DNA of 64,000 nucleotides, from positions 5,518,001-5,582,000 of the forward strand of contig OZ024744.1 of NCBI GenBank assembly GCA_964016885.1. Direction: 5' to 3'. The stretch's first letter is position 1. The number at the start of each line of letters is the position of its first letter. The translations under genes were made by a program, and so were the position numbers. Below the pieces are notes generated by a model. That model was not told the origin of the DNA, ran no database searches, and was given only the letters and a program-made list of their open reading frames with translations. Below are positions 1 through 64,000 of the stretch, piece by piece. The stretch comes from Eledone cirrhosa. Its lineage: Eukaryota.

Positions 1-3000
1 CAACGGTAGTACCTCACTACATGTGACATATTTAGGTGGCAACTGTGGTATAGAGTTCATCAGGATCAACGGTAGTACCTCACTCTATGTGACATATTTA
101 GGTGGTTACTGTAGTATAGAGTTCATCAGGATCAACGGTAGTACCACACTATATGTGACATATTTAGGTGGTAACTGTGGTATAGACAGTCCATCATGAT
201 CAACGGTAGTACCTCACTATATGTGACATATTTAGGTGGTAACTGTGGTATAGACAGTTCATCAGGATCAACGGTAGTACCTCACTATATGTGACATATT
301 TAGGTGGTAACTGTGGTATAGACAGTTCATCAAGATCAACGGTAGTACCTCACTATATGTGACATATTTAGGTGGCAACTGTGGTATAGAGTTCATCAGG
401 ATCAACGGTAGTACCTCACTACATGTGACATATTTAGGTGGCAACTGTGGTATAGAGTTCATCAGGATCAACGGTAGTACCTCACTCTATGTGACATATT
501 TAGGTGGTTACTGTAGTATAGAGTTCATCAGGATCAACGGTAGTACCTCACTATATGTGACATATTTAGGTGGTAACTGTGATATAGACAGTTCATCAGG
601 ATCAACTGTAATACCTAACTATATGTGACACATTTAGGTGGTAACTGTGGTATAGACAGTTCATCAGGATCAACGGTAGTACCTCACTATATGTGACATA
701 TTTAGGTGGTAACTGTGGTATAGAGTTCATCAGGATCAACGGTAGTACCTCACTATATGTGACATATTTAGGTGGTAACTGTGGTATAGAGTTCATCAGG
801 ATCAACGGTAGTACCTCACTATATGTGACATATTTAGGTGGTAACTGTGGTATAGACTGTTCATCAGGATCAACGGTAGTACCTCACTATATGTGACATA
901 TTTAGGTGGTAACTGTGGTATAGACAGTCCATCATGATCAACGGTAGTACCTCACTATATGTGACATATTTAGGTGGTAACTGTGGTATAGACAGTTCAT
1001 CAGGATCAACGGTAGTACCTCACTATATGTGACATATTTAGGTGGTAACTGTGGTATAGACAGTTCATCAAGATCAACGGTAGTACCTCACTATATGTGA
1101 CATATTTAGGTGGCAACTGTGGTATAGAGTTCATCAGGATCAACGGTAGTACCTCACTACATGTGACATATTTAGGTGGCAACTGTGGTATAGAGTTCAG
1201 CAGGATCAACGGTAGTACCTCACTCTATGTGACATATTTAGGTGGTTACTGTAGTATAGAGTTCATCAGGATCAACGGTAGTACCTCACTATATGTGACA
1301 TATTTAGGTGGTAACTGTGGTATAGACAGTTCATCAGGATCAACGGTAGTACCTCACTATATGTGACATATTTAGGTGGCAACTGAGGTATAGAGTTCAT
1401 CAGGATCAACGGTAGTACCTCACTATATGTGACATATTTAGGTGGTAACTGTGGTATAGAGTTCATCAGGATCAACGGTAGTACCTCACTATATGTGACA
1501 TATTTAGGTGGTAACTGTAGTATAGACAGTTCATCAGGATCAACGGTAGTACCTCACTCTATGTGACATATTTAGGTGGTAACTGTGGTATAGACAGTTC
1601 ATCAGGATCAACTGTAGTACCTCACTATATGTGACATATTTAGGTGGTAACTGTGGTATAGACAGTTAATCAGGATCAAGGGTAGTACCTCACTATATGT
1701 GACATATTTAGGTGGTATCTATGGTATAGACAGTTCATCAGGATCAACGGTAGTACCTCACTATATGTGACATATTTAGGTGGTAACTGTGGTATAGACA
1801 GTTCATCAGGATCAACGGTAGTACCTCACTATATGTGACATATTTAGGTGGTAACTGTGGTATAGAGTTCATCAGCATCAACGTTAGTACCTCACTCTAT
1901 GTGACATATTTAGGTGGTAACTGTGGTATAGACAGTTCATCAGGATCAACGGTAGTACCTCACTATATGTGACATATTTAGGTGGTAACTGTGGTATAGA
2001 CAGTTCATCAAAATCAACGGTAGTACCTCACTATATGTGACATATTTAAGTGGTAACTGTGGTATAGACAGTTCATCAGGATCAACGGTAGTACCTCACT
2101 ATATGTGACATATTTAGGTGGTAACTGTGGTATAGAGTTCATCAGGATCAACGGTAGTACCTCACTATATGTGACATATTTAGGTGGTAACTGTGGTATA
2201 GTGTTCATCATAATCAACGGTAGCACCTCACTATATGTGACATATTTAGGTGGCAACTGTGGTATAGAGTTCATCAGGATCAACGGTAGTACCTCACTAT
2301 ATGTGACATATTTAGGTGGTAACTGTGGTATAGAGTTCATCAAGATCAAGGGTAGTACCTCACTATATGTGACATATTTAGGTGGTAACTGAGGTATAGA
2401 GTTCATCAGGATCAACGGTAGTACCTCACTATATGTGACATATTTAGGTGGTAACTGTGGTATAGACAGTTCATCAGGATCAACGGTAGTACCTCACTAT
2501 ATGTGACATATTTAGGTGGCAACTGAGGTATAGAGTTCATCAGGATCAACGGTAGTACCTCACTATATGTGACATATTTAGGTGGTAACTGTGGTATAGA
2601 GTTCATCAGGATCAACGGTAGTACCTCACTATATGTGACATATTTAGGTGGTAACTGTAGTATAGACAGTTCATCAGGATCAACGGTAGTACCTCACTCT
2701 ATGTGACATATTTAGGTGGTAACTGTGGTATAGACAGTTCATCAGGATCAACTGTAGTATCTCACTATATGTGACATATTTAGGTGGTAACTGTGGTATA
2801 GACAGTTAATCAGGATCAAGGGTAGTACCTCACTATATGTGACATATTTAGGTGGTATCTATGGTATAGACAGTTCATCAGGATCAACGGTAGTACCTCA
2901 CTATATGTGACATATTTAGGTGGTAACTGTGGTATAGACAGTTCATCAGGATCAACGGTAGTACCTCACTATATGTGACATATTTAGGTGGTAACTGTGG

Positions 3001-6000
3001 TATAGAGTTCATCAGCATCAACGTTAGTACCTCACTCTATGTGACATATTTAGGTGGTAACTGTGGTATAGACAGTTCATCAGGATCAACGGTAGTACCT
3101 CACTATATGTGACATATTTAGGTGGTAACTGTGGTATAGACAGTTCATCAAAATCAACGGTAGTACCTCACTATATGTGACATATTTAAGTGGTAACTGT
3201 GGTATAGACAGTTCATCAGGATTAACGGTAGTACCTCACTATATGTGACATATTTAGGTGGTAACTGTGGTATAGAGTTCATCAGGATCAACGGTAGTAC
3301 CTCACTATATGTGACATATTTAGGTGGTAACTGTGGTATAGACTGTTCATCAGGATCAACGGTAGTACCTCACTATATGTGACATATTTAGGTGGTAACT
3401 GTGGTATAGACAGTCCATCATGATCAACGGTAGTACCTCACTATATGTGACATATTTAGGTGGTAACTGTGGTATAGACAGTTCATCAGGATCAACGGTA
3501 GTACCTCACTATATGTGACATATTTAGGTGGTAACTGTGGTATAGACAGTTCATCAAGATCAACGGTAGTACCTCACTATATGTGACATATTTAGGTGGC
3601 AACTGTGGTATAGAGTTCATCAGGATCAACGGTAGTACCTCACTACATGTGACATATTTAGGTGGCAACTGTGGTATAGAGTTCAGCAGGATCAACGGTA
3701 GTACCTCACTCTATGTGACATATTTAGGTGGTTACTGTAGTATAGAGTTCATCAGGATCAACGGTAGTACCTCACTATATGTGACATATTTAGGTGGTAA
3801 CTGTGGTATAGACAGTTCATCAGGATCAACGGTAGTACCTCACTATATGTGACATATTTAGGTGGCAACTGAGGTATAGAGTTCATCAGGATCAACGGTA
3901 GTACCTCACTATATGTGACATATTTAGGTGGTAACTTTGGTATAGAGTTCATCAGGATCAACGGTAGTACCTCACTATATGTGACATATTTAGGTGGTAA
4001 CTGTAGTATAGACAGTTCATCAGGATCAACGGTAGTACCTCACTCTATGTGACATATTTAGGTGGTAACTGTGGTATAGACAGTTCATCAGGATCAACTG
4101 TAGTACCTCACTATATGTGACATATTTAGGTGGTAACTGTGGTATAGACAGTTAATCAGGATCAAGGGTAGTACCTCACTATATGTGACATATTTAGGTG
4201 GTATCTATGGTATAGACAGTTCATCAGGATCAACGGTAGTACCTCACTATATGTGACATATTTAGGTGGTAACTGTGGTATAGACAGTTCATCAGGATCA
4301 ACGGTAGTACCTCACTATATGTGACATATTTAGGTGGTAACTGTGGTATAGAGTTCATCAGCATCAACGTTAGTACCTCACTCTATGTGACATATTTAGG
4401 TGGTAACTGTGGTATAGACAGTTCATCAGGATCAACGGTAGTACCTCACTATATGTGACATATTTAGGTGGTAACTGTGGTATAGACAGTTCATCAAAAT
4501 CAACGGTAGTACCTCACTATATGTGACATATTTAAGTGGTAACTGTGGTATAGACAGTTCATCAGGATCAACGGTAGTACCTCACTATATGTGACATATT
4601 TAGGTGGTAACTGTGGTATAGAGTTCATCAGGATCAACGGTAGTACCTCACTATATGTGACATATTTAGGTGGTAACTGTGGTATAGTGTTCATCATAAT
4701 CAACGGTAGCACCTCACTATATGTGACATATTTAGGTGGCAACTGTGGTATAGAGTTCATCAGGATCAACGGTAGTACCTCACTATATGTGACATATTTA
4801 GGTGGTAACTGTGGTATAGAGTTCATCAAGATCAAGGGTAGTACCTCACTATATGTGACATATTTAGGTGGTAACTGAGGTATAGAGTTCATCAGGATCA
4901 ACGGTAGTACCTCACTATATGTGACATATTTAGGTGGTAACTGTGGTATAGACAGTTCATCAGGATCAACGGTAGTACCTCACTATATGTGACATATTTA
5001 GGTGGCAACTGAGGTATAGAGTTCATCAGGATCAACGGTAGTACCTCACTATATGTGACATATTTAGGTGGTAACTGTGGTATAGAGTTCATCAGGATCA
5101 ACGGTAGTACCTCACTATATGTGACATATTTAGGTGGTAACTGTAGTATAGACAGTTCATCAGGATCAACGGTAGTACCTCACTCTATGTGACATATTTA
5201 GGTGGTAACTGTGGTATAGACAGTTCATCAGGATCAACTGTAGTACCTCACTATATGTGACATATTTAGGTGGTAACTGTGGTATAGACAGTTAATCAGG
5301 ATCAAGGGTAGTACCTCACTATATGTGACATATTTAGGTGGTATCTATGGTATAGACAGTTCATCAGGATCAACGGTAGTACCTCACTATATGTGACATA
5401 TTTAGGTGGTAACTGTGGTATAGACAGTTCATCAGGATCAACGGTAGTACCTCACTATATGTGACATATTTAGGTGCTAACTGTGGTATAGACAGTTCAT
5501 CAAAATCAACGGTAGTACCTCACTATATGTGACATATTTAAGTGGTAACTGTGGTATAGACAGTTCATCAGGATCAACGGTAGTACCTCACTATATGTGA
5601 CATATTTAGGTGGTAACTGTGGTATAGAGTTCATCAGGATCAACGGTAGTACCTCACTATATGTGACATATTTAGGTGGTAACTGTGGTATAGACTGTTC
5701 ATCAGGATCAACGGTAGTACCTCACTATATGTGACATATTTAGGTGGTATCTATGGTATAGACAGTTCATCATGATCAACGGTAGTACCTCACTATATGT
5801 GACATATTTAGGTGGTAACTGTGGTATAGACAGTTCATCAGGATCAACGGTAGTACCTCACTATATGTGACATATTTAGGTGGTAACTGTGGTATAGACA
5901 GTTCATCAAGATCAACGGTAGTACCTCACTATATGTGACATATTTAGGTGGCAACTGTGGTATAGAGTTCATCAGGATCAACGGTAGTACCTCACTACAT

Positions 6001-9000
6001 GTGACATATTTAGGTGGCAACTGTGGTATAGAGTTCAGCAGGATCAACGGTAGTACCTCACTCTATGTGACATATTTAGGTGGTTACTGTAGTATAGAGT
6101 TCATCAGGATCAACGGTAGTACCTCACTATATGTGACATATTTAGGTGGTAACTGTGGTATAGACAGTTCATCAGGATCAACGGTAGTACCTCACTATAT
6201 GTGACATATTTAGGTGGCAACTGAGGTATAGAGTTCATCAGGATCAACGGTAGTACCTCACTATATGTGACATATTTAGGTGGTAACTGTGGTATAGAGT
6301 TCATCAGGATCAACGGTAGTACCTCACTATATGTGACATATTTAGGTGGTAACTGTAGTATAGACAGTTCATCAGGATCAACGGTAGTACCTCACTCTAT
6401 GTGACATATTTAGGTGGTAACTGTGGTATAGACAGTTCATCAGGATCAACTGTAGTACCTCACTATATGTGACATATTTAGGTGGTAACTGTGGTATAGA
6501 CAGTTAATCAGGATCAAGGGTAGTACCTCACTATATGTGACATATTTAGGTGGTATCTATGGTATAGACAGTTCATCAGGATCAACGGTAGTACCTCACT
6601 ATATGTGACATATTTAGGTGGTAACTGTGGTATAGACAGTTCATCAGGATCAACGGTAGTACCTCACTATATGTGACATATTTAGGTGGTAACTGTGGTA
6701 TAGAGTTCATCAACATCAACGTTAGTACCTCACTCTATGTGACATATTTAGGTGGTAACTGTGGTATAGACAGTTCATCAGGATCAACGGTAGTACCTCA
6801 CTATATGTGACATATTTAGGTGGTAACTGTGGTATAGACAGTTCATCAAAATCAACGGTAGTACCTCACTATATGTGACATATTTAAGTGGTAACTGTGG
6901 TATAGACAGTTCATCAGGATCAACGGTAGTACCTCACTATATGTGACATATTTAGGTGGTAACTGTGGTATAGAGTTCATCAGGATCAACGGTAGTACCT
7001 CACTATATGTGACATATTTAGGTGGTAACTGTGGTATAGTGTTCATCATAATCAACGGTAGCACCTCACTATATGTGACATATTTAGGTGGCAACTGTGG
7101 TATAGAGTTCATCAGGATCAACGGTAGTACCTCACTATATGTGACATATTTAGGTGGTAACTGTGGTATAGAGTTCATCAAGATCAAGGGTAGTACCTCA
7201 CTATATGTGACATATTTAGGTGGTAACTGAGGTATAGAGTTCATCAGGATCAACGGTAGTACCTCACTATATGTGACATATTTAGGTGGTAACTGTGGTA
7301 TAGACAGTTCATCAAGATCAACGGTAGTACCTCACTATATGTGACATATTTAGGTGGTAACTGTGGTATAGAGTTCATCAGGATCAACGGTAGTACCTCA
7401 CTATATGTGACATATTTAGGTGGTAACTGTGGTATAGACAGTTCATCAGGTTCAACGGTAGTACCTCACTATATGTGACATATTTAGGTGGTAACTATGG
7501 TATAGACAGTTCATCAAGATCAACGGTAGTACCTCACTATATGTGACATATTTAGGTGGTAACTGTGGTATAGACAGTTCATCAGGATCAACGGTAGTAC
7601 CTCACTATATGTGACATATTTAGGTGGTAACTGTGGTATAGAGTTCATCAAGATCAACGGTAGTACCTCACTATATGTGACATATTTAGGTGGTAACTGT
7701 GGTATAGAGTTCATTAGGATCAACGGTAGTACCTCACTATATGTGACATATTTAGGTGGTAACTGTAGTATAGAGTTCATCAGGATCAACGGTAGTACCT
7801 CACTATATGTGACATATTTAGGTGGTAACTGTGGTATAGACAGTTCATCAGGATCAACGGTAGTACCTCACTATATGTGACATATTTAGGTGGTAATTGT
7901 GGTATAACATTCTTCATGATCAACGGTAGTACCTCACTATATGTGACATATTTAGGTGGTAACTGTGGTATAGACAGTTCATCAGGATCAACTGTAGTAC
8001 CTCACTATATGTGACATATTTAGGTGGTAACTGTGGTATAGAGTTCATCAGGATCAACGGTAGTACCTCACTATATGTGACATATTTAGGTGGTAACTGT
8101 GGTATAGACAGTTCATCAGGATCAACGGTAGTACCTCACTATATGTGACATATTTAGGTGGTAACTGTGGTATAGACATTTCATCAGGATCAACGGTAGT
8201 ACCTCACTATATGTGACATATTTAGGTGGCAACTGTGGTATAGACAGTTCATCAGGATCAACGGTAGTACCTCACTATATGTGACATATTTAGGTGGTAA
8301 CTGTGGTATAGACAGTTCATCAGGATCAACGGTAGTACCTCACTATATGTGACATATTTAGGTGGTAACTGTGGTATAGACAGTTCATCAGGATCAACGG
8401 TAGTACCTCACTATATGTGACATATTTAGGTGGTAACTGTAGTATAGACAGTTCATCAGGATCAACGGTAGTACCTCACTATATGTGACATATTTAGGTG
8501 GTAACTGTGGTATAGACAGTTCATCAGGATCAACGGTAGTACCTCACTATATGTGACATATTTAGGTGGTAACTGTGGTATAGAGTTCATCAGGATCAAC
8601 GGTAGTACCTCACTATATGTGACATATTTAGGTGGTAACTGTGGTATAGACAGTTCATCAGGATCAACGGTAGTACCTCACTATATGTGACATATTTAGG
8701 TGGTAACTGTGGTATAGAGTTCATCAGGATCAACGGTAGTACCTCACTATATGTGACATATTTAGGTGGTAACTGTGGTATAGACAGTTCATCAAGATCA
8801 ACGGTAGTACCTCACTCTATGTGACATATTTAGGTGGTAACTGTGGTATAGAGTTCATCAGGATCAACGGTAGTACCTCACTATATGTGACATATTTAGG
8901 TGGTAACTGTGGTATAGACAGTTCATCAAGATCAACGGTAGTACCTCACTCTATGTGACATATTTAGGTGGTAACTGTGGTATAGAGTTCATCAGGATCA

Positions 9001-12000
9001 ACGGTAGTACCTCACTCTATGTGACATATTTAGGTGGTTACTGTAGTATAGAGTTCATCAGGATCAACGGTAGTACCTCACTATATGTGACATATTTAGG
9101 TGGTAACTGTGATATAGACAGTTCATCAGGATCAACTGTAATACCTAACTATATGTGACACATTTAGGTGGTAACTGTGGTATAGACAGTTCATCAGGAT
9201 CAACGGTAGTACCTCACTATATGTGACATATTTAGGTGGTAACTGTGGTATAGAGTTCATCAGGATCAACGGTAGTACCTCACTATATGTGACATATTTA
9301 GGTGGTAACTGTGGTATAGAGTTCATCAGGATCAACGGTAGTACCTCACTATATGTGACATATTTAGGTGGTAACTGTGGTATAGACTGTTCATCAGGAT
9401 CAACGGTAGTACCTCACTATATGTGACATATTTAGGTGGTAACTGTGGTATAGACAGTCCATCATGATCAACGGTAGTACCTCACTATATGTGACATATT
9501 TAGGTGGTAACTGTGGTATAGACAGTTCATCAGGATCAACGGTAGTACCTCACTATATGTGACATATTTAGGTGGTAACTGTGGTATAGACAGTTCATCA
9601 AGATCAACGGTAGTACCTCACTATATGTGACATATTTAGGTGGTAACTGTGGTATAGACAGTTCATCAGGATCAACGGTAGTACCTCACTATATGTGACA
9701 TATTTAGGTGGCAACTGAGGTATAGAGTTCATCAGGATCAACGGTAGTACCTCACTATATGTGACATATTTAGGTGGTAACTGTGGTATAGAGTTCATCA
9801 GGATCAACGGTAGTACCTCACTATATGTGACATATTTAGGTGGTAACTGTGGTATAGAGTTCATCAGGATCAACGGTAGTACCTCACTATATGTGACATA
9901 TTTAGGTGGTAACTGTGGTATAGACAGTTCATCAGGATCAACGGTAGTACCTCACTATATGTGACATATTTAGGTGGTAACTGTGGTATAGACAGTCCAT
10001 CATGATCAACGGCAGTACCTCACTATATGTGACATATTTAGGTGGTAACTGTGGTATAGACAGTTCATCAAGATCAACGGTAGTACCTCACTATATGTGA
10101 CATATTTAGGTGGCAACTGTGGTATAGTTTTCATCAGTATCAACGGTAGTACCTCACTACATGTGACATATTTAGGTGGCAACTGTGGTATAGAGTTCAT
10201 CAGGATCAACGGTAGTACCTCACTCTATGTGACATATTTAGGTGGTTACTGTAGTATAGAGTTCATCAGGATCAACGGTAGTACCACACTATATGTGACA
10301 TATTTAGGTGGTAACTGTGGTATAGACAGTCCATCATGATCAACGGTAGTACCTCACTATATGTGACATATTTAGGTGGTAACTGTGGTATAGACAGTTC
10401 ATCAGGATCAACGGTAGTACCTCACTATATGTGACATATTTAGGTGGTAACTGTGGTATAGACAGTTCATCAAGATCAACGGTAGTACCTCACTATATGT
10501 GACATATTTAGGTGGCAACTGTGGTATAGAGTTCATCAGGATCAACGGTAGTACCTCACTACATGTGACATATTTAGGTGGCAACTGTGGTATAGAGTTC
10601 AGCAGGATCAACGGTAGTACCTCACTCTATGTGACATATTTAGGTGGTTACTGTAGTATAGAGTTCATCAGGATCAACGGTAGTACCTCACTATATGTGA
10701 CATATTTAGGTGGTAACTGTGGTATAGACAGTTCATCAGGATCAACGGTAGTACCTCACTATATGTGACATATTTAGGTGGCAACTGAGGTATAGAGTTC
10801 ATCAGGATCAACGGTAGTACCTCACTATATGTGACATATTTAGGTGGTAACTGTGGTATAGAGTTCATCAGGATCAACGGTAGTACCTCACTATATGTGA
10901 CATATTTAGGTGGTAACTGTAGTATAGACAGTTCATCAGGATCAACGGTAGTACCTCACTCTATGTGACATATTTAGGTGGTAACTGTGGTATAGACAGT
11001 TCATCAGGATCAACTGTAGTACCTCACTATATGTGACATATTTAGGTGGTAACTGTGGTATAGACAGTTAATCAGGATCAAGGGTAGTACCTCACTATAT
11101 GTGACATATTTAGGTGGTATCTATGGTATAGACAGTTCATCAGGATCAACGGTAGTACCTCACTATATGTGACATATTTAGGTGGTAACTGTGGTATAGA
11201 CAGTTCATCAGGATCAACGGTAGTACCTCACTATATGTGACATATTTAGGTGGTAACTGTGGTATAGAGTTCATCAGCATCAACGTTAGTACCTCACTCT
11301 ATGTGACATATTTAGGTGGTAACTGTGGTATAGACAGTTCATCAGGATCAACGGTAGTACCTCACTATATGTGACATATTTAGGTGGTAACTGTGGTATA
11401 GTCAGTTCATCAAAATCAACGGTAGTACCTCACTATATGTGACATATTTAAGTGGTAACTGTGGTATAGACAGTTCATCAGGATCAACGGTAGTACCTCA
11501 CTATATGTGACATATTTAGGTGGTAACTGTGGTATAGAGTTCATCAGGATCAACGGTAGTACCTCACTATATGTGACATATTTAGGTGGTAACTGTGGTA
11601 TAGTGTTCATCATAATCAACGGTAGCACCTCACTATATGTGACATTTTTAGGTGGCAACTGTGGTATAGAGTTCATCAGGATCAACGGTAGTACCTCACT
11701 ATATGTGACATATTTAGGTGGTAACTGTGGTATAGAGTTCATCAAGATCAAGGGTAGTACCTCAATATATGTGACATATTTAGGTGGTAACTGAGGTATA
11801 GAGTTCATCAGGATCAACGGTAGTACCTCACTATATGTGACATATTTAGGTGGTAACTGTGGTATAGACAGTTCATCAAGATCAACGGTAGTACCTCACT
11901 ATATGTGACATATTTAGGTGGTAACTGTGGTATAGAGTTCATCAGGTTCAACGGTAGTACCTCACTATATGTGACATATTTAGGTGGTAACTATGGTATA

Positions 12001-15000
12001 GACAGTTCATCAAGATCAACGGTAGTACCTCACTATATGTGACATATTTAGGTGGTAACTGTGGTATAGACAGTTCATCAGGATCAACGGTAGTACCTCA
12101 CTATATGTGACATATTTAGGTGGTAACTGTGGTATAGAGTTCATCAAGATCAACGGTAGTACCTCACTCTATGTGACATATTTAGGTGGTAACTGTGGTA
12201 TAGAGTTCATTAGGATCAACGGTAGTACCTCACTATATGTGACATATTTAGGTGGTAACTGTAGTATAGAGTTCATCAGGATCAACGGTAGTACCTCACT
12301 ATATGTGACATATTTAGGTGGTAACTGTGGTATAGACAGTTCATCAGGATCAACGGTAGTACCTCACTATATGTGACATATTTAGGTGGTAATTGTGGTA
12401 TAACATTCTTCATGATCAACGGTAGTACCTCACTATATGTGACATATTTAGGTGGTAACTGTGGTATAGACAGTTCATCAGGATCAACTGTAGTACCTCA
12501 CTATATGTGACATATTTAGGTGGTAACTGTGGTATAGAGTTCATCAGGATCAACGGTAGTACCTCACTATATGTGACATATTTAGGTGGTAACTGTGGTA
12601 TAGACAGTTCATCAGGATCAACGGTAGTACCTCACTATATGTGACATATTTAGGTGGTAACTGTGGTATAGACAGTTCATCAGGATCAACGGTAGTACCT
12701 CACTATATGTGACATATTTAGGTGGCAACTGTGGTATAGACAGTTCATCAGGATCAACGGTAGTACCTCACTATATGTGACATATTTAGGTGGTAACTGT
12801 GGTATAGACAGTTCATCAGGATCAACGGTAGTACCTCACTATATGTGACATATTTAGGTGGTAACTGTGGTATAGACAGTTCATCAGGATCAACGGTAGT
12901 ACCTCACTATATGTGACATATTTAGGTGGTAACTGTAGTATAGACAGTTCATCAGGATCAACGGTAGTACCTCACTATATGTGACATATTTAGGTGGTAA
13001 CTGTGGTATAGACAGTTCATCAGGATCAACGGTAGTACCTCACTATATGTGACATATTTAGGTGGTAACTGTGGTATAGAGTTCATCAGGATCAACGGTA
13101 GTACCTCACTATATGTGACATATTTAGGTGGTAACTGTGGTATAGACAGTTCATCAGGATCAACGGTAGTACCTCACTATATGTGACATATTTAGGTGGT
13201 AACTGTGGTATAGAGTTCATCAGGATCAACGGTAGTACCTCACTATATGTGACATATTTAGGTGGTAACTGTGGTATAGACAGTTCATCAAGATCAACGG
13301 TAGTACCTCACTCTATGTGACATATTTAGGTGGTAACTGTGGTATAGAGTTCATCAGGATCAACGGTAGTACCTCACTATATGTGACATATTTAGGTGGT
13401 AACTGTGGTATAGACAGTTCATCAAGATCAACGGTAGTACCTCACTCTATGTGACATATTTAGGTGGTAACTGTGGTATAGAGTTCATCAGGATCAACGG
13501 TAGTACCTCACTCTATGTGACATATTTAGGTGGTTACTGTAGTATAGAGTTCATCAGGATCAACGGTAGTACCTCACTATATGTGACATATTTAGGTGGT
13601 AACTGTGATATAGACAGTTCATCAGGATCAACTGTAATACCTAACTATATGTGACACATTTAGGTGGTAACTGTGGTATAGACAGTTCATCAGGATCAAC
13701 GGTAGTACCTCACTATATGTGACATATTTAGGTGGTAACTGTGGTATAGAGTTCATCAGGATCAACGGTAGTACCTCACTATATGTGACATATTTAGGTG
13801 GTAACTGTGGTATAGAGTTCATCAGGATCAACGGTAGTACCTCACTATATGTGACATATTTAGGTGGTAACTGTGGTATAGACTGTTCATCAGGATCAAC
13901 GGTAGTACCTCACTATATGTGACATATTTAGGTGGTAACTGTGGTATAGACAGTCCATCATGATCAACGGTAGTACCTCACTATATGTGACATATTTAGG
14001 TGGTAACTGTGGTATAGACAGTTCATCAGGATCAACGGTAGTACCTCACTATATGTGACATATTTAGGTGGTAACTGTGGTATAGACAGTTCATCAAGAT
14101 CAACGGTAGTACCTCACTATATGTGACATATTTAGGTGGCAACTGTGGTATAGAGTTCATCAGGATCAACGGTAGTACCTCACTACATGTGACATATTTA
14201 GGTGGCAACTGTGGTATAGAGTTCAGCAGGATCAACGGTAGTACCTCACTCTATGTGACATATTTAGGTGGTTACTGTAGTATAGAGTTCATCAGGATCA
14301 ACGGTAGTACCTCACTATATGTGACATATTTAGGTGGTAACTGTGGTATAGACAGTTCATCAGGATCAAAGGTAGTACCTCACTATATGTGACATATTTA
14401 GGTGGCAACTGAGGTATAGAGTTCATCAGGATCAACGGTAGTACCTCACTATATGTGACATATTTAGGTGGTAACTGTGGTATAGAGTTCATCAGGATCA
14501 ACGGTAGTACCTCACTATATGTGACATATTTAGGTGGTAACTGTAGTATAGACAGTTCATCAGGATCAACGGTAGTACCTCACTCTATGTGACATATTTA
14601 GGTGGTAACTGTGGTATAGACAGTTCATCAGGATCAACTGTAGTACCTCACTATATGTGACATATTTAGGTGGTAACTGTGGTATAGACAGTTAATCAGG
14701 ATCAAGGGTAGTACCTCACTATATGTGACATATTTAGGTGGTATCTATGGTATAGACAGTTCATCAGGATCAACGGTAGTACCTCACTATATGTGACATA
14801 TTTAGGTGGTAACTGTGGTATAGACAGTTCATCAGGATCAACGGTAGTACCTCACTATATGTGACATATTTAGGTGGTAACTGTGGTATAGACAGTTCAT
14901 CAGGATCAACGGTAGTACCTCACTATATGTGACATATTTAGGTGGTAACTGTGGTATAGACAGTTCATCAGGATCAACGGTACTACCTCACTATATGTGA

Positions 15001-18000
15001 CATATTTAGGTGGCAACTGTGGTATAGAGTTCATCAGGATCAACGGTAGTACCTCACTATATGTGACATATTTAGGTGGTAACTGTGGTATAGACAGTTC
15101 ATCAGGATCAACGTTAGTACCTCACTCTATGTGACATATTTAGGTGGTAACTGTGGTATAGACAGTTCATCAGGATCAACGGTAGTAACTCACTATATGT
15201 GACATATTTAGGTGGTAACTTTGGTATAGACAGTTCATCAAATTCAACGGTAGTACCTCACTATATGTGACATATTTAAGTGGTAACTGTGGTATAGACA
15301 GTTCATCAGGATCAACGGTAGTACCTCACTATATGTGACATATTTAGGTGGTAACTGTGGTATAGAGTTCATCAGGATCAACGGTAGTACCTCACTATAT
15401 GTGACATATTTAGGTGGTAACTGTGGTATAGTGTTCATCATAATCAACGGTAGCACCTCACTATATGTGACATATTTAGGTGGCAACTGTGGTATAGAGT
15501 TCATCAGGATCAACGGTAGTACCTCACTATATGTGACATATTTAGGTGGTAACTGTGGTATAGAGTTCATCAAGATCAAGGGTAGTACCTCACTATATGT
15601 GACATATTTAGGTGGTAACTGAGGTATAGAGTTCATCAGGATCAACGGTAGTACCTCACTATATGTGACATATTTAGGTGGTAACTGTGGTATAGACAGT
15701 TCATCAAGATCAACGGTAGTACCTCACTATATGTGACATATTTAGGTGGTAACTGTGGTATAGAGTTCATCAGGATCAACGGTAGTACCTCACTATATGT
15801 GACATATTTAGGTGGTAACTGTGGTATAGACAGTTCATCAGGTTCAACGGTAGTACCTCACTATATGTGACATATTTAGGTGGTAACTATGGTATAGACA
15901 GTTCATCAAGATCAACGGTAGTACCTCACTATATGTGACATATTTAGGTGGTAACTGTGGTATAGACAGTTCATCAGGATCAACGGTAGTACCTCACTAT
16001 ATGTGACATATTTAGGTGGTAACTGTGGTATAGAGTTCATCAAGATCAACGGTAGTACCTCACTATATGTGACATATTTAGGTGGTAACTGTGGTATAGA
16101 GTTCATCAGGATCAACGGTAGTACATCACTATATGTGACATATTTAGGTGGTAACTGTAGTATAGAGTTCATCAGGATCAACGGTAGTACCTCACTATAT
16201 GTGACATATTTAGGTGGTAACTGTGGTATAGACAGTTCATCAGGATCAACGGTAGTACCTCACTATATGTGACATATTTAGGTGGTAATTGTGGTATAAC
16301 ATTCTTCATGATCAACGGTAGTACCTCACTATATGTGACATATTTAGGTGGTAACTGTGGTATAGACAGTTCATCAGGATCAACTGTAGTACCTGACTAT
16401 ATGTGACATATTTAGGTGGTAACTGTGGTATAGAGTTCATCAGGATCAACGGTAGTACCTCACTATATGTGACATATTTAGGTGGTAACTGTGGTATAGA
16501 CAGTTCATCAGGATCAACGGTAGTACCTCACTATATGTGACATATTTAGGTGGTAACTGTGGTATAGACAGTTCATCAGGATCAACGGTAGTACCTCACT
16601 ATATGTGACATATTTAGGTGGTAACTGTAGTATAGACAGTTCATCAGGATCAACGGTAGTACCTCACTATATGTGACATATTTAGGTGGTAACTGTGGTA
16701 TAGACAGTTCATCAGGATCAACGGTAGTACCTCACTATATGTGACATATTTAGGTGGTAACTGTGGTATAGAGTTCATCAGGATCAACGGTAGTACCTCA
16801 CTATATGTGACATATTTAGGTGGTAACTGTGGTATAGACAGTTCATCAGGATCAACGGTAGTACCTCACTATATGTGACATATTTAGGTGGTAACTGTGG
16901 TATAGAGTTCATCAGGATCAACGGTAGTACCTCACTATATGTGACATATTTAGGTGGTAACTGTGGTATAGACAGTTCATCAAGATCAACGGTAGTACCT
17001 CACTCTATGTGACATATTTAGGTGGTAACTGTGGTATAGAGTTCATCAGGATCAACGGTAGTACCTCACTATATGTGACATATTTAGGTGGTTACTGTGG
17101 TATAGACAGTTCATCAAGATCAACGGTAGTACCTCACTCTATGTGACATATTTAGGTGGTAACTGTGGTATAGAGTTCATCAGGATCAACGGTAGTACCT
17201 CACTATATGTGACATATTTAGGTGGTAACTGTGGTATAGACAGTTCATCAGGATCAACGGTAGTACCTCACTATATGTGACATATTTAGGTGGTAACTGT
17301 GGTATAGACAGTTCATCAAGATCAACGGTAGTACCTCACTATATGTGACATATTTAGGTGGTAACTGTAGTATAGACAGTTCATCCGGATCAACGGTAGT
17401 ACTTCACTATATGTGACATATTTAGGTGGTAACTATGGTATAGAGTTCATCAGGATCAACGGTAGTACCTCACTATATGTGACATATTTAGGTGGTTACT
17501 GTAGTATAGACAGTTCATCAGGATCAACGGTAGTACCTCACTATATGTGACATATTTAGGTGGTAACTGTAGTATAGAGTTCATCAGGATCAACGGTAGT
17601 ACCTCACTATATGTGACATATTTAGGTGGTAACTGAGGTATAGAGTTCATCAAGATCAACGTTAGTACCTCACTATATGTGACATATTTAGGTTGTAACT
17701 GTGGTATAGACAGTTCATCAGGATCAACGGTAGTACCTCACTATATGTGACATATTTAGGTGGTAACTGAGGTATAGAGTTCATCAGGATCAACGGTAGT
17801 ACCTCACTATATGTGACATATTTAGGTGGTAACTGTGGTATAGACAGTCCATCAAGATCAACGGTAGTACCTCACTATATGTGACATATTTAGGTGGTAA
17901 CTGTGGTATAGACAGTTCATCAGGTTCAACGGTAGTACCTCACTATATGTGACATATTTGGGTGGTAACTGTGATATAGACAGTTCATCAGGATCAACGG

Positions 18001-21000
18001 TAGTACCTCACTATATGTGACATATTTAGGTGGTAACTGTGGTATAGACAGTTCATCAGGATCAACGGTAGTACCTCACTATATGTGACATATTTAGGAG
18101 GTAACTGTGGTATAGACAGTTCATCAGGATCAACGGTAGTACCTCACTATATGTGACATATTTAGGTGGTAACTGTGATATAGACAGTTCATCAAGATCA
18201 ACGGTAGTACCTCACTATATGTGACATATTTAGGTGGCAACTGCGATATAGACAGTTCATCAGGATCAACGGTAGTACCTCACTATATGTGACATATTTA
18301 GGTGGTAACTGTGGTATAGACAGTTCATCAGGATCAACGGTAGTACCTCACTATATGTGACATATTTAGGTGGTAACTGTGGTATAGACAGTTCATCAAG
18401 ATCAACGGTAGTACCTCACTATATGTGACATATTTAGGTGGTAACTGTGATATAGACAGTTCATCAAGATCAACGTTAGTACCTCACTATATGTGACATA
18501 TTTAGGTGGTAACTGTGGTATAGAGTTCATCAGGATCAACGGTAGTACCTCACTATATGTGACATATTTAGGTGGTAACTGTGGTATAGAGTTCATCAGG
18601 ATCAACGGTAGTACCTCACTATATGTGACATATTTAGGTGGTAACTGTGGTATAGAGTTCATCAGGATCAACGGTAGTACCTCACTATATGTGACATATT
18701 TAGGTGGTAACTGTGGTATAGAGTTCATCAGCATCAACGGTAGTACCTCACTATATATGACATATTTAGGTGGTAACTGTGGTATAGAGTTCATCAGGAT
18801 CAACGGTAGTACCTCACTATATGTGACATATTTAGGTGGTAACTGTGGTATAGACAGTTCATCAGGATCAACGGTAGTACCTCACTATATGTGACATATT
18901 TAGGTGGTAACTGTGATATAGACAGTTCATCAGGATCAACGGTAGTACCTCACTATATGTGACATATTTAGGTGGTAACTGTGGTATAGACAGTTCATCA
19001 GGATCAACGGTAGTACCTCACTATATGTGACATATTTAGGTGGTAACTGTGGTATAGACAGTTCATCAGGATCAACGGTAGTACCTCACTATATGTGACA
19101 TATTTAGGTGGTAACTGTGATATAGACAGTTCATCAAGATCAACGGTAGTACCTCACTATATGTGACATATTTAGGTGGCAAGTGTGATATAGACAGTTC
19201 ATCAGGATCAACGGTAGTACCTCACTATATGTGACATATTTAGGTGGTAACTGTGGTATAGACAGTTCATCAGGATCAACGGTAGTACCTCACTATATGT
19301 GACATATTTAGGTGGTAACTGTGGTATAGACAGTTCATCAAGATCAACGGTAGTACCTCACTATATGTGACATATTTAGGTGGTAACTGTGATATAGACA
19401 CTTCATCAAGATCAACGTTAGTACCTCACTATATGTGACATATTTAGGTGGTAACTGTGGTATAGAGTTCATCAGGATCAACGGTAGTACCTCACTATAT
19501 GTGACATATTTAGGTTGTAACTGTGGTATAGACAGTTCATCAGGATCAACGGTAGTACCTCACTATATGTGACATATTTAGGTGGTAACTGAGGTATAGA
19601 GTTCATCAGGATCAACGGTAGTACCTCACTATATGTGACATATTTAGGTGGTAACTGTGGTATAGACAGTCCATCAAGATCAACGGTAGTACCTCACTAT
19701 ATGTGACATATTTAGGTGGTAACTGTGGTATAGACATTTCATCAGGTTCAACGGTAGTACCTCACTATATGTGACATATTTAGGTGGTAACTGTGATATA
19801 GACAGTTCATTAGGATCAACGGTAGTACCTCACTATATGTGACATATTTAGGTGGTAACTGTGGTATAGACAGTTCATCAGGATCAACGGTAGTACCTCA
19901 TTATATGTGACATATTTAGGTGGTAACTGTGGTATAGACAGTTCATCAGGATCAACGGTAGTACCTCACTATATGTGACATATTTAGGTGGTAACTGTGA
20001 TATAGACAGTTCATCAAGATCAACGGTAGTACCTCACTATATGTGACATATTTAGGTGGCAACTGTGATATAGACAGTTCATCAGGATCAACGGTAGTAC
20101 CTCACTATATGTGACATATTTAGGTGGTAACTGTGGTATAGACAGTTCATCAGGATCAACGGTAGTACCTCACTATATGTGACATATTTAGGTGGTAACT
20201 GTGGTATAGACAGTTCATCAAGATCAACGGTAGTACCTCACTATATGTGACATATTTAGGTGGTAACTGTGATATAGACAGTTCATCAAGATCAACGTTA
20301 GTACCTCACTATATGTGACATATTTAGGTGGTAACTGTGGTATAGAGTTCATCAGGATCAACGGTAGTACCTCACTATATGTGACATATTTAGGTGGTAA
20401 CTGTGGTATAGAGTTCATCAGGATCAACGGTAGTACCTCACTATATGTGACATATTTAGGTGGTAACTGTGGTATAGAGTTCATCAGGATCAACGGTAGT
20501 ACCTCACTATATGTGACATATTTAGGTGGTAACTGTGGTATAGCGTTCATCAGGATCAACGGTAGTACCTCACTATATATGACATATTTAGGTGGTAACT
20601 GTGGTATAGAGTTCATCAGGATCAACGGTAGTACCTCACTATATGTGACATATTTAGGTGGTAACTGTGGTATAGACAGTTCATCAGGATCAACGGTAGT
20701 ACCTCACTATATGTGACATATTGAGGTGGTTACGGTGGTATAGAGTTCATCAGGATCAATGGTAGTACCTCACTATATGTGACATATTTAGGAGGTAACT
20801 GTGGTATAGATAGTCCATCAAGATCAACGGTAGTACCTCACTATATGTGACATATTTAGGTGGTAACTGTGGTATAGACAGTTCATCAGGATCAACGGTA
20901 GTACCTCACTATATGTGACATATTGAGGTGGTTACGGTGGTATAGAGTTCATCATGATCAATGGTAGTACCTCACTATATGTGACATATTTAGGTGGTAA

Positions 21001-24000
21001 CTGTGGTATAGACAGTCCATCAAGATCAACGGTAGTACCTCCCTATATGTGACATATTTAGGTGGTAACTGTGGTATAGACAGTTCATCAGGATCAACGG
21101 TAGTACCTCACTATATGTGACATATTGAGGTGGTTACGGTGGTATAGAGTTCATCAGGATCAATGGTAGTACCTCACTATATGTGACATATTTAGGTGGT
21201 AACTGTGGTATAGACAGTCCATCAAGATCAACGGTAGTACCTCACTATATGTGACATATTTAGGTGGTAACTGTGGTATAGACAGTTCATCAGGATCAAC
21301 GGTAGTACCTCACTATATGTGACATATTTAGGTGGCAACTGTGGTATAGAGTTCTTCAGGATCAACGGTAGTACCTCACTATATGTGACATATTTAGGTG
21401 GTAACTGTGGTATAGACAGTTCATCAGGATCAACGGTAGTACCTCACTATATGTGACATATTTAGGTGGTAACTGTGATATAGACAGTTCATCAAGATCA
21501 ACGGTAGTACCTCACTATATGTGACATATTTAGGTGGCAAGTGTGATATAGACAGTTCATCAGGATCAACGGTAGTACCTCACTATATGTGACATATTTA
21601 GGTGGTAACTGTGGTATAGACAGTTCATCAGGATCAACGGTAGTACCTCACTATATGTGACATATTTAGGTGGTAACTGTGGTATAGACAGTTCATCAAG
21701 ATCAACGGTAGTACCTCACTATATGTGACATATTTAGGTGGTAACTGTGATATAGACAGTTCATCAAGATCAACGTTAGTACCTCACTATATGTGACATA
21801 TTTAGGTGGTAACTGTGGTATAGAGTTCATCAGGATCAACGGTAGTACCTCACTATATGTGACATATTTAGGTTGTAACTGTGGTATAGACAGTTCATCA
21901 GGATCAACGGTAGTACCTCACTATATGTGACATATTTAGGTGGTAACTGAGGTATAGAGTTCATCAGGATCAACGGTAGTACCTCACTATATGTGACATA
22001 TTTAGGTGGTAACTGTGGTATAGACAGTCCATCAAGATCAACGGTAGTACCTCACTATATGTGACATATTTAGGTGGTAACTGTGGTATAGACAGTTCAT
22101 CAGGTTCAACGGTAGTACCTCACTATATGTGACATATTTAGGTGGTAACTGTGATATAGACAGTTCATTAGGATCAACGGTAGTACCTCACTATATGTGA
22201 CATATTTAGGTGGTAACTGTGGTATAGACAGTTCATCAGGATCAACGGTAGTACCTCACTATATGTGACATATTTAGGTGGTAACTGTGGTATAGACAGT
22301 TCATCAGGATCAACGGTAGTACCTCACTATATGTGACATATTTAGGTGGTAACTGTGATATAGACAGTTCATCAAGATCAACGGTAGTACCTCACTATAT
22401 GTGACATATTTAGGTGGCAACTGTGATATAGACAGTTCATCAGGATCAACGGTAGTACCTCACTATATGTGACATATTTAGGTGGTAACTGTGGTATAGA
22501 CAGTTCATCAGGATCAACGGTAGTACCTCACTATATGTGACATATTTAGGTGGTAACTGTGGTATAGACAGTTCATCAAGATCAACGGTATTACCTCACT
22601 ATATGTGACATATTTAGGTGGTAACTGTGATATAGACAGTTCATCAAGATCAACGTTAGTACCTCACTATATGTGACATATTTAGGTGGTAACTGTGGTA
22701 TAGAGTTCATCAGGATCAACGGTAGTACCTCACTATATGTGACATATTTAGGTGGTAACTGTGGTATAGAGTTCATCAGGATCAACGGTAGTACCTCACT
22801 ATATGTGACATATTTAGGTGGTAACTGTGGTATAGAGTTCATCAGGATCAACGGTAGTACCTCACTATATGTGACATATTTAGGTGGTAACTGTGGTATA
22901 GCGTTCATCAGGATCAACGGTAGTACCTCACTATATATGACATATTTAGGTGGTAACTGTGGTATAGAGTTCATCAGGATCAACGGTAGTACCTCACTAT
23001 ATGTGACATATTTAGGTGGTAACTGTGGTATAGACAGTTCATCAGGATCAACGGTAGTACCTCACTATATGTGACATATTGAGGTGGTTACGGTGGTATA
23101 GAGTTCATCAGGATCAATGGTAGTACCTCACTATATGTGACATATTTAGGTGGTAACTGTGGTATAGATAGTCCATCAAGATCAACGGTAGTACCTCACT
23201 ATATGTGACATATTTAGGTGGTAACTGTGGTATAGACAGTTCATCAGGATCAACGGTAGTACCTCACTATATGTGACATATTGAGGTGGTTACGGTGGTA
23301 TAGAGTTCATCATGATCAATGGTAGTACCTCACTATATGTGACATATTTAGGTGGTAACTGTGGTATAGACAGTCCATCAAGATCAACGGTAGTACCTCC
23401 CTATATGTGACATATTTAGGTGGTAACTGTGGTATAGACAGTTCATCAGGATCAACGGTAGTACCTCACTATATGTGACATATTGAGGTGGTTACGGTGG
23501 TATAGAGTTCATCAGGATCAATGGTAGTACCTCACTATATGTGACATATTTAGGTGGTAACTGTGGTATAGACAGTCCATCAAGATCAACGGTAGTACCT
23601 CACTATATGTGACATATTTAGGTGGTAACTGTGGTATAGACAGTTCATCAGGATCAACGGTAGTACCTCACTATATGTGACATATTTAGGTGGCAACTGT
23701 GGTATAGAGTTCATCAGGATCAACGGTAGTACCTCACTATATGTGACATATTTAGGTGGTAACTATGGTATAGACAGTCCATCAAGATCAACGGTAGTAC
23801 CTCACTATATGTGACATATTTAGGTGGTAACTGTGGTATAGACAGTACATCAAGATCAACGGTAGTACCTCACTATATGTGACATATTTAGGTGGTAACT
23901 GTGGTATAGACAGTTCATCAGGTTCAACGGTGGTACCTCACTATATGTGACATATTTAGGTGGTAACTGTGATATAGACAGTTCATCAGGATCAACGGTA

Positions 24001-27000
24001 GTACCTCACTATATGTGACATATTTAGGTGGTAACTGTGGTATAGACAGTTCATCAGGATCAACGGTAGTACCTCACTATATATGACATATTTAGGTGGT
24101 AACTGTGGTATAGACAGTTCATCAGGATCAACGGTAGTACCTCACTATATGTGACATATTTAGGTGGTTACGGTGGTATAGAGTTCATCAGGATCAATGG
24201 TAGTACCTCACTATATGTGACATATTTAGGTGGTAACTGTGGTATAGACAGTTCATCAAGATCAACGGTAGTACCTCACTATATGTGACATATTTAGGTG
24301 GTAACTGTGATATAGAGTTCATCAGGATCAACGGTAGTACCTCACTCTATGTGACATATTTAGGTGGTAACTGTGGTATAGACAGTTCATCAGGATCAAC
24401 GGTAGTACCTCACTATATGTGACATATTTAGTTGGTAACTGTGGTATAGACAGTTCATCAAGATCAACGGTAGTACCTCACTATATGTGACATATTTAGG
24501 TGGTAACTGTGGTATAGACAGTTCATCAAGATCAACTGTACTACCTCACTATATGTGACATATTTAGGTGGTAACTGTGATATAGAGTTCATCAGGATCA
24601 ACGGTAGTACCTCACTATATGTGACAAATTTAGGTGGTAACTGTGATATAGAGCTAATCAGATCAACGGTAGTACCTCACTATATGTGACATATTTAGGT
24701 GGTTACTGTGGTATAGACAGTTCATCAAGATCAACGGTAGTACCTCACTATATGTGACATATTTAGGTGGCAACTGTGGTATAGAGTTCATCAGGATCAA
24801 CGGTAGTACCTCACTACATGTGACATATTTAGGTGGCATCTGTGGTATAGAGTTCATCAGGATCAATGGTAGTACCTCACTCTATGTGACATATTTAGGT
24901 GGTTACTGTAGTATAGAGTTCATCAGGATCAACGGTAGTACCTCACTATATGTGACATATTTAGGTGGTAACTGTGGTATAGACAGTTCATCAGGATCAA
25001 CGGTAGTACCTCACTATATGTGACATATTTAGGTGGCAACTGAGGTATAGAGTTCATCAGGATCAACGGTAGTACCTCACTCTATGTGACATATTTAGGT
25101 GGTAACTATGGTATAGACAGTCCATCAGGATCAACGGTAGTACCTCACTATATGGGACATATTTAGGTGGTAACTGTGGTATAGACAGTTCATCAGGATC
25201 AACGGTAGTACCTCACTATATGGGACATATTTAGGTGGTAACTGTGGTATAGAGTTCATCAGGATCAACGGTAGTACCTCACTATATGTGACATATTTAA
25301 GTGGTAACTGTGGTATAGACAGTTCATCATGATCAACGGTAGTACCTCACTACATGTGACATATTTAGGTGGCAACTGTGGTATAGAGTTCATCAGGATC
25401 AACGGTAGTACCTCACTATATGTGACATATTTAGGTGGTAACTGTGGTATAGAGTTCATCAAGATCAACGTTAGTACCTCACTATATGTGACATATTTAG
25501 GTGGTAACTGTGGTATAGACAGTTCATCAGGATCAACTGTAGTACCTCACTATATGTGACATATTTAGGTGGTAACTGTGGTATAGAGTTCATCAGGATC
25601 AACGGTAGTACCTCACTATATGTGACATATTTAGGTGGTAACTGTGGTATAGACAGTTCATCAGGATCGACGGTAGTACCTCACTATATGTGACATATTT
25701 AGGTGGTAACTGTGGTATAGAGTTCATCAAGATCAACGGTAGTACCTCACTATATGTGACATATTTAGGTGGTAACTGTGGTATAGAGTTCATCAGGATC
25801 AACGGTAGTACCTCACTATATGTGACATATTTAGGTGGTAACTGTAGTATAGAGTTCATCAGGATCAACGGTAGTACCTCACTATATGTGACATATTTAG
25901 GTGGTAACTGTGGTATAGACAGTTCATCAGGATCAACGGTAGTACCTCACTATATGTGACATATTTAGGTGGTAATTGTGGTATAACATTCTTCATGATC
26001 AACGGTAGTACCTCACTATATGTGACATATTTAGGTGGCAACTGTGGTATAGACAGTTCATCAGGATCAATTGTAGTACCTCACTATATGTGACATATTT
26101 AGGTGGTAACTGTGGTATAGAGTTCATCAGGATCAACGGTAGTACCTCACTATATGTGACATATTTAGGTGGTAACTGTGATATAGACAGTTCATCAGGA
26201 TCAACGGTAGTACCTCACTATATGTGACATATTTAGGTGGCAACTGTGGTATAGACAGTTCATCAGGATCAACGGTAGTACCTCACTATATGTGACATAT
26301 TTAGGTGGTAACTGTGGTATAGACAGTTCATCAGGATCAACGGTAGTACCTCACTATATGTGACATATTTAGGTGGTAACTGTGGTATAGACAGTTCATC
26401 AGGATCAACGGTAGTACCTCACTATATGACATATTTAGGTGGTAACTGTGGTATAGACAGTTCATCAGGATCAACGGTAGTACCTCACTATATGTGACAT
26501 ATTTAGGTGGTAACTGTGGTATAGACAGTTCATCAGGATCAACGGTAGTACCTCACTATATGTGACATATTTAGGTGGTAACTGTAGTATAGACAGTTCA
26601 TCAGGATCAACGGTAGTACCTCACTATATGTGACATATTTAGGTGGTAACTGTGGTATAGACAGTTCATCAGGATCAACGGTAGTACCTCACTATATGTG
26701 ACATATTTAGGTGGTAACTGTGGTATAGAGTTCATCAGGATCAACGGTAGTACCTCACTATATGTGACATATTTAGGTGGTAACTGTGGTATAGACAGTT
26801 CATCATGATCAACGGTAGTACCTCACTATATGTGACATATTTAGGTGGTAACTGTGGTATAGAGTTCATCAGGATCAACGGTAGTACCTCGCTATATGTG
26901 ACATATTTAGGTGGTAACTGTGGTATAGACAGTTCATCAAGATCAACGGTAGTACCTCACTCTATGTGACATATTTAGGTGGTAACTGTGGTATAGAGTT

Positions 27001-30000
27001 CATCAGGATCAACGGTAGTACCTCACTATATGTGACATATTTAGGTGGTAACTGTGGTATAGACAGCTCATCAAGATCAACGGTAGTACCTCACTATATG
27101 TGACATATTTAGGTGGTAACTGTGGTATAGACAGTTCATCAGGATCAACGGTAGTACTTCACTATATGTGACATATTTAGGTGGTAACTATGGTATAGAG
27201 TTCATCAAGATCAACGGTAGTACCTCACTATATGTGACATATTTAGGTGGTAACTGTGGTATAGAGTTCATCAGGATCAACGGTAATACCTCACTATATG
27301 TGACATATTTAGGTGGTTACTGTAGTATAGACAGTTCATCAAGATCAAAGTTAGTACCTCACTATATGTGACATATTTAGGTTGTAACTGTGGTATAGAC
27401 AGTTCATCAGGATCAACGGTAGTACCTCACTATATGTGACATATTTAGGTGGTAACTGAGGTATAGAGTTCATCAGGATCAACGGTAGTACCTCACTATA
27501 TGTGACATATTTAGGTGGTAACTGTGGTATAGACAGTCCATCAAGATCAACGGTAGTACCTCACTATATGTGACATATTTAGGTGGTAACTGTGGTATAG
27601 ACAGTTCATCAGGTTCAACGGTAGTACCTCACTATATGTGACATATTTAGGTGGTAACTGTGATATAGACAGTTCATCAGGATCAACGGTAGTACCTCAC
27701 TATATGTGACATATTTAGGTGGTAACTGTGGTATAGACAGTTCATCAGGATCAACGGTAGTACCTCACTATATGTGACATATTTAGGTGGTAACTGTGGT
27801 ATAGACAGTTCATCAGGATCAACGGTAGTACCTCACTATATGTGACATATTTAGGTGGTAACTGTGATATAGACAGTTCATCAAGATCAACGGTAGTACC
27901 TCACTATATGTGACATATTTAGGTGGCAACTGTGATATAGACAGTTCATCAGGATCAACGGTAGTACCTCACTATATGTGACATATTTAGGTGGTAACTG
28001 TGGTATAGACAGTTCATCAGGATCAACGGTAGTACCTCACTATATGTGACATATTTAGGTGGTAACTGTGGTATAGACAGTTCATCAAGATCAACGGTAG
28101 TACCTCACTATATGTGACATATTTAGGTGGTAACTGTGATATAGACAGTTCATCAAGATCAACGTTAGTACCTCACTATATGTGACATATTTAGGTGGTA
28201 ACTGTGGTATAGAGTTCATCAGGATCAACGGTAGTACCTCACTATATGTGACATATTTAGGTGGTAACTGTGGTATAGAGTTCATCAGGATCAACGGTAG
28301 TACCTCACTATATGTGACATATTTAGGTGGTAACTGTGGTATAGAGTTCATCAGGATCAACGGTAGTACCTCACTATATGTGACATATTTAGGTGGTAAC
28401 TGTGGTATAGAGTTCATCAGGATCAACGGTAGTACCTCACTATATATGACATATTTAGGTGGTAACTGTGGTATAGAGTTCATCAGGATCAACGGTAGTA
28501 CCTCACTATATGTGACATATTTAGGTGGTAACTGTGGTATAGACAGTTCATCAGGATCAACGGTAGTACCTCACTATATGTGACATATTGAGGTGGTTAC
28601 GGTGGTATAGAGTTCATCAGGATCAATGGTAGTACCTCACTATATGTGACATATTTAGGTGGTAACTGTGGTATAGACAGTCCATCAAGATCAACGGTAG
28701 TACCTCACTATAAGTGACATATTTAGGTGGTAACTGTGGTATAGACAGTTCATCAGGATCAACGGTAGTACCTCACTATATGTGACATATTGAGGTGGTT
28801 ACGGTGGTATAGAGTTCATCAGGATCAATCGTAGTACCTCACTATATGTGACATATTTAGGTGGTAACTGTGGTATAGACAGTCCATCAAGATCAACGGT
28901 AGTACCTCACTATATGTGACATATTTAGGTGGTAACTGTGGTATAGACAGTTCATCAGGATCAACGGTAGTACCTCACTATATGTGATATATTGAGGTGG
29001 TTACGGTGGTATAGAGTTCATCAGGATCAATGGTAGTACCTCACTATATGTGACATATTTAGGTGGTAACTGTGGTATAGACAGTCCATCAAGATCAACG
29101 GTAGTACCTCACTATATGTGACATATTTAGGTGGCAACTGTGATATAGACAGTTCATCAGGATCAACGGTAGTACCTCACTATATGTGACATATTTAGGT
29201 GGTAACTGTGGTATAGACAGTTCATCAGGATCAACGGTAGTACCTCACTATATGTGACATATTTAGGTGGTAACTGTGGTATAGACAGTACATCAAGATC
29301 AACGGTAGTACCTCACTATATGTGACATATTTAGGTGGTAACTGTGGTATAGAGTTCATCAGGATCAACGGTAGTACCTCACTATATGTGACATATTTAG
29401 GTGGTAACTGTGGTATAGAGTTCATCAGGATCAACGGTAGTACCTCACTATATGTGACATATTTAGGTGGTAACTGTGGTATAGAGTTCATCAGGATCAA
29501 CGGTAGTACCTCACTATATATGACATATTTAGGTGGTAACTGTGGTATAGAGTTCATCAGGATCAACGGTAGTACCTCACTATATGTGACATATTTAGGT
29601 GGTAACTGTGGTATAGACAGTTCATCAGGATCAACGGTAGTACCTCACTATATGTGACATATTGAGGTGGTTACGGTGGTATAGAGTTCATCAGGATCAA
29701 TGGTAGTACCTCACTATATGTGACATATTTAGGTGGTAACTGTGGTATAGACAGTCCATCAAGATCAACGGTAGTACCTCACTATATGTGACATATTTAG
29801 GTGGTAACTGTGGTATAGACAGTTCATCAGGATCAACGGTAGTACCTCACTATATGTGACATATTGAGGTGGTTACGGTGGTATAGAGTTCATCAGGATC
29901 AATCGTAGTACCTCACTATATGTAACATATTTAGGTGGTAACTGTGGTATAGACAGTCCATCAAGATCAACGGTAGTACCTCACTATATGTGACATATTT

Positions 30001-33000
30001 AGGTGGTAACTGTGGTATAGACAGTTCATCAGGATCAACGGTAGTACCTCACTATATGTGATATATTGAGGTGGTTACGGTGGTATAGAGTTCATCAGGA
30101 TCAATGGTAGTACCTCACTATATGTGACATATTTAGGTGGTAACTGTGGTATAGACAGTCCATCAAGATCAACGGTAGTACCTCACTATATGTGACATAT
30201 TTAGGTGGTAACTGTGGTATAGACAGTTCATCAGGATCAACGGTAGTACCTCACTATATGTGACATATTTAGGTGGTAACTGTGGTATAGACAGTTCATC
30301 AGGATCAACGGTAGTACCTCACTATATATGACATATTTAGGTGGTAACTGTGGTATAGACAGTTCATCAAGATCAACGTTAGTACCTCACTATATGTAAC
30401 ATATTTAGGTGGTAACTGTGGTATTTGAGTTCATCAGGATCAACGGTAGTACCTCACTATATGTGACATATTTAGGTGGTAACTGTGGTATAGACAGTTC
30501 ATCAGGATCAACGGTAGTACCTCACTATATGTGACATATTTAGGTGGTTACGGTGGTATAGAGTTCATCAGGATCAATGGTAGTACCTCACTATATGTGA
30601 CATATTTAGGTGGTAACTGTGGTATAGACAGTTCATCAAGATCAACGGTAGTACCTCACTATATGTGACATATTTAGGTGGTAACTGTGATATAGAGTTC
30701 ATCAGGATCAACGGTAGTACCTCACTCTATGTGACATATTTAGGTGGTAACTGTGGTATAGACAGTTCATCAGGATCAACGGTAGTACCTCACTATATGT
30801 GACATATTTAGGTGGTAACTGTGGTATAGATAGTTCATCAAGATCAACGGTAGTACCTCACTATATGTGACATATTTAGGTGGTAACTGTGGTATAGACA
30901 GTTCATCAGGATCAACGGTAGTACCTCACTATATGTGACATATTTAGGTGGTTACGGTGGTATAGAGTTCATCAGGATCAATGGTAGTACCTCACTATAT
31001 GTGACATATTTAGGTGGTAACTGTGGTATAGACAGTTCATCAAGATCAACGGTAGTACCTCACTATATGTGACATATTTAGGTGGTAACTGTGATATAGA
31101 GCTAATCAGGATCAACGGTAGTACCTCACTATATGTGACATATTTAGGTGGTTACTGTGGTATAGACAGTTCATCAAGATCAACGGTAGTACCTCACTAT
31201 ATGTGACATATTTAGGTGGCAACTGTGGTATAGAGTTCATCAGGATCAACGGTAGTACCTCACTACATGTGACATATTTAGGTGGCAACTGTGGTATAGA
31301 GTTCATCAGGATCAACGGTAGTACCTCACTCTATGTGACATATTTAGGTGGTTACTGTAGTATAGAGTTCATCAGGATCAACGGTAGTACCTCACTATAT
31401 GTGACATATTTAGGTGGTAACTGTGGTATAGACAGTTCATCAGGATCAACGGTAGTACCTCACTATATGTGACATATTTAGGTGGCAACTGTGGTATAGA
31501 GTTCATCAGGATCAACGGTAGTACCTCACTCTATGTGACATATTTAGGTGGTAACTATGGTATAGACAGTCCATCAGGATCAACGGTAGTACCTCACTAT
31601 ATGGGACATATTTAGGTGGTAACTGTGGTATAGACAGTTCATCAGGATCAACGGTAGTACCTCACTATATGTGACATATTTAGGTGGTAACTGTGGTATA
31701 GACAGTTCATCAGGATCAACGGTAGTACCTCACTATATGTGACATATTAAGGTGGTAACTGTGGTATAGACAGTCCATCAGGAACAACGGTAGTACATCA
31801 CTATATGGGACATATTTAGGTGGTAACTGTGGTATAGAGTTCATCAGGATCAACGGTAGTACCTCACTATATGTGACATATTTAGGTGGTAACTGTGGTA
31901 TAGACAGTTCATCATGATCAACGGTAGTACCTCACTACATGTGACATATTTAGGTGGCAACTGTGGTATAGAGTTCATCAGGATCAACGGTAGTACCTCA
32001 CTATATGTGACATATTTAGGTGGTAACTGTGGTATAGACAGTTCATCAAGATCAACGGTAGTACCTCACTATATGTGACATATTGAGGTGGTTACGGTGG
32101 TATAGACAGTTCATCAGGATCAACGGTAGTACCTCACTATATGTGACATATTGAGGTGGTTACGGTGGTATAGACAGTTCATCAGGATCAACGGTAGTAC
32201 CTCACTATATGTGACATATTTAGGTGGTAACTGTGGTATAGAGTTCATCAGGATCAACGGTAGTACCTCACTATATGTGACATATTTAGGTGGCAACTGA
32301 GGTATAGAGTTCATCAGGAACAACGGTAGTACCTCACTATATGTGACATATTTAGGTGGTAACTGTGGTATAGAGTTCATCAGGATCAATGGTAGTACCT
32401 CACTATATGTGACATATTTAGTTGGTAACTGTCATATAGACAGTTCATCAGGATCAATGGTAGTACCTCACTATATGTGACATATTTAGGTGGTTACTGT
32501 GGTATAGAGTTCATAAGGATCAACGGTAGTACCTCACTATATGTGACATATTTAGGTGGTAACTGTGGTATAGACAGTTCATCAGGATCAACGGTAGTAC
32601 CTCACTATATGTGACATATTTAGGTGGCAACTGTGGTATAGAGTTCATCAGGATCAACGGTAGTACCTCACTCTATGTGACATATTTAGGTGGTAACTAT
32701 GGTATAGACAGTCCATCAGGATCAACGGTAGTACCTCACTATATGTGACATATTTAGGTGGTAACTGTGGTATAGACAGTTCATCAGGATCAACGGTAGT
32801 ACCTCACTATATGTGACATATTTAGGTGGTAACTGTGGTATAGACAGTTCATCAGGATCAACGGTAGTACCTCACTATATGTGACATATTTAGGTGGTAA
32901 CTGTGGTATAGACAGTTCATCAAGATCAACGGTAGTACCTCACTATATGTGACATATTTAGGTGGTAACTGTGATATAGAGTTCATCAGGATCAACGGTA

Positions 33001-36000
33001 GTACCTCACTATATGTGACATATTTAGGTGGCAACTGTGGTATAGAGTTCATCAGGATCAACGGTAGTACCTCACTATATGTGACATATTTAGGTGGTAA
33101 CTGTGGTATAGACAGTTCATCAGGATCAACGGTAGTACCTCACTATATGTGACATTTTGAGGTGGTTACGGTGGTATATAGTTCATCAGGATCAATGGTA
33201 GTACCTCACTATATGTGACATATTTAGGTGGTAACTGTGGTATAGAGTTCATCAGGATCAACGGTAGTACCTCACTATATGTGACATATTTAGGTGGTAA
33301 CTGTGGTATAGACAGTCCATCAGGATCAACGGTAGTACCTCACTATATGTGACATATTTAGGTGGTAACTGTGGTATAGAGTTCATCAGGATCAACGGTA
33401 GTACCTCACTATATGTGATATATTTAGGTGGTAACTGTGGTATAGAGTTCATCAGGATCAACGGTAGTACCTCACTATATGTGACATATTTAGGTGGTAA
33501 CTGTAGTATAGAGTTCATCAGGATCAACGGTAGTACCTCACTATATGTGACATATTTAGGTGGTAACTGTGGTATAGAGTTCATCAGGATCAACGGTAGT
33601 ACCTCACTATATGTGACATATTTAGGTGGTAACTGTGGTATAGACAGTTCATCAGGATCAACGGTAGTACCTCACTATATGTGACATATTTAGGTGGTTA
33701 CTGTGGTATAGACAGTTAATCAGGATCAACGGTAGTACCTCACTATATGTGACATATTTAGGTGGTAACTGTGGTATAGACAGTTCATCAGGATCAACGG
33801 TAGTACCTCACTATATGTGACATATTTAGGTGGTAACTGTGGTATAGACAGTTCATCAAGATCAACGGCAGTACCTCACTATATGTGACATATTTAGGTG
33901 GTAACTGTGGTATAGACAGTTCATCAAGATCAACGGTAGTACCTCACTATATGTGACATATTTAGGTGGTAACTGTGATATAGACAGTTCATCAAGATCA
34001 ACGTTAGTACCTCACGATATGTGACATATTTAGGTGGTAACTGTGATATAGACAGTTCATCAAGATCAACGGTAGTACCTCACTATATGTGACATATTTA
34101 GGTGGTAACTGTGGTATAGAGTTCATCAGGATCAACGGTAGTACCTCACTATATGTGACATATTTAGGTGGTAACTGTGGTATAGACAGTTCATCAAGAT
34201 CAACGGTAGTACCTCACTATATGTGACATATTTAGGTGGTAACTGTGGTATAGACAGTTCATCAAGATCAACGGTAGTACCTCACTATATGTGACATATT
34301 TAGGTGGTAACTGTGATATAGACAGTTCATCAAGATCAACGTTAGTACCTCACTATATGTGACATATTTAGGTGGTAACTGTGATATAGACAGTTCATCA
34401 AGATCAACTGTAGTACCTCACTATATGTGACATATTTAGGTGGTAACTGTGGTATAGAGTTCATCAGGATCAACGGTAGTACCTCTCTATATGTGACATA
34501 TTTAGGTGTTAACTGTGGTATAGAGTTCATCAGGATCAACGGTAGTACCTCACTATATGTGACATATTTAGGTGGTAACTGTGGTATAGAGTTCATCAGG
34601 ATCAACGTTAGTACCTCACTATATGTGACATATTTAGGTGGTAACTGTGGTATAGAGTTCATCAGGATCAAAGGTAGTACCTCACTATATGTGACATATT
34701 TAGGTGGTAACTGTGGTATAGAGTTCATCAGGATCAACGGTAGTACCTCACTATATGTGACATATTTAGGTGGTAACTGTGGTATAGAGTTCATCAGGAT
34801 CAACGGTAGTACCTCACTATATATGACATATTTAGGTGGTAACTGTGGTATAGAGTTCATCAGGATCAACGGTAGTACCTCACTATATGTGACATATTTA
34901 GGTGGTAACTGTGGTATAGACAGTTCATCAGGATCAACGGTAGTACCTCACTATATGTGACATATTGAGGTGGTTACGGTGGTATAGAGTTCATCAGGAT
35001 CAATGGTAGTACCTCACTATATGTGACATATTTAGGTGGTAACTGTGGTATAGACAGTCCATCAAGATCAACGGTAGTACCTCACTATATGTGACATATT
35101 TAGGTGGTAACTGTGGTATAGACAGTCCATCAAGATCAACGGTAGTACCTCACTATATGTGACATAATTAGGTGGTAACTGTGGTATAGACAGTTCATCA
35201 GGATCAACGGTAGTACCTCACTATATGTGACATATTTAGGTGGCAACTGTGGTATAGAGTTCATCAGGATCAACGGTAGTACCTCACTATATGTGACATA
35301 TTTAGGTGGTAACTATGGTATAGACAGTCCATCAAGATCAACGGTAGTACCTCACTATATGTGACATATTTAGGTGGTAACTGTGGTATAGACAGTACAT
35401 CAAGATCAACGGTAGTACCTCACTATATGTGACATATTTAGGTGGTAACTGTGGTATAGACAGTTCATCAGGTTCAACGGTAGTACCTCACTATATGTGA
35501 CATATTTAGGTGGTAACTGTGATATAGACAGTTCATCAGGATCAACGGTAGTACCTCACTATATGTGACATATTTAGGTGGTAACTGTGGTATAGAGTTC
35601 ATCAGGATCAACGGTAGTACCTCACTATATGTGACATATTTAGGTGGTAACTGTGGTATAGACAGTTCATCAGGATCAACGGTAGTACCTCACTATATGT
35701 GACATATTTAGGTGGTTACGGTGGTATAGAGTTCATCAGGATCAATGGTAGTACCTCACTATATGTGACATATTTAGGTGGTAACTGTGGTATAGACAGT
35801 TCATCAAGATCAACGGTAGTACCTCACTATATGTGACATATTTAGGTGGTAACTGTGATATAGAGTTCATCAGGATCAACGGTAGTACCTCACTCTATGT
35901 GACATATTTAGGTGGTAACTGTGGTATATAGTTCATCAGGATCAACGTTAGTACCTCACTATATGTGACATATTTAGGTGGTAACTGTGGTATAGACAGT

Positions 36001-39000
36001 CCATCAGGATCAACGGTAGTACCTAACTATATGTGACATATTTAGGTGGTAACTGTGGTATAGACAGTTCATCAGGATCAACGGTAGTACCTCACTATAT
36101 GTGACATATTTAGGTGGTAACTGTGGTATAGACAGTTCATCAAGATCAACGGTAGTACCTCACTATATGTGACATATTTAGGTGGTAACTGTGGTATAGA
36201 CAGTTCATCAAGATCAACTGTAGTACCTCACTATATGTGACATATTTAGGTGGTAACTGTGATATAGAGTTCATCAGGATCAACGGTAGTACCTCACTAT
36301 ATGTGACATATTTAGGTGGTAACTGTGATATATAGCTAATCAGGATCAACGGTAGTACCTCACTATATGTGACATATTTAGGTGGTTACTGTGGTATAGA
36401 CAGTTCATCAAGATCAACGGTAGTACCTCACTATATGTGACATATTTAGGTGGCAACTGTGGTATAGAGTTCATCAGGATCAACGGTAGTACCTCACTAC
36501 ATGTGACATATTTAGGTGGCAACTGTGGTATAGAGTTCATCAGGATCAACGGTAGTACCTCACTCTATGTGACATATTTAGGTGGTTACTGTAGTATAGA
36601 GTTCATCAGGATCAACGGTAGTACCTCACTATATGTGACATATTTAGGTGGTAACTGTGGTATAGACAGTTCATCAGGATCAACGGCAGTACCTCACTAT
36701 ATGTGACATATTTAGGTGGCAACTGAGGTATAGAGTTCATCAGGATCAACGGTAGTACCTCACTATATGTGACATATTTAGGTGGTAACTGTGGTATAGA
36801 GTTCATCAGGATCAACGGTAGTACCTCACTATATGTGACATATTTAGGTGGTAACTGTGGTATAGACAGTTCATCAGGATCAACGGTAGTACCTCACTAT
36901 ATGGGACATATTTAGGTGGTAACTGTGGTATAGAGTTCATCAGGATCAACGGTAGTACCTCACTATATGTGACATATTTAGGTGGTAACTGTGGTATAGA
37001 CAGTTCATCATGATCAACGGTAGTACCTCACTATATGTGACATATTTAGGTGGTAACTGTGGTATAGACAGTTCATCAGGATCAACGGTAGTACCTCACT
37101 ATATGTGACATATTTAGGTGGTAACTGTTGTATAGACAGTTCATCAGGCTCAACGGTAGTACCTCACTATATGTGACATATTTAGGTGGTAACTGTGGTA
37201 TAGACAGTTCATCAAGATCAACGGTAGTACCTCACTACATGTGACATATTTAGGTGGCAACTGTGGTATAGAGTTCATCAGGATCAACGGTAGTACCTCA
37301 CTATATGTGACATATTTAGGTGGTAACTGTGGTATAGACAGTTCATCAAGATCAACGGTAGTACCTCACTATATGTGACATATTGAGGTGGTTACGGTGG
37401 TATAGACAGTTCATCAGAATCAACGGTAGTACCTCACTATATGTGACATATTGAGGTGGTTACGGTGGTATAGACAGTTCATCAGGATCAACGGTAGTAC
37501 CTCACTATATGTGACATATTTAGGTGGTAACTGTGGTATAGAGTTCATCAGGATCAACGGTAGGACCTCACTATATATGACATATTTAGGTTGTAACTGT
37601 GGTATAGAGTTCATCAGGATCAACGGTAGTACCTCAGTATATGTGACATATTTAGGTGGCAACTGAGGTATAGAGTTCATCAGGAACAACGGTAGTACCT
37701 CACTATATGTGACATATTTAGGTGGTAACTGTGGTATAGAGTTCATCAGGATCAACGGTAGTACCTCAGTATATGTGACATATTTAGGTGGCAACTGAGG
37801 TATAGAGTTCATCAGGAACAACGGTAGTACCTCACTATATGTGACATATTTAGGTGGTAACTGTGGTATAGAGTTCATCAGGATCAATGGTAGTACCTCA
37901 CTATATGTGACATATTTAGTTGGTAACTGTCATATAGACAGTTCATCAGGATCAATGGTAGTACCTCACTATATGTGACATATTTAGGTGGTTACTGTGG
38001 TATAGAGTTCATCAGGATCAACGGTAGTACCTCACTATATGTGACATATTTAGGTGGTAACTGTGGTATAGACAGTTCATCAGGATCAACGGTAGTACCT
38101 CACTATATGTGACATATTTAGGTGGTAACTGTGGTATAGACAGTTCATCAGGATCAACGGTAGTACCTCACTATATGTGACATATTTAGGTGGTAACTGT
38201 GGTATAGACAGTTCATCAAGATCAACGGTAGTACCTCACTATATGTGACATATTTAGGTGGTAACTGTGGTATAGAGTTCATCAGGATCAACGGTAGTAC
38301 CTCACTATATGTGACATATTTAGGTGGCAACTGTGGTATAGAGTTCATCAGGATCAACGGTAGTACCTCACTATATGTGACATATTTAGGTGGTAACTGT
38401 GGTATAGACAGTTCATCAGGATCAACGGTAGTACCTCACTATATGTGACATATTGAGGTGGTTACGGTGGTATAGAGTTCATCAGGATCAATGGTAGTAC
38501 CTCACTATATGTGACATATTTAGGTGGTAACTGTGGTATAGACAGTTCATCAGGATCAACGGTAGTACCTCACTATATGTGACATATTTAGGTGGTAACT
38601 GTGGTATAGACAGTTCATCAGGATCAACGGTAGTACCTCACTATATGTGACATATTTAGGTGGTAACTGTGGTATAGACAGTTCATCAAGATCAACGGTA
38701 GTACCTCACTATATGTGACATATTTAGGTGGTAACTGTGGTATAGAGTTCATCAGGATCAACGGTAGTACCTCACTATATGTGATATATTTAGGTGGTAA
38801 CTGTGGTATAGTGTTCATCAGGATCAACGGTAGTACCTCACTATATGTGACATATTTAGGTGGTAACTGTAGTATAGAGTTCATCAGGATCAACGGTAGT
38901 ACCTCACTATATGTGACATATTTAGGTGGTAACTGTGATATAGACAGTTCATCAGGATCAACGGTAGTACCTCACTATATGTGACATATTTAGGTGGCAA

Positions 39001-42000
39001 CTGTGGTATAGACAGTCCATCAAGATCAACGGTAGTACCTCACTCTATGTGACATATTTAGGTGGTAACTGTGGTATAGAGTTCATCAGGATCAACGGTA
39101 GTACCTCACTATATGTGACATATTTAGGTGGTAACTGTGGTATAGACAGTTCATCAGGTTCAACGGTAGTACCTCACTATATGTGACATATTTAGGTGGT
39201 AACTGTGGTATAGACAGTTCATCAGGATCAACGGTAGTACCTCACTATATATGACATATTTAGGTGGTAACTGTGGTATAGACAGTTCAACAGGATCAAC
39301 AGTAGTACCTCACTATATGTGACATATTGAGGTGGTAACTGTGGTATAGAGTTCATCAGGATCAACGGTAGTACCTCACTATATGTGACATATTTAGGTG
39401 GTAACTGTAGTATAGAGTTCATCAGGATCAACGGTAGTACCTCACTCTATGTGACATATTTAGGTGGTAACTGTGATATAGAGCTAATCAAGATCAACGG
39501 TAGTACCTCACTATATGTGACATATTTAGGTGGTAACTGTGGTATAGAGTTCATCAGGATCAACGGTAGTACCTCACTATATGTGACATATTTAGGTGGT
39601 AACTGTGATATAGAGCTAATCAAGATCAACGGTAGTACCTCACTATATGTGACATATTTAGGTGGTAACTGTGGTATAGACAGTTCATCAGGATCAACGG
39701 TAGTACCTCACTATATGTGACATATTTAGGTGGTAACTGTGGTATAGACAGTTCATCAGGATCAACGGTAGTACCTCACTATATGTGACATATTTAGGTG
39801 GTAACTGTGATATAGAGTTCATCAGGATCAACGGTAGTACCTCACTATATGTGACATATTTAGGTGGTAACTGTGATATAGAGCTAATCAAGATCAACGG
39901 TAGTACCTCACTATATGTGACATATTTAGGTGGTAACTGTGGTATAGAGTTCATCAGGATCAACGGTAGTACCTCACTATATGTGACATATTTAGGTGGT
40001 AATTGTGGTATAAAATCCTTCATGATCAACGTTAGTACCTCACTCTATGTGACATATTTAGGTGGTAACTGTGGTATAGAGTTCATCAGGATCAACGGTA
40101 GTACCTCACTATATGTGACATATTTAGGTGGTACCTGTGGTATAGAGTTCATCAGGATCAACGGTAGTACCTCACTATATGTGACATATTTAGGTGTTAA
40201 CTGTGATATAGACAGTTCATCAGGATCAACTGTAGTACCTCACTATATGTGACATATTTAGGTGGTAACTGTGGTATAGACAGTTCATCAGGATCAACGG
40301 TAGTACCTCACTATATGTGACATATTTAGGTGGTAACTGTGGTATAGACAGTTCATCAGGATCAACGGTAGTACCTCACTATATGTGACATATTTAGGTG
40401 GTAACTGTGGTATAGAGTTCATCAAGATCAACGGTAGTACCTCACTATATGTGACATATTTAGGTGGTAACTGTGGTATAGACAGTTCATCAAGATCAAC
40501 GGTAGTACCTCACTATATGTGACATATTTAGGTGGTAACTGTGGTATAGACAGTTCATCAAGATCAACGGTAGTACCTCACTATATGTGACATATTTAGG
40601 TGGTAACTGTGGTATAGACAGTCCATCATGATCAACGGTAGTACCTCACTATATGTGACATATTTAGGTGGTAACTGTGGTATAGACAGTTCATCAGGAT
40701 CAACGGTAGTACCTCACTATATGTGACATATTTAGGTGGTTACTGTGATATAGACAGTTTATCAAGATCAACGGTAGTACCTCACTATATGTGACATATT
40801 TAGGTGGTAACTGTGGTATAGACAGTTTATCAAGATCAACGGTAGTACCTCACTATATGTGACATATTTAGGTGGTAACTGTGGTATAGAGTTCATCAGG
40901 ATCAACGGTAGTACCTCACTATATGTGACATATTTAGGTGGTAACTGTGGTATAGAGTTCATCAAGATCAACGCTAGTACCTCACTATATGTGACATATT
41001 TAGGTGGTAACTGTGGTATAGAGTTCATCAGGATCAACGGTAGTACCTCACTATATGTGACATATTTAGGTGGTAACTGTGATATAGACAGTTCATCAGG
41101 ATCAACGGTAGTACCTCACTATATGTGACATATTTAGGTGGTAACTGTGGTATAGACAGTTCATCAGGTTCAACGGTAGTACCTCACTATATGTGACATA
41201 TTTAGGTGGTAACTGTGGTATAGACAGTTCATCAGGATCAACGGTAGTACCTCACTATATGTGACATATTTAGGTGGTAACTGTAGTATAGACAGTTCAT
41301 CAGGAGCAACGGTAGTACCTCACTATATGTGGCATATTTAGGTGGCAACTGTGGTATAGAGTTCATCAGGATCAACGGTAGTACCTCACTCTATGTGACA
41401 TATTTAGGTGGTAACTGTGGTATAGACAGTTCATCAGGATCAACGGTAGTACCTCACTATATGTGACATATTTAGGTGGTAACTGTAGTATAGAGTTCAT
41501 CAGGATCAACGGTAGTACCTCACTCTATGTGACATATTTAGGTGGTAACTGTGGTATAGAGCTAATCAAGATCAACGGTAGTACCTCACTATATGTGACA
41601 TATTTAGGTGGTAACTGTGGTATAGAGCTAATCAAGATCAACGGTAGTACCTCACTATATGTGACATATTTAGGTGGTAACTGTGGTATAGAGTTCATCA
41701 GGATCAACGGTAGTACCTCACTATATGTGACATATTTAGGTGGTAACTGTAGTATAGACAGTTCATCAAGATCAACGGTAGTACCTCACTATATGTGACA
41801 TGTTTAGGTGGTAACTGTGGTATAGACAGTTCATCAAGATCAACGGTAGTACCTCACTATATGTGACATATTTAGGTGGTAACTGTGGTATAGACAGTTC
41901 ATCAGGATCAACGGTAGTACCTCACTATATATGACATATTTAGGTGGTAACTGTGGTATAGACAGTCCATCAGGATCAACGGTAGTACCTCACTATATGT

Positions 42001-45000
42001 GACATATTTAGGTGGTAACTGTGGTATAGAGTTCATCAGGATCAACGGTAGTACCTCACTATATGTGACATATTTAGGTGGTAACTGTGGTATAGAGTTC
42101 ATCAGTATCAACGGTAGTACCTCACTATATGTGACATATTTAGGTGGTAACTGTGGTATAGACAGTTCATCAGGATTAACGGTAGTACCTCACTATATGT
42201 GACATATTTAGGTGGTAACTGTGGTATAGACAGTTCATCAAGATCAACGGTAGTACCTCACTATATGTGACATATTTAGGTGGTAACTGTGGTATAGAGT
42301 TCATCAGGATCAACGGTAGTACCTCACTATATGTGACATATTTAGGTGGTAACTGTGGTATAGAGTTCATCAGGATCAACGGTAGTACCTCACTATATGT
42401 GACATATTTAGGTGGTAACTGTGGTATAGAGTTCATCAGGATCAACGGTAGTACCTCACTATATATGACATATTTAGGTGGTAACTGTGGTATAGACAGT
42501 TCATCAGGATCAACGGTAGTACCTCACTATATGTGACATATTGAGGTGGTTACGGTGGTATAGAGTTCATCAGGATAAATGGTAGTACCTCACTATATGT
42601 GACATATTTAGGTGGTAACTGTGGTATAGACAGTCCATCAAGATCAACGGTAGTACCTCACTATATGTGACATATTTAGGTGGTAACTGTGGTATAGACA
42701 GTTCATCAGGATCAACGGTAGTACCTCACTATATGTGACATATTGAGGTGGTTACGGTGGTATAGAGTTCATCAGGATCAATGGTAGTACCTCACTATAT
42801 GTGACATATTTAGGTGGTAACTGTGGTATAGACAGTCCATCAAGATCAACGGTAGTACCTCACTATATGTGACATATTTAGGTGGTAACTGTGGTATAGA
42901 CAGTTCATCAGGATCAACGGTAGTACCTCACTATATGTGACATATTGAGGTGGTTACGGTGGTATAGAGTTCATCAGGATCAATGGTAGTACCTCACTAT
43001 ATGTGACATATTTAGGTGGTAACTGTGGTATAGACAGTCCATCAAGATCAACGGTAGTACCTCACTATATGTGACATATTTAGGTGGTAACTGTGGTATA
43101 GACAGTCCATCAAGATCAACGGTAGTACCTCACTATATGTGACATATTTAGGTGGTAACTGTGGTATAGACAGTTCATCAGGATCAACGGTAGTACCTCA
43201 CTATATGTGACATATTTAGGTGGCAACTGTGGTATAGAGTTCATCAGGATCAACGGTAGTACCTCACTATATGTGACATATTTAGGTGGTAACTATGGTA
43301 TAGACAGTCCATCAAGATCAACGGTAGTACCTCACTATATGTGACATATTTAGGTGGTAACTGTGGTATAGACAGTACATCAAGATCAACGGTAGTACCT
43401 CACTATATGTGACATATTTAGGTGGTAACTGTGGTATAGACAGTTCATCAGGTTCAACGGTAGTACCTCACTATATGTGACATATTTAGGTGGTAACTGT
43501 GATATAGACAGTTCATCAGGATCAACGGTAGTACCTCACTATATGTGACATATTTAGGTGGTAACTGTGGTATAGACAGTTCATCAGGATCAACGGTAGT
43601 ACCTCACTATATATGACATATTTAGGTGGTAACTGTGGTATAGACAGTTCATCAAGATCAACGTTAGTACCTCACTATATGTGACATATTTAGGTGGTAA
43701 CTGTGGTATAGAGTTCATCAGGATCAACGGTAGTACCTCACTATATGTGACATATTTAGGTGGTAACTGTGGTATAGACAGTTCATCAGGATCAACGGTA
43801 GTACCTCACTATATGTGACATATTTAGGTGGTTACGGTGGTATAGAGTTCATCAGGATCAATGGTAGTACCTCACTATATGTGACATATTTAGGTGGTAA
43901 CTGTGGTATAGACAGTTCATCAAGATCAACGGTAGTACCTCACTATATGTGACATATTTAGGTGGTAACTGTGATATAGAGTTCATCAGGATCAACGGTA
44001 GTACCTCACTCTATGTGACATATTTAGGTGGTAACTGTGGTATAGACAGTTCATCAAGATCAACGTTAGTACCTCACTATATGTGACATATTTAGGTGGT
44101 AACTGTGGTATAGACAGTCCATCAGGATCAACGGTAGTACCTAACTATATGTGACATATTTAGGTGGTAACTGTGGTATAGACAGTTCATCAGGATCAAC
44201 GGTAGTACCTCACTATATGTGACATATTTAGGTGGTAACTGTGGTATAGACAGTTCATCAAGATCAACGGTAGTACCTCACTATATGTGACATATTTAGG
44301 TGGTAACTGTGGTATAGACAGTTCATCAAGATCAACTGTAGTACCTCACTATATGTGACATATTTAGGTGGTAACTGTGATATAGAGTTCATCAGGATCA
44401 ACGGTAGTACCTCACTATATGTGACATATTTAGGTGGTAACTGTGATATAGAGCTAATCAGGATCAACGGTAGTACCTCACTATATGTGACATATTTAGG
44501 TGGTTACTGTGGTATAGACAGTTCATCAAGATCAACGGTAGTACCTCACTATATGTGACATATTTAGGTGGCAACTGTGGTATAGAGTTCATCAGGATCA
44601 ACGGTAGTACCTCACTACATGTGACATATTTAGGTGGCAACTGTGGTATAGAGTTCATCAGGATCAACGGTAGTACCTCACTGTATGTGACATATTTAGG
44701 TGGTTACTGTAGTATAGAGTTCATCAGGATCAACGGTAGTACCTCACTATATGTGACATATTTAGGTGGTAACTGTGGTATAGACAGTTCATCAGGATCA
44801 ACGGTAGTACCTCACTATATGTGACATATTTAGGTGGCAACTGAGGTATAGAGTTCATCAGGATCAACGGTAGTACCTCACTATATGTGACATATTTAGG
44901 TGGTAACTGTGGTATAGAGTTCATCAGGATCAACGGTAGTACCTCACTATATGTGACATATTTAGGTGGTAACTGTGGTATAGACAGTTCATCAGGATCA

Positions 45001-48000
45001 ACGGTAGTACCTCACTATATGGGACATATTTAGGTGGTAACTGTGGTATAGAGTTCATCAGGATCAACGGTAGTACCTCACTATATGTGACATATTTAGG
45101 TGGTAACTGTGGTATAGACAGTTCATCATGATCAACGGTAGTACCTCACTACATGTGACATATTTAGGTGGCAACTGTGGTATAGAGTTCATCAGGATCA
45201 ACGGTAGTACCTCACTATATGTGACATATTTAGGTGGTAACTGTGGTATAGACAGTTCATCAAGATCAACGGTAGTACCTCACTATATGTGACATATTGA
45301 GGTGGTTACGGTGGTATAGACAGTTCATCAGGATCAACGGTAGTACCTCACTATATGTGACATATTGAGGTGGTTACGGTGGTATAGACAGTTCATCAGG
45401 ATCAACGGTAGTACCTCACTATATGTGACATATTTAGGTGGTAACTGTGGTATAGAGTTCATCAGGATCAACGGTAGTACCTCACTATATGTGACATATT
45501 TAGGTGGTAACTGTGGTATAGACAGTTCATCAAGATCAACGGTAGTACCTCACTATATGTGACATATTTAGGTGGTAACTGGGATATAGAGTTCATCAGG
45601 ATCAACGGTAGTACCTCACTATATGTGACATATTTAGGTGGCAACTGTGGTATAGAGTTCATCAGGATCAACGGTAGTACCTCACTATATGTGACATATT
45701 TAGGTGGTAACTGTGGTATAGACAGTTCATCAGGATCAACGGTAGTACCTCACTATATGTGACATATTGAGGTGGTTACGGTGGTATAGAGTTCATCAGG
45801 ATCAATGGTAGTACCTCACTATATGTGACATATTTAGGTGGTAACTGTGGTATAGAGTTCATCAGGATCAACGGTAGTACCTCACTATATGTGACATATT
45901 TAGGTGGTAACTGTGGTATAGACAGTCCATCAGGATCAACGGTAGTACCTCACTATATGTGACATATTTAGGTGGTAACTGTGGTATAGAGTTCATCAGG
46001 ATCAACGGTAGTACCTCACTATATGTGATATATTTAGGTGGTAACTGTGGTATAGAGTTCATCAGGATCAACGGTAGTACCTCACTATATGTGACATATT
46101 TAGGTGGTAACTGTAGTATAGAGTTCATCAGGATCAACGGTAGTACCTCACTATATGTGACATATTTAGGTGGTAACTGTGATATAGACAGTTCATCAGG
46201 ATCAACGGTAGTACCTCACTATATGTGACATATTTAGGTGGCAACTGTGCTATAGACAGTCCATCATGATCAACGGTAGTACCTCACTCTATGTGACATA
46301 TTTAGGTGGTAACTGTGGTATAGAGTTCATCAGGATCAACGGTAGTACCTCACTATATGTGACATATTTAGGTGGTAACTGTGGTATAGACAGTTCATCA
46401 GGTTCAACGGTAGTACCTCACTATATGTGACATATTTAGGTGGTAACTGTGGTATAGACAGTTCATCAGGATCAACGGTAGTACCTCACTATATATGACA
46501 TATTTAGGTGGTAACTGTGGTATAGACAGTTCATCAGGATCAACGGTAGTACCTCACTATATGTGACATATTGAGGTGGTAACTGTGGTATAGAGTTCAT
46601 CAGGATCAACGGTAGTACCTCACTATATGTGACATATTTATGTGGTAACTGTAGTATAGAGTTCATCAGGATCAACGGTAGTACCTCACTCTATGTGACA
46701 TATTTAGGTGGTAACTGTGATATAGAGCTAATCAAGATCAACGGTAGTACCTCACTATATGTGACATATTTAGGTGGTAACTGTGGTATAGAGTTCATCA
46801 GGATCAACGGTAGTACCTCACTATATGTGACATATTTAGGTGATAACTGTAGTATAGAGTTCATCAGGATCAACGGTAGTACCTCACTATATGTGACATA
46901 TTTAGGTGGTAACTGTGATATAGAGCTAATCAAGATCAACGGTAGTACCTCACTATATGTGACATATTTAGGTGGTAACTGTGGTATAGACAGTTCATCA
47001 GGATCAACGGTAGTACCTCACTATATGTGACATATTTAGGTGGTAACTGTGGTATAGACAGTTCATCAGGATCAACGGTAGTACCTCACTATATGTGACA
47101 TATTTAGGTGGTAACTGTGATATAGAGTTCATCAGGATCAACGGTAGTACCTCACTATATGTGACATATTTAGGTGGTAACTGTGATATAGAGTTCATCA
47201 GGATCAACGGTAGTACCTCACTATATGTGACATATTTAGGTGGTAACTGTGATATAGAGCTAATCAAGATCAACGGTAGTACCTCACTATATGTGACATA
47301 TTTAGGTGGTAACTGTGGTATAGAGTTCATCAGGATCAACGGTAGTACCTCACTATATGTGACATATTTAGGTGGTAATTGTGGTATAAAATTCTTCATG
47401 ATCAACGTTAGTACCTCACTGTATGTGACATATTTAGGTGGTAACTGTGGTATAGAGTTCATCAGGATCAACGGTAGTACCTCACTATATGTGACATATT
47501 TAGGTGGTACCTGTGGTATAGAGTTCATCAGGATCAACGGTAGTACCTCACTATATGTGACATATTTAGGTGTTAACTGTGATATAGACAGTTCATCAGG
47601 ATCAACTGTAGTACCTCACTATATGTGACATATTTAGGTGGTAACTGTGGTATAGATTTCATCAGGATCAAGGGTAGTACCTCACTATATGTGACATATT
47701 TAGGTGGTAACTGTGGTATAGACAGTTCATCAGGATCAACGGTAGTACCTCACTATATGTGACATATTTAGGTGGTAACTGTGGTATAGACAGTTCATCA
47801 GGATCAACGGTAGTACCTCACTATATGTGACATATTTAGGTGGTAACTGTGGTATAGAGTTCATCAAGATCAACGGTAGTACCTCACTATATGTGACATA
47901 TTTAGGTGGTAACTGTGGTATAGACAGTCCATCATGATCAACGGTAGTACCTCACTATATGTGACATATTTAGGTGGTAACTGTGGTATAGACAGTTCAT

Positions 48001-50639
48001 CAGGATCAACGGTAGTACCTCACTATATGTGACATATTTAGGTGGTTACTGTGATATAGACAGTTTATCAAGATCGACGGTAGTACCTCACTATATGTGA
48101 CATATTTAGGTGGTAACTGTGGTATAGACAGTTCATCAAGATCAACGGTAGTACCTCACTATATGTGACATATTTAGGTGGTAACTGTGGTATAGACAGT
48201 CCATCATGATCAACGGTAGTACCTCACTATATGTGACATATTTAGGTGGTAACTGTGGTATAGACAGTTCATCAGGATCAACGGTAGTACCTCACTATAT
48301 GTGACATATTTAGGTGGTTACTGTGATATAGACAGTTTATCAAGATCAACGGTAGTACCTCACTATATGTGACATATTTAGGTGGTAACTGTGGTATAGA
48401 CAGTTTATCAAGATCAACGGTAGTACCTCACTATATGTGACATATTTAGGTGGTAACTGTGGTATAGAGTTCATCAGGATCAACGGTAGTACCTCACTAT
48501 ATGTGACATATTTAGGTGGTAACTGTGGTATAGAGTTCATCAAGATCAACGGTAGTACCTCACTATATGTGACATATTTAGGTGGTAACTGTGGTATAGA
48601 GTTCATCAGGATCAACGGTAGTACCTCACTATATGTGACATATTTAGGTGGTAACTGTGATATAGACAGTTCATCAGGATCAACGGTAGTACCTCACTAT
48701 ATGTGACATATTTAGGTGGTAACTGTGGTATAGACAGTTCATCAGGTTCAACGGTAGTACCTCACTATATGTGACATATTTAGGTGGTAACTGTGGTATA
48801 GACAGTTCATCAGGATCAACGGTAGTACCTCACTATATGTGACATATTTAGGTGGTAACTGTAGTATAGACAGTTCATCAGGATCAACGGTAGTACCTCA
48901 CTATATGTGACATATTTAGGTGGTTACTGTGATATAGACAGTTTATCAAGATCAACGGTAGTACCTCACTATATGTGACATATTTAGGTGGTAACTGTGG
49001 TATAGACAGTTCATCAAGATCAACGGTAGTACCTCACTATATGTGACATATTTAGGTGGTAACTGTGGTATAGAGTTCATCAAGATCAACGGTAGTACCT
49101 CACTATATGTGACATATTTAGGTGGTAACTGTGGTATAGAGTTCATCAGGATCAACGGTAGTACCTCACTATATGTGACATATTTAGGTGGTAACTGTGA
49201 TATAGACAGTTCATCAGGATCAACGGTAGTACCTCACTATATGTGACATATTTAGGTGGTAACTGTGGTATAGACAGTTCATCAGGTTCAACGGTAGTAC
49301 CTCACTATATGTGACATATTTAGGTGGTAACTGTGGTATAGACAGTTCATCAGGATCAACGGTAGTACCTCACTATATGTGACATATTTAGGTGGTAACT
49401 GTAGTATAGACAGTTCATCAGGATCAACGGTAGTACCTCACTATATGTGGCATATTTAGGTGGCAACTGTGGTATAGAGTTCATCAGGATCAACGGTAGT
49501 ACCTCACTCTATGTGACATATTTAGGTGGTAACTGTGGTATAGACAGTTCATCAGGATCAACGGTAGTACCTCACTATATGTGACATATTTAGGTGGTAA
49601 CTGTAGTATAGAGTTCATCAGGATCAACGGTAGTACCTCACTCTATGTGACATATTTAAGTGGTAACTGTGGTATAGAGCTAATCAAGATCAACGGTAGT
49701 ACCTCACTATATGTGACATATTTAGGTGGTAACTGTGGTATAGAGCTAATCAAGATCAACGGTAGTACCTCACTATATGTGACATATTTAGGTGGTAACT
49801 GTGGTATAGAGTTCATCAGGATCAACGGTAGTACCTCACTATATGTGACATATTTAGGTGGTAACTGTGGTATAGACAGTTCATCAAGATCAACGGTAGT
49901 ACCTCACTATATGTGACATATTTAGGTGGTAACTGTGGTATAGACAGTTCATCAGGATCAACGGTAGTACCTCACTATATATGACATATTTAGGTGGTAA
50001 CTGTGGTATAGACAGTCCATCAGGATCAACGGTAGTACCTCACTATATGTGACATATTTAGGTGGTAACTGTGGTATAGAGTTCATCAGGATCAACGGTA
50101 GTACCTCACTATATGTGACATATTTAGGTGGTAACTGTGGTATAGAGTTCATCAGGATCAACGGTAGTACCTCACTATATATGACATATTTAGGTGGTAA
50201 CTGTGGTATAGACAGTTCATCAGGATCAACGGTAGTACCTCACTATATATGACATATTTAGGTGGTAACTGTGGTATAACAGTCCATCAAGATCAACGGT
50301 AGTACCTCACTATATGTGACATATTTAGGTGGTTACTGTAGTATAGAGTTCATCAGGATCAACGGTAGTACCTCACTATATGTGACATATTTAGGTGGTA
50401 ACTGTGGTATAGACAGTTCATCAGGATCAACGGTAGTACCTCACTATATGTGACATATTTAGGTGGTAACTGTGGTATAGACAGTTCATCAGGATCAACG
50501 GTAGTACCTCACTATATGTGACATATTTAGGTGGTAACTGTGGTATAGACAGTTCATCAGGATCAAGGGTAGTACCTCACTATATGTGACATATTTAGGT
50601 GGTAACTGTAGTATAGAGTTCATCAAGATCAACGGTAGT
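1..50639. repeat. Tandem satellite array, 66/68-bp dimorphic monomer, about 750 copies, open at the left window edge
   Basis: Consensus CAACGGTAGTACCTCACTATATGTGACATATTTAGGTGGTAACTGTGGTATAGA(CA)GTTCATCAGGAT repeated head-to-tail without interruption. Most copies differ from consensus by 0-4 substitutions. Copy number is array length divided by about 67 bp. Confidence 0.99.
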
Positions 50640-50730
50640 GAGATAAGCATTCAATCATATCTACCTTACTGTATGTGACATAATTAGGTGTTAACTGAGG
50701 CATGGACAGTTCATCTTGATCAACGGTATT
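50640..50730. repeat. Diverged terminal 91-bp unit of the array (68-bp type monomer plus 23 extra bp)
   Basis: GATCAACGGTA occurs at 50627 and again at 50718 (91 bp apart). Between them lie the 23-bp GAGATAAGCATTCAATCATATCT and a monomer with 9 substitutions that has the GACAG (68-bp) form. Confidence 0.92.
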
Positions 50731-51310
50731 GTTGGCTTATATATTTGTTTTGTTGTCAGTTGACATTGTTGGCTAATTGGACGTCCGCCATGTTTATTCC
50801 ATCAAGCCTATCTGGATATTTCTTTCTACTTTCTGAAATTTCTCGTTTTAGTTTTATCTGTTTGAGTCCCGTTAATTTCTTGTTAAAATGTTTGTATTTC
50901 TGGAAGATGTATTTTCCTTCTTCGTGTATAATGTTTATCGATTTTGATTTTCTGTTGGTGTAGTGATTTTACTCATTTCTTGTATTAGGTTACCTTTTAA
51001 TTTTTCTTGTTGGCTTAATTCTATGTAAATTTTCTTTTTGTGTTTAGAATCAGTGTTTGAATCTATCAGCTTGTCTTTTGGTTAGTTGGAGTTTTCTTAC
51101 ATTGATGGTGTAAAATCTGGATGAGGCACATTGTTTTATGAAGTGCAGTTGTCGAATTGTTATTGATTTCTTTAGACAACAGAACATGTCGGCTTTCAGT
51201 GTCTTGTTAGCTTGGCTAGAGCTTACGGTAATTCGTTTTTGTATTTTTTTCGCGAGATTTCTTATCTGAAAACGTGTGTTGAAACAGATATTGTTATATT
51301 TTGGCAGCAT
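50641..51310 (-). pseudogene. Frameshifted N-terminal ORF fragment of a Penelope-like element, same family as the 57.9-60.7 kb copy
   Basis: Minus strand reads MLPKYNNICFNTRFQIRNLAKK...IRQLHFIKQC..., then across frameshifts KKKIYIELSQQEKLKGNL / INIIHEEGKYIFQKYKHFNKKLTGLKQIKLKRE...YPDRLDGINMADVQL / TVDQDELSMPQLTPNYVTYSKVDMIECLS. The start region TTGGCAGCATGACCCTCCCAAAGTATAACAAT (51301-51332) matches TTGGCAACATGACCCTCCCAAAGCATAACAAT at the 3' end of the RT/GIY-YIG element (60715-60746) with 2 mismatches. Confidence 0.75.
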
Positions 51311-51388
51311 GACCCTCCCAAAGTATAACAATACCTGTTTCAACACACGCTTTCAGATAAGAAATCTCGCAAAACAAATAAAAAAACG

Positions 51389-51393
<5 letters not shown>
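51229..51393. repeat. Fold-back inverted repeat (about 76-bp arms, 13-nt loop) at the 5' end of the PLE fragment, resembling an inverted pLTR tail
   Basis: Left arm TAATTCGTTTTTG...GTTATATTTTGG is imperfectly complementary to right arm CCAAAGTATAAC...AAAAAACGAATTA. The right arm ends directly at a (TA)n tract. Confidence 0.93.

Positions 51394-51422
<29 letters not shown>
51392..51422. repeat. (TA)n microsatellite
   Basis: Pure TA dinucleotide run. Confidence 0.97.
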
Positions 51423-51424
<2 letters not shown>

Positions 51425-52514
51425 GATAACAAATTATCGTTATAGGTAATCCAGTTAGAGGTTGTGAATACTCCGTATTGTGGATAGATTTAGCGTACGG
51501 TGTTGTTTGACTCAACAAGAGGTTTCCTTAGGTAGCGAGTTAGCGAGTTCGGGAATTCCTATGCAGATTAATCTTGGAGTAATAAGAGTGAAAGAGTGAA
51601 GAATAACATGGTCAACAGTACAAAAAGGGTTTTATTTACAGTATCAACAATTGTTTCATTGATTAAGTTGTCTAAAAATTGTTAATCACATGAAGTTGTG
51701 TCTCAATTTTAAATACAATGCATGCTTAATCAAATCATCGGAAAAACTGATTAAAATTATACACGGCTTGTAGATATTATACTAAAGTATATATATATAT
51801 TATACCAAAGAAAACAAATATTCGAGGAAGCTAAGGTTATATTGTAACTATATAATGAAGGAGAAAAATTAGGATTACAAAAATCAAAGGTAAATTATCT
51901 ATATTTATGTATAATTTAAATTGGTATTATATAAGTGGGAAAATATTTAACAATTCGTATAGCTTTTTTATATAACTTATATGGTTATAATGCTATGAGA
52001 TAAATTAATTAGTTCAAAAGAAGAGATGTAATTACCGTAGCCTTTCAACAATTACATTTAAGTAGTTATACAAATAGAGGAAAATATTAGCTATTTGTGT
52101 AACTATTATTATAAGAAAAGATGTATGTATTATAGCCTAGTTTATCAATATATATTAAATATATATTAATTTAATTTAGTTATACGCTAACTAAAGATAA
52201 GGTAGATGAAAAAGTTATAATGAAAAAATATTAGTTTACTTAATTTGTCTATTCGTCTTAATCTAAAGATAATGAAATCGCTTAAAAATTTTAAATAAAG
52301 AAATATTTTTTATTTATTTTTCTATTATTAATTTTAACTAAAAACTCTATGAAACGTTTTCGAAAACCTGTGAAGATAAGAACTAAAGATTTCAGATGGT
52401 ATATTAATAATTAATTGCCTATTATAAATGATATGTAGAATTTCTGAGGTACAGAGGTCACGTCCTTTAGATACAGAAGCATTTTTCGTAAGGCAAAGCA
52501 TTAAAAAGTTTCTG

Positions 52515-54320
52515 TCAAGAAAGGGAATTTATCTACTACTCCCAACCTGGTTCCATCAACCATGATATTGGGTTAAGTATATGGTTCTCGAGGAGCAGGG
52601 GGTAAACATCACTTCGTCTTTTTAAGGCTGATTGTAAGCCTAAATGCTGTACACGAGGATGAGAAAACGTCCATAATGTGTTGCATGTCAGCTTCTGTGT
52701 GTGCTAGGAAATCAGCGTCGTCAGCGTAAAAAAGGTCTCTGATCAGAGCTTGAAAATATTTTGTCGTGGCATTAAACCTTCTTAAGTTAAAACACTTTCT
52801 AGTGGTTCTGAACCGTAAGAGAGCCCCTGTCACAATCAAGGAAAGAATGTGTGAGCAAGGCAGCAAAGAAGATGGAGAAAAGCGTAGGAGCAGGAATATC
52901 ACCTTTCTTTACTCCATATTCAATTGAGATTTCCCCAGATAGCTGACAATTGAAAGTAACCCAAGCTTTCATATTTTTAATCAGCTACTTTAGCATACTC
53001 ACAAACTTGGGTTGACATCCTACTTTTCCAAGTATTTTCCAGAATATATCTCTGTTAACTGTGTCAAAGGTCTTCGTTAGGTCGACAAAGACTTGATATA
53101 GGGAGACGCACTCCTCAATGCAGTTTTCTTGTATTTGTCTTACAGAGGAAATCATGTCAACTGTTCCCCTTCCTCTTATAAAACCACTCTGTGATTCTGA
53201 GATAGCTACATGACAGATATCCTCATCCAGTCTGATGAGCAAAAGTCTTGCGAGAACCTTGCCAACAGCTTCCAACAAAGTGATGCCACGGTAGTTTCCA
53301 CGTATCTTTTTTTCACCTTTGCCTTTGATCCAGTCTTGCGGAACCTGGGTCCCATTCCAGCAATCAGTGATGAAGTTGTTATTGCTTCTGTTACATTATC
53401 ACTGCCGACTTTCAGCAGTTCTACTGGGATACCATCTGGACCTGGTGCCTTGACAGAGTTAACCTACTTGACCGCCAACGTTATTTCATCAGCAGAGGGA
53501 AGTTGATCTATACTGTGGACTGTTTCATATTGAGGAAGATCCTCTATCACTCTAAAATTAACCGCAAACAGATCAGTAAAATATTCCTCCCAAACTGAAA
53601 AGTTTTTGATGGATCTTTGATGATGATATTGGCATCGTCCTTAGATCTCAGAGGAGTTACTGGGGATGTTGGTGTGCCGAAGACTTGGCGTATCAATGAG
53701 TAAAAAGACTTCGAATCTTTGGTGTTTAAAGCCTGTTGGATTTCTGAAGAAATATTACTCCACCACTTATTTTGCATCCTGCGCATGTTGCAGTGTTGCC
53801 TTGTGATCTTTGTATGCTTTCCTGAGAGCTGGTTTTGCTACAGGATTCTGATTCAGGAGCTTTTCATAGAGAGTGTGCTTGGTTTTCAGTAGCTGATTGA
53901 TATTAGAATTGTTGTCATCGAACCAGTCCTGGTGTTTCTTGGTTCTGAAGCCAAGTACCTGAGCTTCCTCTGAGTAAACTTGATCTCTAAAGTTTGCCCA
54001 GGTGCCATCAAAATCAAGATAAAAAAATCTTTCAGTTAGGGTTGCACATACATCTGCTTGCCTCAGTTTGGTGGCATCAATGTGTTTCGGTGCTTTCATT
54101 CCACACATAGGAATTCTTTTGCAGATAATCATCTTGAACGTTCCTCACACTAATTTGTGGTCAGTGCCACATTCTGCACTACGCATCACACGCACTGTAC
54201 ACTCATCACTTATATCTCGTTCAGGAGTGATGATGAAATCAATCATGTGTCCATGCTTGGATGTTGCGTGATACCAGGTAGCTTTATATTTGAGCTTCTG
54301 ACGGAAAAGAGTGTTACACA
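52515..54320 (-). mobile_element. Decayed RTE-clade (BovB-like) non-LTR retrotransposon, APE C-terminus plus RT, truncated at both ends
   Basis: Minus-strand fragments: SKHGHMIDFII...VMRSAECGTDHKLV (end of APE), HQDWFDDN, RRMQNKWW, SQSGFIRGRGTVDMI, VFVDLTKTFDTVNR, GVKKGDIPAPTLFSIFF, LFYADDA, LTISLKKTK. Many stops and frameshifts. Boundaries approximate. Confidence 0.9.
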
Positions 54321-54334
54321 TTTACCGATACAAA

Positions 54335-54606
54335 GCATATACACATGCACACATACAACTCAAAACATCCACATCCACACATACAATAACATCCATATCT
54401 ACAGATGCAGACATACATACATATCTACCTAGTTGATGTTGTGTAAATTCCAATGAGAGAGTCTTGTGTCTATGTTAGAAACCGACTCGGCAAACATTTT
54501 TGAAATTATAAAACCAGAAGTATATACATACATATATACTTACTTACATACATACTTACATACATACACACATACATATATACATACATACATACACACA
54601 TACACA
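54335..54606. repeat. CA/TA-rich low-complexity tracts including (TACA)n
   Basis: Degenerate CATA/TACA runs at about 54335-54425 and 54521-54606. Confidence 0.8.
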
Positions 54607-54975
54607 CTCATCAATATAAATGTTCTAGTATATACGGAGTTATTTGCGAATTCTACTACTTAAGAATTCAAACAGAATTTGACAACAACACGCCATACAA
54701 TTCTAAAAGTCTTGTTAGCTAATCGCTGCTGGCCGTAAAAGAAAATACTTTCATATGTTTGCGGTTTTTCAGGCCATAGACATGCTTTTATCACTCTCGA
54801 GGATTTTATCCAGTAAATTGATGTATAAACAAAAATGGCCGAATTTAATTCCCAGTCGGTTTTGAAAAGAAGATATGTAAAGTTAATGTTCTTTATCTTA
54901 CTTTCAACGATATAGAAAGTTGGATGGTTGCATAGAACAGATCTTCTGCTTCAAGTTTACTTCATAAACCTAATT

Positions 54976-55334
54976 ATATATATCTATGTGAGTATTTATA
55001 TATATATCTATATATCTATGGGTGTGTGTATTTATATACATATATCTATCTATGTGTGTGCGTATATATATATATATGTGTGTGTGTGTGTATTTATATA
55101 TATATATATATATATATTTATGTGTGTGTGTATTTATATATATCTATCTATCCATGTGTGAGTGTATTTATATATATGTGTGGGGAGCTGAGACATAGAG
55201 GGAGAGAGAGAGAGAGGGTCTGTGTGTGTATGTCTGTGTATACGTGTGTGCGTGGGGTGGGGTTTAGATAGAGAGAGAGGGGAGAGAGAGAAAGTATGTG
55301 TATCTGTTTGTATATATGTATGTGGAGGATGAGT

Positions 55335-55373
<39 letters not shown>

Positions 55374-55740
55374 GGAGAGAGAGAGAGGGGGAGTCTGTGT
55401 GTGTGTATCATTGAGTGAGAGAAACAGAGTGTGTGCGTGCGTGTGTGAAACAGTGACAGAGAGAGAGAATGTGTGTGTGTTTGTATGAGTGTGTGTGTGT
55501 CGGTGTGTGTATGTGTATGTGTGTGTGTGTATGGTGTGTGTGTGTCTATGTGTGTATGTATGCGTATGTATGTGTATGTATATGTATGTGCATGTGCGTA
55601 TGTATGTATCAATGTATGTATGTATATATGTGTATGTATGTGTGTCTATATATGTCTGTGTGTATGTGCAAATATGTATATACATGTATGCATGCGTATA
55701 TATGTATATACATGGGTGCATGTGTGTGCATATGTGTGGG
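54976..55740. repeat. Compound microsatellite field (TA, TG, GA, TATG)
   Basis: Alternating imperfect dinucleotide and tetranucleotide runs. Confidence 0.93.
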
Positions 55741-55815
55741 GACATAGAAATAGTCGGGCTGGATACCCGATTGCGCAGTTAAACCAGTGAGAGTGAAGGA
55801 CCCCTAGTCTTTGTC

Positions 55816-55976
55816 AGGGCATTGAGAATTTGAAATATTCTTTGCTCAAAACACTCACAGGACCATAAGTATTACATGTGTAACGTTTGAAAACAATCAG
55901 TTGGGTGGTTCTCGAGTTTTAGGGAGCTGACAGACAAACGGACAGACAGATAGACATTCTCAGATAGACATACAGA
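55816..55976 (-). mobile_element. 5' part of a second non-autonomous Helitron copy, head-to-head with the copy at 55980
   Basis: The reverse complement (TCTGTATGTCTATCTGAGAATGTCTATCTGTCTGTC...CTCCCTAAAACTCGAGAACCACCCAACTGATTGTTTTCAAAC...TCAATGCCCT) aligns with 55980-56127. Confidence 0.7.
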
Positions 55977-56263
55977 TAATCTATATATCTAAAACAGAGA
56001 ATGTCTGTCTGTCTGACTCCCTAAAACTCGAGAAACACCCAACCGATTGTTTTCAAACTTTACACATGTAATACTTATGGTCCTGTGAGTGTTTTGAGCA
56101 AAATATATTTCAAATGTTCAATGCCCTAGGGACGGCATTAGGTGATTTAGCGATCTCTATAATTCTTAGTCTTTCTTTTTAGATAGATACATAGCTATAA
56201 CGTCGCGCCCCTATACTATCTATCTGCATGTCTGGCTGTCTGCATTACGACATTATGACGCGG

Positions 56264-56293
56264 TGTGTGTGTGTATATATATGTATATATATA

Positions 56294-56384
<91 letters not shown>
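56264..56384. repeat. (TG)n/(TA)n microsatellite
   Basis: Short TG run followed by a long TA run. Confidence 0.97.
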
Positions 56385-56388
<4 letters not shown>

Positions 56389-56420
56389 ATTAAATAAATG
56401 GAAACTATATTTATAAAACC

Positions 56421-56497
56421 ATATTTATTTCATTATATATATTTCAGGGATATCATATTAACAATATGTTATGCCTTCATCAGACAAAATACAATAT
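56421..56497 (-). ncRNA. Putative type I hammerhead ribozyme (left arm of the inverted repeat)
   Basis: Minus strand: TATTTTGT-CTGATGA-AGG(CATAACATATTGTTAATATGATATC)CCT-GAAA-TATATA-T-A-ATGAAATA. Intact core; stem I TATTTTGT/ATGAAATA has two G-U pairs; short palindromic stem III. Confidence 0.65.
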
Positions 56498-57637
56498 AAA
56501 CAGTCTTATAAATAAATAGATATGACATACCTTTCAATCGACTTGCATTTGGGAAGTTGATTTGGCAGTAAAAAATATTGTGGACAGTTGTAAAAAGAAA
56601 GAGAGAAAGAAAGAAAGAAAGAAAAACGAAGAAAAAGAAGAAATGCATGTGACTAAATAGAGAGATATAGAAAGATAGATAAAGAGAAGAACTTCATGTA
56701 AAGGAACAGAGAGAGATATATAGAGAGAGGAAAAAAAGAAAGAGATAGATAGAGATAGATAGAGAAACTAGGTAGTTGAGTATCAGTTGATACATTTATT
56801 TATTTATTTATTTATTTATTTAGCTCTAGTATTAATGTAAAGAGAGATGTATGTAGTTAAGAGAGAAAATAGCCGTTATATAGAGAGAAAAAAGAGAAAA
56901 TGAAAAAGAGAAAATGAAAAATAACCAGACATAAACGAGGCAGAATTTAAAAAACGCTTTGTTTCATCATGTAGAAAATATTAGTTCGTATAAAACAGGC
57001 ATTATAATGTAAATATCAGTATTCATGAATGAAACATGTATCTATAATGTGTGAAAAGTAATGATCTTATGTCTAGTTTTTAAAAATTCATATGTTTATA
57101 TCATAATTATAAACAAACTCCCAATTCACACGAAAACATTCTCATTGTGCTATAAAAATTCAAGTATAATATATGTGTGTATATATACACATATATATAG
57201 AGTCTATATTAATTTTAACAATACTATTCTTGTCTTTACTCTACATGATTGTCGATCAAGCAGAAATAGAGAACAGATTTCAATATATTAATAAAAATAA
57301 AAATAAAAATAAAATATCAGAGACAAGAAAATAAATAAATAAACAGAAAACTAAAACATTTAATATTAAAAATAAAAATATTACAAAATATTAAAAAATA
57401 ATAAAAAAATAAAACATAGTATGGCACGCAAATCGGCCACAAAAGATCAGCCTTTCAAAGCTTTCTATATCTCTCTATTTAGTCACATGCATTTCTTCTT
57501 TTTCTTCGTTTTTCTTTCTTTCTTTCTTTCTCTCTTTCTTTTTACAACTGTCCACAATATTTTTTACTGCCAAATCAACTTCCCAAATGCAAGTCGATTG
57601 AAAGGTATGTCATATCTATTTATTTATAAGACTGTTT

Positions 57638-57714
57638 ATATTGTATTTTGTCTGATGAAGACATAACATATTGTTAATATGATATCCCTGAAATATATAT
57701 AATGAAATAAATAT
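57638..57714 (+). ncRNA. Putative type I hammerhead ribozyme (right arm of the inverted repeat)
   Basis: CTGATGA at 57652-57658, GAAA at 57690-57693, U16.1/A17 at 57700/57701. Stem I pairs 57644-57651 with 57702-57709. An A at 57661 (G in the left-arm copy) weakens stem II. Confidence 0.6.
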
Positions 57715-57837
57715 GGTTTTATAAATATAGTTTCCATTTATTTAATATCATAAATATACTCCAAATACTTGTTGAGTGCTTTTATATCAGTTATAAATAT
57801 TTACTCGTTGTTAACCCAACAATTTAAATATAACTTT

Positions 57838-57840
<3 letters not shown>

Positions 57841-57893
<53 letters not shown>
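57841..57893. repeat. (TA)n microsatellite at the 5' junction of the PLE
   Basis: Pure TA run. Confidence 0.97.
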
Positions 57894-57895
<2 letters not shown>

Positions 57896-60372
57896 CGTTT
57901 CTGCTGTTAGTGGAAATAGAAATAGAAACAACACAACTAACAATAACAATAGAAATAGTACACATAAAGCAGCAGCCTGGAACTCTACTTTTTATAATCC
58001 TTCTTATATGTCCTTCGACCTACGACGAGTCCACGCCGCGACTTTAGCTTTTAACAAACGCACGCAATTGCTGTCGCAGGTCGATGAACAAACAGAACCA
58101 CAAGTTAGTATAGATAGATCTAAACTTAGAAATATTATAGAACAGTATAGCAAGAAGCAAAATATAATGGATGCCCAGCAACTGGGAGAAAAATCTGCAA
58201 ATGGCTTGCGTAAGCTCATGCAGCACTCGCGTAATGGAGAGATTGCATGCTTTCCAACAGACAAGTCTGGCAGAATGTCGGTTGACAGTCTATCAAGCTA
58301 CATCCAGGCAATGCAACCCCACATCACTAACACAAGAGAAGTAACAGCACAAGAGCATGAGGATAGGGAGAAAACCATCAATGCCCATATGATGATGTGG
58401 ACAAACATAATGCAGCCCAACAAAAGGACTGCCAACAACTTCCAGGCCTGGAACAATGACGTGCCAGCGTTGTATGGGCTTCGAAAAGACCATAAAACGA
58501 GCAGTGACCCTGTCACAGGACCACCAACACGGCCAGTCTGTGGAGCTAACATTGCTAGTAACTACAGACTTTCCTACTTCCTCTCCCTGATCATACGACC
58601 CATCATTGAAATGTTCCCAGATGTATGTGACAGCACGGAGGACCTCCTCAGCAGAATCAGCGAAAGTAACCGATCTAGGGACCTAACAAACTGTATAATA
58701 GGTAGTATGGATGTTGTGCCCCTATATCCATCCATTGACGTGGATTTTGCTGTGGAGAAATGCGTAGAAATGATCAGTGAAAGCAATGTTGAATTCCGTG
58801 GGATTGATACCAGTGAGCTGGGACTCCTACTTAAACTTATCTATAGTAATGATTATCTAGATACATATGACCTTAGCAACCTGTGCCCTACAAGACCAGC
58901 AAGAGGCAGACCACCTACCATTACCTCAATGGCCAAGAAAACCCACACAGATAGATGGAAAGCGTGGACCAGAGCCATACGGACCCCGAAAACCACGATG
59001 AACTAAAGAAAATGATTGCACATGCGGTGGGGGCCAGTATAAAATTAACCCTTAAGGAACATATGTTCAAATTTAATGAAAAAACATATGCCCAAGAGGA
59101 GGGAGCAACCATTGGTGTTAGCATTGCAGGTGACATAGCTAACCTATTCATGGTATGGTGGGACAATAGACTTAAACTTAAACTTAAAGAACAATTAGAA
59201 GACCCCTCAACCCTGATAATGTACTCCCGCTACGTTGATGATATAAACATCGTAGTACTCCCCCCCCCACCACACACACCCCATAGACAACAGTCAGGAA
59301 TTAGAGAGAAACACCATGGAAAGCATCCAGCAAATAGCTAACTCCATCCACCAGAGTATTAGAGTTACTATAGACTACCCAAGCAAACACCCCAACCATC
59401 GATTACCTGTACTAGACACAGAGCTCTGGTTAGAAACCATTAATAACAAAAAACAAATCCTCCATTCCCATTATGCCAAACCCATGACTTCCAAATACCT
59501 GATCCACCGAAACTCGGCTTTTTCGGACCATACCAAAATCAACATGCTGATTGCGGATTTGGTACGGGTGATGAGAAATGTGTCCCGCATGTGCAGCCCC
59601 AAAGAACTAGAGAGACACATACAACACTTCATCCACCGTATGCAGTTCTCTGGTTACAATCAGAGAGATAAAATCAGAGTGTATAGAGGAGCCAGAACCA
59701 AATGGGAAAAAATGGTAAATAATGATACAAATGGGACCTGCCCCTTGTATAGGAGCAAATTTTGGAATAGAATAGAAAGAACTAGGAATAAGGTTAATAG
59801 AATAAACTCATGGTATGATAGCAATAAATACCAGTGTAATGTTCATCAATACAACCCCTAGAGGTGAATTAGCTTACAAATTTAGAAGGGCCCTAAATAA
59901 ACATAAACTCAATATTAAGATAGTAGAAAGACCAGGTACCTCCATAAAAACACTTATTAGCAATACATACCCTTTTCAAAGACCTCTCTGTATAGATAAG
60001 AAATGTATAATCTGTAAACTAAGCCCCCATATTAACTGTAAAACTAGAAATGTAGTATATAGCATAAGATGTACTGAAGGACAATGTAGAGATAAGAATA
60101 TAGTGTACATAGGTGAGACAGCTCGTAGTATAGGAGAACGGATAAATGAACACTGGCGAGAACTTCAAGATAGTAAAGAATCATCAATACTCCACCAACA
60201 TGCTAAAAGAAAACATAAGGGTAAATTAGAGAACCTAGAATTAAAAATAGAATCTACACACAGAAAAGATGCAATGTTTAGACAAATGACAGAGGCAATA
60301 AAAATAAATGAACTCCAACCAAAATTAAATAGAAAACATGAATGGAATAGCAACATCACAACTTACAATTAA
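57894..60372 (+). pseudogene. PLE polyprotein (reverse transcriptase + GIY-YIG endonuclease), three frameshifts
   Basis: Frame is open from 57894. Motifs: TDKSGR, LYGLRKDHK, RPVC, SMDVVPLYPSI, QEEGATIGVSIAGDIANLFM, YSRYVDDI, LPVLDTELW, HYAKPMTS, CIDKKCIIC..INC, VVYSIRC...YIGETARSIGERINEH, E..KI...PKLN. Split over ORFs 58008-59006, 58955-59341, 59316-59861 and 59815-60372. Confidence 0.95.
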
Positions 60373-60550
60373 GGCCAAAATGAAAACACACACACACGAC
60401 CAACCAGTAACATGTAAATAAACAAATAAATAAACAAATATAAACACACACAGACACCCGGATGTAACACATGCGCAAACTAAGCACACAAAAACAAGAT
60501 GGCGTAGGACAGAACAAAGGAGATGCACAAAAGAAAGAAAAGAATCCCCA

Positions 60551-60593
60551 GTCACTGAAGAGGTCACAGAATGTGTGACGAAAGAACTTTGAC
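60551..60593 (+). ncRNA. Minimal type I hammerhead ribozyme in the PLE pLTR
   Basis: GTCA-CTGAAGA-G-GTCACA(GAATG)TGTGAC-GAAA-GAAC-T-T-TGAC: intact core, 6-bp stem II, stem I GTCA/TGAC, very short stem III. Minimal hammerheads are an established feature of PLE pLTRs. Confidence 0.85.
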
Positions 60594-60899
60594 AATATAT
60601 GAACAACCGTCCGGTTGTGGAACCAACCAACAACCGGAAATTTATAAATTCCTAAATTTATAAATTTAATTTATAATAAATTTGAGTGAAAGTAACTGGT
60701 GCGTGTGTTTCTTATTGGCAACATGACCCTCCCAAAGCATAACAATATATATATATATATTTAAAAGTTAAACAAGGTTCAATGAATACATCAAAGAATG
60801 AGTTTTACAATAGATTGGAAGCACTCAATAGAAAAGGTTTTCCAGAGTACTACCATGACTGAATCTTAACCATCTACTATGTCAGGGTATGTCATGTAT

Positions 60900-60976
60900 A
60901 ATTTTATTTTATTTGATGAGGACGTACTGTTGAACTTAACTCAGTACCTCTGAAATATGTATAATGAAATATAATT
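60900..60976 (+). ncRNA. Degenerate hammerhead ribozyme related to those in the 292-bp inverted repeat
   Basis: TATTTTAT-TTGATGA-GGAC GTACTG(loop)CAGTAC CTCT-GAAA-TATGTA-T-A-ATGAAATA. Core C3 is changed to T. Shares the GAAATATRTATAATGAAATA 3' half and an upstream GGTATGTCAT with the 57.6 kb copy. Confidence 0.55.
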
Positions 60977-61011
60977 GATTACAAGATTATCTATTTTGTT
61001 AATATTTTGAA

Positions 61012-61052
<41 letters not shown>

Positions 61053-61544
61053 TAAAGTTTTTCGAAATATTTACTTCTGCGTTCACAGATTGATGATTTT
61101 AGTTTCAGAAGATCCCGTTAAGGGTGAAAGCAGCGATTCTTTGTTTAAACTTTAATCTGTTATATATATAATTATATATTCGTGTACAGATATTTTTGCA
61201 TACACAACAATAACAAAATATAAACAAACGTATTTATTTCACGAGGCTCGATAAGGATAAATATATATCAAATATATAAGAACCCTAGAGCAAATCCTGA
61301 GCAACGCCGGGTCATTCTGCTAGTTCACATTAAAATTACTCGTACTTTCAAACACGTTAGACTTACACCAATAATTGATAAGGAATGAAATCCAGGGGAT
61401 TGAGTTGAGAGAGATGTAAGGCCGATTCCTATTGGTCAACTATTAAACTCTGTTGTATACCAGGGATAGCTTGGTCTGCTACTGTGTAAAATAGCCAAGT
61501 ATTTCTAGAAAACAAAACCCCCCAAGAAACATCAACAAAGCAGA

Positions 61545-61721
<177 letters not shown>

Positions 61722-64000
61722 CCTTGAATCTCAGTCATTGATGTTGGTTAACTGGAAAGTCCGTTGGATTGAATATCAAGCCACTACCTGCAGCCTCAGA
61801 TATTCAGGACGTATCGGAGGGTTCTTGCCGTTCCAAGCAAGCATGCCTTTTGAAGCGTTCCAAAAAGCGTGAAGGGGCCGATTTTCTTTAACCATCCCTG
61901 GAAACCTTTGGAGATAGTCCCCAGTGCGCCTATGACAATCGGGATCACTTTGACTTCATGGCAGTTCCAAATCCTTTTCACCTCCCACTTTAGGTCCTGG
62001 TATCGGTTAATTTTCTCCCTCTCCTTCTCTTGCACTCTCGTGTCGAACGGGCAGGCCACATCCACAATCAGGCACGATCTTTTTTCTTTGTCCACAACCA
62101 CCAGGTCAGGTCTATTGTGTTCCAGTTTTTTGTCCGTCTGTATCCTAAAATCCCACAGCACCTTCACCTGACTGTTCTCCATCACCGCCTCTGGCCTATG
62201 CTCATACCATTTCTCAGAATGTGGTAGATTGTTTACTTTGCACAGGTGCCAGTGGATCACCCTGCCCATCACATCGTGTCTCCAGCCCTTATAGTGGGTC
62301 TGGGCTAGGTGTTTACACTCGGACACGATGTGAGCCACAGTCTCCTCTCTCTCTCCACAGATCCTGCACAGTGGGCTAGCCTCCTCCTTGTAGATATGGT
62401 GCTTCAACCACTTCGTTTTGAGGGCCTGCTCCTGCGCAGCCATTAGCATTCCTTCTGTAGCCTTTTTGAGGTCTCCTCTTCTCAACCAGTTCCATGTCTG
62501 TGGATCTCTAAATTCAGTTTTCTCAAAGAAGGTACTATGAAGGGATTTTCCCTTAAGGCTGCTCTTCCTCCTTGATGTTATTTCCTCCTTGGATATCCCC
62601 TGGCCTACTGTCCCCTCCTTCAGTACAGCTCTGAGCATTGGCTCCTTACTATAGGTCACGTATTTGTATAGGTTGTTTTTCTCCATCTGAACACAGTCCT
62701 CTATGCTGATAAGACCTCTTCCACCCTCAGATCTCCTTAGGTAGAGTCTATCGACATCACTCCTCTTGTGGAACATGTTGTAGATAGTCAATAGCTTCCT
62801 AGTCTTCCTATCCATTTCTTTTTGTTCAGCAACATTCCATCTCAGAATTCCCGCACTGTACCTAATAATAGACACAGCTCGGGAATTTACTGCGCTTATG
62901 GCATTTCTGCTGTTCAGATGTGACTTCAATACGCTCCTTACTCACCGAATGTATTCAGTTCTTAACAATTCCTTCATTTTTTTGTTCTTTATGCCATCAG
63001 CCTCCAGAACGCCCAAATACTTGTATCCTTCCTCAGAGTCAATTTCCTTTATCATCTCACCTGTTGGTATCTGGATCCCGTTACTTCTGCTCAACCTACC
63101 CCTCCTCATCACAATGACTCCACATTTACCAATACCAAACTGCATACATATATCACTGCTGAAAATACGGACAGTGTCAACAAGCACATCCAACTCCTTC
63201 TCACTTTTCCCGAAGAGCTTAAGATCGTCCATGAAGAGGAGGTGATTGATGGTAAGCTCTCCCCTTCCCAACTTGTATCCTGCTCTCACTTTTCGCAGCA
63301 TAATGGTCAAGGGCATCAGGGCAAGGACAAACAACAGAGGGGACAGGCTATCTCCCTGGAAGATACCTCTCTTGATCTTCACGCTTCCCAAGGATACTCC
63401 AGTTGATGTCAACTCTGTCTCCCAGGACCCCATACTCCTGCCCAGCAACTGTCTGATGTTATCTGCCACCCTGAAGATCTCCAGGCTTTTGGTGATCCAG
63501 GAATGAGGCACCATGTCAAATGCCTTTCTGTAGTCTATCCATCCCATGGCAAGATCAGTGTGTCTCCTCCTGCAATTCCCCATTACCATCTTATCAATAA
63601 GCAACTGGTCCTTTGTACCACGTGACTTCTTTCGGCATCCTTTCTGTTCGTCCGGCAACAAGTTGTTTGTGTGGAGGTGATGGTAGATTTCCTCAGACAC
63701 AATGCTCGTCAACAGTTTCCACATTACGGGCAGACATGTGATAGGTCTATAGTTGGTAACATCATTACCCTTGATTCGGTCTTTCATTATCAGAACTGTA
63801 GTACCTTTTGTCAACCACTCTGGCACCTCACCCGACACCAAGCAGTCATTGAACATGGCCGTCAGCTTCGGGTGGAGGGATGTTAAATGTTTAATCCAAT
63901 ACCCCTGCACACCATCTGGGCCTGGTGATTTCCAGTTGGTTAGTTTTTTGGCTTGCCCCTTAAGAGTTTCAACTGTGATACTCAAATCAGTCTGTTGCTG
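61722..64000 (-). mobile_element. R4/Dong-clade non-LTR retrotransposon (RT + restriction-like endonuclease), continues past the right edge
   Basis: ORF motifs listed in the next feature. A 74-bp 3' UTR abuts a (TAA)n-rich tract, the established target type of Dong elements. Confidence 0.92.
61796..64000 (-). pseudogene. RT-CCHC-RLE ORF with a single in-frame premature stop at 62942-62944
   Basis: WKSPGPDG, YRPITCL, EQKGCR..SRGTKDQLLID, WIDYRKAFDMVPH, GIFQGDSLSPLLF, HLLFMDDLKL, YKYLG; CRICGEREETVAHIVSEC; RHD; RPDLVV..IVDVACPFD; EKINRYQDL. The two listed ORFs are in one frame: E-Y-I-R-TGA-V-R-S-V-L-K-S. Confidence 0.93.

What the first reader, a model, noticed from the sequence alone, without database searches (positions are those of the whole stretch)
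1..51310. A >50-kb satellite apparently amplified from 68 bp of a Penelope-like element ORF, still attached to its parent element
Seen: on the minus strand the 68-bp monomer reads ACC GTT GAT CCT GAT GAA CTG TCT ATA CCA CAG TTA CCA CCT AAA TAT GTC ACA TAT AGT GAG GTA (TVDPDELSIPQLPPKYVTYSEV; some copies ..SILQLPPKY..). The flanking DNA at 50731-51310 is a frameshifted ORF on the same strand that runs into the terminal monomer. Its start matches the pLTR tail of the RT/GIY-YIG element at 60715-60746. Recalled, not searched: an E..L.LPPK[FY]..Y..vd motif occurs upstream of the RT in Neptune-type PLE proteins. The 57894 copy starts just downstream of where that motif should lie. Inference: the array grew in place from a coding segment of the retroelement rather than from a UTR or terminal repeat, leaving the birth site visible.
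Basis: partly seen in the sequence, partly recalled or inferred. Interest (0 to 1): 0.9.

Follow-up and report, generated by a model that had tools for sequence, protein, structure and literature searches.

The report
Satellite born inside a retroelement gene
A 97,000-base block of 68-base repeats is a copied-out piece of a jumping gene's protein-coding sequence and still touches the broken gene copy it likely grew from, so the birth of a satellite DNA can be read almost base by base.

Summary
Confirmed, with corrections. The 68/66-bp array is 97,022 bp long (1,443 units; 46 kb lies left of the window). All 1,023 genome-wide matches to its junction lie in this one array. The monomer is a coding segment of a Neptune/Nematis-type Penelope-like element (PLE), the conserved N-terminal GxKF/Y-type motif. 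None of 130 dispersed copies holds it more than once. The array joins, in register, a decayed copy of an older subfamily. That copy's last unit is 91 bp and shares two bases with the monomer that no dispersed copy has together (chance about 0.02). Corrections: the 57894 element is a separate, younger insertion; the 'pLTR' match is an inverted tail; the far end abuts an unrelated 31-bp satellite, so the 3' half is missing. Best model: DNA-level tandem duplication in a dead copy, a 23-bp deletion, then amplification beside other satellites. The closest precedent is the Chenopodium tnp2-derived satellite; eight literature searches found no PLE-ORF case. Lead: two other copies carry small arrays ending at the same ORF position. 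The scan's index showed no earlier record of this.

The parts
1..50636 (-). 68/66-bp satellite array: 755 units start in the window; the whole array is 1,443 units, 97,022 bp, G000:C28:5,471,615-5,568,636; each unit is 22 codons of the PLE ORF plus 2 bases
   Evidence: single locus
50637..50727 (-). 91-bp terminal unit: the parent's own copy of the monomer (57 of 66 identical to the commonest unit) plus 23 bp of native ORF continuation; joined bluntly to the array at 50637/50636 (junction J1)
   Evidence: J1 spanned with 0 differences by a 434-bp short-read contig
50728..51304 (-). Decayed 5' part of the PLE ORF, from about ORF nt 10, old subfamily, with frameshifts and stops; 9% private divergence
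51301..51392 (+). Inverted 3' tail of the element (end of UTR, ATG at 51309, ORF to about nt 85-89), forming a hairpin with 51229-51300; typical PLE 5' inversion
   Evidence: structure described in PMC8557442
51392..51422 (.). (TA)n target microsatellite of the parent insertion
57894..60749 (+). Separate 5'-truncated PLE copy of the younger subfamily (RT with DKSG and YVDD, CX4CX2C linker, GIY-YIG, hammerhead-like core at 60555-60583, short tail) between TA runs; same family, not the parent

Best explanation
This is a single-locus satellite whose unit is a coding segment of a Penelope-like retroelement, and it likely grew in place from the dead copy it still touches. Shown: the unit is the element's N-terminal LPPKY motif; it occurs once in dispersed copies; the array lies in register with an old-subfamily copy and exists at one place only. 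Inferred steps: (1) an old-subfamily copy inserted into (TA)n with an inverted tail and began to decay, gaining C29 and T50; (2) a DNA-level tandem duplication (replication slippage or break repair) repeated a 91-bp piece, leaving blunt junction J1; (3) a 23-bp deletion across one such junction, with 1 bp of microhomology, made the 68-bp unit, which is why both junctions share one left end; (4) unequal exchange and multi-unit duplications amplified and homogenised the 68/66-bp units, while the edge unit escaped and kept mutating; (5) the 3' part of the element was lost when the array was joined to the 31-bp satellite. The array is out of frame and likely has no coding role.
For: Unit present once in all 130 distinct unit-bearing dispersed places, none with two. 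An open frame reading the motif spans it in 44 of 49 loci, and one natural 881-aa ORF runs from the N-terminus through it into the RT. The motif block aligns in 30 of 31 distant homologues. 1,023 of 1,023 exact junction matches in the 3.0-Gb assembly are in this array. Monomer and terminal unit are both old-subfamily type and share C29 (0 of 130 dispersed copies) and T50 (1 of 130, a young-type copy); simulated chance of two shared changes 0.021. The flank falls in the old-subfamily clade with support 1.0. Units differ 1.9% from the commonest unit, with block duplications at lags of 47, 59 and 158 units. Family 3' ends cluster at ORF nt ~30 and ~88 (29 and 27 of 104), not at the unit. J1 is present in short-read contigs and the monomer is at far higher depth (that run may be the assembly's own sample).
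Against: By raw identity the monomer is closer to a dispersed copy (L114, 60 of 66) than to the terminal unit (57 of 66). One other pair of the 78 tested (L105-L121) also shares two jointly private bases, so that signal is moderate. T29, the ancestral state, is in 67 of 1,443 units including the one next to the terminal unit; C>T is the commonest change in the array, so reversal is plausible but not shown. No 91-bp unit survives inside the array, so step 3 rests on junction geometry alone. The far end holds no PLE sequence, and an assembly gap at C28:4.7547 Mb hides what lies beyond the 35-bp satellite.
Confidence: 0.8

Rival explanations
1. The repeats were made by the element's own telomerase-like reverse transcriptase, which re-copied a 68-91 nt template stretch during insertion; the host only enlarged the seed later.
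For: PLE RTs are the sister group of telomerase RTs (PMC8557442). Both junctions share a left end within 2 nt. Other copies carry young-looking internal arrays (50 bp x 13.4 in L095; 41 bp x 13 at the 5' junction of L121).
Against: The family's 3' ends lie at ORF nt ~30 and ~88, about 500 nt from the unit, matching the two-site initiation described for another PLE (PMC11167929). The two shared private bases suggest the copy had begun to decay before duplication. 5' truncation points of 90 anchor-sampled copies show no cluster at the site (none between reference positions 569 and 591). No strong RNA structure there (z 0.07 and 0.26).
Confidence: 0.07
2. The array arose in another PLE copy or on a DNA circle and was later placed beside this copy by homology-directed recombination; the shared bases come from conversion or chance.
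For: The monomer is only 5 changes from the old-subfamily majority and closer to L114 than to the terminal unit. The far end is a non-homologous join to another satellite, so rearrangements did happen here.
Against: No second array or donor scar was found. J1 is a blunt non-homologous junction, not a clean crossover. The shared bases are interspersed with terminal-only changes.
Confidence: 0.09
3. The adjacency or the array is an assembly artefact.
For: The region is satellite-rich and has a scaffold gap 0.72 Mb further left.
Against: No N in the window or in the 20 left-hand stretches. A 434-bp short-read contig spans J1 with no difference, and 98-bp tandem-monomer contigs occur in two further runs. 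271 distinct units with ordered block duplications.
Confidence: 0.02

Closest known systems
Chenopodium CficCl-61-40 satellite from the tnp2 domain of CACTA-like element Jozin (PMC7320549; abstract and passages read)
   Same: A short coding fragment of a transposon is the start monomer of an attached, same-orientation array, 82-95% identical to the array consensus (here 86%); the parent is a partial element; the same segment seeds more than one array.
   Different: That is a DNA transposon in plants and an abundant multi-locus family with attached arrays of 8-94 monomers in contigs. Here it is a PLE retroelement in an animal, one locus, 1,443 units, with a longer relic unit at the edge.
Satellites related to retroelement ORFs: chicken HinfI/CR1 ORF2, Phodopus PROsat/L1 ORF2, rye and Aegilops gag-related repeats (as reviewed in PMC9659126; passages and table)
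   Same: Coding sequence of a retroelement became tandem DNA, so 'from ORF rather than UTR/LTR' has precedent.
   Different: The review lists them by sequence similarity; it has no occurrence of 'Penelope'. In the passages seen, no parent copy at the array edge is described.
Ogre-derived satellites of Lathyrus (PMC7004042; passages) and Athila sub-sequence arrays in Rosa centromeres (bioRxiv 10.64898/2026.09.17.752431, section 9)
   Same: Retroelement-derived repeats that expand in or near satellite-rich chromosome regions.
   Different: Ogre arrays pre-exist as short tandem arrays in the family downstream of the coding region; Athila units are 1.6-2.2 kb. Here the family carries the unit once, so tandemisation was de novo in one copy.
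Penelope-related tandem DNA: Harttia HviSat02-2707 (PMC11955569; passages) and non-LTR retrozymes from PLE pLTRs (bioRxiv 10.64898/2026.07.22.740005; abstract only)
   Same: Tandem repeats derived from or related to PLEs are known.
   Different: Retrozymes derive from the ribozyme-bearing pLTR and are thought to be mobile. For the catfish satellite only a relationship to Penelope is stated in the passages seen. This monomer is 68 bp of ORF and is confined to one locus.

Membership tests
Canonical EN+ Penelope-like element (parent family) | Single ORF with RT and C-terminal GIY-YIG endonuclease | tested here: met
   Natural 881-aa ORF from N-terminus into RT; YVDD and DKSG in the 57894 copy; Pfam GIY-YIG at its cut-off, E 1.4e-4, downstream of RT. 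Pfam gave no RT family hit for two proteins.
Canonical EN+ Penelope-like element (parent family) | N-terminal GxKF/Y motif upstream of RT (PMC8557442) | tested here: met
   The monomer peptide aligns with this block in 30 of 31 homologues; it reads LPPK[FY] in several and LGPKF in P0071 and P0099. Equating it with the published motif is my inference from position and sequence.
Canonical EN+ Penelope-like element (parent family) | Partial tandems (pLTR), 5' inverted copies and tail extension | tested here: met
   partial tandems and inversions in most extended loci; two tail lengths, ~30 and ~88 nt.
Canonical EN+ Penelope-like element (parent family) | Hammerhead ribozyme in the pLTR | tested here: inconclusive
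   CTGAnGA-stem-GAAA core at 60555-60583, conserved among held copies, and the stem folds, but Rfam gave no hammerhead hit.
Neptune or Nematis clade | CX2-5CxxC linker before the EN, CCHH motif, (TA)n targeting | tested here: met
   CIDKKCIIC linker and Cys/His residues in the EN; copies end in (TA)n. This excludes Penelope/Poseidon, Hydra and Naiad as defined in PMC8557442.
Neptune clade specifically | RT phylogeny with named Neptune references | not testable with these tools
   No Repbase/Dfam references available; homologues are unnamed.
Satellite DNA | Long, homogeneous head-to-tail non-coding array | tested here: met
   97 kb, 1,443 units, 3.5% mean pairwise difference, no interruption, frame broken by 68/66-bp periods and stops.
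TE-derived satellite born in place (Chenopodium type) | Start monomer is part of an attached parent element, same orientation | tested here: met
TE-derived satellite born in place (Chenopodium type) | Parent element flanks the array on both sides | tested here: not met
   The far end joins a 31-bp satellite directly; no old-type 3' half in about 74 kb of 31-bp array, in sampled stretches of the 35-bp array, or in 160 kb beyond the gap.
Non-LTR retrozyme (PLE pLTR-derived tandem) | Monomer derives from the pLTR and holds a hammerhead | tested here: not met
   The monomer maps to ORF nt ~590-655, far from the pLTR; no Rfam hit in the units scanned.
Centromeric satellite | CENP-A occupancy | not testable with these tools
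   Only position is known: outermost of a chain of satellites near the start of C28.

The most novel reading that the evidence does not exclude
One position in this PLE's ORF (GGCAA|C, just after an internal ATATATA run that resembles the family's TA target) is a recurrent seed of tandem arrays, perhaps because the element's own GIY-YIG nuclease cuts old genomic copies there. Three independent copies have arrays with a boundary at that position: 12 bp x 3, 50 bp x 13 and 68 bp x 1,443. The family would then be a site-specific satellite nursery showing a whole birth series in one genome, with only the copy beside heterochromatin growing large.
Probability: 0.2. Interest if true: 0.78.

Novelty: new variant of a known kind. 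Interest (0 to 1): 0.55.

Why it matters
How a new satellite starts from single-copy DNA is usually guessed from similarity after the birthplace is gone. Here the un-repeated ancestral state survives in hundreds of dispersed copies, the parent and a relic longer unit survive at the edge, and the array is at one locus. The order of events, the first junctions and the rates of change inside and outside an array can therefore be measured: 3 private changes in the monomer against 7 in the edge unit since they parted. Orthologous loci in relatives would date each step. The general phenomenon has precedent, which caps the surprise.

Tried and rejected
Rest of the element at the far end: not found in L065-L072, nor as an old-type 3' half in 160 kb beyond the scaffold gap, where only a young plus-strand copy lies. 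PLE origin of the 31-bp and 35-bp neighbours: no match beyond 11-15 bp words. The 65-bp x 11 arrays near L018/L023 are not PLE-derived. Breakage hotspot for 5' truncation at the shared site: not seen. Special RNA structure of the monomer or site: none. Surviving 91-bp units or native continuation inside the array: none. Regular higher-order repeat over the whole array: no, only local block duplications. Rfam: only sub-threshold hits to microsatellite-like models. Pfam RT families: no hit. Expression: no RNA holder listed, which is no evidence either way. RAD run X7 showed only dispersed-copy alleles at the unit; reduced representation makes that uninformative. Earlier scan findings: nothing near, and one unrelated note by words. 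PMC11136912 has no occurrence of Penelope or Neptune. No supplements were read; satellitome tables there could hold unremarked PLE-ORF satellites.

Full report
Setting. The window is G000:C28:5,518,001-5,582,000 in a 3.0-Gb animal assembly. I did not try to identify the organism or sample.

The array. TRF finds one 68-bp array over 1-50639. Neighbouring stretches extend it to C28:5,471,615. It holds 1,443 units in 97,022 bp: 883 of 68 bp, 553 of 66 bp and 7 others, 271 distinct, all in one orientation and uninterrupted. Units differ on average 1.9% from the commonest unit and 3.5% from each other. There is no array-wide higher-order repeat, only local block duplications (lags 47, 59, 158 units). 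A 25-mer spanning the unit junction has 1,023 exact matches in the assembly and all 1,023 are in this array. A paired-word search inside the monomer gave 1,270 matches: 1,254 in the array, 15 listed elsewhere (none reads as PLE; the 8 loci fetched from the first 12 had no PLE match) and one unlisted. The satellite is therefore single-locus in this assembly.

The monomer is PLE coding sequence. Two DNA searches, one with the flank and one with the start of the 57894 element, returned 29 other loci each (40 of about 1,900 candidates scored each). With a strict cut-off the unit was present once in 26 of 29 and 20 of 29, and in the order flank-unit-57894 start in 22 of 29 and 19 of 29; the gap from unit to 57894 start was 329-767 bp (one place is in both sets). 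An open frame reading TVD(P/S)DELSILQLPPKYATYNKVNMI-type peptide spans the unit in 44 of 49 unit-bearing loci. One natural copy has an 881-aa ORF running through the unit into the RT. Across 202 loci, 130 distinct unit-bearing places were found and none had two units. A search of 1.84 billion protein representatives gave 3,351 hits. In 30 of 31 aligned homologues the same block is present, reading LPPK[FY] or LGPKF in several. [quoted passage not shown] The family has a C-terminal GIY-YIG, a CX4CX2C linker, TA targets and two tail lengths, which places it in Neptune/Nematis.

The parent. Reading the minus strand from 51422: (TA)15, an inverted tail (51301-51392 on plus), the ORF from about nt 10, then a 91-bp unit and the array. 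The flank is 83-88% like an older subfamily and groups with it at support 1.0 among 97 copies; it carries 48 private differences in 532 columns (9%). The 57894 copy is 93-96% like the young subfamily and 77-81% like the old one, lies on the other strand and has its own TA flanks, so it is an independent insertion.

Link between array and parent. Against the column majority of 11 old-type copies the monomer has 5 changes and the terminal unit 9; two are the same (C29, T50). C29 occurs in 0 of 130 dispersed copies and T50 in 1 of 130. A simulation gives 0.021 for two shared changes by chance, and 2 of 78 pairs (this one and L105-L121) share two jointly private bases. Against this, the monomer is 60 of 66 identical to L114 but 57 of 66 to the terminal unit, and 67 units carry the ancestral T29. 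The base evidence alone is moderate. Together with exact in-register adjacency and the single locus it makes in-place origin the best reading.

Junctions. J1 joins native ...TGCTTATCT to CACTACC..., a blunt 91-bp duplication junction. The monomer junction joins ...AGGTA to CTACC... with one base of microhomology. Both return to the same left point within 2 nt. The simplest account is a 91-bp tandem, a 23-bp deletion across one junction, and a sweep of the shorter unit, with the edge unit left behind. This is inference; no other 91-bp unit remains. A 434-bp short-read contig from run X1 spans J1 without a difference, and monomer contigs are at about 1,700-2,000 depth against 5.4 (X1 may be the assembly's own sample, and depth is not copy number). 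Runs X4 and X5, labelled as two other organisms from one study, each hold a 98-bp contig matching the tandem monomer with 1-2 differences but not the flank. This may mean the satellite predates those species or may be contamination; I cannot tell.

Far end and context. The last unit stops at base 19 and joins a 31-bp satellite directly. That array is 73.8 kb and single-locus (345 of 345 matches). It joins a 35-bp satellite of about 640 kb, which ends at a 200-N gap at C28:4.7547 Mb. Beyond the gap are a 20-bp array, some ordinary DNA and, in all 16 probes from 0 to 4.48 Mb, a 48-bp satellite on both strands. The PLE-derived array is the outermost layer of this block toward the chromosome arm. 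A pericentromeric position is likely but untested. Neither neighbour matches the PLE.

Mechanism. Reverse-transcriptase reiteration is disfavoured. The family's 3' ends cluster at ORF nt ~30 and ~88 (29 and 27 of 104), like the two initiation sites described for the anole PLE (PMC11167929, parts 1-2 of 4 read), and the shared private bases point to duplication after decay began. DNA-level duplication followed by ordinary satellite amplification gets 0.8. Unrelated short tandem arrays turned up in all three paired-word searches, so seeds are common in this genome.

A lead. Among the 202 loci (not all distinct), four PLE-associated arrays had about three or more non-native units. Two end at the position where J1 begins: 50 bp x 13.4 in an old-type copy at C28:93.64 Mb and 12 bp x 3 at C8:35.80 Mb. 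A genome-wide paired-word search at that site found just these two internal PLE loci; two other ORF words found none outside this array among listed hits. Rough chance is 3e-4 to 3e-2 depending on assumptions, and the test is post hoc. 5' truncations do not cluster there (none of 73 between positions 569 and 591). I give a true hotspot 0.2.

Comparison with print. The Chenopodium CficCl-61-40 satellite has the same architecture from a CACTA tnp2 fragment (PMC7320549; abstract and passages). ORF-related satellites from CR1, L1 and gag are reviewed in PMC9659126 (passages). PMC12692304 lists Penelope elements among satellite sources (passages), and PMC11955569 reports one Penelope-related satellite (passages). 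Eight full-text searches showed no described case of a short satellite from a PLE ORF attached to its parent; the library lacks most subscription papers and I read no supplements.

Verdict. Real, correctly interpreted in its core, a new variant of a known kind. It is valuable as an unusually legible birth site rather than as a new mechanism. Interest 0.55.

Noticed in passing
G000:C28:93,643,371-93,644,032 (L004/L095 and L144): Old-subfamily PLE copy with an internal 50-bp x 13.4 array, both element halves intact; its 3' boundary is the position where the window's array starts.
   Followed up: yes
G000:C8:35,802,102-35,802,135 (L042:834-869): Young-type PLE copy with a 12-bp x 3 in-frame duplication (IYGK) ending at the same ORF position.
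   Followed up: yes
L121:2267-2796 (G000:C23:17.90 Mb): 41-bp x 13 array sitting exactly at the 5' inversion junction of an old-type PLE copy; the unit is mostly not PLE sequence.
   Followed up: partly
G000:C28:4.755-5.472 Mb (L091, L065-L080): Two further satellites (35 bp, about 640 kb; 31 bp, 73.8 kb, single-locus) abut each other and the 68-bp array with no spacer; origins unknown.
   Followed up: partly
G000:C28:1-4.48 Mb (L271-L285, L303): 48-bp satellite in all 16 probes, with strand switches; candidate centromeric block. 20-bp, 96-bp and 466-bp arrays lie between 4.60 and 4.75 Mb.
   Followed up: partly
L191 (G000:C12:5.4498 Mb): Three tandem copies of only the ~30-nt PLE tail separated by TA-rich spacers; possibly repeated abortive insertions or a tandemised tail.
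   Followed up: no
window 60555-60583: Minimal hammerhead-like core in the pLTR, conserved across copies but missed by Rfam.
   Followed up: partly
window 52400-54300 (minus) and 61750-64000 (minus): Fragments of two other non-LTR retroelements (RTE-like and a restriction-like-endonuclease type by eye; labels recalled, not searched).
   Followed up: no
window 55860-56082 and 56274-56674 / 57461-57892: A 220-bp hairpin element, and a 430-bp inverted repeat pair at 88% identity just upstream of the 57894 element.
   Followed up: no
L018:416-1105 and L023:473-1163 (G000:C4:78.43 and 78.18 Mb): Duplicated segment holding a 3'-truncated PLE and a 65-bp x 11 array that is not PLE-derived.
   Followed up: yes
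runs X4 and X5: Runs labelled as two other organisms hold the tandem monomer at 97-98% identity at low depth, without the flank.
   Followed up: partly

Follow-up and report, generated by a model that had tools for sequence, protein, structure and literature searches.

Satellites can arise from parts of transposable elements (TEs), and a review that treats this origin (PMC12692304) names Penelope elements among the sources; arrays built out of one sub-sequence of a transposon have also been described (bioRxiv 10.64898/2026.09.17.752431). The locus reported here, in a 64 000-nt stretch of Eledone cirrhosa DNA (the window), is likewise an array of a retroelement sub-sequence that was later homogenised. 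The worked examples in the relevant passages of these two sources are kilobase units of LTR elements, whereas here the unit is a short internal coding segment of a Penelope-like element (PLE), and the parent copy and the birth junction are still attached. The maize CRM1TR/CRM4TR arrays (PMC3648361) are also retrotransposon-derived, with local gene conversion and an initial structure made by successive rearrangements; as that paper outlines them, their source sequences are the LTR and UTR of Ty3/gypsy elements, in contrast to the PLE ORF used here. Non-LTR retrozymes (bioRxiv 10.64898/2026.07.22.740005) share with our array the local amplification of PLE-derived tandem repeats, but they originate from terminal repeats and carry a hammerhead in each unit, whereas our unit is coding DNA.

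Array ends are known for divergent monomers and weaker homogenisation, as summarised in the same review (PMC12692304). The terminal unit of the present array likewise escapes homogenisation; compared with such ends as described, it differs in being a single divergent unit, with no gradient, that can be polarised against a protein outgroup. The primary papers on divergent array-end monomers are reportedly those of McAllister and Werren in 1999 and of Mravinac and Plohl in 2007. Our literature search, which covered open-licence papers, mostly as listings, returned no report of this repeat or of an octopus PLE-derived satellite.

Satellite origins are usually inferred from loose transposon similarity. 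In the present case one can draw on the parent copy and the birth junction, as well as on an intermediate length and a protein outgroup, and therefore the steps can be put in order and tested at the far array end. The locus is a clear, unusually well preserved case of a known process, the making of a satellite from retrotransposon coding DNA, and is suited as a teaching or case study. The known picture is unchanged unless the common breakpoint described below recurs in other insertions of the same PLE family.

The satellite array

A tandem repeat over 50 kb long, read on the minus strand, fills the first 50.6 kb of the window (1-50638, by tandem-repeat finding and unit splitting) and extends past the left window end. 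Splitting the window at a fixed anchor gave 754 units: 432 of 68 bp, 318 of 66 bp (one of these being a 68-type unit with another 2-bp loss), two of 67 bp, one of 65 bp and one of 91 bp. The array unit is a copy of about 22 codons of the PLE ORF, and minus-strand frames from mid-array are matched by an HMM built from 15 related proteins with no window sequence in it. Since its units follow one another head to tail over a long distance and are homologous to part of a TE, the repeat belongs with the TE-derived satellites.

The 750 units of 66 or 68 bp differ from the 68-bp consensus by a mean of 1.4 mismatches, and their divergence showed no gradient toward the array end, each of 10 bins giving 1.2-1.6 differences per unit. 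Compared pairwise, 200 sampled units out of these 750 differ by 2.5 on average, versus at least 8 to the 91-bp edge unit; even the nearest array units are still 8 differences away from it. Common variants occur in 66- and 68-bp units alike, runs of identical units up to 21 long are repeated 67 units apart, and the unit beside the edge unit is already the derived 66-bp form. The flat divergence, common variants and repeated runs fit unequal exchange or conversion that reached the unit beside the edge. Low pairwise difference together with variants common to both lengths is the pattern of concerted evolution, and the homogenisation inside the array that the original prediction had named as one of two options fits the same two features.

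The array probably has no coding function. On the minus strand the 66-bp consensus holds one stop-free frame of 22 codons, half of which lie outside the ancestral frame; this frame is probably incidental because the interspersed 68-bp units interrupt it. Nor does the unit qualify as a retrozyme: a CUGAUGA-like word and a 6-bp stem are present, with no GAAA after them. Rfam found no hammerhead over 50000-64000, a weak test that also missed a hammerhead-like core near 60555.

The edge unit

The last unit of the array (50629-50719, minus strand) is the only 91-bp unit visible. It had been described as a terminal unit of the 68-bp form with 23 extra bp, and unit splitting and alignment agree: aligned to the 68-bp consensus it needs one gap of 23 bp, placed at 50639-50661 or shifted right by one base, and shows nine mismatches. 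Of these nine differences, two lie at first, one at second and six at third positions, the third-position codons being those named in the original prediction. A 434-bp public contig covers 50629-51029 with zero differences in two of three contig runs (X1 and X2), at low depth (5.4 and 3.7). This identity argues against a consensus error at the edge unit, with the qualification that the runs are of one sample, possibly the assembly's own source, and that their agreement is not independent support.

The parent element

Next to the edge unit lies the decayed N-terminal part of a PLE ORF (50720-51310, minus strand). The HMM, whose 15 relatives were chosen from 72 for reaching the N-terminal region and include several close kin, matches this flank over 185 residues with E 9e-15. 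The PLE frame here contains stops, one at 50739-50737, and needs a +1 shift near 50764; the ORF continuation once claimed for the edge unit holds in that the 23 bp continue PLE coding (see below), and fails in that the frame is not open. Two translations of the flank, one of them out of frame, matched no Pfam family.

The flank is inverted relative to a tail (51309-51393, plus strand) that consists of the first 28 codons of the ORF and is one arm of a 79-bp inverted repeat (51229-51307 versus 51315-51393, seven differences), found by repeat search and arm alignment. A 33-bp start motif at the tail start (at 51301) also ends the second PLE of the window, at 60715-60747. A (TA)n microsatellite (51392-51422, by tandem-repeat finding) is the probable insertion target: PLEs are biased toward (TA)n insertion (PMC8557442), and public reads and contigs of this PLE end carry (TA)n loose ends. 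The layout of inverted truncated segment and short tail is known for PLEs from that same source, in the relevant part of which tails measure 30-40 bp, versus about 85 bp here. ORF homology, inverted segment with short tail and (TA)n insertion are all features of a PLE, and the unit and flank are the decayed N-terminal coding region of one, assigned to the type with a C-terminal endonuclease through the relatives' proteins; the window holds neither the RT and endonuclease of the parent copy nor a terminal repeat of it.

Four of the seven differences between the inverted-repeat arms are synonymous (P 0.03-0.08), or three of six without the junction base (P 0.10-0.18), and the arms may stem from two slightly different templates. 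The summed contig depth over the ORF-start segment (51227-51310) reaches 6.8e5, versus 4-5 for the contig that matches this locus exactly; across the genome this end of the PLE appears to exist in very large numbers, for the most part in short, truncated insertions.

Coding origin of the 23 bp

The 23 bp (50639-50661, minus strand) are missing from all array units and encode DMIECLS plus two nucleotides in the PLE register; the 23-mer is unique within the window, on both strands and with up to six mismatches. The edge peptide aligns ungapped with the relatives' motif YGG-x-x-L-x-x-x-E-x-x-x-L-x-LPPK(F/Y) and beyond, and this colinearity extends through the unit into the 23 bp. One relative, P0051, has SKVKPIEC for the edge SKVDMIEC, an ungapped match through I-E-C. 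Scored against a profile of 18 relatives (18 of 36 rows, chosen by the upstream LPPK motif, which excludes the scored columns), the seven codons rank above 99.9% of shuffled versions (P 0.00095) and, compared with random 21-mers taken locally, above 99.8% (P 0.00175); the array's own continuation scores lower (-2.1 versus 3.2). Residue identity over the seven codons is at most 3/7 with any one of the 18.

At the DNA level, a contig from another PLE copy is 84% identical over 151 bases (50654-50807), which include 8 of the 23 bases; in the orientation indicated by other rows, it then continues for 134 letters without fit. The bin-mean depth implies a contig similar to this one in run X3 too, as well as a single raw read, of another sample, that reaches 50641. 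Profile scores, protein alignment and partial contig overlap together point to the 23 bp as a genuine PLE coding continuation. Their membership in the PLE had been predicted and is upheld (in register with related proteins, P about 0.001); judged on those proteins, they are not a stretch absent from intact PLEs. A 36-base contig, at low depth in all three runs, fits exactly 50662-50697 as implied by the depth, with its start at the boundary of the 23 bp. It may stem from a further PLE copy or be the relic of a satellite unit at some other place.

Codon positions and polarity

Six third positions among nine differences are nominally unusual (binomial P 0.042; simulations 0.018-0.033). Synonymous changes number three, at most four, versus an expected 2.0-2.6 (P 0.32-0.53 for at least three and 0.10-0.25 for at least four), and only three of the six third-position changes are plainly synonymous. 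As a control we took 32 differences in the flank between the parent copy and other copies (from 40 listed and 170 in all, leaving out 50691 and seven sites of uncertain frame); these fall 10, 13 and 9 on the three codon positions with 10 synonymous, which is a pattern of neutral decay. Third positions make up 31/102 of the array's own variants; the edge compared with the flank control gives 6/9 versus 9/32 (Fisher P 0.053). The codon-position test that had been proposed yields a nominal third-position excess (P 0.02-0.04) with no synonymous excess. The excess gives no support to selection or to another donor, since synonymous changes are not enriched and conserved residues are broken. Purifying selection on the edge/array differences was rejected given the synonymous count of 3/9. 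It is possible that two template copies contributed to these differences, because the edge and control differ at P 0.053 and the inverted-repeat arms lean synonymous.

Polarity was taken from the protein outgroup, which leaves five of the nine sites without polarity. On the edge side P>T and K>N alter residues that are kept in 13/15 (P) and 14/15 (K) aligned relatives. The array-side changes are K>E, at a site where the edge and 12/15 relatives have K, and probably Q>P. The array consensus had been considered more ancestral than the edge; this is so for its LPPKY, but not where the edge keeps K and the array has E. Edge and array both have P where all 15 aligned relatives have L, which appears to be a derived change in common and could be a family trait. 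Because both lineages carry derived changes and appear to have L>P in common, no other donor copy is needed. The array base at 50691, the site of the conserved P, is carried by contigs that differ from the locus, among them one 36-bp contig that is a possible satellite unit, and by one read. The divergence of edge from array (9/66) is compatible with that of the inverted-repeat arms (7/79; Fisher P 0.28, computed on 9/66 versus 6/78).

Order of forms and proposed history

D-E-L keeps the frame of the motif in the 68-bp form only and is shifted out of it in the 66-bp form; we therefore derive the 66-bp form from the 68-bp form. The 68-bp form is colinear with intact related proteins, yet is without sequence found in the parent. 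The order 91 to 68 to 66 given in the original prediction is supported as a structural order, and as a derived form the 66-bp unit is not the one that matches intact PLEs; the 23-bp loss included in that order is indistinguishable from a second, nested 68-bp duplication, the product being identical. The breakpoints of the 91- and 68-bp junctions, both of which show C against an A in the flank, agree to within 1-2 bases; random loss would give such a coincidence in about 7% of cases (6/91 placements). A 5-bp perfect inverted repeat flanks the 23 bp; noticed post hoc, such a repeat is found at 1.4% of arbitrary 23-mers. Deletion driven by a hairpin was considered and set aside as a weak note only (fold -2.1 kcal/mol, shuffle P 0.29).

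We favour, with a probability of roughly 0.7, a local back-step duplication in a decaying PLE, followed by expansion and homogenisation from which the edge unit was left out. The PLE would have entered the (TA)n tract as a short tail and an inverted 5′ segment (the structure is observed, the insertion mechanism presumed). Once decay had begun, a 91-bp back-step duplication would have occurred inside the PLE coding region, and next to its junction a 68-bp unit may have formed, either because the last 23 bp were lost or through the equivalent nested duplication. This unit would then have been amplified, and a 2-bp slip would have produced the 66-bp form; the two forms would have been mixed and homogenised through unequal exchange or gene conversion. 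The edge unit, held between the unique flank and the 23-bp heterology, would have escaped homogenisation and gathered neutral mutations. Points against this history are the nominal third-position enrichment, the synonymous lean of the inverted-repeat arms, the junction coincidence of about 7% and the neighbouring unit that is already 66 bp.

The common breakpoint bears on two other accounts. Both junction types, with their C against the A of the flank, might stem from a single complex event in which a polymerase engaged in DNA repair re-primed repeatedly at a fixed site and produced first one 91-bp copy, then 68-bp copies, with further growth by recombination; the 5-bp inverted repeat around the 23 bp suits such an event, and the divergence places the duplication near the insertion in time. 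We consider it unlikely: the common C is accounted for just as well if it was inherited from the 91-bp junction, the hairpin is weak, and the product is identical to that of the stepwise path, with nothing specifically in favour of one event. That the PLE RT itself wrote the seed repeats at insertion, by stopping at a fixed template position and jumping back in a telomerase-like manner, seems very improbable. The breakpoint is as such a process would leave it; under the twin-priming model we take the plus strand to be the cDNA strand, and therefore the copies would have a common stop point and a variable re-entry point. The 95% intervals of 9/66 and 7/79 overlap, and PLE RTs stand closer to telomerase RTs than any others do (PMC8557442). 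Yet the common L>P, if private to the parent copy, puts the duplication after the insertion, the microhomology for realignment is at most 1-2 bases, and a second example was not found in our searches. If true, repeats would have been added to an internal coding segment in the manner of telomerase, with the two junction types at one breakpoint as the preserved trace.

Two further accounts bring in DNA from elsewhere or an error. The array unit could derive from another PLE copy or subfamily that was joined later, or the edge could have been converted, with the third positions (6/9) reflecting selection on two active lineages; the array junction reads G-T-T-V-D in register with the relatives' G-x-x-L, as would fit a donor with 4-bp microhomology, and the other copy that is 84% identical over 151 bases is about as close as edge and array are to each other (86%). 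The G codon arises automatically from the K-V codons at the unit end, however, relatives also have G-N at this place and the flank nearly so, and the order of flank, 91-bp unit and array requires a junction exactly at the unit boundary. With no synonymous excess (3/9), conserved residues broken on both sides and L>P in common, we regard a second donor as quite unlikely. That the 23 bp are unrelated DNA inserted in an edge unit otherwise of the ordinary 68-bp kind, or that they are an artefact of assembly, could be argued from the identity of at most 3/7 residues to any one of the 18 relatives and from the sole other-copy contig among the matches listed, which overlaps 8 of the 23 bases. This reading is largely refuted by the profile scores (P about 0.001-0.002), the ungapped match through I-E-C with P0051, the identical contig, and the depth-implied raw read of another sample from 50641.

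Relatives and the second PLE

A second, related PLE, 5′-truncated, lies at 57894-60750 on the plus strand, with RT, CxxC linker, GIY-YIG and a terminal repeat with a hammerhead-like core, its domains being spread over several frames. We used it as query for full-length relatives of the flank, and 38 proteins among 4073 candidates were fetched with it, the best from Octopus vulgaris (66% identity); the YVDD RT motif is present in the fetched proteins. GIY-YIG matches fall under the Pfam cut-off (P0051, E 0.0036; window 59806-60369, E 0.0002). The second PLE has a CxxC linker; PMC8557442 describes a CX2-5CxxC linker before GIY-YIG for Neptune and Nematis, clades to which the element may belong. 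Near 60555 it has hammerhead core motifs and a 6-bp stem (fold z -1.4, Rfam without match). A direct search with the flank gave three proteins, one from Octopus bimaculoides, all ending upstream of the unit. The Octopus matches make an octopod the probable host. Protein searches confirmed no close relative spanning the unit (0/366 candidates, 0/1 and 0/124 stretches), and DNA pattern scans gave 0 matches in metagenome, prokaryote and viral collections.

Other elements in the window

A 298-bp inverted repeat (56377-56674 and 57461-57758, 99% complementary, 786 bp apart) has (TA)n at or near both outer ends and is a young element. A further inverted repeat, of 111 bp (55816-55926 and 56017-56127, 94% complementary), is MITE-like. 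Two non-LTR retrotransposon remnants with Pfam RVT_1 matches lie on the minus strand at 52609-54270 and 61796-64000; the latter includes a zinc-binding domain, and its end lies close to a (GTT)n(TTC)n(TTA)n tract.
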